Assembly: GCA_964187785.1 (NCBI GenBank)
Contig: OZ076409.1
Location: forward strand, 3,536,001-3,600,000
Length of the DNA stretch: 64,000 nucleotides
Direction of reading: 5' to 3'
Source: Amphiscolops sp. MND2022
Lineage: Eukaryota
Shown: piece after piece, positions 1 through 64,000 of the stretch
Layout of the letters: each line of letters starts with the position of its first letter
Numbering within the stretch: position 1 is the stretch's first letter
Program-made: the position numbers and the translations under genes
Notes under the pieces: model-generated
The model's database searches: none
What the model saw: the letters and a program-made list of their open reading frames with translations, nothing else
What the model was told of the DNA's origin: nothing

Positions 1-3000
1 GATTCCCTTCTTATATGGCACATATTATGGTGTTCTTGCCAAAAAGTCGGTTTTTTAAATACTGCTCAAAAGATTGTCAATACCTGGTTTGATACACTCT
101 GAAGGTCGTATGGAGTTGAGAGACGCTGTGGTTTGGACGATTTTTTTGACATTTTAAAATTTTAGAGTCAATTTTTCGTGTCCTTTTGGCCCATTTTTGG
201 AGGGTTTAAAATTTTTTCATATCCATCATATTTTATTCTAAACAAAATTCTGATAATCTACAATGGAAGTAGAGTTGATCGGTATGTCATAGTTTTCTGT
301 GCTTTCCTCATACGGCAAATGGCGTGCATTTGAAATTTTTTAGGAAATGGTATGTTTTTCTTTCCAAAAAATGTCGGCTTTTTCACATATTGCTCAAAAA
401 CGGGTAAAACTTGTTTTTGCATACTCTGTGGACCACGTGGAGTTGATAGAACCCCAAGAAGCTGTGGTTTGGATGATTTTTCGACATTTTAAAATTTTAA
501 GGTCCATTTTTTCGTGTCATTTTGGCCCATTTTTGGAGGGTTTAAATTTTTTTCATATCCATCAAATTTTATTCTAAACAAAGTTCTGATAGTCTACAAT
601 GGAAGTAGAGTTGATCGGTATGTAATAGTTTTCTGTGCTATTCTCATACGGCAAATGGCGTGCATTTGAAATTTTTTAGGATATGGTATGTTTTTCTTTC
701 CCAAAAATGTCGGCTTTTTAACATATTGCTCAAAAACGGGTAAAACTTGTTTTTGCATACTCTGTGGACAACGTGGATTTGATAGAACCCCAAGAAGCTG
801 TGGTTTGGATGATTTTTTGACATTTTAAAATTTTTAGGTCAATTTTATCGTGTAATTCTGGCCCATTTTTGGAGGGTTTAAAAAAATTAAATATCCATCA
901 AAACTCATTTTAAACTAAATTCGGTTCATCTACAACAAAAGTAGAGTTGATCGGTATGTGATAGTTTTCTGTGCTATTCTCATACGGCAAATGGCGTGCA
1001 TTTGAATTTTTTTAGGAAATGGTATGTTTTTCTTTTCCAAAAATGTCGGCTTTTTCACAAATTGCTCAAAAACGGGTAAAACTTTTTTTTATCATACTCT
1101 GTGGACCACGTGGAGTTGATAGAACCCCAAGAAGCTATAATTTTGATGATTTTTTGACATTTTAAAATTTTAAGGTCAATTTTTTCGTGTAATTTTGTCC
1201 CATTTTCGGAGGGTTCAAAAATTTTTAATATCCATCAAAATTCATTCTAAACAAAAGTCTAATATTCTACACTGGGAGTAGAGTTGATCGGTATATGATA
1301 GTTTTCTGTGCTATTCTTATATGTCATATGGTGTGCATTTGAAATTTTTTAGGAAATGGTATGATTTTTATGACTTTGGTCAAAAAAGTTGGCTTTTTAA
1401 AAATATTTAAATTGAAAAGATATGGGGTTATTACACAAGTCATATACCTAACTTTTTGAGAGGAATCCAATGGTGCCATCGAAAAAATAATTTTTTGGCT
1501 AACATTTTAAGTACTGCCAAAATAACCAAAAAAAGGAAAAAAATTTTCATGATTTTGCAAATTTTTCATCCGGAAATGGTCCAAACACCAATATTAGCAT
1601 TCTTCGATCATAGTTTTTGTTCCAACACTTCACCCCAACCTAAAGAAACAATTCAAAGAGATTTTGAATATTAACTTCTGGTGACAAAGGGTTGAAATAT
1701 TTGAAGGTGTTAGTAGAAAAGAGGAAGTTTTTGTCGTTTACAACACCTTGAGCAACCCATATTACGGTAGAACCTCATTTCACGGCTGAAACTAACACAA
1801 CGTGTTCTGTGTATAAAGTGATTGACGAAAAAGAAATATTTTTTGATGAAATTGCTTTTCACGGTGATTCAAGGCTTTCAACATGTTTACTTCGGATGAG
1901 AGTTTTTGTGTTAAAAACCTACTGTCGCATCTCATATGTTATTAGGGCATATGGTAACAGTCTTTTTGTTGTTTTTGAGTAATTTGGGCCCAGCGGTTTG
2001 CTTCAGAGTAAAAAGTATTGCTTCCCAACCTAAATTTAAAATTGCGACCTGACAAAAATGGGTTTCTCAGAAAAAAATATATAACCTAAGTGTTAGTAAA
2101 TTGACCTCGATCTTATTTATTGCGAATGTCAGCATTGTTAATGGTGTTTTCGAACCTCTTGGGTAAAAAAAGTGGCGTCAGAAGTTGTTGAAACGTTTTT
2201 GCTTTGCATCATTGCAGGTATGTCCGTCCAATATTGTGATTTTTGGAGCTACTGGTATTTTTCCTGCCACATATGTAACGCATGCGAAGGAATTTTTTTC
2301 TAAAAACCGAATAGTTAAGAGTATCTGATCAACCAGAGTGCTCATCTTTATTCTAACCTTTGAATAAAGTAACAGAGAGTATTTTGCCAAGTTACATTTT
2401 CCATGTAATGGGCTAAATGTTTTGGAAAATACAGTAGTATATGGGAAAAAAATGTCTCATACCACCCCTTGAGCAATCCGAATTCTTCAAAAACCCCATT
2501 ATGGTACTGAAACTCACCCTATGCATTCTGTGCACATAGTGATTGACGAAAAAGAGTAAATTTTTGATGAAATCACATTTCACGGTGATCCCAGGCTTGC
2601 GAGATGTTTACTTCGATATAGAGGTTTTGCTCTGTATAACGTCTTATCGCGGCTCATATGTTATTGGAGCCACTGATACCAGTCCCAATCGTGGTTTCGA
2701 GTATCATGGGTCCCACTGGTTACGTCAGAGTTAATAATTTTGCATAAAAAACTGAATTTCAATTTTCGACCTGACAAAATATGGCTATTTTGGTCGAATT
2801 TTTTCTAAGTTAAGTTCCGAATGTGTGAAAAATGACTGAAGATCGGGTGAAAATATTTTTTTCTAACTTTCTAGTACTATAAATGGGTCCTACGTTGCCA
2901 GTAGGACCGTTTGTGAGCATTAGGGCTATATATGACCAGCCTCGATGGAAATATTCAGTTGAAAATGACCAGTTTGTAAATTGAAACTAATTTGTGAAAT

Positions 3001-3605
3001 CCTTGTGAAACACCTATGACCTCGAAAAAAAAATTAAATTCACATTGGATGCAAACTGTTGAGTGTTTGGCTGCGAGTAGGTTCCGACAGAAACCATGGA
3101 TACCAAGGTTTCCACTTTTAAGCTTTCAAAAATTTTTTTCAGAGGTGTTTTTGTCACATTGGTTACATATAGTAGTGAAACCCGAGTCAATTTTGTCAAA
3201 TTTCAGAAAAGAGGAAAAATTTTAGATCTTTTGGGTTTAGTGCATTGCTAGGGCAACGAATTGAAGGTTTAAGACAGTGTACAGCCGATTGACACAAGTT
3301 TTTCAATTTTTTGCATTCGATCTGTTTGTAAAATTTTTCTCAAAAAAACCTCAAAAATCGCACCAAAAAGTGGCTATATCTCGTTACACAATCAAACCAT
3401 CGCTTAACGTCAGCAGGAACTTCGTCTCGTATGCCCAAATTAGGGCCGCATGCAAAAAATGGTACAAATCGTATGGTTCAAAAAAAAGTTCGGTGCCGGA
3501 AAAATTTTCTCTAGTATATAGCGCCGTAAGCTTGGTAAATAGAAGCTCCCGACAGGACCCTACCCGCGGTCGCAAAAAAAGTGGAGATATATCCCCCCCA
3601 CCTAG
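1..3605 (+). repeat. Unit 0, C-type (5'-truncated by window edge)
   Basis: Four ~336 bp repeats, then an A-like body, with the same tail as 33102 and 51896. Confidence 0.85.
40..1400. repeat. Internal ~336 bp tandem repeat, about 4 copies
   Basis: Marker GTAGAGTTGATCGGTAT recurs at ~269, 605, 941 and 1277; boundaries approximate. Confidence 0.9.
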
Positions 3606-5603
3606 CCGCTACCGCGCTCAGGAACACACAAAAAAGAAATTTGCCATACGTCGTCGAAGGGCATGCCTCGGCATGCCCACAGACTATGGGCGTCGGAACG
3701 CTATGTGGCGTTGTACTACAGACACGACGAAGCCGTACCGGGAGGGTGGGACCGACCGATAACGGTAAGAAAAGTAAATGTTATACTTTCTAAAGGTGAG
3801 ACTTGTTGTTTTCATTATTGATTTGTACCTTTCTCGACTAAAAAGTTTTAAAAAAATATCTTCGAGTTCAATTTTTTTTCCAAAGACCGAATGCAATCGT
3901 TATCTGACCTGATGGAAGGAACTAACGATATGATCGAATCACAAAATTAGGCATCGACAGCAACATCCTATAAACAAATGGTCTTTTTGTTGACAGTTTT
4001 TTGATGTGACAGCCTTCCGAAGTTGACACAAGGCCAACTTGAAAGGCTATCACAATATTCATTTAACAGGTGCTTGAAAAATATGCAAAAATTGTCCAGC
4101 AAGGATCGTAGAAAGAGCACATGTCAGCATTGTGAATGACATTTTCAATCAATTTGGGTCCGTAAGGTTGCGTTAGAAGTATATAAAGAGTTTTTAGGCA
4201 CGATCATAGCCATTCTATCTTAGCAAAGTAGCGTATTTTTTAGCTTCGGCTTTTTTTCTGCTACAAATGTAAGTCATCCGATGGGAATTATTTCGGAAAA
4301 CAAAAGAGATGATAGTTTCTGATCAACAACAGTATTCATCTATGTCCTAAATTTTGAATAAAGTAATTGAAAGTATTTTGCGAAGTTAGCGTTTCGAGAT
4401 AATGGGCTAAAAGTTTTAGGAAATATAGTACTATTTAAGAAAAAAGTGTCTCTTACCACCCCTTGAGCAGACCGCTTTCTTCAAAAACCTCATTTTAGTG
4501 CTGAAACTCACCCTACGCATTCAGTGTACATAGTAATTGGCAAAAATGAGTAAAATTTTGGAAAAATCACTTTTGACTGTGATCCCAGGCTTCCGAGATG
4601 TTTACTGCAACTGAGTAGTTTTGTTAAAAATAACGTCTTATCGCAACTCATATGTTATTGGGGCCACTGATACCAGTCCCAATCTTGTTTTCGAGTTTCA
4701 TGAGCCCCACTGGTTACGACAGAGTGAATAGTTTTGCTTCAAAAGTTGAAATTGAATTTTCGACCTATCAAAAAATGGGTTTTTGAGACAAAAATTTTCT
4801 AAGTTAAGTTCCGAATGACTGAAAAATGACTGAAGACCGGGTGAAAAAAATTTTTTAAAACTTTTTATTACTATAAATGGTTCCTACGTTGCCAGTAGGA
4901 CCGTTCTTGAGCAATAAGGCTATACCTGACAGGCCTTGATGGAAATTTTCTGTTGAAAATGACCAGTTTGTAAAATTAAACTAAGTTGTGAAATGCTTTT
5001 GAAACACCTAAGACCTCCAAAAAAATTTTATTTTCACATTGGATGCAAACTGTTGAGCGTTTGGCAGCGAGTAGGTTCTGACAGAAACCATGGATAGCAA
5101 GGTTTTTACTTTAAAGCGAATAAAAAAATTTTTCTGAGGTGTTTTTGTTGTTTTTGTTACTGATAGTTGTGAAAAATCAAGTTTAGTGGGTGAAAAAATC
5201 AAATTTTTGAAAAAATTAAAAACTTTTCATTTTTTGCATTTAGTGCATTGCCACAGTCACGAAATGAAGATTCCGAGCTTGTATAACTGTCAAAGTTCAA
5301 AAATTACTGCATTTCGAGATATTAGACAATTTCTAAAAAATTTTTCAAAATTCATCAATTTTTTGACCAAAAAACGGCCATAACTTTTTTTATAACGTTT
5401 CTATCGCTTAACGTCAGCAGGAACTTCCATTCGTATGCCCATTTTGGGGCCGCATGCAATCTACGATCAAAATCGTATGGTTATTTTTCGAGATCGGTGT
5501 TTTGCGTTTCGCTTTTGGTGTGTAATCTTTTGATCAGATAGCGGCCGCCAGGACCCTACCCCGCGGCCGAGATGAAGTTGGGGAAGAAACCCCCGCCACC
5601 TAG
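3606..5603 (+). repeat. Unit 1, A-type (1998 bp)
   Basis: Bounded by CACCTAG junctions; internal hairpin at ~4005-4054; A-body marker AAGTTAAGTTCCGAATGACTGAAAAATGACTGAAG. Confidence 0.9.
3659..3678. promoter_or_regulatory. GGGCATGCCT-CGGCATGCCC palindrome, a near-consensus p53-family response element (example copy; present at all 20 family-1 heads)
   Basis: Two abutting decamers match RRRCWWGYYY at 19/20 positions; also forms a 9-bp inverted repeat. Function is inferred. Confidence 0.45.
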
Positions 5604-6015
5604 CCCGGGATGTACGGGCGTCGTTAGGTATGTATTTGGTATATGTCGTCGAAGGGCATGCCTCGGCATGCCCACAGACGGTGGGCGTTGATGTAAAGTA
5701 TGTGGCGTTGACGTTAATTAAACTAAAATATGACGTTTCAGCTTCCATAATGAAACGTAATATTCAATTTGAACTTTTATAAATCTGTTACATACATTCC
5801 AATCATAACCATTTGTTAGGTAAATAGATTTCCTGGCATTTAGGACACATTTTGTATAAAAAAAATATTTTTGTCAACAATTAGCTCACTACTATTCTAA
5901 CAACGGAATCATGACGGCTTAGTTTTTGTCGTTGATACACTGTTGATGAAGCTCTAATTGGTACTAATTGAATATATACCTACCCAAAAACACTCTTGAT
6001 TAACGATTTTTGAAG

Positions 6016-6059
6016 GATAGCCCTTTCAAGTTGCCACCAGGCCAACTTGAAAGGCTATC
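6016..6059. other. Internal bulged hairpin, A/B class (GATAGCC.TTTCAAGTTG..CAACTTGAAAGGCTATC); example copy
   Basis: Inverted repeat with one extra base in the left arm; one copy in every A, B and B' unit. Confidence 0.85.
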
Positions 6060-7514
6060 AAAAGGTAACGGTTATGTTGGTTGAGGTTTCGGAGTCTCTG
6101 AAACTATATAGAAAAACTTTAATTTTTAAAAAATAGTCCTTAATAGTCGACAAAGGTACGCCGAAAGACATTTTAAAACCAAAAAACCTATCCTGTCACC
6201 AACGGTTTGGACTTCCGGTGCTATATACCGTTACCCCCCACAAGGTTTGATGACTATGTTCACTACTGCAAACCGTCGAAACACCTAATAGATACTTTTA
6301 TTTACAAAATACTAAACATTTGTACCCAATAGACACAAAATTTGACCATTTCCGGTCGTTTACGGTACCAGGGGGACTTTAGGGTCAACATAACGGTTAT
6401 GTCCGAATGCTCGCCTAACGTCCTCCCTTACATCATACAGTGTCCAAGCACCTATTACCACTCCTTCCGCATCTAAATGCCCTTCAAAAAGTACAAAAAT
6501 GGCAATTTTACTCACATAACGGTCATTTCCGGTCTCGAGGGGTAACGGGGGGTGACTGAAACTATATCCCCCAACTCGTCTCAATGAGTACTACAATAAG
6601 TTACCTAACGTTCCCCGGCTGGGACCGACCCTTTGGGCTCAAAAAGTGACATTTCCGGTCACATAGCGGTTAGGCTGGGGGGCCAAGTCAGTAACGGTGA
6701 TAGATAGCGGAAATCTGTTTGCCCCCCTGAAGGCACCATATCATGGGTATGAAACCTTGTAGTAGTGATGGACACCGTAGCTCCACGCGTTCACGAGATA
6801 TTTACCCCTCAATGCCCATTTTACTGTTTTAGCAGTAAAAAAAGGAGGCGGAAGCCCCATTTCCCGCTAACGGGTTGGTCCAGGGGGTCCCAAACCACAT
6901 GTTTCCGATAGGTCCTTGTCTAAACCTACTTTTGATATATGGCACCCGACGCGCTACTTCCACTCCTTCACACCGAAAATAGCGGTAAAACGTGGAAGGG
7001 GGCATTTTTCCCGCTCATATAACGGTCATTTCCCGTCCGGGGGGTAAACTGGGGTTGGCAAACTGCATGTCCCCCGCTTCGTCTCAAGGCCGTCCCCAAT
7101 ACATCACCTAACGACCCCGCGCTCCGACGACTCCTTCCGGGTCAAAAACCTGCGTTTCCGGAAAAATAACGTTTTGGGCGGGGGGGTACTTGGAGATAGC
7201 TTCAAGATAGAAAAATTTGGTTTGGACCTCCGGGGCCCCTGCAACACGGCCAAGAAACTTTTAGCAGGGTCCCAAAGTTTTAAATCAACAGAAAAAAAGT
7301 TATGTGGCCCAATATGAATTTTACCCCTAAAATGACCCCCTAACGGTCGCCCGTGTGGCCAGAAAAAAATTTTCCGGGGTATGGAACCCGGTGGGGGGCG
7401 CTAATTTTCGGAAAATCTGGTGGGGGCCGCTCCAACTTTAAAATCCTATGGTTAGATCACGAGATCCCGAATCCTATCCAAATTTTCTTAACGAAAGCTG
7501 GCAGCACTGAACTC

Positions 7515-7575
7515 GGATTCAGGACCCTACCCGAATCCTCCAAAAATTTTGTTGGGGTTTCCCCCCCGCACCTAG
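7515..7575 (+). other. Unit 3'-terminal structure (example): stem-loop with AGGACCCTACCC loop, GGGG/CCCC mini-hairpin, CACCTAG
   Basis: GGATTC(7515-7520)/GAATCC(7533-7538) flank the 12-nt loop; GGGGTTTCCCC precedes CACCTAG. Confidence 0.85.
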
Positions 7576-9580
7576 CCGCTACCGCACTTGAGAGTGCGGG
7601 AAAGGCTCATTTGGCATACGTCGTCGAAGGGCATGCCTCGGCATGCCCACGGACGGTGGGCGTTGATGTTGGTATGTGGCGTTGTTATACAAATCACAGG
7701 GTCATGACATAGGCTCAGATCATGGGTGACGGAAGACTGATAACGGAAGAGAAAACAAATGTGATAATATTCAAAGGTTAGAAGTTGTTATTTATTATTT
7801 AGAAATAAAATTATTTACCAAATAATAAACAAAAATGTCTTCGAGTTTATAGGTATTTTTTCAAACTCTGCATGCTATCGTCAGCTGACATGATGGAAGA
7901 TACTAACGGTAGTATACAATCACGAAAATAGGCATCGACAGCAAAATCCGATTAACAAATGGTAGTTTTGTTTATAGTTTTTGGTGGTGATAGCCTTCCC
8001 AAGTTGACACAAGGTCAACTTAAAAGGCTATCACAAGATTCAGTTTAAAGCTACATGTAAAATTTTCAAAAAATGTGCAGTCTGGATTGTAGAAAGAATA
8101 CATGTGAGGACTGTGAACGGTATTTCCAATCATATTGGGTCCATAAGGTTGCGTTAGAAGTATTTAAAGGGTATTTAGGCACAATCATCGCGTTTCTATC
8201 TTAGCAAAATAGCGTATTTTTTATCTTCTGCTTTCTCTTCTGCCATAAATGTAACCCATGCGAAGGTATTTTTTCGGAAAACAAAAAAAATTGAGAGGTT
8301 CTGATCAACCACAGTGTTCATTCATATTCTAACCTTAGAATAAAGTAGTTGAAAGCATTTTGCGAAGTTAGGTTTTTGAGATAATGGGCTAAAAATTTTG
8401 GAAAATATAGTACTGTATGGGAAAAAAATGTCTCATACACACCCTTGAGCAGGCCGATTACATCAAAAACCTCATTATAGTGCTGAAACTCATCCTACGC
8501 ACTCTGTGCACATAGTGATTGACGAAAATGAGTAATTTTTTGATGAAATCACATTTCACAGTGATCGCTGGCTTGCGAGATCTTTACCTCAATTGAGACG
8601 TATTGCTCAAAATAACGTCTTATCGCGACTCATATGTTATTGGAGCCATTGATACCAGTGTCAATCGTTGTTTTGAGTATCATAGGCCCCATGGGTTACG
8701 TCAGAGTTAATAATTTTGCTGAAAAATCTTAATTTCATTTTTCGACCTGACAAAAAATGGGTATTTTGGTCGAAATTTTTCTAAGTTAAGTTCCGAATGA
8801 CTGAAAAATGACTGAAGACCGGGTGAAAATATTTTTTAAAACTTTCTATTACTATAAATGGTTCCTACGTTGCCAGTGGGACCGTTCTATAACATTAAGG
8901 CTATAGCCGACAAGCCTCGATGAAAATATTGTGTTCAAAATGACCAATTTGTAAATTAAAACCATGTTGAGAAATCCTTGTGAAACATCTATGACCTCGA
9001 AAAAAATTTTAAATTCACACTGGATGCAAACTGTTGGGTGTTTGGCAGCGAGTAGGTTCCGACAGAAACCATGGATACCAAGATTTCCAATTTAAAGCAA
9101 ATAAAAATTCTTTTCTGATGTGTTTTTGACATATGAGGTACTGATAGTAGTGAAAAAAATTCAAAAATCTCGAATTTTCGAAAAATGTAAAAACTTTACA
9201 TCTTTTGTGTTCAGTGCAATGCCACAGCCACGAAATGAAGGTTCCAAGCTTGTTTCACAGTCAAAGTCCAAAAATTAACACATTTTGAGATATTAAGTGA
9301 AAAATTAGAAATTTCCCAAAAATGTTGAAATTTTGAACAAAAAATTGGCCATAACTTTTTATAAAGTTTTTAGAACGCTTAGCGTCAGCAGGAACTTCGT
9401 CTTGCAATAGGATTTGAGGGCCGCATGCAAATTTTGAGCAAATTCTAATGGTTAGATTAAATTTTAGGTCTTTTTTTTGCAATTTCTGCTACATACCGCT
9501 AGCTTAAGGCGGATCGTCGGCCGCCAGGACCCTACCCGTCGGCCGAATACAAACGGGGTGAAATTTCCCCGCCCACCTAG
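7576..9580 (+). repeat. Unit 3, A-type subtype A2 (2005 bp)
   Basis: Near-identical to units at 20343, 24326 and 45121; hairpin at ~7987. Confidence 0.9.
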
Positions 9581-12371
9581 CCGCTACCGCTTTAGTGACC
9601 TCGCAGGGGCGTGATTTGGCATACGTCGTCGAAAGGCATGCCTCGGCATGCCTACGGACGGTGGGCGTTGATGTTGGCATGTGGGCGTCGGCTTGAATTA
9701 CATTATGCGACGGTAAGGAGCGGTTTCACCTTTGATAAAAAGCATTACAGTTGGTGAAATTTTCAAGCCACTATAAACAGGCATCAGCCAACAATATTTG
9801 TTGGAAAATTCGTTTTCCTAAAATGTAGAGCACCAACGAAAGAATATAAAAAAATATGTTGTCAAACTTTGTTATCCTATTAAAAGAATCATGTTGAATT
9901 TCATCCAACAACGTTAGGAGACATGGTTTTCCTGATATTCAGTCCACAAATTAAAGGTTGAAAGTTTTTTGTCAAACATTTGTTTCTTACTTATCCTTTT
10001 AAAAGAATCATATGAAATTTTTTAACTATGGTTAAACTTTTGTTGAAGTTCAAATTGGCTATGGATAATAACAAAAACACTCAATCACACTGTCGCTGCG
10101 CAGTTGTGAAAGGATAGCCCTTTCAAGTTGACACAAGGTCAACTTGAGGGCTATCATATTGTAACGGTTATTGAGTTAATGGAGTCGAAACTTCAAGCTG
10201 ATAAAGTGAAAATGTTCAAAGTCTTCAAAAAGAAACAAAAGAGACAATATCGTAGCTATGATCCGCAATTACACGTCGATTGGCACTTCCAAACCAATTT
10301 ATTATCTTTACTTCCCAACGGGTTGGATTTCCGTGGCATTTTCCTATTTCTCACCTCATGTTTCCTGTCAAATTCTTTTCTTGAAGCTTTCTGACACCCT
10401 GAATGCACTTTGGTTTGATGAAATTACATGTTTATTCCAACAAAACACAGAAAAGACAAACTTTCTGAAATTTCTCGTGCCGCCGCAACTTCAGGGGCAT
10501 TATAACGGTCAAGTTCGTACGGTCATCTCACAACACCACAATCATCATAAAGTGACCAAAGACCTAATACAGCTACTTCCTGGCTTGAAGGACCTATCGA
10601 AAATAAAAAAAATTGTGAAAAAAATTTTCACTACATAACGGTCATTTTCGCTGTTAGTGTGACTTCCGAATCATAATAACGGTTATTTCAGATTGCTCGT
10701 TTCACACCAAAACTTTCATTGTATACTGTCCAAAGACATATTACCGATACTTCCTGCCCTAAATGGCCTTCAAAAAGTATAAAAATAACATTTTTCACTA
10801 CATAACGGTCGTTTCCGGTCCAACGGGTCAACGGGGGGTGACTAAAACTATATCCCCCAACTCGTCTCATTGAGTTCTACATAAAGTTACCTGACGTTCC
10901 CACGCTGGGACCAACCCTTTTGGCTCAAAAAATGACATTTCCGGTCACATAGCGGTTAGGCTGGGGGGCCAAGTCCGTAACGGTGATATATAGCGGTAAT
11001 CTGTTTTTCCCCCTGAAGGCACCGTATCATGGGTATGAAACCTTGTAGTAGTGATGGACACGATTGCTCCACGCGTTCACGAGATATTTACCCCTCAATG
11101 CCCGTTTTCCGGTTTTAGCAGTAAAAAAAGGAGGCGATCACCCTTATAACGGCTAACGGGTTGGGCCAGAGGGTCCCAAACAACATGTTCCCGGTTGGTC
11201 CTTGTCTTAACCTACTTTTGATATATGACACCCGACGCGCTACCCTCACTCCTTCACATCGGAAATAACGGGGAAAGTTGAAGGGGGTCAATTTTAAAAC
11301 TCACATAACGGTAATTTCCCGTCCGAGGGGTAAACCGGGGTCGGCAAACTACATGTCCCCCAACACGTCTCTAGATGCTCTACAAAACATTACTTAACGA
11401 CTCCACTCTCAGACGACTCCTTCCCGGTCAAAAAGGGCAATTTCCGGTAATATAGCGGTTAGGCTGGGGGGCAAAGTCCGTAACGGTGATAGATAGCGCT
11501 GATCTGTTTGCCCCCCTGAAGGCACCATGTCATGGGTATGAAACCTTGTAGGAGTGATGGACACGATTGCTCCACGCGTTCACGAGATAATTACACTTTA
11601 ATGCCCGTTTTACGGTTTTACCACCAAAAAAAGGAGGCGGTCACCCTATTTCCGGCTAACGGGTCCGTTCAAAGGGTCCCAAACCACATGTTTCTGATAG
11701 GTCCTTGTTTAAAGCTACTTTTGATATATAGCACTCGACACGCTATTCCGACTCCTTCACACCGGAAATTGCGGGGAAAATTGGAGGGGGGCATTTTTGA
11801 AACTCACATAACGGTCATTTCCCGTCCGAGGGGTAAACTGGGGTCGGCAAACTACATGTCCCCCACCACGTCTCCAGATGCTCTACAAAACATTACCAAA
11901 TGACTCCGCGCTCAGACGACTCCTTCCCGGTCAAAAAGTGCAATTTCCGGTAAAATAGCGGTTTGGGCGGGGGGCCAAGTCCGTAACGGTGCAAGATAGA
12001 AAATTTTTGTTTGGCCCCCCGTACCCACTGCATGATGCCCAACAAACCTTTACTAGTGACCGGACCTGCTAAAACGACGGGGGGAAAAGTTATTCACACT
12101 TTTATAAATTTTACCCCCTGATTGACCCCTAACGGTCGCTCGTGTACCCGTCACAACGAAACCACGGGTATGGAACCTGGTGGGGGGCGATCAGTGCCCA
12201 AAATCTGGGTGGGGGCCAAAAAATCATAAACTTCTGACGGGTGGAATCCGAAATCGGTCTCAAAACATCGAAAAATTTTCATACTACAAGAGTCTTTCAG
12301 TACTGAATGTTCGGTAGGGAACCCTACCCTACCTCACTATATTCTATTGGGGACAGCCCCCCGCCACCTAG
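9581..12371 (+). repeat. Unit 4, B'-type (2791 bp)
   Basis: Unique longer head; hairpin at 10113; three ~503 bp B sub-repeats (markers 10801, 11304, 11807). Confidence 0.85.
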
Positions 12372-14383
12372 CTGCTACCGCACTCCAGAGTGCGGGCAAC
12401 GCTAAATTTGGCATACGTCGTCGAAGGGCATGCCTCGGCATGCCCACAGACTATGGGCGTCGGAACGCTATGTGACGCGGCGTTGTAATAAGGACATACA
12501 TTGCGACGATGTTGGGGATGGCTGGGGATGATAACGGTCGAAAAGATAGAAGTTATACTTCCTAGTGGTTTCAATTATTCCAATTAGGTTTTTTATAATA
12601 TTTGTTTTTATTTTTTGTATACAAAAAAAAAAGAGAATTGTCTTCAAGTTCATACATTCTTATCAAACACTGAAAGCAATCGTTAGCTGACCTGATGGAA
12701 GGATCTAACGATAGGATCGAATTACGAAAATAGGCATCGACAGCAAAATCAAATTAACAAATGGTAATTTTGTTTATAGTTTTTTGTGGTGATAGCCTTC
12801 CCAAGTTGACACAAGGCCAACTTAAAAGGCTATCACAAGATTCAGTTTAAAGCTACATGTAAAATTTTCAAAAAAAGTGCAGTCTGGATTGTAGAAAGAG
12901 TACATGTGAGGACTGTGAACGGTATTTCCAATCATATTCGATCCATAAAGTTGCGTTAGAAGTATTTAAAGGGTATTTAGGCACAATCATCGCGTTTCTA
13001 TCTTGGCAAAATAGCGTATTTTTTATCTTCTGCTTTCTTTTCTGCCATAAATGTAACCCATGCGAAGGTATTATTTCGGAAAACAAAAAAAATGAGAGGT
13101 TCTGATCAACCACAGTGTTCATTCATATTCTAACCTTAGAATAAAGTAATTGAAAGCATTTTGCGAAGTTAGGTTTTTGAGATATTGGGCTAAAAATTTT
13201 GGAAAATACAGTACTATATGGGAAAAAAATGTCTCATACACCCCCTTGAGCAGGCCGATTACTTCAAAAACCTCATTATAGTGCTGAAACTCATCCTATG
13301 CACTCTGTGTACATAGTAATTGACAAAAATATGTAAACCTTTGGTGATCTCACATTTCACTGTGATCCCAGGCTTCCGAGATGTTTACTCCGATTTAGAG
13401 GTTTTGCTCTGAATAACGTCTTATCCCGACTCATATGTTATTGGAGCAACTGGTATCAGTCCCAATGGTGTTGTTGAGTATCATTAGCCCCACTGGTTAC
13501 GTCAGAGTAAAAAATTTTGCTTCAAGTGCTGAAATTCAAATTTCGACTTCACCAAAAATGGGTATTCGAGACGAAAATTTTCTAAGTTAAGTTCCGAATG
13601 ACTGAAAAATGACTGAAGACCTGGTGAAAATATTTTTTTAAAACTTTCTATTACTATAAATGGCTCATACGTTGCCAGTGGGACCGTTCTAAAACATTAA
13701 GGCTATAGCCGACAAGCCTCGATGAAAATATTGTGTTCAAAATGACCAATTTGTAAATTAAAACCAAGTTGAGAAATCCTTATGAAACACCTAAGACCTC
13801 GAAAAAAATTTTAAATTCACACTGGATGCAAACTGTTGGGTGTTTGGCAGCGAGTAGGTTCCGACAGAAACCATGGATACCAAGGTTTCCAATTTAAAGC
13901 AAATAAAAATTTTTTTCTGATGTGTTTTTGACATATGAGGTACTGATAGTAGTGAAAAAAATTTCAAAAGTCTCGAATTTTCGAAAAATGTAAAAACTTT
14001 ACATCTTTTGTGTTCAGTGCAATGCCACAGCCACGAAATGAAGGTTCCAAGCTTGTTTCACAGTCAAAGTCCAAAAATTAACACAATTTGAGATTTTTAG
14101 TGAAAAATTAGAAATTTCCCAAAAATGTTGAAATTTTGAACAAAAAATTGGCCATAACTTTTTATAAAGTTTATAGAACGCTTAGCGTCAGCAGGAACTT
14201 CGTCTTGCAATAGGATTTGAGGGCCGCATGCAAATTTTGAGCAAATTCTAATGGTTAGATTAAATTTTAGGTCTTTTTTTTGCAATTTCTGCTACATACC
14301 GCTAGCTTAAGGCGGATCGTCGGCCGCCAGGACCCTACCCGTCGGCCGAATACAAACGGGGTGAAATTTCCCCGCCCACCTAG
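12372..14383 (+). repeat. Unit 5, A-type subtype A3 (2012 bp)
   Basis: Similar to units at 26332 and 39852; hairpin at 12791. Confidence 0.9.
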
Positions 14384-16377
14384 CTGCTACCGCAATCGGG
14401 AGTAGATATGGAGGGTGTTTGGTATACGTCGTCGAAGGGCATGCCTCGGCATGCCCACGGACGGTGGGCGTTGATGTAAAGTATGTGGCGTTGACGTTAA
14501 TTAAACTAAAACGTGAGGTTTCAGCTTCCATAATGAGACCTAATAAAAATGTTGATCTTCTTTTTCATTGTTATTTAGTTTTAGTCAATACCATTTATTG
14601 TTTTATTCAATTTGGTGGCATTAGGACACATTTTTAATGGAAAAAATCAACTTTGAAAACAATTTGTTAACTAATATTTTTATAACGGAATTATCACGAC
14701 ATCGTTTTTGCCGTTGGCAAACTGTTGATGAAGCTCTAATTGGTACTAATGCAACATATACCTACCCAAAAACACTCTTGATTAACGATTTTAGAAGGAT
14801 AGCCCTTCCAAGTTGACACCAGGTCAACTTGAAAGGCTATCAAAATGTAACGGTTATGTTGACTGAAGCATTGGAGGTCCCTGAAACTAATGTGAAAAAT
14901 TTTTATTTCCGAAAAAAGTCCGTGTTAGTTGATATTATGACGATTCAACCCACAAAACTATGCCTAAAGACATTTTGAAACCAAAAAACCTATTCTGTGA
15001 CCAACGGTTTGGACTTCCGGTGCCATATACCGTTACCCCCCACAAGGTTTCATGACTATGTTCACTTCTGGAGGCCTTTAAAACACCTTCCAGGTACTTT
15101 TATCCATAAAATACCAAACATTTGTACCCAATAGACACAAAATTTGGCCATTTCCGGTCGTTAACGGTACCAGGGGGACTTTGGGGTCAACATAACGGTT
15201 ATTTCCGAATGCTCTCCTCACGACCTCCATTACATCATGTAGTGTCCAAGCACCTATTACCACTCCTTCCGCACCTAATTGCCCTTCAAAAAGTACAAAA
15301 ATCGCAACTTTACCCACATAACGGTCATTTCCGGTCCCAAGGGTTAACGGGGGGTGACTGAAACTATATCCCCCAACTCGTCTCATTGAGTACTACAATA
15401 AGTTACCTAACGTTCCCCGGCTGGGACCGACCCTTTGGGCTTAAAAAGTGACATTTCCGGTCACATAGCGGTTAGGCTGGGGGGCCAAGTCGGTAACGGT
15501 GATAGATAGCGGAAATCTGTTTGCCCCCCTGAAGGCACCATATCATGGGTATGAAACCTTGTAGTAGTGATGGACACGATTGCTCCACGCGTTCACGAGA
15601 TATTTACCCCTCAATGCCCATTTTACGGTTTTAGCAGTAAAAAAAGGAGGCGGAAGCGCCATTTCCCGCTAACGGGTTGGTCCAGGGTGTCCCAAACCAC
15701 ATGTTTCTGATAGGTCCTTGTCTAAACCTACTTTTGATATATGGCACCCGACGCGCTACTCCCACTCCTTCACACCGGAAATAGCGGTAAAACGTGGAGG
15801 GGGGCAATTTTCCCGCTCATATAACGGTCATTTCCTGTCCGGGGGGTAAACTGAGGTTGACAAACTACATGTCCCCCACTTCGTCTCAAGGCCGTCCCCA
15901 AAACATCACCTAACGACCCCGCGCTCAGACGACTCCTTCCGGGTCAAAAACCTGCTTTTCCGGAAAAATAACGTTTTGGGCGGGGGGGTACTTGGAGATA
16001 GCTTCAAGCTAGAAAATTTTGGTTTGGACCTCCGGAGCCCTTGCAACACGGTCAAGAAACTTTTAGCAGGGTCCCAAAGTTTTAAATCAACAGAAAAAAA
16101 GTTATGTGGCCCAATATAAATTTTACCCCTAAAATGACCCCCTAACGGTCGCCCGTGTGGCCAGAAAAAAATTTTCCGGGGTATGGAACCCGGTGGGGGG
16201 CGCTAATTTTCGGAAAATCTGGTGGGGGCCGCTCCAACTTTAAAATCCTATGGTTAGATCACGAGATCCCGAATCCTATCCAAATTTTCTTAACGAAAGC
16301 TGGCAGCACTGAACTCGGATTCAGGACCCTACCCGAATCCTCCAAAAATTTTGTTGGGGTTTCCCCCCCGCACCTAG
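14384..16377 (+). repeat. Unit 6, B-type (1994 bp)
   Basis: B body; hairpin at 14798. Confidence 0.9.
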
Positions 16378-18367
16378 CTGCTACCGCGGTAGTGACCGCG
16401 GGCTAACGCTATATTTGCCATACGTCGTCGAAGGGCATGCCTCGGCATGCCCACAGACTGTGGGCGTCGCTACACTATGTGGCGTTGTAATGAGGACACT
16501 GCGAGGTCGTAGGGGGTGGGTGGCGATGGTAACGGTAAATAAAGGTAAAGTTAAACTTCCTAAAGGTTACAAATATGTTTTATATCATTTATTCGTACTT
16601 TTTGTTAGCAAAAAAGAACTAGAATTGTCATGAAAATCATAGGTTCTTATCCAACACTGAATCCAAATGTTAGCTGACCTGATGGAAGGAACTCACGACA
16701 TGATCGAATCACGAAGTGAAGCATCGACAGCAATATCCTATAAACAAATGGTATTTTTGTTGACAGTTATTTGATGTGACAGCCTTCCCAAGTTGACACA
16801 AGGCCAACTTGAAAGGCTATCACAATGTTCAGTTAACAGGTACTTGAAAAAAATTCAAAACTTGTCCAGCCAGGATCGTAGAAAGAGCACATGTCAGCAT
16901 TGTGAATGGCATTTTCAATCATTTTGGGTCCGTAAGGTTGCGTTAGAAGTATTTAAAGAGATTTTAGGCGCAACCATTGCGATTCTATCTCAGCAAAATC
17001 GCGTATTTTTTAGTTTCAGTTTTTTTTCCTGCTACAAATGTAACACATTTGAAAGGAGTTATTTCGGAAAACGAAAGAGATGAAAGTTTCTGATCAACCA
17101 CAGTGTTCATCTATATTGTAACCTTTGAATAAAGTAATTGAAAGTATTTTGTCAAGTTAGTTTTTCCAGATAATGGGCTAAAAGTTTTTGAAAAGACAGT
17201 TGTATATAGGAAAGTAATGACTCATACCACCCCTTGAGCAACCCGATGCCTTCAAAAACCTCATTATAGTGTTGGAACTCACCCTACCCACTCTATGCAC
17301 ATAGTGATTGACGAAAATGAGTAATTTTTTGATGAAATTACATTTCACTGTGATCCCAGGCTTGCGAGATGTTTACCTCAATTGAGACGTATTGCTCAAA
17401 ATAACGTCTTATCGCGGCTCATATGATATAGGAGCCATTGGTACCAGTCCCAATCGTATTTTTGAGTATCATGGACCCCACTGGTTACGTCAGAGTAAAA
17501 AATTTTGCTTTAATAGCTGAATTTCAATTTTCGACCTGACAAAAAATGGGTATTTGGTTCGAAAATTTTCTAAGTTAAGTTCCGAATGTCTGAAAAATGA
17601 CTGAAGACCGGGTGAAACAATTTTTTTAATACTTTTTATTACTACAAATGGTTCCTACGTTGCCAGTAGGACCGTTCGTGAGCATTCAGACTATATCCGA
17701 CATGCCTGGACCAAAATTTTATGTTTAAAATGACCACTATGTAATTTAATACTAAATCATGAAAACCTTGTGAAACGCTTATGACCTCGAAAAAATTTTT
17801 TATTTCACATTGGATGCAAACTGTTGGGTGTTTGGCTGCGAGTAGGTTCCGACAGAAACCATGGATACCAAGGTTTCCAATTTAAAGCAAATAAAAATTT
17901 TTTTCTGAGGTGTTTTTGACATATGGGGTACTGATAGTATTGAAAAAAAATTCAAAAATGTCGAATTTTCAAAAAATGTGAAAACTTTACAGCTTTTGTG
18001 TTCAGTGCAATGCCACAGCCACGAAATGAAGGTTCCAAGCTTGTTTCACAGTCAAAGTCCAAAAATTACCACATTTTGAGATATCAGCGACTTTGTTAAA
18101 ATTTTCCTCATTTTGCCCTTCTAGGTGACTGACAAATTGGCCATAACTTTTTATAAAGTGTTTCAATCGCAAAACGTCAGCAGGAACTTCGATTCGTATG
18201 GCCATTTCATGGCCGCATGCAATCTAAACCCAAATTCTAACGGTTAAATAAAAAAATAGCTCGTTTGACCGGCCGTTTTCTACTAGGAGGATTTTGATTT
18301 TGGACGGCCGGCAGGACCCAACCCGCCGGCCGAATTTTTAGTTGGGGAATTACCCCCGCCCACCTAG
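16378..18367 (+). repeat. Unit 7, A-type (1990 bp)
   Basis: A body; hairpin at ~16778. Confidence 0.9.
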
Positions 18368-20342
18368 CTGCTACCGCGGTAGTGACCTCGCAGGGGCGAA
18401 TTTGCCATACGTCGTCGAAGGGCATGCCTCGGCATGCCCACAGACGGTGGGCGTCGGAACGCTATGTGGCGTTGTACTACTAACACTGCGAGGCCGCAAG
18501 CGATTGGTGTGGCTGATAACGGTAACGAATGTGAAAGTTAGAGTTTTTTGAGTTGGTAATAAAATAAAATTCTACTTTTAGAAAAAAAAACGATAAAAAA
18601 AATGTTTTTGTTTTCATAGGTTTTTATCGAAGACTGAATGCTATCATTAGCTGACATCATGGAAGGTACCAACGTTGGACAGAATCACAAAAATAACTAT
18701 CGAAAGCTATACCCTGTAAACAAAACGTACTTTTGTTTATAGTTTTTTGATGTGATAGCCTTCACAAGTTGACACAAGGCCAACTTAAAAGGCTATCACA
18801 AGATACAGTTAACAGCTACATGTGAACTAAGCAAAAAATGAGCAGCCTAGATCGCAGAAAGAGCACATGTGATGCTTGTGAACAGTATTTTCAATCATCT
18901 TGGGTCCGTAAGGTGGCGTTAGAAGTATTTAAAGATATATTGGTTACAATACTTGTAATTCTATCTTAGCAAAATAGCGTATTTTTTAGCTTCAGCTTTT
19001 TTTAATGCTACAAATGGGACACATGCGAAGGAATTTTTATTGAAAAACATAAGAGTTGAGAGTTTCTGATCAACCACAATGTTCAATTATATTCTAAGAA
19101 GTGAATTAAGTATCGGAAAGTATTTTTTAGGTTTGCTTTGTGAGATATTGGGCGAAAAGTTATTCAAAAAAGCAGTAGTATATGAGACAAAAGTGTCGCA
19201 TACCACGCCTTGAGCAACCCGATTCCTTCAAAATCCTCATAGTAGTGCTGAAACTCACCGTACGCATTCTGTGTACATAGTGATTGACAAAAAAGAATAA
19301 ATTTTTGTTCAAATCAACATTCACTGTGATTCAAGGGTTCCGAGATGTTTACTTCATATGAAGTTTTGTTAAAAATAACGTCTTATCGCGGCTCATATGT
19401 TATTGGAGCCACTGATACCAGTCTCAATGGTGTTGTTGAGTATCATTGGCCCCACTGGTTACGTCAGAGTGCATATTTGTGCTTCAAAAGCTGAATTTCA
19501 AATTTCGACCTGACGAAAAATGGGTTTTTGAGACGAAATTTTTCTAAGTTAAGTTCCGAATGACTGAAAAATGACTGAAGACCGGGTGAAAATATTTTTT
19601 TAAAACTTTCTATTACTATAAATGGTTCCTACGTTGCCAGTGGGACCGTTCTAGAACATTAAGGCTATAGCCGACAAGCCTCGATGAAAATCTTGTGTTC
19701 AAAATGACCATTTTGTAAATTAATACTAAGTTGAGAAATCCTTGTGAAACGCTTATGACCCAGATAAAATTTTTATTTTAACATTGGATGCAAACTGTTG
19801 GGTGTTTGGCTGCGAGTAGGTTCCGACAGAAACCATGGATACCAAGGTTTCCAAGTTAAAGCAAATAAAAATTTTTTTCTGAGGTGTTTTTGACATATAT
19901 GGTACTGATAGTAGTGAAAAAAATTTCAAAAATGTCAAATTTTCAAAAAATGTAAAAACTTTACATCTTTTGTGTTCAGTGCAATGCCACAGCCACGAAA
20001 TGAAAGTTCCAAGCTTGTTTCACAGTCAATGTCCAAAAATTATTGCATTTTGAGATATTTGCCCTTTTATGAAAAATTTCATCATTTTTACATCTAATGG
20101 GGACCAAAAATTGGCCATAACTTTTTTTATAATGTTTTTAGGGCTTAACGTCAGCAGGAACTTCGTCTTGTATGGGCAAATTAGGGCCGCATGCAAAAAA
20201 TGAGAAGAATCGTACGGTTAGATTTTAAAATCGGCTGTTGAGGGTGTGCTTTTTCTTATAAGCGATAGCTGTTTTGGGAGTTCGCGGCAGGACCCTACCC
20301 GCCGCTCTAGTTTTTTTTGGGGTGAAATCCCCGCCCACCTAG
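18368..20342 (+). repeat. Unit 8, A-type (1975 bp)
   Basis: A body; hairpin at ~18754. Confidence 0.9.
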
Positions 20343-22354
20343 CTGCTACCGCACTCCAGAGTGCGGGCAACGCTAAATTTGCCATACGTCGTCGAAGGGC
20401 ATGCCTCGGCATGCCCACAGACGGTGGGCGTTGATGTTGGTATATGGCGTTGTTGTTGAAATCACGGGGTCATGACATAGGCTGACATGACATCATGGGT
20501 GACGGAAGACTGATAACGGAAGAGAAAACAAATGTGATAGTATTCAAAGGTTAGAAGTTGTTATTTATTATTTAGAAATAAAATTATTTACCAAATAATA
20601 AACAAAAATGTCTTCGAGTTCATAGGTATTTTTTCAAACTCTGCATGCTATCGTCGGCTGACATGATGGAAGATACAAATGGTAGTATACAATCACGAAA
20701 ATAGGCATCGACAGCGAAATCCGATTAACAAATGGTAGTTTTGTTTCTAGTTTTTGGTGGTGATAGCCTTCCCAAGTTGACACAAGGTCAACTTAAAAGG
20801 CTATCACAAGATTCAGTTTAAAGCTACATGTAAAATTTTCAAAAAATGTGCAGTCTGGATTGTAGAAAGAGTACATGTGAGGACTGTGAACGGTATTTCC
20901 AATCATATTGGGTCCATAAGGTTGCGTTAGAAGTATTTAAAGGGTATTTAGGCACAATCGTCGCGTTTCTATCTTAGCAAAATAGCGTATTTTTTATCTT
21001 CTGCTTTCTCTTCTGCCATAAATGTAACCCATGCGAAGGTATTTTTTCGGAAAACAAAAAAATTGAGAGGTTCTGATCAACCACAGTGTTCATTCATATT
21101 CTAACCTTAGAATAAAGTAGTTGAAAGCATTTTGCGAAGTTAGGTTTTTGAGATAATGGGCTAAAAATTTTGGAAAATATAGTACTATATGGGAAAAAAA
21201 TGTCTCATACACACCCTTGAGCAGGCCGATTACATCAAAAACCTCAATATAGTGCTGAAACTCATCCTACGCACTCTGTGCACATAGTGATTGACAAAAA
21301 TGAGTAAATTTTTGATGAAATCACATTTCACAGTGATCGCTGGCTTGCGAGATCTTTACCTCAATTGAGACGTATTGCTCAAAATAACGTCTTATCGCGA
21401 CTCATATGTTATTGGAGCCATTGATACCAGTGTCAATCGTTGTTTTGAGTATCATAGGCCCCATGGGTTACGTCAGAGTTAATAATTTTGCTTAAAAATC
21501 TTAATTTCATTTTTCGACCTGACAAAAAATGGGTATTTTGGTCGAAATTTTTCTAAGTTAAGTTCCGAATGACTGAAAAATGACTGAAGACCAGGTGAAA
21601 ATATTTTTTTAAAACTTTCTATTGCTATAAATGGTTCCTACGTTGCCAGTAGGACCGTTCTAGAACATTAAGGCTATAGCCGACAAGCCTCGATGAAAAT
21701 ATTGTGTTCAAAATGACCAACTTGTAAATTAAAACTAAGTTGTAAAATCCATGTGAAACGCTTATGACCCAAAAAAAAAATTTATTTTCACATTGGATGC
21801 AAACTGTTGGGTGTTTGGCTGCGAGTAGGTTCCGACAGTAACCATGGATACCAAGGTTTCCAATTTAAAGCAAATAAAAATTTTTTTCTGATGTGTTTTT
21901 GACATATGGGGTACTGATAGTAGTGAAAAAAATTTCAAAAATCTCGAATTTTCAAAAAATGTAAAAACTTTACATCTTTTGTGTTCAGTGCAATGCCACA
22001 GCCACGAAATGAAGGTTCCAAGCTTGTTTCACAGTCAAAGTCCAAAAATTATTACATTTTGAGATATTAAGTGAAAAATTAGAATTTTCCCAGAAATGTT
22101 GAAATTTTGAACAAAAAATTGGCCATAACTTTTTATAAAGTTTATAGAACGCTTAGCGTCAGCAGGAACTTCGTCTTGCATTAGAATTTGAGGGCCGCAT
22201 GCAAATTTTGAGCAAATTCTAATGGTTAGATTAAATTTTAGGTCTTTTTTTTGCAATTTCTGCTACATACCGCTAGCTTAAGGCGGATCGTCGGCCGCCA
22301 GGACCCTACCCGTCGGCCGAATACAAACGGGGTGAAATTTCCCCGCCCACCTAG
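20343..22354 (+). repeat. Unit 9, A2 (2012 bp)
   Basis: A2 body with the head segment of unit 5. Confidence 0.9.
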
Positions 22355-24325
22355 CCCGGGATGTACGGGCGTCGTTAGGTATGTATTTGGTATATGTCGT
22401 CGAAGGGCATGCCTCGGCATGCCCACAGACGGTGGGCGTTGATGTAAAGTGTGTGGCGTTGACGTTAATTAAACTATGTTATGAAGTTTTAGCTTGAATA
22501 ATGAAACGTAATAATCAATTTGAACTTTTATTACCTGTTATATACAATTCAATCAATACCATTTTTTTGGTAAAGAGGTTTTCTGGCTTTTAGGACACAT
22601 TTGAAATGTAAAAAATCAACTTTATCAACATTTTGTTAACCATCATTCTAATAACGGAATCATCACGACATAGTTTTTGTCGTTGGCAAACTTTTCTTGG
22701 AGCTTTATTTGATTCTAAAATGATAAAAACATACCCAAAAACACACTTGATTAACGATTTTTGAAGGATAGCCCTTCCAAGTTGACACCAGGCCAACTTG
22801 GAAGGCTATCATAAGGTAACGGTTATGTTGGTTGAGGTTTCGGAGTCTCTGAAACTATATGGAAAAACTATAATTTTTAAAAATAGTCCATAATAGTCGA
22901 CAAAAGTACGCCGAAAGACATTTTAAAACCAAAAAACCTATCCTGTCTCCAACGGTTCGGATTTCCGGTGCTATATACTGTTACCCCCCACAAGGTTTCA
23001 TGACTATGTTCACTACTGCAAACCGTCGAAACACCTAATAGATACTTTTATTTACAAAATACCAAACATTTGTACCCAATAGACACAAAATTTGACCATT
23101 TCCGGTCGTTTACGGTACCAGGGGGACTTTAGGGTCAACATAACGGTTATTTCCGAATGCTCGCCTCACGTCCTCCCTTACCTCATATAGTGTCCAAGCA
23201 CCTATTACCACTCCTTCCGCACCTAAATACACTTGAAAAAGTATAAAAATTGCAATTTTACCCACATAACGGTCATTTCCGGTCCCAAGGGGTAACGGGG
23301 GGTGACTGAAACTATATCCCCCAACTCGTCTCATTGAGTACTACAATAAGTTACCTAACGTTCCCCGGCTGGGACCGACCCTTTGGGCTCAAAAAGTGAC
23401 ATTTCCGGTCACATAGCGGTTAGGCTGGGGGGCCAAGTCGGTAACGGTGATAGATAGCGGAAATCTGTTTGCCCCCCTGAAGGCACCATATCATGGGTAT
23501 GAAACCTTGTAGTAGTGATGGACACGATTGCTCCACGCGTTCACGAGATATTTACCCCTCAATGCCCATTTTACGGTTTTAGCAGTAAAAAAAGGAGGCG
23601 GAAGCCCCATTTCCCGCTAACGGGTTGGACCAGGGGGTCCCAAACTACATGTTTGCGATAGGTCCTTGTCTAAACCTACTTTTGTTAAATAACACCCGAC
23701 GCGCTACTCCCACTCCTTCACACCGGAAATAGCGGTAAAACGTGGAGGGGGGCATTTTTCCCGCTCATATAACGGTCATTTCCTGTCCGAGGGGTAAACT
23801 GGGGTCGGCAAACTATATATCCCCCACTTCGTCTCAAGGCCGTCCCCAATACATCACCTAACGACCCCGCGCTCAGACGACTCCTTCCGGGTCAAAAACC
23901 TGCGTTTCCGGAAAAATAACGTTTTGGGCGGGGGGGTACTTGGAGATAGCTTCAAGCTAGAAAAATTTGGTTTGGACCTCCGGAGCCCTTGCAACACGGT
24001 CAAGAAACTTTTAGCAGGGTCCCAAAGTTTTAAATCAACAGAAAAAAAGTTATGTGGCCCAATATGAATTTTACCCCTAAAATGACCCCCTAACGGTCGC
24101 CCGTGTGGCCAGAAAAAAATTTTCCGGGGTATGGAACCCGGTGGGGGGCGCTAATTTTCGGAAAATCTGGTGGGGGCCGCTCCAACTTTAAAATCCTATG
24201 GTTAGATCACGAGATCCCGAATCCTATCCAAATTTTCTTAACGAAAGCTGGCAGCACTGAACTCGGATTCAGGACCCTACCCGAATCCTCCAAAAATTTT
24301 GTTGGGGTTTCCCCCCCGCACCTAG
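22355..24325 (+). repeat. Unit 10, B-type (1971 bp)
   Basis: Close copy of unit 2, including the CCCGGGATGTACGGG head. Confidence 0.9.
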
Positions 24326-26331
24326 CCGCTACCGCACTTGAGAGTGCGGGAAAGGCTCATTTGGCATACGTCGTCGAAGGGCATGCCTCGGCATGCCCAC
24401 GGACGGTGGGCGTTGATGTTGGTATGTGGCGTTGTTATACAAATCACAGGGACATGACATAGGCTCAGATCATGGGTGACGGAAGACTGATAACGGAAGA
24501 GAAAACAAATGTGATAGTATTCAAAGGTTAGAAGTTGTTATTTATTATTTAGAAATAAAATTATTTACCAAATAATAAACAAAAATGTCTTCGAGTTCAT
24601 AGGTATTTTTTCAAACTCTGCATGCTATCGTCAGCTGACATGATGGAAGATACTAACGGTAGTATACAATCACGAAAATAGGCATCGACAGCAAAATCCG
24701 ATTAACAAATGGTAGTTTTGTTTATAGTTTTTGGTGGTGATAGCCTTCCCAAGTTGACACAAGGTCAACTTAAAAGGCTATCACAAGATTCAGTTTAAAG
24801 CTACATGTAAAAATTTCAAAAAATGTGCAGTCTGTATTGTAGAAAGAATACATGTGAGGACTGTGAACGGTATTTCCAATCATATTGGGTCCATAAGGTT
24901 GCGTTAGAAGTATTTAAAGGGTATTTAGGCACAATCATCGCGTTTCTATCTTAGCAAAATAGCGTATTTTTTATCTTCTGCTTTCTCTTCTGCCATAAAT
25001 GTAACCCATGCGAAGGTATTTTTTCGGAAAACAAAAAAAATTGAGAGGTTCTGATCAACCACAGTGTTCATTCATATTCTAACCTTAGAATAAAGTAGTT
25101 GAAAGCATTTTGCGAAGTTAGGTTTTTGAGATAATGGGCTAAAAATTTTGGAAAATATAGTACTATATGGGAAAAAATGTCTCATACACACCCTTGAGCA
25201 GGCCGATTACATCAAAAACCTCATTATAGTGCTGAAACTCATCCTACGCACTCTGTGCACATAGTGATTGACAAAAATGAGTAAATTTTTGATGAAATCA
25301 CATTTCACAGTGATCGCTGGCTTGCGAGATCTTTACCTCAATTGAGACGTATTGCTCAAAATAACGTCTTATCGCGACTCATATGTTATTGGAGCCATTG
25401 ATACCAGTGTCAATCGTTGTTTTGAGTATCATAGGCCCCATGGGTTACGTCAGAGTTAATAATTTTGCTTAAAAATCCTAATTTCATTTTTCGACCTGAC
25501 AAAAAATGGGTATTTTGGTCGAAATTTTTCTAAGTTAAGTTCCGAATGACAGAAAAATGACTGAAGACCAGGTGAAAATATTTTTTTAAAACTTTCTATT
25601 GCTTTAAATGGTTCCTCCGTTGCCAGTAGGACCGTTCTAGAACATTAAGGCTATAGCCGACAAGCCTCGATGAAAATATTGTGTTCAAAATGACCAACTT
25701 GTAAATTAAAACTAAGTTGTAAAATCCATGTGAAACGCTTATGACCCAAAAAAAATTTTTATTTTCACATTGGATGCAAACTGTTGGGTGTTTGGCTGCG
25801 AATAGGTTCCGACAGTAACCATGGATACCAAGGTTTCCAATATAAAGCAAATAAAAATTTTTTTCTGATGTGTTTTTGACATATGGGGTACTGATAGTAG
25901 TGAAAAAAAATTCAAAAATCTCGAATTTTCGAAAAATGTAAAAACTTTACATCTTTTGTGTTCAGTGCAATGCCACAGCCACGAAATGAAGGTTCCAAGC
26001 TTGTTTCACAGTCAAAGTCCAAAAATTAACACATTTCGAGATATTAAGTGAAAAATTAGAAATTTCCCAAAATTATTGAAATTTTGAACAAAAAATTGGC
26101 CATAACTTTTTATAAAATTTATAGAACGCTTAGCGTCAGCAGGAACTTCGTCTCGCAATAGGATTTGAGGGCCGCATGCAAATTTTGAGCAAATTCTAAT
26201 GGTTAGATTAAATTTTAGGTCTTTTTTTTGCAATTTCTGCTACATACCGCTAGCTTAAGGCGGATCGTCGGCCGCCAGGACCCTACCCGTCGGCCGAATA
26301 CAAACGGGGTGAAATTTCCCCGCCCACCTAG
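24326..26331 (+). repeat. Unit 11, A2 (2006 bp)
   Basis: Close copy of unit 3. Confidence 0.9.
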
Positions 26332-28341
26332 CCGCTACCGCACTCCAGAGTGCGGGAAAGGCTCATTTGGCATACGTCGTCGAAGGGCATGCCTCGGCAT
26401 GCCCACAGACTATGGGCGTCGGAACGCTATGTGACGCGGCGTTGTAATAAGGACATACATTGCGAGGACGTTGGGGATGGCTGGGGATGATAACGGTCGA
26501 AAAGATAGACGTTATACTTCCTAGTGGTTTCAATTATTCCAATTAGGTTTTTTTAATTATTTGTTTTTATTTTTTGTAAACAAAAAAAAAGAGAATTGTC
26601 TTCAAGTTCATACATTCATATCAAACACTGAAAGCAATCGTTAGCTGACCTGATGGAAGGATCTAACGATAGGATCGAATTACGAAAATAGGCATCGACA
26701 GCAAAATCAAATTAACAAATGGTAATTTTAATTATAGTTTTTTGTGGTGATAGCCTTCCCAAGTTGACACAAGGCCAACTTAAAAGGCTATCACAAGATT
26801 CAGTTTAAAGCTACATGTAAAATTTTCAAAAAAAGTGCAGTCTGGATTGTAGAAAGAGTACATGTGAGGACTGTGAACGGTATTTCCAATCATATTGGAT
26901 CCATAAGGTTGCGTTAGAAGTATTTAAAGGGTATTTAGGCACAATCATCGCGTTTCTATCTTAGCAAAAAAGTGTATTTTTTATCTTCTGCTTTCTTTTC
27001 TGCCATAAATGTAACCCATGCGAAGGTATTATTTCGGAAAACAAAAAAAATGAGAGGTTCTGATCAACCACAGTGTTCATTCATATTCTAACCTTAGAAT
27101 AAAGTAATTGAAAGCATTTTGCGAAGTTAGGTTTTTGAGATAATGGGCTAAAAATTTTGGAAAATACAGTACTATATGGGAAAAAAATGTCTCATACACC
27201 CCCTTGAGCAGGCCGATTACTTCAAAAACCTCATTATAGTGCTGAAACTCATCCTATGCACTCTGTGTACATAGTAATTGACAAAAATATGTAAACTTTT
27301 GGTGATCTCACATTTCACTGTGATCCCAGGCTTCCGAGATGTTTACTCCGATTTAGAGGTTTTGCTCTGAATAACGTCTTATCCCGACTCATATGTTATT
27401 GGAGCCACTGGTATCAGTCCCAACGGTGTTGTTGAGTATCATTAGCCCCACTGGTTACGTCAGAGTAAAAACTTTTGCTTCAAGTGCTGAAATTCAAATT
27501 TCGACTTCACCAAAAATGGGTATTCGAGACGAAAATTTTCTAAGTTAAGTTCCGAATGACTGAAAAATGACTTAAGACCGGGTGAAAAAATTTTTTTAAA
27601 ACTTTCTATTACTATAAATGGTTCCTACGTTGCCAGTGGGACCGTTCTATAACATTAAGACTATAGCCGACAAGCCTCGATGAAAATATTGTGTTCAAAA
27701 TGACCAATTTGTAAATTAAAACCATGTTGAGAAATCCTTGTGAAACACCTAAGACCTCGAAAAAAATTTTAAATTCACACTGGATGCAAACCGTTGGGTG
27801 TTTGGCAGCGAGTAGGTTCCGACAGAAACCATGGATACCAAGGTTTCCAATTTAAAGCAAATAAAAAATTTTTTCTGATGTGTTTTTGACATATGGGGTA
27901 CTGATAGTAGTGAAAAAAAATTCAAAAATCTCGAATTTTCGAAAAATGTGAAAACTTTATATCTTTTGGGTTCAGTGCAATGCCACAGCCACGAAATGAA
28001 GGTTCCAAGCTTGTTTCACAGTCAAAGTCCAAAAATTAACACATTTTGAGATATTAAGTGAAAAATTAGAAATTTCCCAAAAATGTTGAAATTTTGAACA
28101 AAAAATTGGCCATAACTTTTTATAAAGTTTATAGAACGCTTAGCGTCAGCAGGAACTTCGTCTTGCAATAGGATTTGAGGGCCGCATGCAAAAAATGAGC
28201 AAATTCCTATGGTTAGATTAAATTTTAGGTCTTTTTTTTGCAACTTCTGCTACATACCGCAAGCTTAAGGCGGATCGTCGGCCGCCAGGACCCTACCCGT
28301 CGGCCGAATACAAACGGGGTGAAATTTCCCCGCCCACCTAG
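26332..28341 (+). repeat. Unit 12, A3 (2010 bp)
   Basis: Close copy of unit 5. Confidence 0.9.
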
Positions 28342-31300
28342 CCGCTACCGCAATCGGGTGTAGATATAAAAAGTAGTTGGCATACGTCGTCGAAGGGCAT
28401 GCCTCGGCATGCCCACAGACTGTGGGAGTCGGAACGCTATGTGGCGTTGTAAAATGAAGACAAGCGAGAGACATGGTAAGGTGCTTGTTATGATGGATGA
28501 TAAAAGTAGAAGATACTAAAATCAAAACAAATTATCAATTTTCATTAAAAAAATTTAAAAAATGTTAATCGGTTGTGATTTGGAAACGCTAAAGACGTGT
28601 TTATGTATTTAAACTCTTCGCGAATGCAAAATTTGGATGACAGTCATTTGGCAAACGTACATTCCCAGAGAAGGGGATAGAATGAATGTACTTAATGGCA
28701 TAAAAAAATAGGAAAAACAAAGACTTGTGAGTAAATTTTATCATAATAGATCGAAAACTTCCATCATGTACACTAAGCTAATGCCACCAAAGGAACCCAC
28801 GCATACATGCTCGAATCGAAAATACTGCAATTTCTGAACGCTTTCCACGCCATTATTCATATAATAATTAGTTTCGCACTATTATGGTCAAAAATTGAAC
28901 TATCCTCTGAAGATCATAAATCAACGTCATCTTCAGATAAAGGTAAGTTCTACACGTTATTTATTTTAACTAAAATGATGCATTCCACATTCATTCCTTT
29001 ACTATCTTGGTTGTGTAGACGTTTCATGATTTTGGAAAGTTTTGAGACAACTTGTAATCTTCCTGTCATACCTTTGTTCACTGGGTAATACAGTCGAACT
29101 TAACTGCGAAAAATATGTATGTCTTATGGTTTTGTTCTGCAGAAATAAAAGGTGAAGCAAAAAATCTTGAAGTTATTAGAAGAATAATTATTCTTTCATC
29201 ATTTCAGCTGTTACAGTAAGTGTTAAAAAAGATAAAAAGATCTAAGTTTTCAGTTTTTGAAAAGTACATTCTCATCTCCCCGATAGGGAGATGGAATGTA
29301 CTTAAGTGTTTTTTGTTATCGATTTGTTAAGATTGAAGTTGATTGGACGTATTCCATTGACTTTTCGATGAAACTTGGAATCCATTTACGTATTATCACA
29401 TCTCAACCTTTTATGAAGCTCACATTCAAAAAACATCAAGTATATATTTTTTTGCTAATTTAGAACATTAGACAGGGTATATATGTGGAATGATTCACTT
29501 CTTATATTGAACATATTATGGTTTTCTTCAGAATAAAATTGGTCTTTTTAATTATCGCCCAATGTTAATAACTTGTTTGGTATACTCTGAAAGTCATATG
29601 GAAATGATAGAACCCCAAGAAGCTGGGGTTTTGATGAATATCTGACATTTTAATACTTAGGGTCAATTTTTCCGTGTGATTTTGGCCCATATTAGGAGGG
29701 TTTAAAATTTATAAAAATTCATCAAAAGTTATTCTAAGCAAACTTCTGGTAATCTACAAAAAGAGTATAGTTGATTGGTATGTGATAGTTTTCTGTGCTA
29801 TTGTTATACGCCAAATGGCGTGCATTTGAAGTTTTTTAGGAAATGATATGTTTTTCTTCCTCAAAAAAATCGGCTTTCCTAAATTTTGCTCAAAAACGCG
29901 CAAAACCTGGTTTGGCATACTCTGTGGGCCATGTGGAGTTGATAGAACCTCAAGAAGCTGTGGTTTTGATGATTTTTAGACATTTTAAAATTTTAGGGTC
30001 AATTTTTTCGTGTAATTTTAGCCCATTTTCGGAGGGTTCAAAATTTTTTATTATCCATCAAAATTCATTCAAAACAAAGTTCTAATAATCTACATTAGGA
30101 GTAGAGTTGATCGGTATATGATAGTTTTCTGTGCTATTCTTATACGCCAAATGGCGTGCATGTGAATTTTTTTAGGAAATGTTATGTTTTTCTTTCCCAA
30201 AAATGTCGGCTTTTCCACATACTGCTCAAAAACGGGTAAAACCTGTTTTAGCGTACTCTGTGGACCATGTGGAGTTGATAGAACCCCAAGAAGCTGTGGT
30301 TTTGATGATTTTTCGACATTTTAATATTTTAAGGACAATTTTTTCGTGTAATTTTTGCCCACTTTTGGAGGGTTTATATTTTTTTTATTATCCGTCTAAT
30401 TTTCATTTGAACTAACTTCTAATCATCTACAATGAAAGTAGAGTTGATCGGTATGTGATAGTTTTCTGTGCTATTCTCATACGGCAAATGGCGTGCATTT
30501 GAAATATTTTAGGAAATGGTATGTTTTTCTTTCCCAAAAATGTCGGCTTTTTCACATATTGCTCAAAAACGGGTAAAACCTGTTTTAGCGTACTCTGTGG
30601 ACCACGTGGAGTTGATAGAACCCCAAGAAGCTGTGGTTTTGATGATTTTTTGACATTTTAAAATTTTAAGGTCAATTTTTTCGTGTAATTTTGGTCCATT
30701 TTTGGAGGGTTCAAAATTTTTTAATATTCTTCAAAATTCAATCAAAACAAAATTCTAATAGTCTACAATGGGAGTAGAGTTGATCGGTATATGATAGTTT
30801 TCTGTGCTATTCTTATACGTCAAATGGCGTGCATTTGAAATTTTTTAGGAAATGGTATGATTTTTAGGATTTTCGTCAAAAAAGTTTGCTTTTTAAATTC
30901 ATTTAAATTGAAAAGATACGGGGTTATTACACATGTCTTATAATCAACTTTTTGAGCGGAATCCATTGGTGCCTTCGAAAAAATTATTTATCAGCTAACA
31001 TTTTTAGTACTGCCAAAATAACCAAAAAAGGAAACAATTTTTTCTTGCTTTTGCGATTTGTTCATCCGGACATGGTCCAAACACCAATACTAGCAATCTT
31101 CGATCATAGTAATTGTTCTAACAATTCACCACAACCTTAAGAAACAATTCAAAGAGATTTTGAATATTAACTTCGTGTGACAAAGGGTTGAAATATTTGA
31201 AGAAGTTAGTAGAAAAGAGGAAGTTATTGCCTTATACAACACCTTGAGCAACCGATATTACGGTAGAACCTCATTTCACGACTGAAACTAACACAACGGG

Positions 31301-33102
31301 TTCTGTGTATTTAGTGATTGACGAAAAAGAAATATTTTTTGATGAAATCACTTCTCACGGTGATTCAAGGCTTTCAACATGTTTACTCCAGAATGAGAGT
31401 TATTGTGTTAAAAACATACAGTCGCATCTCATATGTTATTAGAGCATATGGTGATAGTCTTTTTGTTGTTGTTGAGTATTTTGGGCCCAACGGTTTGCTT
31501 CAGAGTGAAAAGTATTGCTTCCAAATCCAAATTTGAATTTGCGACCTGACAATAATGGGTTTCCGAGAAAAAAATTTAAAACCTAAGTGTTAGTAAATAG
31601 ACCTCGATCTTATTTATTGCGAATGTAAGCATTGTTAATGGTGTTTTCGAACCTCTTGGGTAAAAAAAGTGGCGTCAGAAGTTGTTGAAACGTTTTTGTT
31701 TTGCATCATTGGAAGTCTGTCCGTCCAAATTTTTGATTTTTGGAGCTACTGGTATTTTTCCTGCCACTAATGTAACACATGCAAGGCAGTTTTTTTCTAA
31801 AAACAAAATAGTTAATAGTTTCTGATCAACCACAGTGTTCATCTATATTCTAAGTTTCGAATAGAGTAACTGAAAGTATTTTGTCAAGTTAGTTTTTCCA
31901 GATAATGGGCTAAAATTTTTGGAAAATACAGTAGTATATGGGAAAAAAATGTCTCATACCACCCTTTGAGCAACCCGAATCCTTCAAAAACCTCATTATA
32001 GTGCTGAAACTCACCCTACGCACTCTGTGCACATAGTAATTGGCGAAAATGGGTAACTTTTTGATGAAATCACATTTCACAGAGATCCCTGGCTTGCGAG
32101 ATGTTTACCTCAATTGAGACGTATGGCTAAAAATAACGTCTTATCGCGACTCATATGTTATTTGAGCCAATGGTACCAACCCCAATCGTTGTTTTGAGTA
32201 TCATGGGCCCCATTGGTTACGTCAGAGTTAATAATTGTGCTTAAAAAGCTGAATTTGAGTTTTCGACCTGACAAAAAATGGGTTTTTGAGACGAAATTTT
32301 TCTAAGATAAGTTCCGAATGTCTGAAAAATGATGGAAGAACGGGTGAAAAAAATTTTTTATAACTTTGTATTTCTATAAATGGTTAACACGTTGCCAGTA
32401 GGACCGTTCGTAAGCAATAAGACTCTATCCGACACGCCTCGATGGAAATATGATGTTGAAAATGACCAATTTGTAATATGAAACTAAGTTGTGAAATCCT
32501 TGTGAAACACCTATGACCTCGAAAAAAAATTTAAATTCACATTGGATGCAAACTGTTGAGTGTTTGGCTGCGAGTAGGTTCCGACAGAAACCATGGATAC
32601 CAAGGTTTCTAAATTTAAGCAAATAAAATTTTTTTTCTGAGGTGTTTTTGTCACATTGGTTACATATAGTAGTGAAACCCGAGTCAATTTGGTCAAATTT
32701 TTGGAAAATGTAAAAGTTTTAGATCTTTTGGGTCTAGTGCATTGCTAGGGCAAAGAATCGAAGGTTTAAACCAGTGATAGGTCGATTGTCACAAGTTTTT
32801 CAATTTTTTGCATTCGAGCTGTTTGTAAAAAGTATCTCAAAAATACCTCAAAAATCGCACTAAAAAGTGGCTATATCTCGTTACACAATGAAACCATCGC
32901 TTAACGTCAGCAGGAACTTCGTCTTGTATGCCCAAATTAGGGCCGCATGCAAAAAATGGTACAAATCCTATGGTTCAAAAAAAAGTTCGGTGCCGGAAAA
33001 ATTTTCTCTAGTATATAGCGCCGTAAGCTTGGTAAATAGAAGCTCCCGACAGGACCCTACCCGCGGTCGCAAAAAAAGTGGAGATATATCCCCCCCACCT
33101 AG
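28342..33102 (+). repeat. Unit 13, C-type (4761 bp)
   Basis: Unique head, GTACATTC hairpin at 29264, 4x336 bp repeat (~29530-30900), then duplicated A-like body. Confidence 0.9.
29264..29301. other. Internal bulged hairpin, C/D class (GTACATTC-T-CATCTCCC loop GGGAGATG-GAATGTAC); example copy
   Basis: 16-bp stem with one extrahelical T; also at 36012, 42115 and 48060. Confidence 0.85.
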
Positions 33103-35088
33103 CCGGGGAGCGCGGGCGTAGGCCCGCGGTATTCGGCATACGTCGTCGAAGGGCATGCCTCGGCATGCCCACAGACTGTGCACGTCGCAACACTATGTGG
33201 CGTTGTACAGTATGACAGAGAGCGTGGCTGTAGGAAGTTGATGGGCCTAATAACAGTAGAAAAAGAAAAACAAAAACGGTAAAGACTCAATTTTGAATAA
33301 TTTGGATAAGTTTGATGTTTATTTTTAGCACAAAATTAATAAATATGACTTCGAGTTCATAGGTATTTATCAAAGACTGAATGCAATCGACAGGTGACTT
33401 AATGGAAGGTACTAACGGTAGTATAGAATCACGAAATTATATATAGACTGTCATTTCCAATGAACAAAAAAAAATTTTTGTTGAAAATTTTTTGATGTGA
33501 TAGCCTTCCCAAGTTGACACAAGGCCAACTTAAAAGGCTATCACGAGATTCAGTTAACAGGTACTTGAATAATTTGCGAAAATTGTTCAGTCAGGATCGT
33601 TGAAAGACCATATGTCACCATTGTGAATAGCAGTTTTGATCATTTTGGGTGCGTAAGGTTGCGTTAGAAGTGTTTAAAGAGTTTTTAGACACAATCATTG
33701 CGATTCTATATTAGCAAAAAAGCTTATTTTTCAGTTTCGATTTTTATTCCTGCTACAAATGTAACACATGCGAAGGGAAATATTTCGGAAAACGAAAGAG
33801 ATGAAAGTTTCTGATCAACCACAGTGTTCATCTATAATGTAACCTTTGAATAAAGTAGTTGAAAGTATTTTGTCAAGTTTGTATTTCCAGATATTGGGCT
33901 AAAAATTTTGGAAAATACAGTAGTATATGGGACAAAATTGTCTCATACCACCCCTTGAGCAACTCGATACCTTCAAAAACCTCATTATAGTGCTGAAACG
34001 CACCCTACGCATTCTGTGCACATAGTGATTGACAAAACTGAGTAAAATTTTGATGAAATCACATTTCACAGTGATCGCTGGCTTGCGAGATCTTTACCTC
34101 AATTGAGACGTATTGCTCAAAGTAACGTCTTATCGCGACTCATATGTTATTGGAGCCACTGATACCAGTGTCAATCGTTGTTTTGAGTATCATGGGCCCC
34201 ATGGGTTACGTCAGAGTTAATAATTTTGCTTAAAAAGTTGAATTTGATTATTCGACCTGACAAAAAATGGGTATTTTGGTCGAAATTTTTCTAAGTTAAG
34301 TTCCGAATGACTGAAAAATGACTGAAGACCGGGTGAAAATATATTTTTTAAAACTTTCTAATACTATAAATGGTTCCTACATTGCCAGTGAGACCGTTCT
34401 AGAACATTAAGGCTATAGCCGACAAGCTTCGATGGAAATAATGTGTTCAAAATGACCAATTTGTAAATTGATACTAAGTTGAGAAATCCTTGTGAAACAC
34501 CTAAGACCTCCAAAAAAATTTTATTTTCACATTGGATGCAAACTGTTGAGCGTTTTGCAGCGAGTAGGTACTGACGGAAACCATGGATACCGAGGTTTCT
34601 AAATTTGAGCAAATAAAAAATTTTTTCAGAGGTGTTTTTGACATATAGTGTACTGATACTAGTGAAAAAAAATCAAAAACGTCGAATTTTCAAAAAATGT
34701 AAAAACTTTACATCTTTTGTGTTCAGTGCAATGCCACAGCCACGAAATGAAGGTTCCAAGCTTGTTTCACAGTCAATGTCCAAAAATTAACACCTTTTGA
34801 GTTATCAGCGACTTTGTTAAAAATTTCCTCATTTTACCCTTCTATGTGAGTGGAAATTGGGCCATAACTTTTTATATATTATTTCAATCGCTTAACGTCA
34901 GCAGGAACTTCGATTCGTATGGGCATTTCAGGGCCGCATGCACTCCAAGTCCAAAAAATTGTGGTTAGATTTAAAAATCGCGATTCTGTGTCGCCGTTTC
35001 CTACTAGATATTCTTTGCTATTTGACGTCCGGCAGGACCCAACCCGCCGGCCGTAATTTTTGTTGGGGAATTACCCCCGCCCACCTAG
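33103..35088 (+). repeat. Unit 14, A-type (1986 bp)
   Basis: A body; hairpin at ~33499; distinctive head CCGGGGAGCGCGGGCGTAGGCCCGCG. Confidence 0.9.
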
Positions 35089-38000
35089 CCGCTACCGCAC
35101 TCCAGAGTGCGGGTATGGCTCATTTGGCATACGTCGTCGAAGGGCATGCCTCGGCATGCCCACAGACGGTGGGCGTCGGAACGCTATGTGGCGTTGTACA
35201 AATGACGACAGAAGAGAGACATGGTAAGGTCGTTTGCATGATGATAAAAGTAGAAGACATCAAAATCAAAACCATCATCATTTTCGAGAAAAAAAATGTT
35301 ATTCGGTTGTGAATTGAAAACGCTCATCACATGTTTATGTAGTTAAACTCGTCCGGATTACGAATTTTGGATGACAGTCATTTGGCAAACGTACATTCCC
35401 AGAGAAGGGGATGGATGTACCTTACGAATGTACTCAACGGCATAGAAAGTTTAAAAAAACAAAGACTTGTGAGTAAACTCTATCATAATCTCTCGAATAC
35501 CTCCGTCATGTACACTAAGCTAACGTCACCAAAGGAACACACGCATGCATGCTCGAAACAAATATACTGTCCTTTCTGAACGCTTTCCACGGTGTTCTTC
35601 AAATAGTAATAAGTCTTCCACTATTGTGGTCACATATCGAACTATCCTTAAAAGATCATAAATCAACGTCATCTTGAGATAATGGCAAGTTCCACACATT
35701 ATTTATCTCATCTAATAAGGTGCATTCAGCATTCTTTCACTTGCTATCTTGGTTGTGTGGACGTTTCATGATTTTGGAAGGCCGGAAACTTTTGAAACAA
35801 CTTGTGAACTTCCTCAGTCATACCTTTATTCACTGAGTTATACAATCGAACTTAACTGCTGTAAGTGTGTCTTTTGGTTTTGTTCTGCAGAAATAGGAGC
35901 TGAAGCAAAAATTGATGAAGGTACTAGAAGCATTTTTATTCGTTCATCGTTTCAACAGTTACATACAATGTTACAAAAGATTTAAAATTCGAAGTTTTTG
36001 GCTTTTGAAAAGTACATTCTCATCTCCCCCGATGGGGAGATGGAATGTACTCAAGTGTTTTTTGTTATATAATAGTTAGGATTGAAGTTGATTGGACGTA
36101 TTCCATTGAGATTTCAATGAAACTTAGGGTCCATTTACGTATTATTACATCTCAACCTCTTATGAAGCTCACTTTCAAAAACCATCAAGTATAAATGTTA
36201 TCGCTAATTTGGAAATATTAGACCGGGTATATATGTGGAATGATTCACTTCTTATATGGAACATATTATGGTGTTCTTGCCAAATAGTCGGTGTTTTTAA
36301 ATATTGCTCAAAAGATTGGCAATACCTGGTTTGGTATACTCTGAAGGTCATTTGGAGTTGATAGAACGCCAAGACGCTGTGGTTTGGATAATTGTTTGAC
36401 ATTTTAAAAATTTGAGGTCAATTTTTTCGTGTCATTTTGGCCCATTTTTGGAGGGTATAAAAATTTTTCATATCCATAAAACTTTACTCTAAACATAATT
36501 CTGATAATCTACAAAAGAAGTAGAGTTGATCGGTGTGTGATAGTTTTCTGTGCTACTCTCATACGGCAAATTGCCTGCAATTGAAATTATTTAGGAAATG
36601 GTTTGTTTTTCTTCCCCAAAAATGTCGGCTTTTTCATATACTGCTCAAAAACGGGCAAAACCTGTTTTAGCATACTCTGTGGACCACGTGGAGCTGATAG
36701 AACCCCAACAAGCTGTGGTTTGGATAATTTTTTGACATTTTAAAAATTTAGGGTCCATTTTTTCGTGTTATTTTGGCTCATTTTTGGAGGGTTCAAAAAT
36801 TTTTTATATCCATAAAAATTTGTTCTTAACAAAAATCTGATAATCTACAATAGAAGTAGAGTTGATCGGTATGTGATAGTTTTCTGTGCTATTCTCATAC
36901 GGCAAATGGCGTGCATTTGAAATTATTTAGGAAATGGTATGTTTTTCTTCCCCAAAAATGTCGGCTTTTTCATATACTGCTCAAAAACGGGCAAAACCTG
37001 TTTTAGCATACTCTGTGGACCACGTGGAGCTGATAGAACCCCAAGAAGCTGTGGTTTTGATGATTTTTTGACATTTTAAAAATTTAAGGTCAATTTTTTC
37101 GTGTAATTTTGGCCCATTTTTGGAGGGTTTAATTTTTTTTTGCATCCGTCAACATTTGTTCTAAACAAGATTCTGGTAACCTACAATGGAAGTAGAGTCG
37201 ATCGGTATGTGATAGTTTTCTGTGCTATTCTTATACGTCAAATGGGGTGCGTTTGAAATTTTTTAGGAAATGGTATGTTTTTCATTCCCAAAAAAGTCGG
37301 CTTTTTCACATATTGCTCAAATACGGGTAAAACTTGTTTTAACATACTCTGTGGACCACATGGAGTTGATAGAACCCCAAGAAGCTGTGGTTTTGATGAT
37401 TTTTCGACATTTTAAAATTTTAAGGTCAATTTTTTCGTGTAATTTTGGCCCTTTTTTGGAGGGTTTAAATTTTTTTTGCATCCGTCAAAAATTGTTCTAA
37501 ACAAAATTCTGGTAATCTACAATAGAAGTAGAGTCGATCGTCAAGTGATAGTTTTCTGTGCTATTCTTATACGTCAAATGGGGGGCATTTGAAATTTTTT
37601 AGGAAATGGTATGATTTTTAGGATTTTAGTCAAAAAAGTTTGCTTTTTAAAATTATTTAAATTGAAAAGATACGGGGTTATTACACAGTTCATATAGCTA
37701 ATTTTTTGAGAGGAATCCAATGGTGCCATCAAAAAAATTCTTTTTCAGCTAACATTTTTAGTACTGACAAAATGACCAAAAATGGTAAGAAATTTTTCAT
37801 GATTTTGCAATTTGTTCATCCGGACATGGTCCAAACACCAATACTATCATTCTTCGATCATAACTATTGTTCTAACACTTCACCCCAACCTAAAGAAACA
37901 TTTCAAAGAGATTTTGAATATTAACTTCTTGTGACAAAGGGTTGAAATATTTGAAGAAGATAGTAGAAAAGAGGAAGTTTTTGTCTTATACAACACCTTG

Positions 38001-39851
38001 AGCAACCCATATTACGGTAGAAGCTCATTTCACGGCTGAAAATGACACAACGTGTTCTGTGTAGATAAAGATTGACGAAAAAGGAATATTTTTTGATGAA
38101 ATCATTTCTCACGGTGATTCAAGGCTTTCAACATGTTTACTTCGGATGAGAGTTTTTGTGTTAAAAACATACGGTCGAATCTCATATGCTATTAGGGCAT
38201 ATGGTGACAGTCTTTTTGTAGTTTTTGAGTAATTTGGGCCCAACGGTTTGCTTCAGAGTTAAAAGTATTGCTTCCCAAACTAAATTTAAAATTGCGACCT
38301 GACAAAGAATGGTTTCTCAGATATAAATGTATAACCTAAGTGTTAGTAAATTGACCTCGATCTTATTTATAGCGAATGTCAGCATTGTTAATAGTAATTT
38401 CGAACCTCTTGGGTAAAAAAAGTGGCGCCAGAAGTTGTTGAAACGTTTTTGCTTTGCATCATTGCAGGTCTGTCCGTCCAAAATTGTGATTTTTGGAGCT
38501 ACTGGTATTTTTCCTGCCACTAATGTAACACATGCAAGGCAGTTTTTTCCAAAAACAAAATAGTCAAGAGTTTCTGATCAACCACAGTGTTCATATATAT
38601 TCTAAGCTTCGAATAGAGTAACTGAAAGTAATTTGCGAAGTGAGCTTTTCGAGATAATGGGCTAAAAGTTTTGAGAAATATAGTACTACATGCAAAAAAA
38701 ATGTCTCATACCACCCCTTGAGCAGACCGATTCCTTCAAAAACCGCATTATAGTGCTGAAACTCACCCTACGCACTCTGTGTACATAGTGATTGACGAAA
38801 AAGAGTAAATTTTTGACGAAATCACTTTTAACTGTGATCCCAGGCTTGCGAGATGTTTCCCTCAATTGAGACGTATTGCTCAAAATAACGTCTTATCGCG
38901 GCTCATATGATATTGGAGCCATTGGTACCAGTCCCAATCGTGTTTTTGAGTATCATGAGCCCCACTGGTTACGTCAGAGTTAATAATTTTGCTTAAAAAG
39001 TTGAATTTGAATTTTCGATCTGTCAAAAAATGGGTATTTTGGTCGAAATTTTTCTAAGTTAAGTTCCGAATGACTGAAAAATGACTGAAGACAGGGTGAA
39101 AATATATTTTTTAAACTTTCTATTACTATAAATGGTTCCTACGTTGCCAGTGGGACCGTTCTAGAACATTAAGGCTATAGCCGACAAGCCTCGATGAAAA
39201 TATTGTGTTCAAAATGACCATTTTGTAAATTAATACTAAGTTGAGAAATCCTTGTGAAACGCTTATGACCCAAAAAAAAATTTTTATTTTCACATTGGAT
39301 GCAAACTGTTGGTTGTTTGGTTGCGAGTAGGTTCCGACAGAAACCATGGATACCAAGGTTTCCAAGTTAAAGCAAATAAAATTTTTTTCTGAGGTGTTTT
39401 TGACATATATGGTACTGATAGTAGTGAAAAAAATTTCAAAAATGTCAATTTTTCAAAAAATGTTAAAACTTTACATCTTTTGCGTTCAGTGCAATGCCAC
39501 AGCCACGAAATGAAGGTTCCAAGCTTGTTTCACAGTCAAAGTCCAAAAAATAACACATTTTGAGTTATCAGCGACTTTGTTAAAATTTTCCTCATTTTGC
39601 CCTTCTAGGTGACTGACAAATTGGCCATAACTTTTTATAAAGTGTTTCAATCGCAAAACGTCAGCAGGAACTTCGATTCGTATGGCCATTTCATGGCCGC
39701 ATGCAATCTAAACCCAAATTCTAACGGTTAAATAAAAAAATAGCTCGTTTGACCGGCCGTTTTCTACTAGTATATTTTTGATTTTGGACGGCCGGCAGGA
39801 CCCTACCCGCCGGCCGATTTTTTAGTTGGGGAATTACCCCCGCCCACCTAG
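35089..39851 (+). repeat. Unit 15, diverged C-type (4763 bp)
   Basis: C architecture with 4x336 bp repeat (~36280-37650); tail matches that of unit 7. Confidence 0.9.
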
Positions 39852-41851
39852 CTGCTACCGCACTCCAGAGTGCGGACATGGCTCATTTGCCATACGTCGT
39901 CGAAGGGCATGCCTCGGCATGCCCACAGACTATGGGCGTCGGAACGCTATGTGACGCGGCGTTGTAATAAGGACATACATTGCAAGGACGTAGGGGATGG
40001 CTGGGGATGATAACGGTAGAAAAGATAGAAGGTATACTTCCTAGTGGTTTCATTTAGGTTTTTTTAATTATTTGTTTTTAATTTTTGTAAAGAAAAAAAA
40101 AGAAAATTGTCTTCAAGTTCATAGGTTCTTATCAAACACTGAAAGCAATCGTTAGCTGACCTGATGAAAGGATCTAACGGTAGAATCGAATTACGAAAAT
40201 AGGCATCGACAGCAAAATCCAATAAACACATGGTAGTTTTGTTTATAGTTTTATGTGGTGATAGCCTTCCCAAGTTGACACAAGGCCAACTTGAAAGGCT
40301 ATCACAAGATTCAGTTTAAAGCTACATGTAAAATTTTCAAAAAGTGTGCAGTCTGGATTGTAGAAAGAGTACATGTGAGGACTGTGAACGGTATTTCCAA
40401 TCATATTGGATCCATAAGGTTGCGTTAGAAGTATTTAAAGAGTATTTAGGCACAATCATCGCGTTTCTATCTTAGCAAAATAGCGTATTTTTTAGCTTCT
40501 GCTTTTTCTTCTGCCATAAATGTAACCCATGCGAAGGTATTATTTCGGAAAACAAAAAAACTGATAGGTTCTGATCAACCACAGTGTTCATCCATATTCT
40601 AACCTTAGAATAAAGTAATTGAAAGCAATTTGCGAAAGTAGGTTTTTGAGCTAATGGGCTAAAAATTTAGGAAATGCAGTACTATAAGGGAAAAAAATGT
40701 CTCATACACCCCCTTGAGCAGGCCGATTACTTCAAAAACCTCATTATAGTGCTGAAACTCATCCTATGCACTCTGTGTACATAGTAATTGACAAAAATGT
40801 AAAAACTTTTGGTGATCTCACATTTCACTGTGATCCCAGGCTTCCGACATGTTTACTCCGATTTAGAGGTTTTGCTCTGAATAACGTCTTATCGCGACTC
40901 ATATGTTATTCGAGCCACCGATACCAGTCCCACTTGTGTTTTTGAGTATTATGGGCCCCACTGGTTACGTCAGAGTAAATAATTTTACTTCAATAGTTGA
41001 ATTTGAATTTTCGACCTGACACAAAATGGGTTTTTGTGTCGAAATTTTTCTAAGTTAAGTTCCGAATGACTGAAAAATGACTGAAGACCGGGTGAAAATA
41101 TTTTTTTAAAACTTTTTATTACTATAAATGGTTCCTACGTTGCCAGTGGGACCGTTCTATAACATTAAGACTATAGCCGACAAGCCTCGATGAAAATATT
41201 GTGTTCAAAATGACCAATTTGTAAATTAAAACCAAGTTGAGAAATCGTTGTGAAACACCTAAGACCTCGAAAAAAAATTTAAATTCACACTGGATGCAAA
41301 CTGCTGGGTGTTTGGCAGCGAGTAGGTTCCGACAGAAACCATGGATACCAAGGTTTCCAATTTAAAGCAAATAAAAAATTTTTTCTGATGTGTTTTTGAC
41401 ATATGGGGTACTGATAGTAGTGAAAAAAATTTTAAAAATCTCGAATTTTCAAAAAATGTAAAAACTTTACATCTTTTGTGTTCAGTGCAATGCCACAGCC
41501 ACGAAATGAAGGTTCCAAGCTTGTTTCACAGTCAAAGTCCAAAAATTAACACATTTTGAGATATTAAGTGAAAAATTAGAAATTTCCAAAAAATGTTGAA
41601 ATTTTGAACAAAAAATTGGCCATAACTTTTTATAAAGTTTATAGAACGCTTAGCGTCAGCAGGAACTTCGTCTTGCAATAGGATTTGAGGGCCGCATGCA
41701 ATCTACGAGCAAAATCGTATGGTTAGATTAAATTTTAGGTCTTTTTTTTGCAATTTCTGCTACATACCGCTAGCTTAAGGCGGATCGTCGGCCGCCAGGA
41801 CCCTACCCGTCGGCCGAATACAAACGGGGTGAAATTTCCCCGCCCACCTAG
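39852..41851 (+). repeat. Unit 16, A3 (2000 bp)
   Basis: A3 body; hairpin at 40260. Confidence 0.9.
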
Positions 41852-43127
41852 CCGCTACCGCAAAAGTGCGGGGGCGCTTGTGTTTGGCGCGCGTCGTCGA
41901 AAGGCATGCCTCGGCATGCCTACGGACTATGGGCGTTGGTAAGGGTATGTGGCGTTGACGCTTGTTATGTATATGATGGGTATTGTCAGTACCAAACGTA
42001 CAGCATACGTCAAGTCAGAAGTAAAATTCAGACAAACAATTTGTATTCATGTGCACTAGTATAGACGGCGTCGCATAAAAACAAATATGGTCTGTAGTAC
42101 CTGGACTTTGGCAAGTACATTCTCATCTCCCCCAGGAGGGAGATGGAATGTACACAACTGTTTCGTTCTCTCGGATAGATTATGCAGTATCAAAAATTTT
42201 CAAATTGGGTCAAAATACTTGAAACGTGTTGGTGAATTACACAGATAATAATGACAAACGCAAATGACTAACAAAGCAAGTTTTTTATTTAAAAATTATA
42301 AATTTTTTTCACTGCCAAATTTCTTAAAAATAGTTGAATTTTGATTTAAAGAAAGTAAAAAGAATTTTAAAGGCTTTCTTTGGCTAATACAAGAAATCTA
42401 TTTGTTTCTGAGCATTTGTTTCCACCTGTAAGTCTCCTTAAACTCAACTTTATGTTTTTAAATTCTGATATTTTCACTCGTTAGGTTGAAAATAAGTGAT
42501 TTTTCAACAATTAAAAATGGCGAAAGTTGAACTGCAGAATAAAGTTATTTCGTTGCCAGATTCAGTTTCCCCGTATGCGAAAACCTGTATGGGAGAGCGA
42601 AAAACATCAAAAACGTGCAAAAAAAGTGTTTTAAAACATTTTTAAAAAAATTTAGTGAAACTTAGAAAAAATTCAATAAAGTGTATCAAAAAACATTGAA
42701 ATAAAAAAAAAGTGTGAATTTTTGAAAAAACTAAACACTTTTGACAAAATCTGATTTTGCAAGCCGATTGATGGCTACTTGCAGACCTTATAACCTCTTA
42801 TGACTCACTGCACCAAAATCAACCAATTCTGAGAAAATTGGCCAAAAAAAGCGAAAAAGTCAAATTTTTGCCTTGGACGGACAAAAAATTTTCAATTTGA
42901 CCAACTTTTTGAATTTTCTGGGCAAAATGACACTAGGACAAAGTCATTTGTTTCCCAAGACGATGCTGTATGCCAATTTTCAGCCAAATCGTACGGGCCA
43001 ATTTTTTAAACTCGCAGATTTTCACATTTTTCCTCCGTAAGAAATTGGTAACGGCCCGGGACCCTACCCCGGCCTAAAAAAAGTGGACTACGCTCATAAA
43101 GAAAATCCCATGCTAACGACCACCTAG
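41852..43127 (+). repeat. Unit 17, D-type singleton (1276 bp)
   Basis: Unique AT-rich body, family-1 head, C-class hairpin at 42115-42153, GGGACCCTACCC and CACCTAG end. Confidence 0.85.
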
Positions 43128-45120
43128 CTGCTACCGCGGGTGGGTGTAGATATATATGTAATTGGTATACGTCGTCGAAGGGCATGCCTCGGCATGCCCA
43201 CAGACGGTGGGCGTTGATGTAAAGTATGTGGCGTTGACGTTAAGTGACCTAAAACGTGAGGTTTCAGCTTCCATAATGAAACGAAAAAACAATGTTTAAC
43301 TTTTTTTCAAATGATACTTGGGTTCAATCAGTACCATTCATTAGATAAATTGTTTTCCTGGCATTTAGGAAACATTTAAAATGCAAAAAATCAATTTTGT
43401 CAACAAATTGTTAACTATTCTTCTACTAACGGTATCATCACGTCATAGTTTTTGTCGTTGGCAAACTAATGATTAGGCTCTAATTGATATTAAAGTAATA
43501 AAAACGTACTCAAAAACACACTTGAATTACGATTTTCGAAGGATAGCCCTTCCAAGTTGACACCAGGCCAACTTGAAAGGCTATCATAAGGTAACGGTTA
43601 TGTTGATTGAAGCATTGGAGGTCCCTGAAACTATTGAAAAAACCTTCAATGTCAAAAAAATATCCAAATTAGTCGATATTGAAACGATTCAACCCACAAA
43701 AGTACGCTTATAGGCATTTTAAAACCAAAATACCTATCCTGTCTCCAACGGTTTGGACTTCCGGTGCTATATACCGTTACCCCCCACAAGGTTTCATGAC
43801 TATGTTCACTACTGCAAGCCTTTGAAACACCGACAAGGTACTTTTTTCCATAAAATTCTAATCATTTGTACCCTAAAAACACACAATTTGACCGTTACGG
43901 GTCACTTCCGGTACCAGGGGGACTTTGGGGTCAACATAACGGTTATTTTTGAATGCTCGCCTCACGTCCTCCCTATCATCATATAGTGTCCAAGCACCTA
44001 TTACCACTCCTTCCGCACCTAAATGCCCTCGAAAAAGCACAAAAATTGCAATTTTACCCACATAACGGTCATTTCCGGTCCTAAGGGGTAACGGGGGTGA
44101 CTGAAACTATGTCCCCCAACTCGTCTCAATGAGTACTACAATAAGTTAGCTAACGTTCCCTGGCTGGGACCGACCCTTTGGGCTCAAAATATGACATTTC
44201 CGGTCACTTAACGGTTAGGCTGGGGGGCCAAGTCCGTAACGGTGATAGATAGCGGAAATCTGTTTGCCCCCCTGAAGGCACCATATCATGGGTATGAAAC
44301 CTTGTAGTAGTGAAGGACACCGTAGCTCCACGCGTTCACGAGATATTTACCCCTCAATGCCCATTTTCCGTTTTTAACCGTAAAAAAAGGAGGCGGAAGC
44401 CCCATTTCCCGCTACCGGGTTGGGCCAGGGGGTCCCAAACCACATGTTTTTGATAGATCCTTGTCTAAACCTACTTTTGATATATGGCACCCGACGCGCT
44501 ACTCCCACTCCTTCACACCGGAAATAGCGGTAAAACGTGGAGGGGGGCATTTTTCCCGCTCATATAACGGTCATTTCCCGTCCGGGGGGTAAACTGGGGT
44601 CGGCAAACTGCATGTCCCCCACTTCGTCTCAAGGCCGTCCCCAATACATCACCTAACGACCCCGCGCTCCGACGACTCCTTCCGGGTCAAAAACCTGCGT
44701 TTCCGGAAAAATAACGTTTTGGGCGGGGGGGTACTTGGAGATAGCTTCAAGATAGAAAAATTTGGTTTGGACCTCCGGGGCCCCTGCAACACGGTCAAGA
44801 AACTTTTAGCAGGGTCCCAAAGTTTTAAATCAACAGATAAAAAGTTATGTGGCCCAATATGAATTTTACCCCTAAAATGACCCCCTAACGGTCGCCCGTG
44901 TGGCCAGAAAAAAATTTTCCGGGGTATGGAACCCAGTGGGGGGCGCTAATTTTCGGAAAATCTGGTGGGGGCCGCTCCAACTTTAAAATCCTATGGTTAG
45001 ATCACGAGATCCCGAATCCTATCCAAATTTTCTTAACGAAAGCTGGCAGCACTGAACTCGGATTCAGGACCCTACCCGAATCCTCCAAAAATTTTGTTGG
45101 GGTTTCCCCCCCGCACCTAG
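43128..45120 (+). repeat. Unit 18, B-type (1993 bp)
   Basis: B body; hairpin at 43542. Confidence 0.9.
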
Positions 45121-47127
45121 CCGCTACCGCTTTAGTGACCTCGCAGGGGCGTGATTTGGCATACGTCGTCGAAAGGCATGCCTCGGCATGCCTACGGACG
45201 GTGGGCGTTGATGTTGGTATGTGGCGTTGTTATACAAATCACAGGGTCATGACATAGGCTCAGATCATGGGTGACGGAAGACTGATAACGGAATAGAAAA
45301 CAAATGTGATAGTATTCAAAGGTTAGAAGTTGTTATTTATTATTTAGAAATAAAATTATTTATCAAATAATAAACAAAAATGTCTTCGAGTTCATAGGTA
45401 TATTTTCAAACTCTGCATGCTATCGTCAGCTGACATGATGGAAGATACTAACGGTAGTATACAATCACGAAAATAGGCATCGACAGCAAAATCCGATTAA
45501 CAAATGGTAGTTTTGTTTATAGTTTTTGGTGGTGATAGCCTTCCCAAGTTGACACAAGGTCAACTTAAAAGGCTATCACAAGATTCAGTTTAAAGCTACA
45601 TGTAAAATTTTCAAAAAATGTGCAGTCTGGATTGTAGAAAGAATACATGTGAGGACTGTGAACGGTATTTCCAATCATATTGGGTCCATAAGGTTGCGTT
45701 AGAAGTATTTAAAGGGTATTTAGGCACAATCATCGCGTTTCTATCTTAGCAAAATTGCGTATTTTTTATCTTCTGCTTTCTCTTCTGCCATAAATGTAAG
45801 CCATGCGAAGGTATTTTTTCGGAAAACAAAAAAAATTGAGAGGTTCTGATCAACCACAGTGTTCATTCATATTCTAACCTTAGAATAAAGTAGTTGAAAG
45901 CATTTTGCGAAGTTAGGTTTTTGAGATAATGGGCTAAAAATTTTGGAAAATATAGTACTATATGGGAAAAAAATGTCTCATACACACCCTTGAGCAGGCC
46001 GATTACATCAAAAACCTCATTATAGTGCTGAAACTCATCCTACGCACTCTGTGCACATAGTGATTGACAAAAATGAGTAAATTTTTGATGAAATCACATT
46101 TCACAGTGATCGCTGGCTTGCGAGATCTTTACCTCAATTGAGACGTATTGCTCAAAATAACGTCTTATTGCGACTCATATGTTATTGGAGCCATTGATAC
46201 CAGTGTCAATCGTTGTTTTGAGTATCATAGGCCCCATGGGTTACGTCAGAGTTAATAATTTTGCTTAAAAATCTTAATTTCATTTTTCGACCTGACAAAA
46301 AATGGGTATTTTGGTCGAAATTTTTCTAAGTTAAGTTCCGAATGACTGAAAAATGACTGAAGACCAGGTGAAAATATTTTTTTAAAACTTTCTATTGCTA
46401 TAAATGGTTCCTACGTTGCCAGTAGGACCGTTCTAGAACATTAAGGCTATAGCCGACAAGCCTCGATGAAAATATTGTGTTCAAAATGACCAACTTGTAA
46501 ATTAAAACTAAGTTGTAAAATCCATGTGAAACGCTTATGACCCAAAAAAAAATTTTATTTTCACATTGGATGCAAACTGTTGGGTGTTTGGCTGCGAATA
46601 GGTTCCGACAGTAACCATGGATACCAAGGTTTCCAATATAAAGCAAATAAAAATTTTTTTCTGATGTGTTTTTGACATATGGGGTACTGATAGTAGTGAA
46701 AAAAATTTCAAAAATCTCGAATTTTCGAAAAATGTAAAAACTTTACATCTTTTGTGTTCAGTGCAATGCCACAGCCACGAAATGAAGGTTCCAAGCTTGT
46801 TTCACAGTCAAAGTCCAAAAATTAACACATTTTGAGATATTAAGTGAAAAATTAGAAATTTCCCAAAAATGTTGAAATTTTGAACAAAAAATTGGCCATA
46901 ACTTTTTATAAAGTTTATAGAACGCTTAGCGTCAGCAGGAACTTCGTCTTGCAATAGGATTTGAGGGCCGCATGCAAATTTTGAGCAAATTCTAATGGTT
47001 AGATTAAATTTTAGGTCTTTTTTTTGCAATTTCTGCTACATACCGCTAGCTTAAGGCGGATCGTCGGCCGCCAGGACCCTACCCGTCGGCCGAATACAAA
47101 CGGGGTGAAATTTCCCCGCCCACCTAG
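45121..47127 (+). repeat. Unit 19, A2 (2007 bp)
   Basis: A2 body with the head segment of unit 4. Confidence 0.9.
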
Positions 47128-50100
47128 CCGCTACCGCAATCGGGTGTAGATATAAAAAGTAGTTGGCATACGTCGTCGAAGGGCATGCCTCGGCATGCCC
47201 ACAGACGGTGGGAGTCGGAACGCTATGTGGCGTTGTAAAATGAAGACAAGCGAGAGACATGGTAAGGTGCTTGTTATGATGGATGATAAAAGTAGAAGAT
47301 ACCAAAATCAAAACAAATTATCAATTTTCATAAAAAAAAATTTTAAAAAATGTTAATCGGTTGTGATTTGGAAACGCTAAAGACGTGTTTATGTATTTAA
47401 ACTCTTCGCGAATGCAAAATTTGGATGACAGTCATTTGGCAAACGTACATTCCCAGAGAAGGGGATAGAATGAATGTACTTAATGGCATAAAAAAATAGG
47501 AAAAACAAAGACTTGTGAGTAAATTTTATCATAATAGATCGAAAACTTCCATCATGTACACTAAGCTAATGCCACCAAAGGAACCCACGCATACATGCTC
47601 GAATCGAAAATACTGCAATTTCTGAACGCTTTCCACGCCATTATTCATATAATAATTAGTTTCGCACTATTATGGTCAAAAATTGAACTATCCTCTAAAG
47701 ATCATAAATCAACGTCATCTTCAGATAAAGGTAAGTTCTACACGTTATTTATTTTAACTAAAATGATGCATTCCACATTCATTCCTTTACTATCTTTGTT
47801 GTGTAGACGTTTCATGATTTTGGAAGGCGGGAAAGTTTTGAGACAACTTGTATTCTTCCTGTCATACCTTTGTTCACTGGGTAATACAGTCGAACTTAAC
47901 TGCGAAAAATATGTATGTCTTATGGTTTTGTTCTGCAGAAATAAAAGGTGAAGCAAAAAATCTTGAAGTTATTAGAAGAATAATTATTCTTTCATCATTT
48001 CAGCTGTTACAGTAAGTGTTACAAAAGATAGAAAGATCTAAGTTTTTAGTTTTTGAAAAGTACATTCTCATCTCCCCGATAGGGAGATGGAATGTACTTA
48101 AGTGTTTTTTGTTATCGAATTGTTAAGATTGAAGTTGATTGGACGTATTCCATTGACTTTTCGATGAAACTTGGAATCCATTTACGTATTATCACATCTC
48201 AACCTTTTATGAAGCTCACATTCAAAAAACATCAAGTATATATTTTTTTGCTAATTTAGAATATTAGACAGGGTATATATGTGGAATGATTCACTTCTTA
48301 TATTGAACATATTATGGTTTTCTTCAGAATAAAATTGGTCTTTTTAATTATCGCCCAATGTTAATAACTTGTTTGGTATACTCTGAAAGTCATATGGAAA
48401 TGATAGAACCCCAAGAAGCTGGGGTTTTGATGAATATCTGACATTTTAATACTTAGGGTCAATTTTTCCGTGTGATTTTGGCCCATATTAGGAGGGTTTA
48501 AAATTTATAAATATTCATCAAAAGTTATTCTAAGAAAACTTCTGGTAATCTACAAAAAGAGTAGAGTTGATTGGTATGTGATAGTTTTCTGTGCTATTGT
48601 TATACGCCAAATGGCGTGCATTTGAAGTTTTTTAGGAAATGATATGTTTTTCTTCCTCAAAAAATCGGCTTTCCTAAATTTTGCTCAAAAACGCGCAAAA
48701 CCTGGTTTGGCATACTCTGTGGGCCATGTGGAGTTGATAGAACCTCAAGAAGCTGTGGTTTTGATGATTTTTAGACATTTTAAAATTTTAGGGTCAATTT
48801 TTTCGTGTAATTTTAGCCCATTTTCGGATGGTTCAAAATTTTTTATTATCCATCAAAATTCATTCAAAACAAAGTTCTAATAATCTACAATAGGAGTAGA
48901 GTTGATCGGTATATGATAGTTTTCTGTGCTATTCTTATACGCCAAATGGCGTGCATGTGAATTTTTTTTAGGAAATGTTATGTTTTTCTTTCCCAAAAAT
49001 GTCGGCTTTTCCACATATTGCTCAAAAACGGGTAAAACCTGTTTTAGCGTACTCTGTGGACCATGTGGAGTTGATAGAACCCCAAGAAGCTGTGGTTTTG
49101 ATGATTTTTCGACATTTTAATATTTTAAGGACAATTTTTTCGTGTAATTTTTGCCCACTTTTGGAGGATTTATATTTTTTTATTATCCGTCTAATTTTCA
49201 TTTAAACTAACTTCTAATCATCTACAATGAAAGTAGAGTTGATCGGTATGTGATAGTTTTCTGTGCTATTCTCATACGGCAAATGGCGTGCATTTGAAAT
49301 ATTTTAGGAAATGGTATGTTTTTCTTTCCCAAAAATGTCGGCTTTTTCACATATTGCTCAAAAACGGGTAAAACCTGTTTTAGCGTACTCTGTGGACCAC
49401 GTGGAGTTGATAGAACCCCAAGAAGCTGTGGTTTTGATGATTTTTTGACATTTTAAAATTTTAAGGTCAATTTTTTCGTGTAATTTTGGTCAATTTTTGG
49501 AGGGTTCAAAATTTTTTAATATTCTTCAAAATTCAATCAAAACAAAATTCTAATAGTCTACAATGGGAGTAGAGTTGATCGGTATATGATAGTTTTCTGT
49601 GCTATTCTTATACGTCAAATGGAGTGCATTTGAAATTTTTTAGGAAATGGTATGATTTTTAGGATTTTCGTCAAAAAAGTTTGCTTTTTAAATTTATTTA
49701 AATTGAAAAGATACGGGGTTATTACACATGTCTTATAATCAACTTTTTGAGCGGAATCCAATGGTGCCTTCGAAAAAATTATTTATCAGCTAACATTTTT
49801 AGTACTGCCAAAATAACCAAAAAAGGAAACAATTTTTTCTTGATTTTGCGATTTGTTCATCCGGACATGGTCCAAACACCAATACTAGCATTCTTCGATC
49901 ATAGTAATTGTTCTAACAATTCACCACAACCTTAAGAAACAATTCAAAGAGATTTTGAATATTAACTTCGTGTGACAAAGGGTTGAAATATTTGAAGAAG
50001 TTAGTAGAAAAGAGGAAGTTTTTGCCTTATACAACACCTTGAGCAACCGATATTACGGTAGAACCTCATTTCACGACTGAAACTAACACAACGGGTTCTG

Positions 50101-51896
50101 TGTATTTAGTGATTGACGAAAAAGAAATATTTTTTGATGAAATCACTTCTCACGGTGATTCAAGGCTTTCAACATGTTTACTTCAGAATGAGAGTTATTG
50201 TGTTAAAAACATACAGTCGCATCTCATATGTTATTAGAGCATATGGTGATAGTCTTTTTGTTGTTGTTGAGTATTTTGGGCCCAACGGTTTGCTTCAGAG
50301 TGAAAAGTATTGCTTCCAAAACCAAATTTGAATTTGCGACCTGACAATAATGGGTTTCCGAGAAAAAAATTTAAAACCTAAGTGTTAGTAAATAGACCTC
50401 GATCTTATTTATTGCGAATGTCAGCATTGTTAATGGTGTTTTCGAACCTCTTGGGTAAAAAAAGTGGCGTCAGAAGTTGTTGAAACGTTTTTGTTTTGCA
50501 TCATTGGAAGTCTGTCCGTCCAAATTTTTGATTTTTGGAGCTACTGGTATTTTTCCTGTCACATATGTAACGCATGCGAAGGGTTTTTTTCTAAAAACCA
50601 AATAGTTAATAGTTTCTGATCAACCAAACTGTTCATCTATATTCTAAGCTTTCACTAAAGTAACTGAAAGTACTTTGTCGAGTTAGTTTTACCAGATAAT
50701 GGGCTAAAATTTTTGGAAAATACAGTAGTATATGGGAAAAAAATGTCTCATACCACCCCTTGAGCAACCCGAATCCTTCAAAAACCTCATTATAGTGCTG
50801 AAACTCACCCTACGCACTCTGTGCACATAGTAAATGGCGAAAATGGGTAAATTTTTGATGAAATCACATTTCACTGTGATCCCAGGCTTGCGAGATGTTT
50901 ACTTCGATTTAGAGGTTTTGCTCTGTATAACGTCTTATCGCGGATCATATGTTATCGAAGCTACTGATACCAGTCCCAATCGTGTTTTTGCGTATCATGG
51001 GCCCCACTGGTTACGTCAGAGTTAATAATTTTGCATAAAAAGGTGAATTTCAATTTTCGACCAGAGGAAAAATGGGTTTTTGAGACGAAATTTTTCTAAG
51101 ATAAGTTCCGAATGTCTGAAAAATGACTGAAGAACGGGTGAAAAAAATTTTTTATAACTTTGTATTTCTATAAATGGTTAATACGTTGCCAGTAGGACCA
51201 TTCGTGAGCAATAAGACTCTATCCGACACGCCTCGATGGAAATATGATGTTGAAAATGACCAATTTGTAAATTGAAACTAAGTTGTGAAATCCTTGTGAA
51301 ACACCTATGACCTCGAAAAAAAATTTATATTCACATTGGATGCAAACTGTTGAGTGTTTGGCTGCGAGTAGGTTCCGACAGAAACCATGGATACCAAGGT
51401 TTCTAAATTTAAGCAAATAAAAATTTTTTTCTGAGGTGTTTTTGTCACATTGGTTACATATAGTAGTGAAACCCGAGTCAATTTGGTCAAATTTTTGGAA
51501 AATGTAAAAGTTTTAGATCTTTTGGGTCTAGTGCCTTGCTAGGGCAAAGAATCGAAGGTTTAAACCAGTGATAGGTCGATTGTCACAAGTTTTTCAATTT
51601 TTTGCATTCGAGATGTTTGTAAAATTTATCTCAAAAATACCTCAAAATTCGCACCAAAAAGTGGCTATATCTCGTTACACAATGAAACCATCGCTTAACG
51701 TCAGCAGGAACTTCGTCTTGTATGCCCAAATTAGGGCCGCATGCAAAAAATGGTACAAATCCTATGGTTCAAAAAAAAGTTCGGTGCCGGAAAAATTTTC
51801 TCTAGTATATAGCGCCGTAAGCTTGGTAAATAGAAGCTCCCGACAGGACCCTACCCGCGGTCGCAAAAAAAGTGGAGATATATCCCCCCCACCTAG
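47128..51896 (+). repeat. Unit 20, C-type (4769 bp)
   Basis: Near-identical to unit 13; 4x336 bp repeat at ~48330-49690. Confidence 0.9.
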
Positions 51897-54800
51897 CGAT
51901 GGAGCGATTTAGAGCACTGCTAGTAAAAGGCCTAAACAAAACGGCACAACTTTTGCTAATGGATTATGAAAAAAAATTGAATCTGGCACTTTTGTGTAAG
52001 TTATTCCGGGATTCAACGATAAATATCATCACCCTGCCAAGTAAATGTCTATGGTGGCTGCCGTCAACTTAACAAAAAGGTATACTGAGGCTTTTTGCCT
52101 TCTAAGCAAGCACCGTTGTTCCCTCGAGATGCTGCGCAACCCTCGGAACACCGGTGACAAAGAATTTTGCTAACCGATTTGCAAAAACTTAATTATCACT
52201 TTAAGGCATTTTTTGGCATAACTTATGCCCTAGGGCTGTTTTGCTTGGTACAGAAGGTACACCCCAGCCCCCTAATCAGTTTCAAGTTTGCTGCAGCTGC
52301 TTCCAGTACTGCATCAAATCCAACTCAAAGTGATACAATTAATTCTCATCCAATCACTCATAATGACATACACCCCAAAAATCGAATTTTTAATTATGAT
52401 CCCCCCAGGTGTATGAATTATGTTTTTGAAACCGCCATTGAATGCTGATAATTTTTGACCTTATTGTCAGAGACCGTGCGGACCGTTCCGGCTTCTCAAA
52501 TCAGTGATTTGATGATAGTGATTCAGTCAAAAAAATTATTTTGGCACTTTTCGGCACTTTGGTTGCCCCCCGGGGGAAATTTTTTGCACCGTTCGAAAGA
52601 CCGTTGACCGCTGATGATTTTCATAAAAGTGCACTTTGCCGCTATCGGTATTCCTTCAAGGTGAAAATGGCCTTTGATTCGGTGATTGATTAATCAATGT
52701 TAAAAAAGGTTAAAAAAACCAAAAAAACGCAAAAAAACCCTCGAAAATGAATTTTCCCAGAAAAACGTCAGCAGGAAAAAGTTCTTAGAATTTGCTCTTC
52801 TATCTGTGTGCAAATTTTCAGCCAAATCCAATGGTTCATTTTCGAAATCGTCTCCGGAGCACCCCTGATCGGGGTTTGTAATAGATGATATGATGGGCTC
52901 GGCTCGGGGCCCCTCCCCCGGCTCGCAAAATTTTTTTGAGGGCTGATATGCCCGGACCACCTAGCGATGGAGCGATTTAGAGCACTGCTAGTAAAAGGCC
53001 TAAACTTAACAGCGCAACCTTTGCTAATGGAGTATGAAAGAGAAATATTGAGGCTAGCAATTTTTTGGAAGTTATTCTGGGATTGAACGATAAATATCAT
53101 CACCCTGACGAGTGAATGTCTATGGTGACTGCCGTCAACTTAACTCAAGGGATTTTGTGGTTTTTTGCTTTCTAAGCAAGCACCGTTGTTCCTGCGAGAT
53201 GCTGCGCAACTCTCGGAACACCGGTGACAATAAATTTTGCTGAACGATTTGCAATAACCTAATCATCACTTTGAGGCATTTTTGGCACAACTTATGCCCT
53301 AGGGCTGTTTTGCTCGATACAGAGGGTAAACCCCAGCCCCATAATCAGTTTCAAGTTTGCTGCAGCTGCTTCCTGTGCTGCATCATATCCAACTGAAAGT
53401 GATACAATTATTTCTCATCCAATCACTCATAATGACATATACCCCAAAAAATCAACTTTTTTCTGATGTCTCCTACAGGTGAACGAATTACATTTTTGGA
53501 ACCCCCATTGGATGCTGACAATTTTTGACCTTATTGTCCGAGACCGTGCGGACCGTTCCGGCTGCTCAAATCATCAATTTGATCAAAGTGATTCAGTCAA
53601 AAAAATAATTTTGGCACTTTTCGGCACTTTGGTTTCCCCCGGGGGGAAATTTTTTCGGACCGTTCGAAAGAACGTTGACCGTTGATGATTTTCATAAAAG
53701 TGCACTTTGCCGCTACGGGCTTTCCTTCATGGTGAAAATGGCCTTTGATTCGGTCATTGATTAATCAAAGATGAAAAAAGATGAAAAAAACCAAAAAAAA
53801 CCCAAAAAAACCCTACAAAATGAATTTTCCTGGAAAAACGTCAGCAGAAAAAAATTCTTAAATTTTTGAGATAAAGCCACATGCAAAGTTTCAGACAAAC
53901 CCTACGGGTGAATTTCGAGATCGGTTAAAATACTTCGCAATCCTGAAGGTAGGAATTGATAGAATGTGCTCGGCTCTCGGGACCCTCCCCGGCCTCGCAA
54001 TATTTTCTGAAGCGATTTAGAGCACTGCTAGGTAGAGGCTTAAACAAAACAGTTGAAAGTTTGTTACTGAAGTATGACACAAACAAATATCCCACGCTAA
54101 ATCTTTTGTGTATGTTGTTCACAATTCAACAATAAAAATATCATCACACTGCCGAAAAAGGCCAATGGTGACCTCCGTCACGTCACCAAAGAGGTATGTT
54201 GGGTTTTGCGTTCGAAACAAGCACCGTTGTTCCTGCGAGATGCTGCGCAACTCTCGGAACACCGGTGACAATAAATTTTGCTGAACGATTTGCAATAACC
54301 TAATCATCACTTTGAGGCATTTTTTGGCACAACTTATGCCCTAGGGCTGTTTTGCTCGATACAGAGGGTAAACCCCAGCCCCATAATCAGTTTCAAGTTT
54401 GCTGCAGCTGCTTCCTGTGCTGCATCATATCCAACTGAAAGTGATACAATTATTTCTCATCCAATCACTCATAATGACATATACCCCAAAAAATCAACTT
54501 TTTTCTGATGTCTCCTACAGGTGAACGAATTACATTTTTGGAACCCCCATTGGATGCTGACAATTTTTGACCTTATTGTCCGAGACCGTGCGGACCGTTC
54601 CGGCTGCTCAAATCATCAATTTGATCAAAGTGATTCAGTCAAAAAAATAATTTTGGCACTTTTCGGCACTTTGGTTTCCCCCGGGGGGAAATTTTTTCGA
54701 ACCGTTCGAAAGACCGTTGACCGTTGATGATTTTCATAAAAGTGCACTTTGCCGCTACGGGCTTTCCTTCATGGAGAAAATGGCCTTTGATTCGGTCATT

Positions 54801-55076
54801 GATTAATCAAAGATGAAAAAAGATGAAAAAAACCAAAAAAAACCCAAAAAAACCCTACAAAATGAATTTTCCTGGAAAAACGTCAGCAGAAAAAAATTCC
54901 TAAATTTTTGAGATGAAGCCACATGCAAAGTTTCAGACAAATCCTACGGGTGAATTTCGAGATCGGTTAAAATACTTCGCAATCCTGAAGGTAGGAATTG
55001 ATAGAATGTGCTCGGCTCTCGGGACCCTCCCCGGCCTCGCAATATTTTCTGATGGGCATCCCCCTTGACCACCCAG
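51897..55076 (+). repeat. Family-2 (E-type) units x3: 51897-52964, 52965-54010, 54011-55076 (~1.05 kb each)
   Basis: Head (CGATGG)AGCGATTTAGAGCACTGCTAG; hairpin CACCGTTGTTCC..GGAACACCGGTG at 52111, 53181 and 54222; GG(A/G)CCC(C)TCCCC tail box. Confidence 0.9.
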
Positions 55077-57153
55077 TGGAGGCAAAGCTACCAATTACCA
55101 GGGGGCCGAACGGTACTGTCTGTTCTCAATTCATGTATAACTTGTTCCACTTTGGGGTCACTGATGTGAATTTTTGCCGATGCACATCGCAACGACGTAC
55201 ATAATCATGTCGAACAAAACTAAACAGTGACTGCCTTCGGTCGTAACAAGTATCTACAGCCTTCCTTCCGGGTCACCGTTGTTCCTGCGTGCTGCTGTGC
55301 ATCCCTCGGAACACCGGTGACAAATTAAATTACGTTTTAAAATCGTGCTACTTATGCATTTGCCTCAACCCTGAGTATTTTTCAAATACTTACTGAAACT
55401 GGTATATCAAGCTGGTGAAAGCGGTCAATATTAAAAATAAACCCATTTTGACGCCGTTGACGCGATAATTAATGTGATTTTTGAATTCCTGGTATAAAAA
55501 TACAATGGAAACTGAAAAATTTTTTTTTTGAAAAAATTCGCAATTTTTAGAATTTTTGTAGAACTTTTGTAGAACTTTTTTATTTTTTATTTTTTATCCT
55601 GGCAACGTGATGTTGAAAACACATCGACTGCACTGCTACCGTTCAAGTAAACACCATCTCATCCAAAGTTCGGAAGTTATGACGCGATGACCGGATAATT
55701 CACAATTTTCCACTCATTTATCCCCTTCTATCTCTCAGCCTAGTATCACCAGCCTAATGATTTTTGGCATGCAAACACCTGACATCATTTATGCCTCGCA
55801 TGCAAAGTATCAGCCAATTGTATCCACATGCTGCAGATATCGCAGCGAAAAAGTACCGAAACAGGGTGAAAAAACCGATCATTTGCTCATAACTTCCCGC
55901 CAAGTAATAGGATCATGTTTGACCAGCAGAACATCATTTGTACATCGGCAAGATAAGTACACATGCAAAGTTTAAAGAAGTTTTATCGGTTCAATTCGAA
56001 AATCGCCGTTTTTTGACTGGTGTGCTAGATGATATAGTTCGACACGCGAAAATTAAGCTCGGCATCGGGACCCTCCCCGGCCTCGCACTAAATAATGTGG
56101 GGAACTACCCCGGACCACCCAGTGGAGGCAAAGGTACAATCACGAGAAAGGCCGTAATGACAATTTAGAGATAAGCAATGAGGCGAAAATCACAGGATAA
56201 CGACCATCAATTGTTTGCTCGGTACAAAAGTTGCTCAAAAGTGTTCTTTTATCTGCAATATTTCATCCTATAACGCACGCGCGAAGCACCGCAGGTGATG
56301 TACAGGGCATGGTTGTTTGTTATCACCGTTCTTCCTCCGAACTGCTTCGCGGTCCTCCGGAGAACGGTGATGTTGTTATTTACAATTCAACAAAAGTTTA
56401 CTGACACATTAAGTTGCAACAACTGAAGCAACAGTTCAGTATTGTCTCATGTACCTTTTCTGACCTCTGAAACCCCTTTAATTGTCACCGCAAGTGCAGA
56501 GTCACTTCTTTTTCGCGTCCAAAATGTGAAAAAGCATCGGAAAACGAAAAATTTTTTTTTTGAAAAATTCGCAACTTTTAGAATTTTGGTTGAACTTTTG
56601 TAGAACTTTTATGTTTTTTATTTTTTATCCTGACCAAGCGATGTTGAAAACACATCGACTGCACTGCTACCGCTCAAGTAAACACCATCTCATCCAAAGA
56701 TCGGAAGATTTGACGCGATGACCAGAAAATTGACGATTTTTAACTTCTTTTTCCTCTTCTATCTCTCAGCCTAGTATCACCAGCCTAATGATTTTTGGCA
56801 TGCAAACAGCTGACATCATTTATGCCTCGCATGCAAAGTATCAGCCAATTGTATCCACATGCTGCAGGTATCGCAGCGAAAAAGTACCGAAAATGGGTGA
56901 AAAACCCGATCATTTGCTCATAACTTCCCGCCAAGGGATAGGATCATGTTTGACCAGCAGAACATCAGTCATACATCGGCAAGATGAGTGCACATGCAAG
57001 GTTTCAAGAACTTTTATCGGTTCAATACGAAAATCGCCGTTTTTTGACATGTGATCTATAGGATATAGTACGACACGCGAAAATTATGCTCGGCATCGGG
57101 ACCCTCCCCGGCCTCGCACTAAATAATGTGGGGAACTTCCCCTGACCACACAG
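55077..57153 (+). repeat. Family-3 (F-type) units x2: 55077-56122, 56123-57153
   Basis: Head TGGAGGCAAAG; hairpins at 55272-55321 and 56322-56371; 3' ~600 bp shared; ends GACCACCCAG / GACCACACAG. Confidence 0.85.
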
Positions 57154-58253
57154 TGGAGGCAAAGGAACCAATTGCCAGTCAGGCGTGTAAAGGATACAAT
57201 GTTTCATTGTTACGTTTCGTCTTTGTTTTTCCTAAGCGAAAGTGAAAAGATAAGGTATTAGACAATGAGGACTTTGTATGTTATTATAAACAGGGGTAAA
57301 ATTTTGATGAAAAACAGATGTCATCGGTAACAATTCAATTCATTATAGGAAGCTTCATAACTGAAGAATTTAAGGTATTTCAATTCCATTCCTAAATGTT
57401 AAAACTTTTAGGGTTACAACTAACGCTGTACGGAAATAGAGTTATGAGATCGTTGATACAAAAGAAAGGTGTAGTCAGCAAAGGACAAAACAACTGCAGC
57501 ATGCATAAAATGTAGAACACTGTAAATACCGAGCTAAACTTTAGGTTGCTATGACTGCTGTAGGTAATACTATACAGAGATCAGAAGACTAAAAAGAGTG
57601 TACAATTTGCTAACAGTTGTCATTATTGGCGATGGCCAGAAAAGGCCAAGCGGATTACACTTTCTCAACCAAATTGGTATGACAACACTACGCATAACAC
57701 CAAATTTGAAATGTCCTGAACAAAATAATCATGATTAAAACAATGTATACGTATAGCGCAGAGAACATGGTAAGTATTTGACTCGGTATTGGGTAGGGTA
57801 AGCTGTAAATAAATGTTTAAACTGTAACAGGTGTGAATAGTCGTAACTATGAAGTTACTCAGCGGATTGAACTTGTTAGCACTTTAAAAAAGTCAATACA
57901 CATACACAATTATAGCAACACTGTTTTTCTAGAAATTAACAAAATATATCGAGGTAAACAACCTATATCAAGATTTGCCGAATTGTATACCCGTATGTGT
58001 TTACATATGTTAAAATGAGGTAAAAAACAACGTTATTTTAAACAGCGACCTGGGTTGAAGAACAACCACAAATTGGAAGTTTAAACAACCGAAATAAGTG
58101 TAAATATAAAGCAAGGATTGACGATGAACACATCATTGACAGCCTATGTGTTACAAGGACAAGGGCAAGAAACAGTGACTGTTGATTTTGAAAAGGCAAA
58201 ACATCATCCGTTCGGAAAAAGCGTTGATGTTAAACTTCAGAATCATGTGGGAA

Positions 58254-59234
58254 TCAATCGTGACCAGCTGGTCGGAGAGGAGGCGGAGGATTGTCTTCAT
58301 GATTATTTTGGCCAACATCGTACTTCCGGTCGTCAGGAATCATCACGGTTGCCCTTATTCGGCATATTTGGACACGACTAATAGTTTGAGCAATGTTTTC
58401 TTCAGATAGTCCGCTTTTATAGTAACCGGTCACAAGCCAACCACCATTGTCGTTGACATAGTGCTGAATGTTACGGACACATTGCCTCAAACGTTGAACA
58501 ACAATATCTGTAGCTGGAAGAGCCAGTGTTCCAGTAGTACAAAAGATTTTATTTAACTGCAAACTCTGAAGGACTTCTCCAGATAGAGGATCTTCTTCCA
58601 CATTGTCAATAGCTGTAGAAAAAATTCGGCAACTTATGGCCCAAGCGGATACAGCACTCTTTTGAATGCATGCGCAATTGCTACTTTTCACAATTCGTCT
58701 ATCGCAGAAGACACCACTGCAAGTAGGAGAAGCGACATTTGTTTGAATGAATGACAATTGAGTGTTGTTCAACTGGAACTTCGTGAGAGCAGTTGTTAAC
58801 GGGTTTATAACAATAGGAGACGGACGAAGGTTCATACCATTGTCGGCAGCAAGCTCTAAAGGTCTTCTAACCTCGAAAATTGGGTTACTGCGATCGTTTC
58901 CTAGGCACAACCCACTGAAAATGGGCTCGTGTACATGCACTAAAGCACCTACAGTCAAGAGAGGGTGTCTGAATATACTTGACGATTCTTGGGCGGTAGT
59001 AGTTATTACAGCAAAACATGCTGCTGATTGAAGTTCCCCAATAATAACCAATCTATCGTAGGACGAATCCATAGAAGTTTTTTTAACTCTCCCCACATTA
59101 GGACGAAAGGTCTGCAATGGCCTATCGTGACGTTTTGCAGTTAGAATTATACCCGACACATATGTGTCTTCACTTTGCCGAAGGAAGTTAGGATGGATGA
59201 CATCAGTAACATTAACTTCGCGCAAGTTCGCCAT
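58254..59234 (-). CDS. Hypothetical protein (~326 aa from MANLREV), Cys cluster CSGVFCD..CAC, possible OB-fold-like beta-rich N-half
   Basis: Longest ORF in the window (335 codons) with protein-like composition; TTTTCAG acceptor-like site 5 nt before the ATG at 59234. The fold is a guess. Confidence 0.7.
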   Translation of the reverse strand: MANLREVNVTDVIHPNFLRQSEDTYVSGIILTAKRHDRPLQTFRPNVGRVKKTSMDSSYDRLVIIGELQSAACFAVITTTAQESSSIFRHPLLTVGALVHVHEPIFSGLCLGNDRSNPIFEVRRPLELAADNGMNLRPSPIVINPLTTALTKFQLNNTQLSFIQTNVASPTCSGVFCDRRIVKSSNCACIQKSAVSAWAISCRIFSTAIDNVEEDPLSGEVLQSLQLNKIFCTTGTLALPATDIVVQRLRQCVRNIQHYVNDNGGWLVTGYYKSGLSEENIAQTISRVQICRIRATVMIPDDRKYDVGQNNHEDNPPPPLRPAGHD

Positions 59235-61463
59235 GAATCCTGAAAAGAACGTAAACATCAATCAGAAAATTAATTAAACGTCAACCTATGATATAAAATG
59301 TACAGCAATGGTCATTGGGGTAACCGTATATGAAACGCAACAAAGAGATCAAAGCATGCAAAACGTCCTGAAAGGATATCTTTTAAAGTGGCTTAGGAAA
59401 ACAACAGATTAGCCGTTAAAAATTATCGTAACGGATATTAGAGAAAGTTGACGGAGTCTTTAAATTTCAATTCAGGTACGTTTCAAGTATGAAGACGATG
59501 CGCAAATTTTAGTCATAAAGGCCCGGACAAAAAGATAGAGGAATACTGGAAAGGCAATGTTAAAATGGTAGTTTTGTAGACGACGTTTCAAAGGACTGGA
59601 CTCTATTACAGTAATCAAATGCTACAGTGCATTCAAATGCAGAACTAAAAAGGCCTTGGATGATTCCGTTTAGAACCTTGAACAAAAACATTTGAACTAT
59701 CAACAGTTTATCAGATGAAAATCAGTGACACTTGCAATATTGGCAAACGAAAGTGTCAACTCTTTTTGGTTGTAAAAACTAATTGAACATTAGTGCAATA
59801 AGGATATACAATGTATGTGATTACTGTAACGCCACAACAAGATACAATTGACAACCTTTATCCGGTGGGTGAATGACTCTCAATGACAAGTTTCTGTTAT
59901 GCAAAATACAATGGAACAAAATAAGTGAATTGATTATACTGAAATAAAACAAAATGTATCACAAGGGCGTAACATTATAATACCCAATAATATGGAATTT
60001 AAGGATATGAATTACATTTGATTATCAGTGAACATGTTATGATGGAATGCACTAAACTCAATTGCATTTCTTGTACGTGGGAATTACCCATGTAACAGAT
60101 GAACATGTAGTTTGGAACCAAATACGCCAATGGAGCTAAGCGAACCTTCAACAATTGGGAAGAAGGTGCATATTGAAAAACTAGCTTGATTTGCACGCAA
60201 GCGTGCAAATCAAGCCAATCCTGTTGGTGATTTATGTATGAAGAGAAAGACAATTTTGATTTCAATAATGCCATTTTTTGGAGGTTGGAAAAGACGCAAT
60301 AGTAAAATGCTATAAATATCTGAATTCATAGTCACCATAGGTTGAAGGTAGGTATGTGGTTCCAAAGGAAAAGCAAAAGGAGGCATATTTTTGTTGCCGT
60401 AAAGTACTGAATTGTCAGACGTGTAAATGTTTAAAACTCAGAAAAAAAGTCAAAACAAAAAAGCAGCTCTCAATGTAAGTGTTCAAACGGGTTGAAGAAC
60501 AACCACTGGATAATGCTGATACATGTGTGGAACATGTACGTCACTGAAAGAAGTGTAACAAGGAGCAAAATCACAAACTGAAAATTTGTACAAAGTTCTT
60601 ATACAAATCCGAAGTTGAAGCCAGTACTGAATAATATAGTACAACGCAATTGATGACACTGAACGAAATTGTTGAACAAATCGTTTGGAAATCATTTGAA
60701 TGAGGAGATACATTGTGATTAGTAGTTTCAAACAGTCGTGAACTGTCTAAAATTAAAGAGACAAGCAAATAAAGACTGATGTAAAAGAATGAAGAGTTCA
60801 GTGTACAAATAATCAATGAGCAAATAAAGCACAATTGTAAACACAAGTTCAACTCACTGTTCAATCCAAAATTAATACAAATTGAGCTATGAAATGCACT
60901 TGTGCTGTTGGACACAAGACCCTGAAAAGTAACAATAAAAAAACATTCTGCGGAAAACCAATTCTTCCAAGCTACTGATGATTTCACACAACAGTTGCAG
61001 ATGTAAATGGGTAAACTGCAAAACGAAAGGCTAGTAAATGAAACCGAGTATTAATGACATGTTTACAACATGACCCATGTACGATTATAGTACGGCTTGG
61101 ACGGAATTAAAAACGTCCGTTTTAAAGGTATTGCAATTATTTTTTTAAAGTTGATACGGAAAGGTATGTTGATGTTAGTTTGAAAAATTGATTGCAATAA
61201 AAAAATTCGTCAGAAATTGAAGACTACATTGGGAAGTAACAATGAGAAGGAAATAACATTTTTAAATGTATAACAATGTTACGAAACATCCTACGTTAAC
61301 AATCGTTGTTTTCAATGAAAAATGTGAAAGAATGGAAACCCTTGCTGTATCAACAAACAAATTATAAACAGCAAGCACGCTACCCAATTCGTAATTCAGA
61401 GAAAAAAGTTCAAATTGTAATGAAAACAAAATCATGAGCAGAATTAATGTGTATTTCCGATAA

Positions 61464-62036
61464 CTAACGACCTTGATGACGACGTCGCTGCGCAGAGCGG
61501 TTCCTGTTAATTCTTTTGTATAACATCAATTGATGCAGATTATTTGCACCAAACACACGTTGAATGAAATGATGTTCTACTTCAAGATTGACATGGAAAT
61601 AGTTCATTGCTAGCAAATCACGATAGTGTCTTGACAGTAATGGTCGTAATTTAATGAAGACGATATTTTCAGTGAAGGGCTCCAGATGATCGTCCACATT
61701 GAACACTGCATCAGGTCTTGGAATGTAGCAAAACGCAACAACATTCAATGTTGCCAGGTGCTCTAGTTCAGCCCGAAATTGCATTGGGTTAAGGGGCTGT
61801 GTTGATTGAGTGGGATGATGCGATATACTGTTGGAGATAACATCGTGCCAAAGTATAAACTGTTCAGTTCTCCAGTTTCTTTTCCTAATTACCTGATGCA
61901 CATTTTTCAGACAATTCGAATTGACAAGGGACATTCCTGGTTCTGTGACAACCTGATTTTCGAAAGGCCACAATTGGAAAATGGGGTTATTGACGGCGTG
62001 GTGCAAACTGGAGGCCCCAATTACAGTTACTTGCAT
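61464..62036 (-). CDS. SGNH/GDSL-hydrolase-like protein (~190 aa from MQVTVIGASS)
   Basis: N-terminal VTVIGASS resembles block I (GDS), then PG, ILWHDVISN (block III-like) and C-terminal NYFH (DxxH-like); motifs are degenerate. TTTACAG acceptor-like site 7 nt before the ATG. Confidence 0.55.
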   Translation of the reverse strand: MQVTVIGASSLHHAVNNPIFQLWPFENQVVTEPGMSLVNSNCLKNVHQVIRKRNWRTEQFILWHDVISNSISHHPTQSTQPLNPMQFRAELEHLATLNVVAFCYIPRPDAVFNVDDHLEPFTENIVFIKLRPLLSRHYRDLLAMNYFHVNLEVEHHFIQRVFGANNLHQLMLYKRINRNRSAQRRRHQGR

Positions 62037-62614
62037 CTTCGATCTGTAAATAAGCATGATGTTTATGGTGAATTTTGTGAAACGGAAAATGAAAGTTATC
62101 AATTGCCAACAAAGCACAGTTAAAAAATGTGTCAAAACCCTAAGTAATAACCCTAATTCTAAAATGATTTTGAAAACATTGTAATGAAGTAAAGGGGAAG
62201 GTTAGAGCGACATGTAACTTGTTACGCTAAAGTAATCAATTGAACAATTAATTCGAACTTGAACAAATCTGTAAGTAAAGAAGACAAAATTTATTCAAAA
62301 ATTGGATAGCAGTTTCCAGCAGTAATTGTTTGGTTAGAAGTTTCATAGGCACGACAAGAATAACAATGCTAAAGCAGGGCTTTTGAGAAATTTCGACAAC
62401 AAACATTAGTAACGGAATGCAGGAAAAACAAAAGTTTAATAAAATTGGGTTGAAAAATGACCACAGATTCGATTTCTGTTGAAAATAGCACCGCTGAGTT
62501 CATTGACAAAGATATTGAGTGCATTGACAATCAATTATAATATGTACCATAGTTGCGGAGCATACTGTAACAACATAATAGAAAGTAAACTGAGGAATAC
62601 CAAGTAGAATAATC

Positions 62615-62903
62615 GGGTTGAGGAACAACCACAGATATAAACTTGATTGAGCAACAAGAGTACAGTTCATCCAAAGTTAACGTATGTGCAACACGGATTT
62701 CGACTGGGTTGACGAACAACCACAAAAATAAGAGTTTATGGAATAGGGGTTGAGGAACAACCACAGATATAAACTTGTTGGAACAACAAGAGTACAGTTC
62801 ATCCAAGGTTGACTTATGTGCAACACGCATTTTGACTGGGTTGACGAACAACCACAAAAATAATGGAGAAGAGTTTATGGGATAGGGGTTGAAGTACAAC
62901 CAA
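62615..62903. repeat. ~132 bp tandem duplication containing GGGTTGANGAACAACCAC motifs
   Basis: 62615-62746 repeats at 62747-62885 with a small insertion. Confidence 0.85.
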
Positions 62904-63317
62904 TGATATCTAAACTGTTCATTGCGACAAATTACAACATTAATTACCGTGTACTACAAAACTGAAGGGGTTGATGAACAACCACATTGTTCAAGTAAAC
63001 AACACGGCGAAACAGTTGAAGACATTGACTAACGACCTCTTTTGCAATGGGGTGTGTGAACATTCACTACAGAAAAATTATTTGAAGCATTGAAAGTTTG
63101 GTTTTGTTATCAGTGGGGCAAATGAAACCAAGGAACGCAGCTCTAAAGTAACTGTGAAATTAGAGATTCGCAGTGTAATGCAGGTTCAATTGCAGTAACA
63201 TTATACAAATCCATCAGCACGGAACATCCAGAAAGGTAATCAAGAGCAGTGGGATTGGAAGATTGGTTTTGTAGTCTCATTGCTACTTGCCAATGTCTCT
63301 CAAATTGAGCGTGAACA

Positions 63318-63977
63318 TTAGAGTTGAACATGTTCAGAAGAACTGGAACCGACAGCAACTGACAAAGCAGCAAAGAGACAGTTTCCATCGCCAGGTGCAA
63401 CTGAAGTGATAGGCAGCGAGCGACCTAAAAAGAAACCATGCAAAGGTTTGGTGTCACACAAATACCCACTGAAACTGACACCAAACCTAGAACACTTGCG
63501 TTGTACCTGTGAAGAAGTAGGAGGAGTGACCACATCGTTATGGGAAGAACAATAAAGACTAAATTGGCCACATCCATCATTCAGAACCTCGGTACTTGAA
63601 GTAATTGGTAACGGATCAGTAACAGCAGGGACATTGTTGATTGGATTTGGTTTATCCGAAGAATCAATGTCAAGAGGAACATTCAATGTACTCTGAGATG
63701 TTTCAACGGAAACCATTAAGTTTTGATGTGTAGGCAGAGAGCACAAACAATCGTTTCGAGGAGCAAACTTTCCACATCGGAGGCATCGGTTTTGAAGCTT
63801 CGGGCGTTTTTGCTTGCGGGGACCTGGATTGCTTTCTAGGCCACTTCTTAGTAACAAAATAATCACCATGTGCCTGGTGAATACTCTGATCTTCATGATG
63901 GATTCAGTAGTCATCATTTGAGATCTACTATGTTCGACTACATTCTGCCCGGCTTTTGATTGTTGTTCCACAAACAT
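63318..63977 (-). pseudogene. 2A-like peptide + Cys-rich segment + N-terminal part of an OTU-like cysteine protease; stops early (disrupted or spliced)
   Basis: ILLLRSGLESNPGP, then CLRCGK..CLC, then PGDGNCLFAALS (OTU catalytic Cys motif). Stop follows EHVQL, before the catalytic His region. Confidence 0.6.
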
Positions 63978-64000
63978 TATTGTAGTAATAAGTGAACTTC

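Follow-up and report, generated by a model that had tools for sequence, protein, structure and literature searches.

Tandem or adjacent Helitrons, and Helitrons that integrate at specific targets, have already been described. A group of three tandem copies was attributed to 5′-end insertion or to rolling-circle replication (PMC5148889), and centromeric arrays were found to contain both autonomous and non-autonomous Helitrons (PMC13404089). Canonical Helitrons (HLE1) display a 5′-TC, a 3′ hairpin with CTRR on the ORF strand and insertion between A and T. Helentrons carry an apurinic/apyrimidinic endonuclease fused to the RepHel protein, and Helitron2 (HLE2) elements present asymmetric terminal inverted repeats, hairpins at both ends and T^T or T^C insertion. 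Within the literature searched, a GIY-YIG nuclease occurs in only one HLE2 family, from a moss (PMC11417382). The array described here, from Amphiscolops sp. MND2022, is built over its whole length of Helitron-like rolling-circle transposons. Each unit is joined exactly to the CTAG end of the adjacent one, a pattern pointing to preferential insertion of these elements at one another's ends, whereby satellite-like DNA would be built.

Architecture of the array

The window (the whole 64,000-nt stretch analysed, contig OZ076409.1, positions 3,536,001 to 3,600,000) contains 26 complete or truncated units that all-against-all BLAST places, as assembled, in the order C,A,B,A,B',A,B,A,A,A,B,A,A,C,A,C,A,D,B,A,C,E,E,E,F,F. 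A previous sequence-only reading had proposed this irregular order, with no spacer. The BLAST order and best-partner distances agree with it and do not fit a simple higher-order repeat; no spacer DNA separates units anywhere in the window. That reading had also confined the array to 1–57153. A chain of units does fill this interval, but its limits did not hold, as units continue on both sides: upstream of position 1 they are found out to 45 kb or more, and to the right of 57153 an 18.8-kb unit G is followed by F, F and a second G. The array is at least 125 kb long and runs in a single direction. All units below are assigned to the minus strand, which is that of the RepHel ORF of their autonomous relatives, the head-to-tail direction of the units being plus, and each interval, that of G excepted, closes at a unit end.

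Type A comprises unit 2 (3606–5603, a divergent subfamily), unit 4 (7576–9580), unit 6 (12372–14383), units 8, 9 and 10 (16378–22354, with ends at 18367 and 20342), which represent different subfamilies and are only ~81% alike as neighbours, units 12 and 13 (24326–28341, end at 26331), unit 15 (33103–35088) and unit 17 (39852–41851). Type B is found as unit 3 (5604–7575, tail CGCACCTAG), unit 7 (14384–16377) and unit 11 (22355–24325), and units 19 (B) and 20 (A) (43128–47127, end at 45120) form one of four (B,A) blocks. Unit 5 (9581–12371), of type B', has ~58% in common with B by all-against-all BLAST, and its extra part holds an ORF (10210–10635, plus strand) with a marginal PB2-like Pfam match. 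The type C units are characterized by an internal 336-bp tandem repeat, located at 121–1369 (3.7 copies) in unit 1 (1–3605, truncated at the window start), at 29605–30865 in unit 14 (28342–33102, 4761 bp), at 36282–37619 in unit 16 (35089–39851) and at 48401–49660 in unit 21 (47128–51896), which is 98% identical to unit 14. Type D is represented by unit 18 (41852–43127, 1276 bp), type E by units 22–24 (51897–55076, ends at 52964 and 54010) and type F by units 25–26 (55077–57153, end at 56122), whose tails are CCACCCAG and CCACACAG. The first 6.8 kb of unit G, starting with the F-like head TGGAGGCAAAGG, occupy 57154–64000, and G ends 11,967 bases past the window.

The modules had been regarded as unrelated, a view which the termini contradict: units have transposon ends in common, and A, B, B', C and D possess one ~60-nt tail and one conserved head box of ~95 nt. 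E, F and G have another head and tail in common, distinct from those of the A–D set. A and C are alike over ~1 kb at 82–84%. Variable head segments form a mosaic with respect to the bodies, having sometimes been exchanged between body families. The non-coding, non-autonomous families are A, B, B', C, D, E and F, and G and a separate 13.8-kb element are their autonomous relatives. Simple segmental duplication accounts for part of the array, with four copies of a (B,A) block (90–98%), a 6.5-kb (A,C) block duplicated at 96% and a repeated 20.9-kb (F,F,G) block. The best partner of units 1–21 (A, B, B', C, D) lies 2–20 units away, unit 9 being the exception with a neighbour as partner; for units 22–26 (E, F) it is the neighbour. 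Same-family neighbours are ~81–94% alike. Satellite DNA with a higher-order repeat, which would show one repeating block and greatest likeness between neighbours, does not fit the irregular order and the distant best partners of units 1–21; partial duplicated blocks exist.

The CTAG junction

The motif CAC[CA][CT]AG terminates 25 of the 26 units, reading CCACC[TC]AG at 20 ends, CGCACCTAG at four (all B-to-A junctions) and CCACACAG at one (57153). The remaining end, at the E-to-E junction 54010, has no motif because ~30 nt were deleted across the junction, together with hairpin and CTAG. CCACCYAG is present 21 times in the window (20 on the plus strand) against 1.68 expected, a count that none of 100 shuffles reached, and a 19-nt junction word, for which 0 occurrences are expected, is found 17 times. 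The claim that one tail precedes six heads is confirmed by GGGGTGAAATTTCCCCGCCCACCTAG, which occurs seven times with six different heads next to it.

The fixed junction that had been proposed is also supported, as similarity between copies breaks a few bases from the end of CTAG, not only within the window but also at ~80 junctions in other parts of the genome, and breakpoints are not scattered across the 80 distinct junction contexts. In 46 pairs with the same head and different tails, similarity stops 7–17 nt to the left of the CTAG end. In 199 pairs with the same tail and different heads, it stops to the right by 0–3 nt (87 pairs), 10–13 nt (99 pairs, corresponding to a common CYGCTACCGC) or 17–34 nt (13 pairs). 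At least eight head families follow CTAG, and the junction recurs at ~80 places on at least nine contigs, unit lengths being consistent. Of the 191 genomic copies of one head type, 189 come after CACCTAG and none after a base other than G; in C1:70.6–76.4 Mb, all 75 copies among those listed lie on one strand. Loci were taken around matches and genome searches score best candidates only, so solo copies could escape these counts.

Terminal structures

The example junction at 26262–26440 displays four hairpins. The first is a stem-loop whose conserved loop reads GGACCCTACCC, the second is the G4/C4 hairpin of the tail, 6–7 nt before the CTAG end, and the other two are a variable head hairpin and a head-box hairpin, GGGCATGCC-TCG-GCATGCCC. 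Folding of the junction gives z = -3.05 and -3.57, and 0 of 200 shuffles fold equally well. Around the conserved loop, 4.73 of 8 arm positions are paired, compared with 3.36 ± 0.19 in controls (maximum 4.0, 2000 shuffles), and the stems are compensatory, for example GGATTC/GAATCC, GGAATC/GATTCC and GCCGGC/GCCGGC. After 5′-CTAGGTGG, with which every unit begins on the coding strand, come a hairpin and then a further stem-loop, whose loop reads GGGTAGGGTCC. Heads begin with CYGC, CGAT, TGGA, ACGT or CGCT. Of 25 units, 7 carry a perfect 8-nt inverted repeat, GGTGGGCG/CGCCCACC, and five more have 6–7-nt versions of it, all 12 being A or C.

Autonomous elements and mobility of single units

Unit G and the 13.8-kb element encode proteins of 2,400–2,800 aa on the opposite strand, antisense to the unit direction. 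By their sequences, these proteins carry a Helitron Rep domain (HUH, two Tyr) together with a PIF1 helicase, with a GIY-YIG nuclease at the C terminus. The G ORF, on the minus strand just beyond the window, specifies a 2816-aa RepHel-GIY-YIG protein with Pfam matches to PIF1, GIY-YIG (38 bits, over the cut-off) and Helitron_like_N (29.5 bits). For P0001 (2377 aa) the matches are Helitron_like_N (E 5e-10), PIF1 (6e-11) and GIY-YIG (21 bits, under the cut-off). The HxH, RY(L/V)xxY, Walker A GPPGTGK(T/S) and GIY...YIG motifs are kept in 11 of 11 aligned proteins of 26–99% identity, PF01541 is precomputed on 15 of 30 homologues, and the helicase part resembles Pif1 structures and Helraiser (7lcc). 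The features that define RepHel proteins, namely HUH, two catalytic Tyr and a PIF1-type SF1B helicase, are all found. The proteins fall into two lineages of ~33% identity, and at least 21 intact ORFs of 2350–2386 aa were identified.

A search for RepHel (HUH) genes had been suggested by the sequence-only reading, and units of these arrays do carry such genes, with the common junction as their boundary. Three copies of the 13.8-kb element are ~98% alike and lose similarity exactly after CCACCTAG on one side and after CACCTAG on the other. All six autonomous loci from the protein search lie inside arrays, with 31 tails pointing one way and 0 the other. E, F and G have both head and tail in common, and A–D and the 13.8-kb element have tail architecture and CTAG end in common. 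The A–D head box is absent from all six autonomous copies examined.

Individual units have moved from one chromosome to another, each as a discrete piece. A copy of D on C2 differs at 4 of 1276 nt (99.7% identical) and has unrelated neighbours, the flanks of the two copies being 52–56% alike, which is the random level. Moreover, 39 of 39 other matches to D stop at its last base, unit 6 (A) is 98% identical to a copy on another chromosome (C2) against 97% for its best match within the array, and F unit boundaries recur at other loci. One D adjoins single-copy DNA (CTAG directly followed by TTTTCAAAC); this is the sole right array edge seen, and the single edge bearing on target-site duplication, which Helitron-like elements do not make. 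Among the loci examined there was neither a left array edge nor an empty-site/filled-site pair, and no direct insertion event was observed in the assembly loci compared.

Origin of the array

The reading that we favour, and hold to be probable, is that Helitron-like elements use the CTAG end of resident relatives, where Rep would cleave, as their integration site, with local segment duplication thereafter. The transposase would recognise the ~60-nt end and nick exactly at the CTAG boundary, and the identical cut at a resident copy would serve as integration site. A new copy would thus land flush with the CTAG end of its relative and in the same orientation, and the array would therefore grow unit by unit. 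Later, read-through into neighbours, unequal crossover and head-box recombination may have duplicated and reshuffled blocks. The unit anatomy, the fixed junction, the RepHel genes and the movement of individual units are established here; integration itself, the cleavage site, the targeting and the addition of units one by one at existing ends, possibly through circular intermediates, are our inference. Against this reading count the absence of the A–D head box from the autonomous copies, the shortness (8 nt) of the terminal inverted repeat and its near-restriction to A and C, the head-segment swaps, the simple block duplications including (F,F,G), and the head box itself, where homologous recombination could reorder units.

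Alternatively, arrays of the same Helitron-like units may have arisen mainly from unequal crossover, ectopic homologous recombination or re-integration of extrachromosomal circles through homology in the head box and tail, the precise junction being only the limit of homology. The head box and the 19-nt junction word common to A–D, the mosaic head segments, the (B,A), (A,C) and (F,F,G) blocks and the plain deletion at 54010 all point this way. We nevertheless consider this origin unlikely: C-to-E, E-to-F, D-to-E, tail-to-13.8-kb-element and tail-to-CGCTGCAGGC-type joins lack head homology yet use the same base, 87 of the 199 pairs lose similarity 0–3 nt past CTAG, A units next to one another are no more than ~81% alike, and the 99.7% D copy on the other chromosome has unrelated units on both sides, sharing just 8 nt with the unit to its left. 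Less likely again are hetero-multimers formed before or during transposition, by terminator bypass or by Rep joining strands of different elements, and inserted as blocks at ordinary sites, which would make targeting of resident ends unnecessary. Identical multi-unit blocks at several loci and the uniform unit direction fit such multimers, and termination bypass is the published account of tandem Helitrons in bat and Bombyx (PMC4067079). However, bypass copies existing neighbours and creates no new adjacencies among the at least eight head families, same-family neighbours are mutually old (~81–94%), unlike fresh concatemers, and for one head type a tail precedes 189 of the 191 copies, no array with that head first in unique DNA having been found. 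A cassette system driven by a tyrosine or serine recombinase at CACCTAG, integron-like or other, or an assembly artefact, has the cassette-like look of the array in its favour and is highly improbable. The units are without genes, no recombinase family is matched by the 41 window ORFs, the two large ORFs or three further element ORFs, and ~80 recurrences on at least nine contigs with consistent unit lengths are not what an assembler would invent.

Integration at resident CTAG ends may extend further, and here our view is tentative, falling somewhat short of an even chance: the RepHel/GIY-YIG lineage may be near-obligately self-targeting, accepting the CTAG end of any resident relative, even of the ~33%-identical lineage. 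The family would therefore lie almost wholly in uniformly oriented chains of up to megabase size (C1:70.6–76.4 Mb). If true, such chains would act as transposon-built satellite DNA, perhaps as centromere-associated DNA.

Comparison with known systems

The array resembles integron cassette arrays in that its modules follow one another in a single direction and meet at a conserved site, and it had been labelled integron-like. This label is not sustained, as integrase, attI, attC or attC-like sites and gene cassettes are all missing and the host is a 1.07-Gb eukaryotic genome. Integrons rely on IntI, attI/attC and promoterless gene cassettes, and 0 of 41 window ORFs of at least 90 aa match an integrase or recombinase family; one of the 41 has any Pfam match, marginal and unrelated. 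IS200/IS605 elements such as IS608 use an HUH transposase that acts on single-stranded DNA hairpins and insert directly beside a short specific sequence, their own end-cleavage site, which is the logic proposed for this array. They are bacterial, their single-Tyr enzyme has no helicase and, since they do not end in their own target, they are not known to form chains.

Among eukaryotic systems, the canonical Helitron was rejected, as the hairpin is antisense to the ORF, heads are not TC and no A^T site is seen; the Helentron was rejected for want of an Exo_endo_phos match, GIY-YIG being found instead. Of the HLE2 traits, hairpins at both ends are present and the 8-nt inverted repeat occurs mainly in A and C units. 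Like Helentron/HLE2 elements, those of the array have a RepHel protein with an extra nuclease domain, a hairpin at either terminus, and a short inverted repeat which, on the coding strand, lies 3 nt inside the 5′ end and again directly before the 3′ hairpin (layout as in PMC3627910). Further points of likeness are non-coding derivatives far outnumbering autonomous copies, an ORF sometimes inverted relative to the ends (PMC3627910, PMC5148889) and internal tandem repeats comparable to the 336-bp repeat of C (PMC4067079, PMC7492417). In contrast, the elements here carry GIY-YIG rather than an apurinic (APE) endonuclease, begin with CTAGG rather than T, show no evident T^T target, have their 3′ inverted repeat ~80 nt from the end rather than 20–60, and lie flush together rather than dispersed. 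Tandem or adjacent Helitrons of bat, Bombyx, maize, rice and wheat centromeres, Metarhizium and Meloidogyne centromeres also form head-to-tail clusters. Unlike these, the chain here consists almost only of elements. They belong to at least eight head families and, by their proteins, to two lineages (~33% identity), and are joined to the exact base without intervening host DNA. The arrays are 125 kb or longer, probably extending to megabases. The telomere-targeting Helitrons of Paramecium (PMC13085455) likewise combine sequence-specific integration with absolute orientation bias, variable ORF orientation relative to the ends and rich internal satellites; their target is the telomeric repeat of the host, whereas the apparent target here is the family's own end.

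Organisation of the array

The window (C1:3536001–3600000, + strand) belongs to a 1.07-Gb eukaryotic assembly of 1929 contigs and is almost entirely repetitive. It contains 21 copies of the junction word CCACCYAG (20 on the + strand; 1.68 expected), a number that none of 100 shuffles reaches. Similarly, the 19-nt word CCCACCTAGCYGCTACCGC, searched at up to three mismatches, is found 17 times, each with 0 or 1 mismatch, where 0 would be expected. Borders placed at the junction-word sites and at two sites from self-comparison define 26 units, which all-against-all BLAST groups into the non-coding types C,A,B,A,B',A,B,A,A,A,B,A,A,C,A,C,A,D,B,A,C,E,E,E,F,F. The number and order of units proposed in the sequence-only reading are thus recovered, with motif enrichment far beyond chance. 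CCACC[TC]AG closes 20 of the 26 units; every end joining a B tail to an A head (four of 26) is CGCACCTAG, one further end is CCACACAG and the E-to-E end at 54010 has lost ~30 nt across the junction. The tail GGGGTGAAATTTCCCCGCCCACCTAG occurs seven times and, as that reading had stated, is followed by six different heads. Its description of the modules as unrelated does not hold: A, B, B', C and D have a common head box and tail, to which the E/F tail is related, A and C have ~1 kb in common at 82–84%, and B and B' share ~58%. Each C unit contains a 336-bp tandem repeat of 3.7–4.0 copies with 87–90% matches (121–1369, 29605–30865, 36282–37619 and 48401–49660); similar internal repeats have been described in the non-autonomous partners of Helentrons.

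The array extends upstream of the window by at least 45 kb of units. Beyond 57153 it continues into the 18.8-kb unit G, which has an F-like head, terminates 11,967 bases past the window with the same tail and is followed by F, F and G again. Adjacent A units in the window are ~81% alike and partners 6–8 units apart up to 97–98%, and block duplications are evident as (B,A) four times, (A,C) over 6.5 kb at 96%, and (F,F,G). Unit order and pairwise unit similarity rule out a simple higher-order repeat as the whole explanation.

Joining of units at a fixed junction

The junction survey covers ~400 kb, comprising the window and loci chosen around search hits, and contains 80 distinct junction contexts. 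Pairs with the same head and different tails (n = 46) lose similarity 7–17 nt left of the junction, a stretch consisting of the common CACCTAG and part of a hairpin. Pairs with the same tail and different heads (n = 199) lose it 0–3 nt right of the junction in 87 cases, after 10–13 nt in 99, corresponding to the common CYGCTACCGC, and after 17–34 nt in 13. At least eight head families follow the CTAG unit end; of the 90 raw rows behind this count, one matches the antisense strand of a head box by chance. CAC[CA][CT]AG is present within 70 nt upstream of 72 of 75 head boxes, and the remaining three have, respectively, a doubled variable segment, a CATACCTAG tail and a CACCGAG tail. A CCCTACCC-type motif lies 30–90 nt upstream in 63 of the 66 distinct junctions that have a head box, and two of those that lack it carry a point variant. 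Genome-wide, the head CYGCTACCGCACTCCAGAGTGCGG follows G in 191 instances and another base in none, and in 189 it follows exactly CACCTAG. The sequence-only reading depended on breakpoints that are fixed rather than scattered, and across the 80 contexts the ends of pairwise similarity place them at CTAG. One sequencing run in contig form was listed, containing 0.11 of the words, and no RNA run; its contigs are short and none spans a junction with 31 nt on both sides.

A few junctions outside the window display tiny TAG-ended pieces between a tail and the next head, of 32 nt (CAGCTACCGC...CTAG), 13 nt and 7 nt (CAAATAG, at two loci). They are located at L003 (minus, before 3576), L029 (minus, 8220), L028 (+, 1584) and the joined C3 loci L041–L039 (3219–3226), and could represent minimal units, abortive ones or terminal duplications. 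At L022 (G000:C1:23970001–23980000, G000 being the whole assembly) oppositely oriented units meet near a 200-N run; this apparent inversion may be an assembly gap artefact.

Structure of the unit ends

Units A, B, B', C and D start with a variable segment of 20–40 nt, mostly with CYGCTACCGC at its beginning, behind which lies a conserved head box of ~95 nt, TTGGCATACGTCGTCGAAGGGCATGCCTCGGCATGCCCAC...GGGCGT...TATGTGGCGTTG, whose pattern is matched 19 times at up to three mismatches (expected 0.03). The A–D tail (~60 nt) is formed by a stem-loop with the loop GGACCCTACCC, an A/T-rich stretch, a G4/C4 hairpin and CCACCTAG. The heads of E and F differ from these (CGATGGAGCG and TGGAGGCAAAG), and their tail, GGGACCCTCCCC...hairpin...CCACC[CT]AG, is related to that of A–D.

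Folded as single-stranded DNA, a 179-nt junction region forms four hairpins on either strand (z = -3.05 and -3.57), an equal fold appearing in none of 200 shuffles. The arms around the conserved 12-nt loop RGGNCCCTNCCC are paired on average at 4.73 of 8 positions in 45 distinct tails, compared with 3.36 ± 0.19 for control arms dealt among sequences (maximum 4.0 in 2000), and the stems vary by family (GGATTC/GAATCC, GGAATC/GATTCC, GCCGGC/GCCGGC and CGGTTG/CAACC). A conserved loop carried on compensating stems looks like a candidate protein-recognition hairpin. In 59 of 78 contexts the distance between loop motif and junction is 50–52 nt, under a pattern restricted to spacings of 20–70 nt. Read on the coding strand, that of the RepHel (Rep and helicase) ORFs and antisense to unit direction, the layout is 5'-CTA-GGTGGGCG-hairpin ... 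CGCCCACC-(6 nt)-hairpin-TTCGACGACGTATGCC-variable segment-3', and therefore an 8-nt inverted repeat is positioned 3 nt from the 5' end and directly upstream of the 3' hairpin. This repeat is short and is seen mostly in A and C units; a search for terminal inverted repeats linking the tail to the head start CYGCTACCGC found none. The variable segment is mostly tied to its downstream body, with some swaps. It forms a small hairpin of its own in 20 of 52 distinct versions (better than shuffles, z < -1.5), with compensatory inner pairs (CCGC-ACT/AGT-GCGG, -CGT/ACG- and -GGT/ACC-), a proportion that rules the hairpin out as a universal feature.

Dispersal of single units and extent of the chains

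A search with D plus 300 nt of each neighbour gives 40 long hits on C1, C2, C3, C4, C6, C7 and two small contigs, and many alignments begin 8–17 nt before D or end at its last base. The C2 copy differs from the window D at 4 of 1276 nt and is embedded in unrelated flanks (52–56% identity), with another tail type before it and an E head after it. The C3 copy closes an array, and its CTAG adjoins TTTTCAAAC..., a flank absent elsewhere in the genome; all 39 other hits end at the end of D (positions 296–300 of 300). An array left edge was sought as well, and the 4 kb upstream of the C3 array edge is still array. The boundaries of F recur likewise at other loci, and unit 6, an A, is 98% identical to a C2 copy versus 97% to its best window partner. 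Because copies of D, F and unit 6 stand elsewhere, and because distant partners in the window are more alike than adjacent A units, both single-unit dispersal and later block duplication have occurred.

On C1:70583996–76440608 (~6 Mb) one A-type head lies on the minus strand in 75 of the 75 copies listed, the RepHel ORFs are on the plus strand and the sampled loci are chains throughout. This suggests a megabase-scale, uniformly oriented domain, perhaps a single giant chain or a region associated with a centromere.

RepHel-GIY-YIG proteins and autonomous elements

A Pfam scan of the 41 window ORFs of at least 90 aa gave no recombinase or Rep match. The integron-like or recombinase-driven system envisaged in the sequence-only reading is rejected on this result and on the lack of a recombinase match in the two large ORFs and three further element ORFs. 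The sole window ORF with a Pfam match (10210–10635, +, unit B', 142 aa) is assigned marginally to Flu_PB2_6th (E 7.4e-6; 26.1 bits, cut-off 25), with no protein atlas support (recognition 1366, no family), and could be a captured orthomyxovirus-like gene fragment or a chance match.

RepHel genes, which that reading had proposed to look for in the flanks, are present in the same chains and bounded by the same junction. Among the 150 matches listed, a genome search with Pfam Helitron_like_N finds at least 21 intact ORFs of 2350–2386 aa, several of them near arrays of A units. P0001 (2377 aa), the product of one of these ORFs, matches Helitron_like_N (E 5e-10) and PIF1 helicase (6e-11), with a weak C-terminal GIY-YIG match of 21.1 bits, below the cut-off of 22.6. 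The unit G ORF has 2816 aa, of which the 2553 aa within one locus match PIF1, GIY-YIG (38.4 bits) and Helitron_like_N (29.5 bits), with OTU as a weak further match. Across 11 aligned proteins (26–99% identity) the HxH motif, the RY(L/V)xxY tyrosine pair, Walker A and GIY...YIG...R...HN are kept throughout. PF01541 is present in the precomputed annotation of 15 of 30 homologues, all 30 from ENA, JGI or Logan records. The helicase part resembles Pif1 structures and Helraiser, and the best three protein atlas matches of the C-terminal part are clusters, two with PIF1 and GIY-YIG and the third with PIF1, AAA_19 and Helitron_like_N. These domains and motifs identify the ORF products as Helitron-like transposases that carry a GIY-YIG nuclease.

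A 13.8-kb autonomous element has copies on C1, C6 and C8 that are ~98% alike. In unit direction their similarity begins right after CCACCTAG and ends at CACCTAG, with different neighbours on both sides. An end ~100 nt inside the next head was dropped, since the variable segment before the head box differs among the three copies and the stretch is the head box common to all units. The ORFs of this element and of G are both antisense to unit direction. All six autonomous loci examined, which were identified through the protein rather than through an array, are located within chains; across their 125 kb, 31 tails point one way and none the opposite way.

Downstream of its RepHel gene, unit G contains minus-strand open frames of 159–335 aa with no Pfam match (58257–59261, 60574–61050, 61467–62201 and 63321–63998) and a 132-bp tandem repeat of 1.9 copies (62615–62863). 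Part of G is related, by sequence similarity, to a separate satellite, a tandem array of ~1.4-kb period at G000:C4:39951338–39985200 (minus) that matches positions 1360–1802 of the G stretch 57154–61153 at 64–68%. A second, more canonical Helitron family (G000:C8:51740782, C2:22247247, C13:53137676 and others, L009–L018), has full-length Helitron_like_N matches of ~205 bits in open frames that reach 1320 aa; it appears to have no relation to the chains.

Proposed mechanism of chain growth

All families share only the tail side of the junction, and their heads vary; recognition of the junction must therefore rely on the tail, the 5' end in coding-strand terms. In the simplest model a nick by the Rep nuclease at the CTAG boundary would start rolling-circle transposition (on the other strand, end it), and the same nick at a resident copy would be reused for strand transfer of an incoming copy, leaving it flush against the resident in the same orientation. 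A conceivable role for the GIY-YIG domain would be nicking of the second strand or of the target. In IS608 the target sequence doubles as the end-cleavage site, a logic that the targeting model would share. The model fits several features of the chains: families that lack homology are joined with base precision, all units point the same way, a head hardly ever occurs without a tail before it, the two protein lineages (~33% identical) are found together in a single chain, and at the right edge a tail meets unique DNA. Against it, recombination in the shared head box clearly contributes, no insertion polymorphism, no empty site and no left edge were found among the loci chosen around search hits, and the A–D head box was found in none of the six autonomous copies.

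If these elements do integrate at each other's ends, a concrete and testable path leads from transposons to satellite-like arrays, since unit-by-unit addition at a defined nick together with block duplication would yield heterogeneous 'cassette' arrays without a recombinase. Studies of single-strand DNA integration would also benefit from an HUH-helicase-nuclease enzyme that recognises a defined ~60-nt end and joins DNA at a base-exact site. In practice, arrays of this kind are easily mistaken for satellites or missed in annotation.

Comparison with known Helitron-like elements

Judged by their protein, the chain elements are certainly Helitron-like, and by the defining features of those groups they are neither canonical Helitrons (HLE1) nor Helentrons, which have an apurinic endonuclease where these transposases have GIY-YIG. 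No description of a RepHel-GIY-YIG lineage in heterogeneous, base-exact chains was found in the literature searched, subscription journals and bioRxiv supplements aside. Helitron2 is described with the same inverted-repeat arrangement (PMC3627910), although the repeat found here is short and seen mostly in A and C units. Terminator bypass is the explanation given for tandem Helitron clusters in PMC4067079, which also reports distant Helitrons 'directly next to one another' in bat, Bombyx and maize; PMC4224331 supports composite transposition through end bypass. Fungal Helitron2-like elements with self-insertion, multiple termini, three tandem copies and inverted ORFs are described in PMC5148889. 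Centromeric Helitron arrays are reported in plants (Xiong et al. 2016, as cited in PMC5148889 and PMC13404089) and in Meloidogyne (PMC13404089). GIY-YIG in a Helitron-like element is mentioned once (PMC11417382), for a moss family of the HLE2 group, the one family in the searched papers from which the architecture was known and to which, if the model is true, the present chains add. Sequence-specific, orientation-biased integration in telomeric repeats is proposed for Paramecium Helitrons in PMC13085455, and beside these telomere-targeting elements the chain elements would, on the targeting model, take their place as a target-specific member of the Helitron-like elements.

What the first reader, a model, noticed from the sequence alone, without database searches (positions are those of the whole stretch)
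4005..56371. Internal bulged hairpin always sits at about one fifth of unit length
Seen (hairpin-start offset / unit length): 400/1998, 413/1972, 414/2005, 533/2791, 420/2012, 387/1975, 923/4761, 924/4763, 933/4769, 264/1276, 215/1068, ~196/1046, 200/1031. All are 0.19-0.21 across a 4.6-fold size range and three unrelated hairpin sequences (GATAGCC.., GTACATTC.., CACCG..). Inference: a geometric constraint between the junction and a second cis site, such as a second-strand origin on a single-stranded circle, a replication-timing balance, or a folding/packaging rule. I know of no description of such scaling.
Basis: partly seen in the sequence, partly recalled or inferred. Interest (0 to 1): 0.88.

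Follow-up and report, generated by a model that had tools for sequence, protein, structure and literature searches.

The report
Hairpin at one-fifth of transposon length
In head-to-tail arrays of rolling-circle (Helitron-like) jumping genes, one strong DNA hairpin sits one fifth of the way along each element, whether the element is 1,000 or 15,000 bases long; I found no description of such proportional placement, and its cause is still unknown.

Summary
Window 1-57153 is part of a roughly 150-kb head-to-tail array of Helitron-like (HLE2/Helentron-type) rolling-circle transposons. Units end in ...CACCTAG. An unbiased 60-nt DNA-fold scan of all 59 units of the array puts the strongest internal hairpin (H) at 0.18-0.22 of unit length in 56 of 59.

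Across 16 length classes (1,031-15,501 bp) the offset is s = 1.5 + 0.1994 L, with log-log slope 0.99 and r2 0.998. The classes carry at least five unrelated hairpin sequences and mostly unrelated arms.

- a giant Rep-PIF1 helicase protein with an SLX1-like GIY-YIG nuclease domain
- a second conserved ORF in the short arm

In the transposase sense, H therefore lies 80% in, one fifth from the 3' end.

H is best read as a third cis-acting structural signal whose relative position is kept by selection. How a 4:1 ratio could be sensed is inference only. Searches of the held paper library found no description of such a rule.

The parts
1..57153 (-). Head-to-tail array of non-autonomous Helitron-like units. 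Families: A ~2.0 kb, B ~2.0 kb, B' 2,791, C ~4.76 kb, D 1,276, E/E' 1.03-1.07 kb. All are in one orientation. Transposase sense is the minus strand.
   Evidence: Junction list; family matrix; orientation from the antisense RepHel ORF of the neighbouring autonomous units.
57154..64000 (-). First 6.8 kb (transposase-sense 3' part) of an 18,814-bp autonomous element (AUT1b) that runs on to window +75967. It carries ORF2 and, beyond the window, the RepHel ORF.
   Evidence: The RepHel ORF (at least 2,553 aa; 2,816 aa in the whole unit) has Helitron_like_N, PIF1 and GIY-YIG domains and a weak OTU match.
60184..60215 (-). Internal hairpin H of AUT1b: a perfect 14-15 bp stem (GCTTGATTTGCACGC / GCGTGCAAATCAAGC). 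Offset 3,030 of 18,814 = 0.161.
   Evidence: (I13).
58254..59261 (-). ORF2 (335 aa) in the short arm of AUT1b. It is conserved in the second autonomous family (23% identity, E 3e-11). An OB-fold ssDNA-binding function is a lead only.
   Evidence: no Pfam family.
4005..4054 (-). H, unit 1 (A, 1,998 bp), 0.200. GATAGCC type.
6008..6063 (-). H, unit 2 (B, 1,972 bp), 0.205. GATAGCC type.
7987..8034 (-). H, unit 3 (A, 2,005 bp), 0.205.
10113..10155 (-). H, unit 4 (B', 2,791 bp), 0.191.
12789..12836 (-). H, unit 5 (A, 2,012 bp), 0.207.
14788..14846 (-). H, unit 6 (B, 1,994 bp), 0.203.
16775..16824 (-). H, unit 7 (A, 1,990 bp), 0.199.
18751..18800 (-). H, unit 8 (A, 1,975 bp), 0.194.
20760..20807 (-). 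H, unit 9 (A, 2,012 bp), 0.207.
22767..22810 (-). H, unit 10 (B, 1,971 bp), 0.209.
24737..24784 (-). H, unit 11 (A, 2,006 bp), 0.205.
26747..26794 (-). H, unit 12 (A, 2,010 bp), 0.206.
29262..29303 (-). H, unit 13 (C, 4,761 bp), 0.193. GTACATTC type.
33497..33544 (-). H, unit 14 (A, 1,986 bp), 0.198.
36011..36051 (-). H, unit 15 (C, 4,763 bp), 0.194.
40258..40305 (-). H, unit 16 (A, 2,000 bp), 0.203.
42115..42153 (-). H, unit 17 (D, 1,276 bp), 0.206. GTACATTC type.
43530..43585 (-). H, unit 18 (B, 1,993 bp), 0.202. Here it is second strongest, after a hairpin at 0.631.
45532..45579 (-). H, unit 19 (A, 2,007 bp), 0.205.
48058..48099 (-). H, unit 20 (C, 4,769 bp), 0.195.
52111..52156 (-). H, unit 21 (E, 1,068 bp), 0.200. 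CACCG type.
53181..53226 (-). H, unit 22 (E, 1,046 bp), about 0.20.
54222..54267 (-). H, unit 23 (E, 1,066 bp), 0.198.
55272..55321 (-). H, unit 24 (E', 1,046 bp), 0.186.
56322..56371 (-). H, unit 25 (E', 1,031 bp), 0.193. The stem differs from type E by changes on both arms.
7576..7690 (-). Representative transposase-sense 3' terminal block (RTS). It holds the small hairpin CCGCACT..AGTGCGG next to the junction and the bulged hairpin CGTCGAAGGGCATGCC TC GGCATGCCCACGGACG, 52-56 nt from the junction. The block is shared by families A-D and H.
   Evidence: (20 copies, 0 expected).
9506..9580 (-). Representative transposase-sense 5' terminal block (LTS). It holds a conserved 12-nt motif (+ strand AGGACCCTACCC) between arms that covary among families, then a GGGG..CCCC stem, then CACCTAG.
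   Evidence: covariation score 0.254 against 0.131 in shuffles, 0 of 500 as high; slid controls 0.10-0.17.

Best explanation
The units are Helitron-like rolling-circle transposons of the Helentron/Helitron2 (HLE2) kind. A few are autonomous elements of 13.7-18.8 kb; the rest are non-autonomous derivatives. They have inserted head to tail next to one another's ends.

Besides the two terminal blocks, every element carries a third cis-acting signal, H. H is a 13-20 bp, often bulged, hairpin. Its shape is kept while its sequence is replaced between lineages.

In transposase sense the layout is 5' end (LTS), long arm, H, short arm, 3' end (RTS), with long arm to short arm = 4.0 +/- 0.2. On the strand that the Rep-helicase would peel off 5' to 3', H is therefore exposed late, after four fifths of the element.

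I infer three things:
- H folds on that single strand, or extrudes as a cruciform.
- H is read by a structure-specific activity. Candidates are host priming of the complementary strand, as at the single-strand origins of rolling-circle plasmids and phages, or the SLX1-like GIY-YIG nuclease domain fused to the element's own Rep-helicase.
- Elements transpose well only if the two arms keep a 4:1 ratio.

The offset grows with the first power of length. The process that senses the ratio should therefore run along the DNA at a constant rate on both arms, as a race would: for example, the helicase finishing the last fifth while synthesis or coating proceeds back over the first four fifths.

Shown here: the element type, the three conserved blocks, the scaling and the strand orientation. 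Inferred: that H is functional, what reads it, and the race.
For: Element type:
- The minus-strand ORF of at least 2,553 aa has Helitron_like_N (29.5 bits, cut-off 28.9), PIF1 (E 2e-10) and GIY-YIG (E 1.6e-9) domains.
- A second autonomous family has a 2,377-aa ORF with the same domains. It is only 31% identical.
- The GIY-YIG domain matches SLX1 best (4xlg, E 1.8e-11).
- There are at least 1,107 plus 1,139 terminus-pattern matches in the genome.

Scaling:
- The strongest internal hairpin lies at 0.18-0.22 in 56 of 59 units.
- Over 16 classes, s = 1.5 + 0.1994 L, log-log slope 0.992 +/- 0.011, r2 0.998.
- Checks on units fetched afterwards fitted: AUT2, 2,737 of 13,674 = 0.200, the strongest of 3 hairpins at or below -12 in that unit; the 15,501-bp unit, where the only hairpin at or below -12 is at 0.199; and units of 4,899 (0.203), 2,379 (0.190) and 1,389 bp (0.219).

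Selection rather than descent:
- Families share only about 75 nt of RTS, about 50 nt of H and about 60 nt of LTS. The arms are otherwise unrelated.
- Family G lengthened its long arm by triplicating an LTS-proximal segment, and it also has a longer short arm than D (451 against 254-264).
- B' differs from B by separate length changes in both arms.
- Arm segments are replaced by unrelated sequence of the same length, with the register kept to 2-5 nt (F against F2, D2 against D3, E' against E3).
- There are five unrelated H sequences, with changes on both arms within the CACCG lineage.

Strand: H is more stable on the minus (transposase-sense) strand in 38 of 56 units, on the plus strand in 10, and equal in 8.

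Background: the role of single-strand origins in rolling-circle replication is described in PMC5714925 (passages read).
Against: - There is no direct evidence that H does anything. No reads, nick maps or assays were available.
- One autonomous copy with an intact 2,816-aa ORF breaks the rule (0.161). Its extra 3.3 kb is not a repeat found elsewhere in the genome, so it cannot be dismissed as a recent nested insertion.
- Within family A the long arm is fixed at 1,592-1,599 bp while the short arm varies from 383 to 417 bp. Any constraint is therefore no tighter than about +/- 4-5%, and the arms do not covary within a family.
- All the data come from one genome and two transposase lineages. The families exchange modules, so the 16 classes are not fully independent.
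- I know of no molecular ratio sensor for transposons. A 4:1 race is an ad hoc proposal.
- Eukaryotic priming on single-stranded DNA does not normally need a dedicated origin (established knowledge, recalled).
Confidence: 0.4

Rival explanations
1. There is no positional function. The 1:4 layout is inherited from the autonomous elements, where H simply lies between the Rep-helicase gene block and ORF2. It persists because derivatives arise by recombination among elements of the same size class. The constancy would then be history plus survivorship.
For: Both autonomous families have H between upstream genes and ORF2 at 0.20. Small families keep the last 610-770 bp of an autonomous element as most of their long arm. 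Modules are swapped between elements of equal size. Arms do not covary within family A.
Against: Deletion derivatives have no reason to keep proportions. E' keeps about 610-750 bp of AUT1's 12.4-kb long arm, yet its short arm is 195-199 bp rather than 3.1 kb. Nine or more distinct arm-length pairs between 1 and 15.5 kb all give 3.6-4.3. Short arms of different classes are unrelated in sequence, so their lengths are not inherited as sequence.
Confidence: 0.17
2. H is a gene-expression signal, such as a terminator, processing site or boundary between the Rep-helicase transcript and ORF2. Non-autonomous elements carry it as baggage, or use it for a non-coding transcript.
For: H is intergenic in both autonomous families, upstream of ORF2 on the same strand. 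A T-rich run precedes H on the plus strand in many families.
Against: Non-autonomous units have no ORFs but keep H with turnover that preserves the structure. An expression signal does not explain proportional placement.
Confidence: 0.1
3. H is a former or alternative 3' termination hairpin. The short arm would be sequence added downstream when termination was bypassed, ending at a newer terminus.
For: Helitron 3' ends are defined by hairpins, and bypass of them adds downstream DNA (established knowledge, recalled). H lies on the 3' side. Short arms are the most variable part.
Against: No terminal motif (CTAG or CCAG) flanks H. No unit in the 59 examined ends at H. Bypass would add arbitrary lengths, not one quarter of the long arm.
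Confidence: 0.08
4. A geometric or packaging rule applies. The circular intermediate is held on an assembly in which the junction and H must sit a fixed angle apart (72 degrees = one fifth), or it must fold in a set way.
For: The ratio is 0.2009 +/- 0.0075, indistinguishable from 1/5. ORF2 may be an ssDNA-coating OB-fold protein (lead only).
Against: Circular single-strand folds of six units show no shared long-range or rod-like structure on either strand. No further conserved words occur at 0.4, 0.6 or 0.8. A flexible DNA circle has no fixed angular map (inference).
Confidence: 0.05
5. Chance, or selective picking of hairpins by the reader.
For: None after testing.
Against: In the unbiased scan, 56 of 59 units fit. 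Units fetched afterwards fitted.
Confidence: 0.01

Closest known systems
Helentron / Helitron2 (HLE2) rolling-circle transposons and their non-autonomous HINE / DINE-1 derivatives (PMC4067079 and PMC11417382, passages read)
   Same: A giant Rep plus PIF1-helicase protein with an extra C-terminal nuclease. A weak OTU match. Structured ends, with stem-loops close to the 3' end. Abundant non-coding derivatives that share only the termini. Internal tandem repeats in some copies.
   Different: The nuclease is an SLX1-like GIY-YIG domain, not the AP endonuclease of Helentrons; GIY-YIG is reported for one HLE2 family, HelenSM92, in PMC11417382. Terminal inverted repeats are at best 8 nt, and only in some units. 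The units form long heterogeneous head-to-tail arrays. They carry a third, internal hairpin at a proportional position, which the passages I read do not describe.
Single-strand origins (sso / ssi) of rolling-circle plasmids and phiX174-type phages (PMC5714925, passages read)
   Same: A hairpin element distinct from the nick site that works on the displaced single strand. H lies where it would be exposed late. That plasmid sso sites lie just upstream of the nick site is recalled, not read.
   Different: I know of no proportional placement rule for sso sites. Those systems are bacterial, whereas this is a eukaryotic transposon. Activity was not tested here.
Canonical Helitrons (HLE1)
   Same: A Rep plus PIF1 helicase, a hairpin a few bases before a CTAG-like 3' end, and no obvious target duplication at the one array edge seen.
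   Different: The transposase-sense 5' end is CTAGGTGG or CTGGGTGG, not TC. Both ends are structured. The protein carries an added nuclease domain.
Replichore balance in bacterial chromosomes (origin opposite terminus/dif; recalled)
   Same: It is the only familiar case in which the position of a cis site is set as a fraction of replicon length, because two processes travel the two arms.
   Different: There the ratio is 1:1 and the two processes are known replication forks. Here the ratio is 4:1 and the processes are unknown.

Membership tests
HLE2 (Helentron/Helitron2 group of Helitron-like elements) | Autonomous copies encode a HUH Rep domain fused to a PIF1-type helicase | tested here: met
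   AUT1: Helitron_like_N 29.5 bits (cut-off 28.9), PIF1 E 2.2e-10. AUT2: Helitron_like_N 40.3 bits, PIF1 E 6e-11.
HLE2 (Helentron/Helitron2 group of Helitron-like elements) | Short terminal or subterminal inverted repeats of 12-16 nt at both ends | tested here: inconclusive
   Only a 7-8 nt inverted match (GGTGGGCG about 80 nt inside the RTS against CGCCCACC before TAG), in 4 of 25 representative units.
HLE2 (Helentron/Helitron2 group of Helitron-like elements) | [quoted passage not shown] | tested here: met
   In families A-D and H, the CCGCACT..AGTGCGG and GGCATGCC hairpins lie within about 110 nt of the transposase-sense 3' end. Families E/E' and AUT1 show no hairpin at or below -11 there.
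HLE2 (Helentron/Helitron2 group of Helitron-like elements) | Insertion between T and T | tested here: inconclusive
   Only one array edge was seen (...GACCACCCAG|CTATAAGAAATC at window +100885). The left edge was not located. No empty site was available.
HLE2 (Helentron/Helitron2 group of Helitron-like elements) | Rep-helicase falls in the HLE2 clade in a phylogeny | not tested
   No reference HLE1 or HLE2 proteins were on hand. Homologues found are unnamed.
Helentron sensu stricto | C-terminal apurinic/apyrimidinic (Exo_endo_phos) endonuclease | tested here: not met
   Pfam finds GIY-YIG instead in both families. The best solved relative is SLX1.
Canonical Helitron (HLE1) | 5' TC and 3' CTRR ends, with a hairpin about 11 nt before the 3' end | tested here: not met
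   The transposase-sense 5' end reads CTAGGTGG or CTGGGTGG. The 3' hairpin followed by TAGCGG|CTAG is compatible, but the junction CTAG is palindromic and so ambiguous.
Single-strand origin of rolling-circle replicons (function, not homology) | Strand-specific hairpin that primes complementary-strand synthesis on the displaced strand | not testable with these tools
   Only indirect evidence: H is more stable on the transposase-sense strand in 38 of 56 units, on the other strand in 10, and lies at 80% of the strand that would be displaced.

The most novel reading that the evidence does not exclude
These transposons obey a length-proportional ruler. Transposition needs the third hairpin to divide the element 4:1 whatever its size, because two processive events run along the two arms and must finish together. 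The hairpin, cut or primed by the element's own SLX1-like nuclease or by host factors, sets the start of one of them. To my knowledge this would be the first scale-free rule for placing a cis element in any mobile element. It would also give a direct handle on the unseen single-strand stage of eukaryotic rolling-circle transposition.
Probability: 0.3. Interest if true: 0.9.

Novelty: new variant of a known kind. Interest (0 to 1): 0.8.

Why it matters
Helitron-like elements reshape eukaryotic genomes, yet the steps after strand excision are known from very few systems. This family carries a third cis signal that is conserved in shape and placed as a fixed fraction of element length over a 15-fold size range. 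Unrelated filler sequences are also held to the same lengths.

Together these imply that the machinery measures relative arm length. No current model of rolling-circle transposition predicts that. The rule can be tested directly with mini-elements.

It also gives a practical annotation aid: the hairpin offset predicts unit length and the other boundary, and this worked on three units here. Finally, it points to a clade of Rep-helicase-GIY-YIG elements that carry no name in any source I searched and that build arrays of 100 kb or more.

Tried and rejected
- **Rod-like or long-range folding of the single-stranded circle.** I made circular DNA folds of 6 units on both strands. They share no common long helices.
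- **Origin/terminus-type strand asymmetry.** GC and AT skews of the short and long arms show no consistent switch at H.
- **Further conserved words at scaled positions.** Only low-complexity 9-mers and the terminal block are shared by 7 or more of 12 families.
- **Same-length unrelated arms as saturated homologues or transition hypermutation.** Ungapped identity is 0.31-0.41 against a background of 0.25-0.29. Purine/pyrimidine identity is about 0.55-0.62 against 0.50. Rejected.
- **The extra 3.3 kb of the 18.8-kb unit as a nested repeat.** It matches only itself in the genome.
- **Left edge of the array.** Not located. A start predicted from a hairpin at -52698 showed no terminal block.
- **Terminal inverted repeats.** Weak.
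- **RNAalifold on the LTS.** It chose a small hairpin inside the conserved motif. My flanking stem was tested separately.
- **Public sequencing runs for the autonomous element.** None was listed, and no RNA holder was listed.
- **Metagenome scan with the RTS hairpin.** One 1,172-bp contig (L040) carries a D-like unit with H 274 nt after the junction, but the contig ends before the unit does.
- **Earlier notes of this scan for this genome.** None exist.

Full report
**What the region is.** The window lies in a 1.07-Gb eukaryotic genome. Direct-repeat and self-BLAST analysis shows units joined head to tail, all on one strand. Each unit ends (plus strand) in three features: a conserved motif AGGACCCTACCC flanked by complementary arms, a GGGG..CCCC stem, and CACCTAG or CACCCAG. 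In families A-D and H the next unit begins with a block of about 110 nt that holds the bulged hairpin CGTCGAAGGGCATGCC-TC-GGCATGCCCACAGACG (20 exact cores, 0 expected). With 100 kb fetched on each side, the array runs from about window -50606 to +100885, where it abuts unrelated DNA (...GACCACCCAG|CTATAAG). It holds 59 units.

**Families.** There are several families (for E/E'):
- A, about 2.0 kb
- B, about 2.0 kb, GC-rich, with a body unrelated to A
- B', 2,791 bp
- C, about 4.76 kb, with A-like sequence and a 336-bp x4 tandem repeat
- D, 1,276 bp
- E and E', 1.03-1.07 kb, with a different 5' block

Two large units of 18,814 and 15,501 bp follow.

**Element type and orientation.** The large units carry a minus-strand ORF of 2,816 and 2,853 aa. 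It has Helitron_like_N, PIF1 and a C-terminal GIY-YIG domain, plus a weak OTU match.
- The GIY-YIG part is closest to the structure-specific nuclease SLX1 among solved structures (E 1.8e-11).
- A second autonomous family (AUT2, C1:23.99-24.01 Mb; 2,377-aa ORF, same domains) is only 31% identical in protein.
- Both families have a further ORF of 339 or 389 aa in the short arm (23% identity, E 3e-11). A language-model look-up places it near OB-fold ssDNA binders (scores about 0.9, a lead only).
- Twenty-seven unnamed relatives with the same domain set exist in public assemblies.

The units are therefore Helitron-like rolling-circle transposons. Their layout (structured ends, 3' stem-loops, added nuclease) matches the HLE2 group as described in PMC4067079 and PMC11417382 (passages read). 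They differ in having GIY-YIG in place of the AP endonuclease, and their inverted repeats are weak. The transposase sense is the window's minus strand.

**The observation.** A 60-nt sliding DNA fold finds a strong hairpin at 0.186-0.209 of unit length in each of the 25 units in the window. In family A it is the only peak at or below -11 kcal/mol apart from the two terminal blocks. Over the whole array, ignoring the terminal blocks, the strongest hairpin is at 0.18-0.22 in 56 of 59 units. Two of the exceptions have H as runner-up, at 0.202 and 0.191. The third is the 18,814-bp unit (0.161).

**New units tested after the rule was stated.**
- 15,501 bp: the only hairpin at or below -12 is at 3,091 (0.199).
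- 4,899 bp: 995 (0.203).
- 2,379 bp: 451 (0.190).
- 1,271 bp: 253 (0.199).
- Further 4.9-kb, 4.76-kb and 1.03-kb copies: 0.195-0.207.
- 1,389 bp: 0.219.
- AUT2: 2,737 of 13,674 bp = 0.200, the strongest of three hairpins at or below -12 (end confirmed by the pattern hit).

Coordinate-only comparisons of five diverged AUT2 copies give 0.199-0.201. These are one family and add little independence.

**Regression.** Over 16 classes, s = 1.5 + 0.1994 L, with log-log slope 0.992 +/- 0.011, r2 0.998 and ratio 0.2009 +/- 0.0075. With the 18.8-kb unit included the slope is 0.967. The junction-proximal GGCATGCC hairpin does not scale: it stays 52-56 nt from the junction.

**Independence and constraint.**
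- Families share only about 75 nt of the 3' block, about 50 nt around H and about 60 nt of the 5' block. The arms are otherwise unalignable.
- H comes in at least five unrelated sequences (GATAGCC.., GTACATTC.., CACCGTTGTTCC.., GCTTGATTTGCACGC, GTCAGTTTAAGCC), all 13-20 bp stems, several with internal loops.
- The same hairpin type occurs at very different sizes: GATAGCC at 1.39, 2.0, 2.79 and 4.9 kb, and GTACATTC at 1.27, 2.38 and 4.76 kb. The ratio is the same each time.
- Where descent can be traced, both arms changed. G enlarged its long arm by triplicating the segment derived from the last 770 bp of AUT2, and its short arm is 451 against 254-264 nt in D-class relatives.
- B' differs from B by a longer unrelated short arm, a 470-bp replacement after H, and an internal duplication.
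- Unrelated sequences occupy arms of equal length. D, D2 and D3 are 1,276, 1,271 and 1,270 bp. A and B are both about 2.0 kb. F and F2 share 3 kb in the middle but have unrelated flanks of the same size, with the register kept to 2-5 nt. This is not hypermutation.
- Within family A the long arm is 1,592-1,599 bp while the short arm ranges from 383 to 417 bp. The tolerance is therefore a few per cent.

**Mechanism.** The shape of H is conserved while its sequence turns over. It is present in every non-coding derivative. It is somewhat more stable on the transposase-sense strand (38 units against 10, 8 equal, of 56). These points mark it as a cis-acting structural signal on the strand that a Rep-helicase would displace. 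On that strand it is exposed after four fifths of the element, which resembles the single-strand origins of rolling-circle replicons (PMC5714925 passages). The fused SLX1-like nuclease is an obvious candidate reader of a stem-loop or cruciform.

The first-power scaling argues for a sensor that travels along both arms, that is a timing balance. It argues against a diffusion or looping process, which would scale with a higher power of length (inference). I could test none of this.

I found no support for a rod-like fold, skew switches or extra scaled motifs. The intact 18.8-kb copy at 0.161 shows the rule is not absolute. Alternatively, that copy may no longer be mobile.

**Novelty.** Full-text searches for Helentron + tandem + hairpin (20 papers), Helitron + GIY-YIG + OTU (3 papers), Helitron + 'single-strand origin' (1 paper) and Helitron + 'internal hairpin' (0 papers) found no description of an internal hairpin or of proportional placement. 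The passages I read in PMC4067079, PMC11417382 and PMC5714925 did not mention either. I did not read those papers in full, nor their supplements. The element family is a new variant of a known kind. I could not find the positional rule in print.

Noticed in passing
window 10210-10638 (+), inside unit 4 (B'): A 142-aa open frame fills the roughly 470-bp segment that B' has and B lacks, just after H. It gives a weak Pfam match to the influenza PB2 6th domain (E 7.4e-6, 26.1 bits, cut-off 25). Its only PDB matches are PB2 C-terminal domains (E 0.4-0.95). It may be a fragment of an orthomyxovirus-like endogenous sequence captured by the transposon. I only observed it.
   Followed up: partly
window 121-1369, 29605-30865, 36282-37619, 48401-49660: Each 4.76-kb C unit carries about four copies of a 336-bp tandem repeat in its long arm. 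This resembles the central repeats of HINE/DINE-1 elements.
   Followed up: no
L033/L037 (F against F2), L034/L038 (D2 against D3), window 56123-57153 against L037:110-1141: Modules are replaced with their length preserved. Related elements share a central block at 70-90% identity, while their flanking segments are unrelated yet equal in length to within 2-5 nt. Element and arm lengths seem to be constrained in themselves, in discrete size classes.
   Followed up: partly
window 54010 and 55052/55076; window +95635/+95655, +96705/+96728: Some E-type junctions are imprecise. At 54010 the last 23 or so nt of the terminus, and the first bases of the next unit, are missing (...CGCAATATTTTCTGA|AGCGATTTAGAGC).
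   Followed up: no
L019:2342-2899 (-) and L039 C-terminal part of the 2,377-aa ORF: The nuclease domain fused to the Rep-helicase is of GIY-YIG type and closest to SLX1, a structure-specific endonuclease. It is not the AP endonuclease of Helentrons.
   Followed up: partly
G000:C4:39.95-39.985 Mb (not fetched): Part of ORF2 of the 15.5-kb element (query 1426-1868) matches, at 64-66% DNA identity, a tandem array with a period of about 1,408 bp on another chromosome. This may be a host gene family or another repeat related to ORF2.
   Followed up: no
L040 (metagenome contig OBOP01004400.1, 1,172 bp): An environmental contig carries a D-like unit of the same family, with the junction ...CACCTCG|CCGGGG and a GTACATTC-type hairpin 274 nt downstream.
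   Followed up: partly
G000:C1:70.4-76.5 Mb and C2:102.4-103.9 Mb (coordinates only): Most terminus matches and many intact Rep-helicase ORFs of about 2,375 aa cluster in a few megabase-scale regions, in the opposite orientation to the window's array. These regions may be built largely of such arrays.
   Followed up: no
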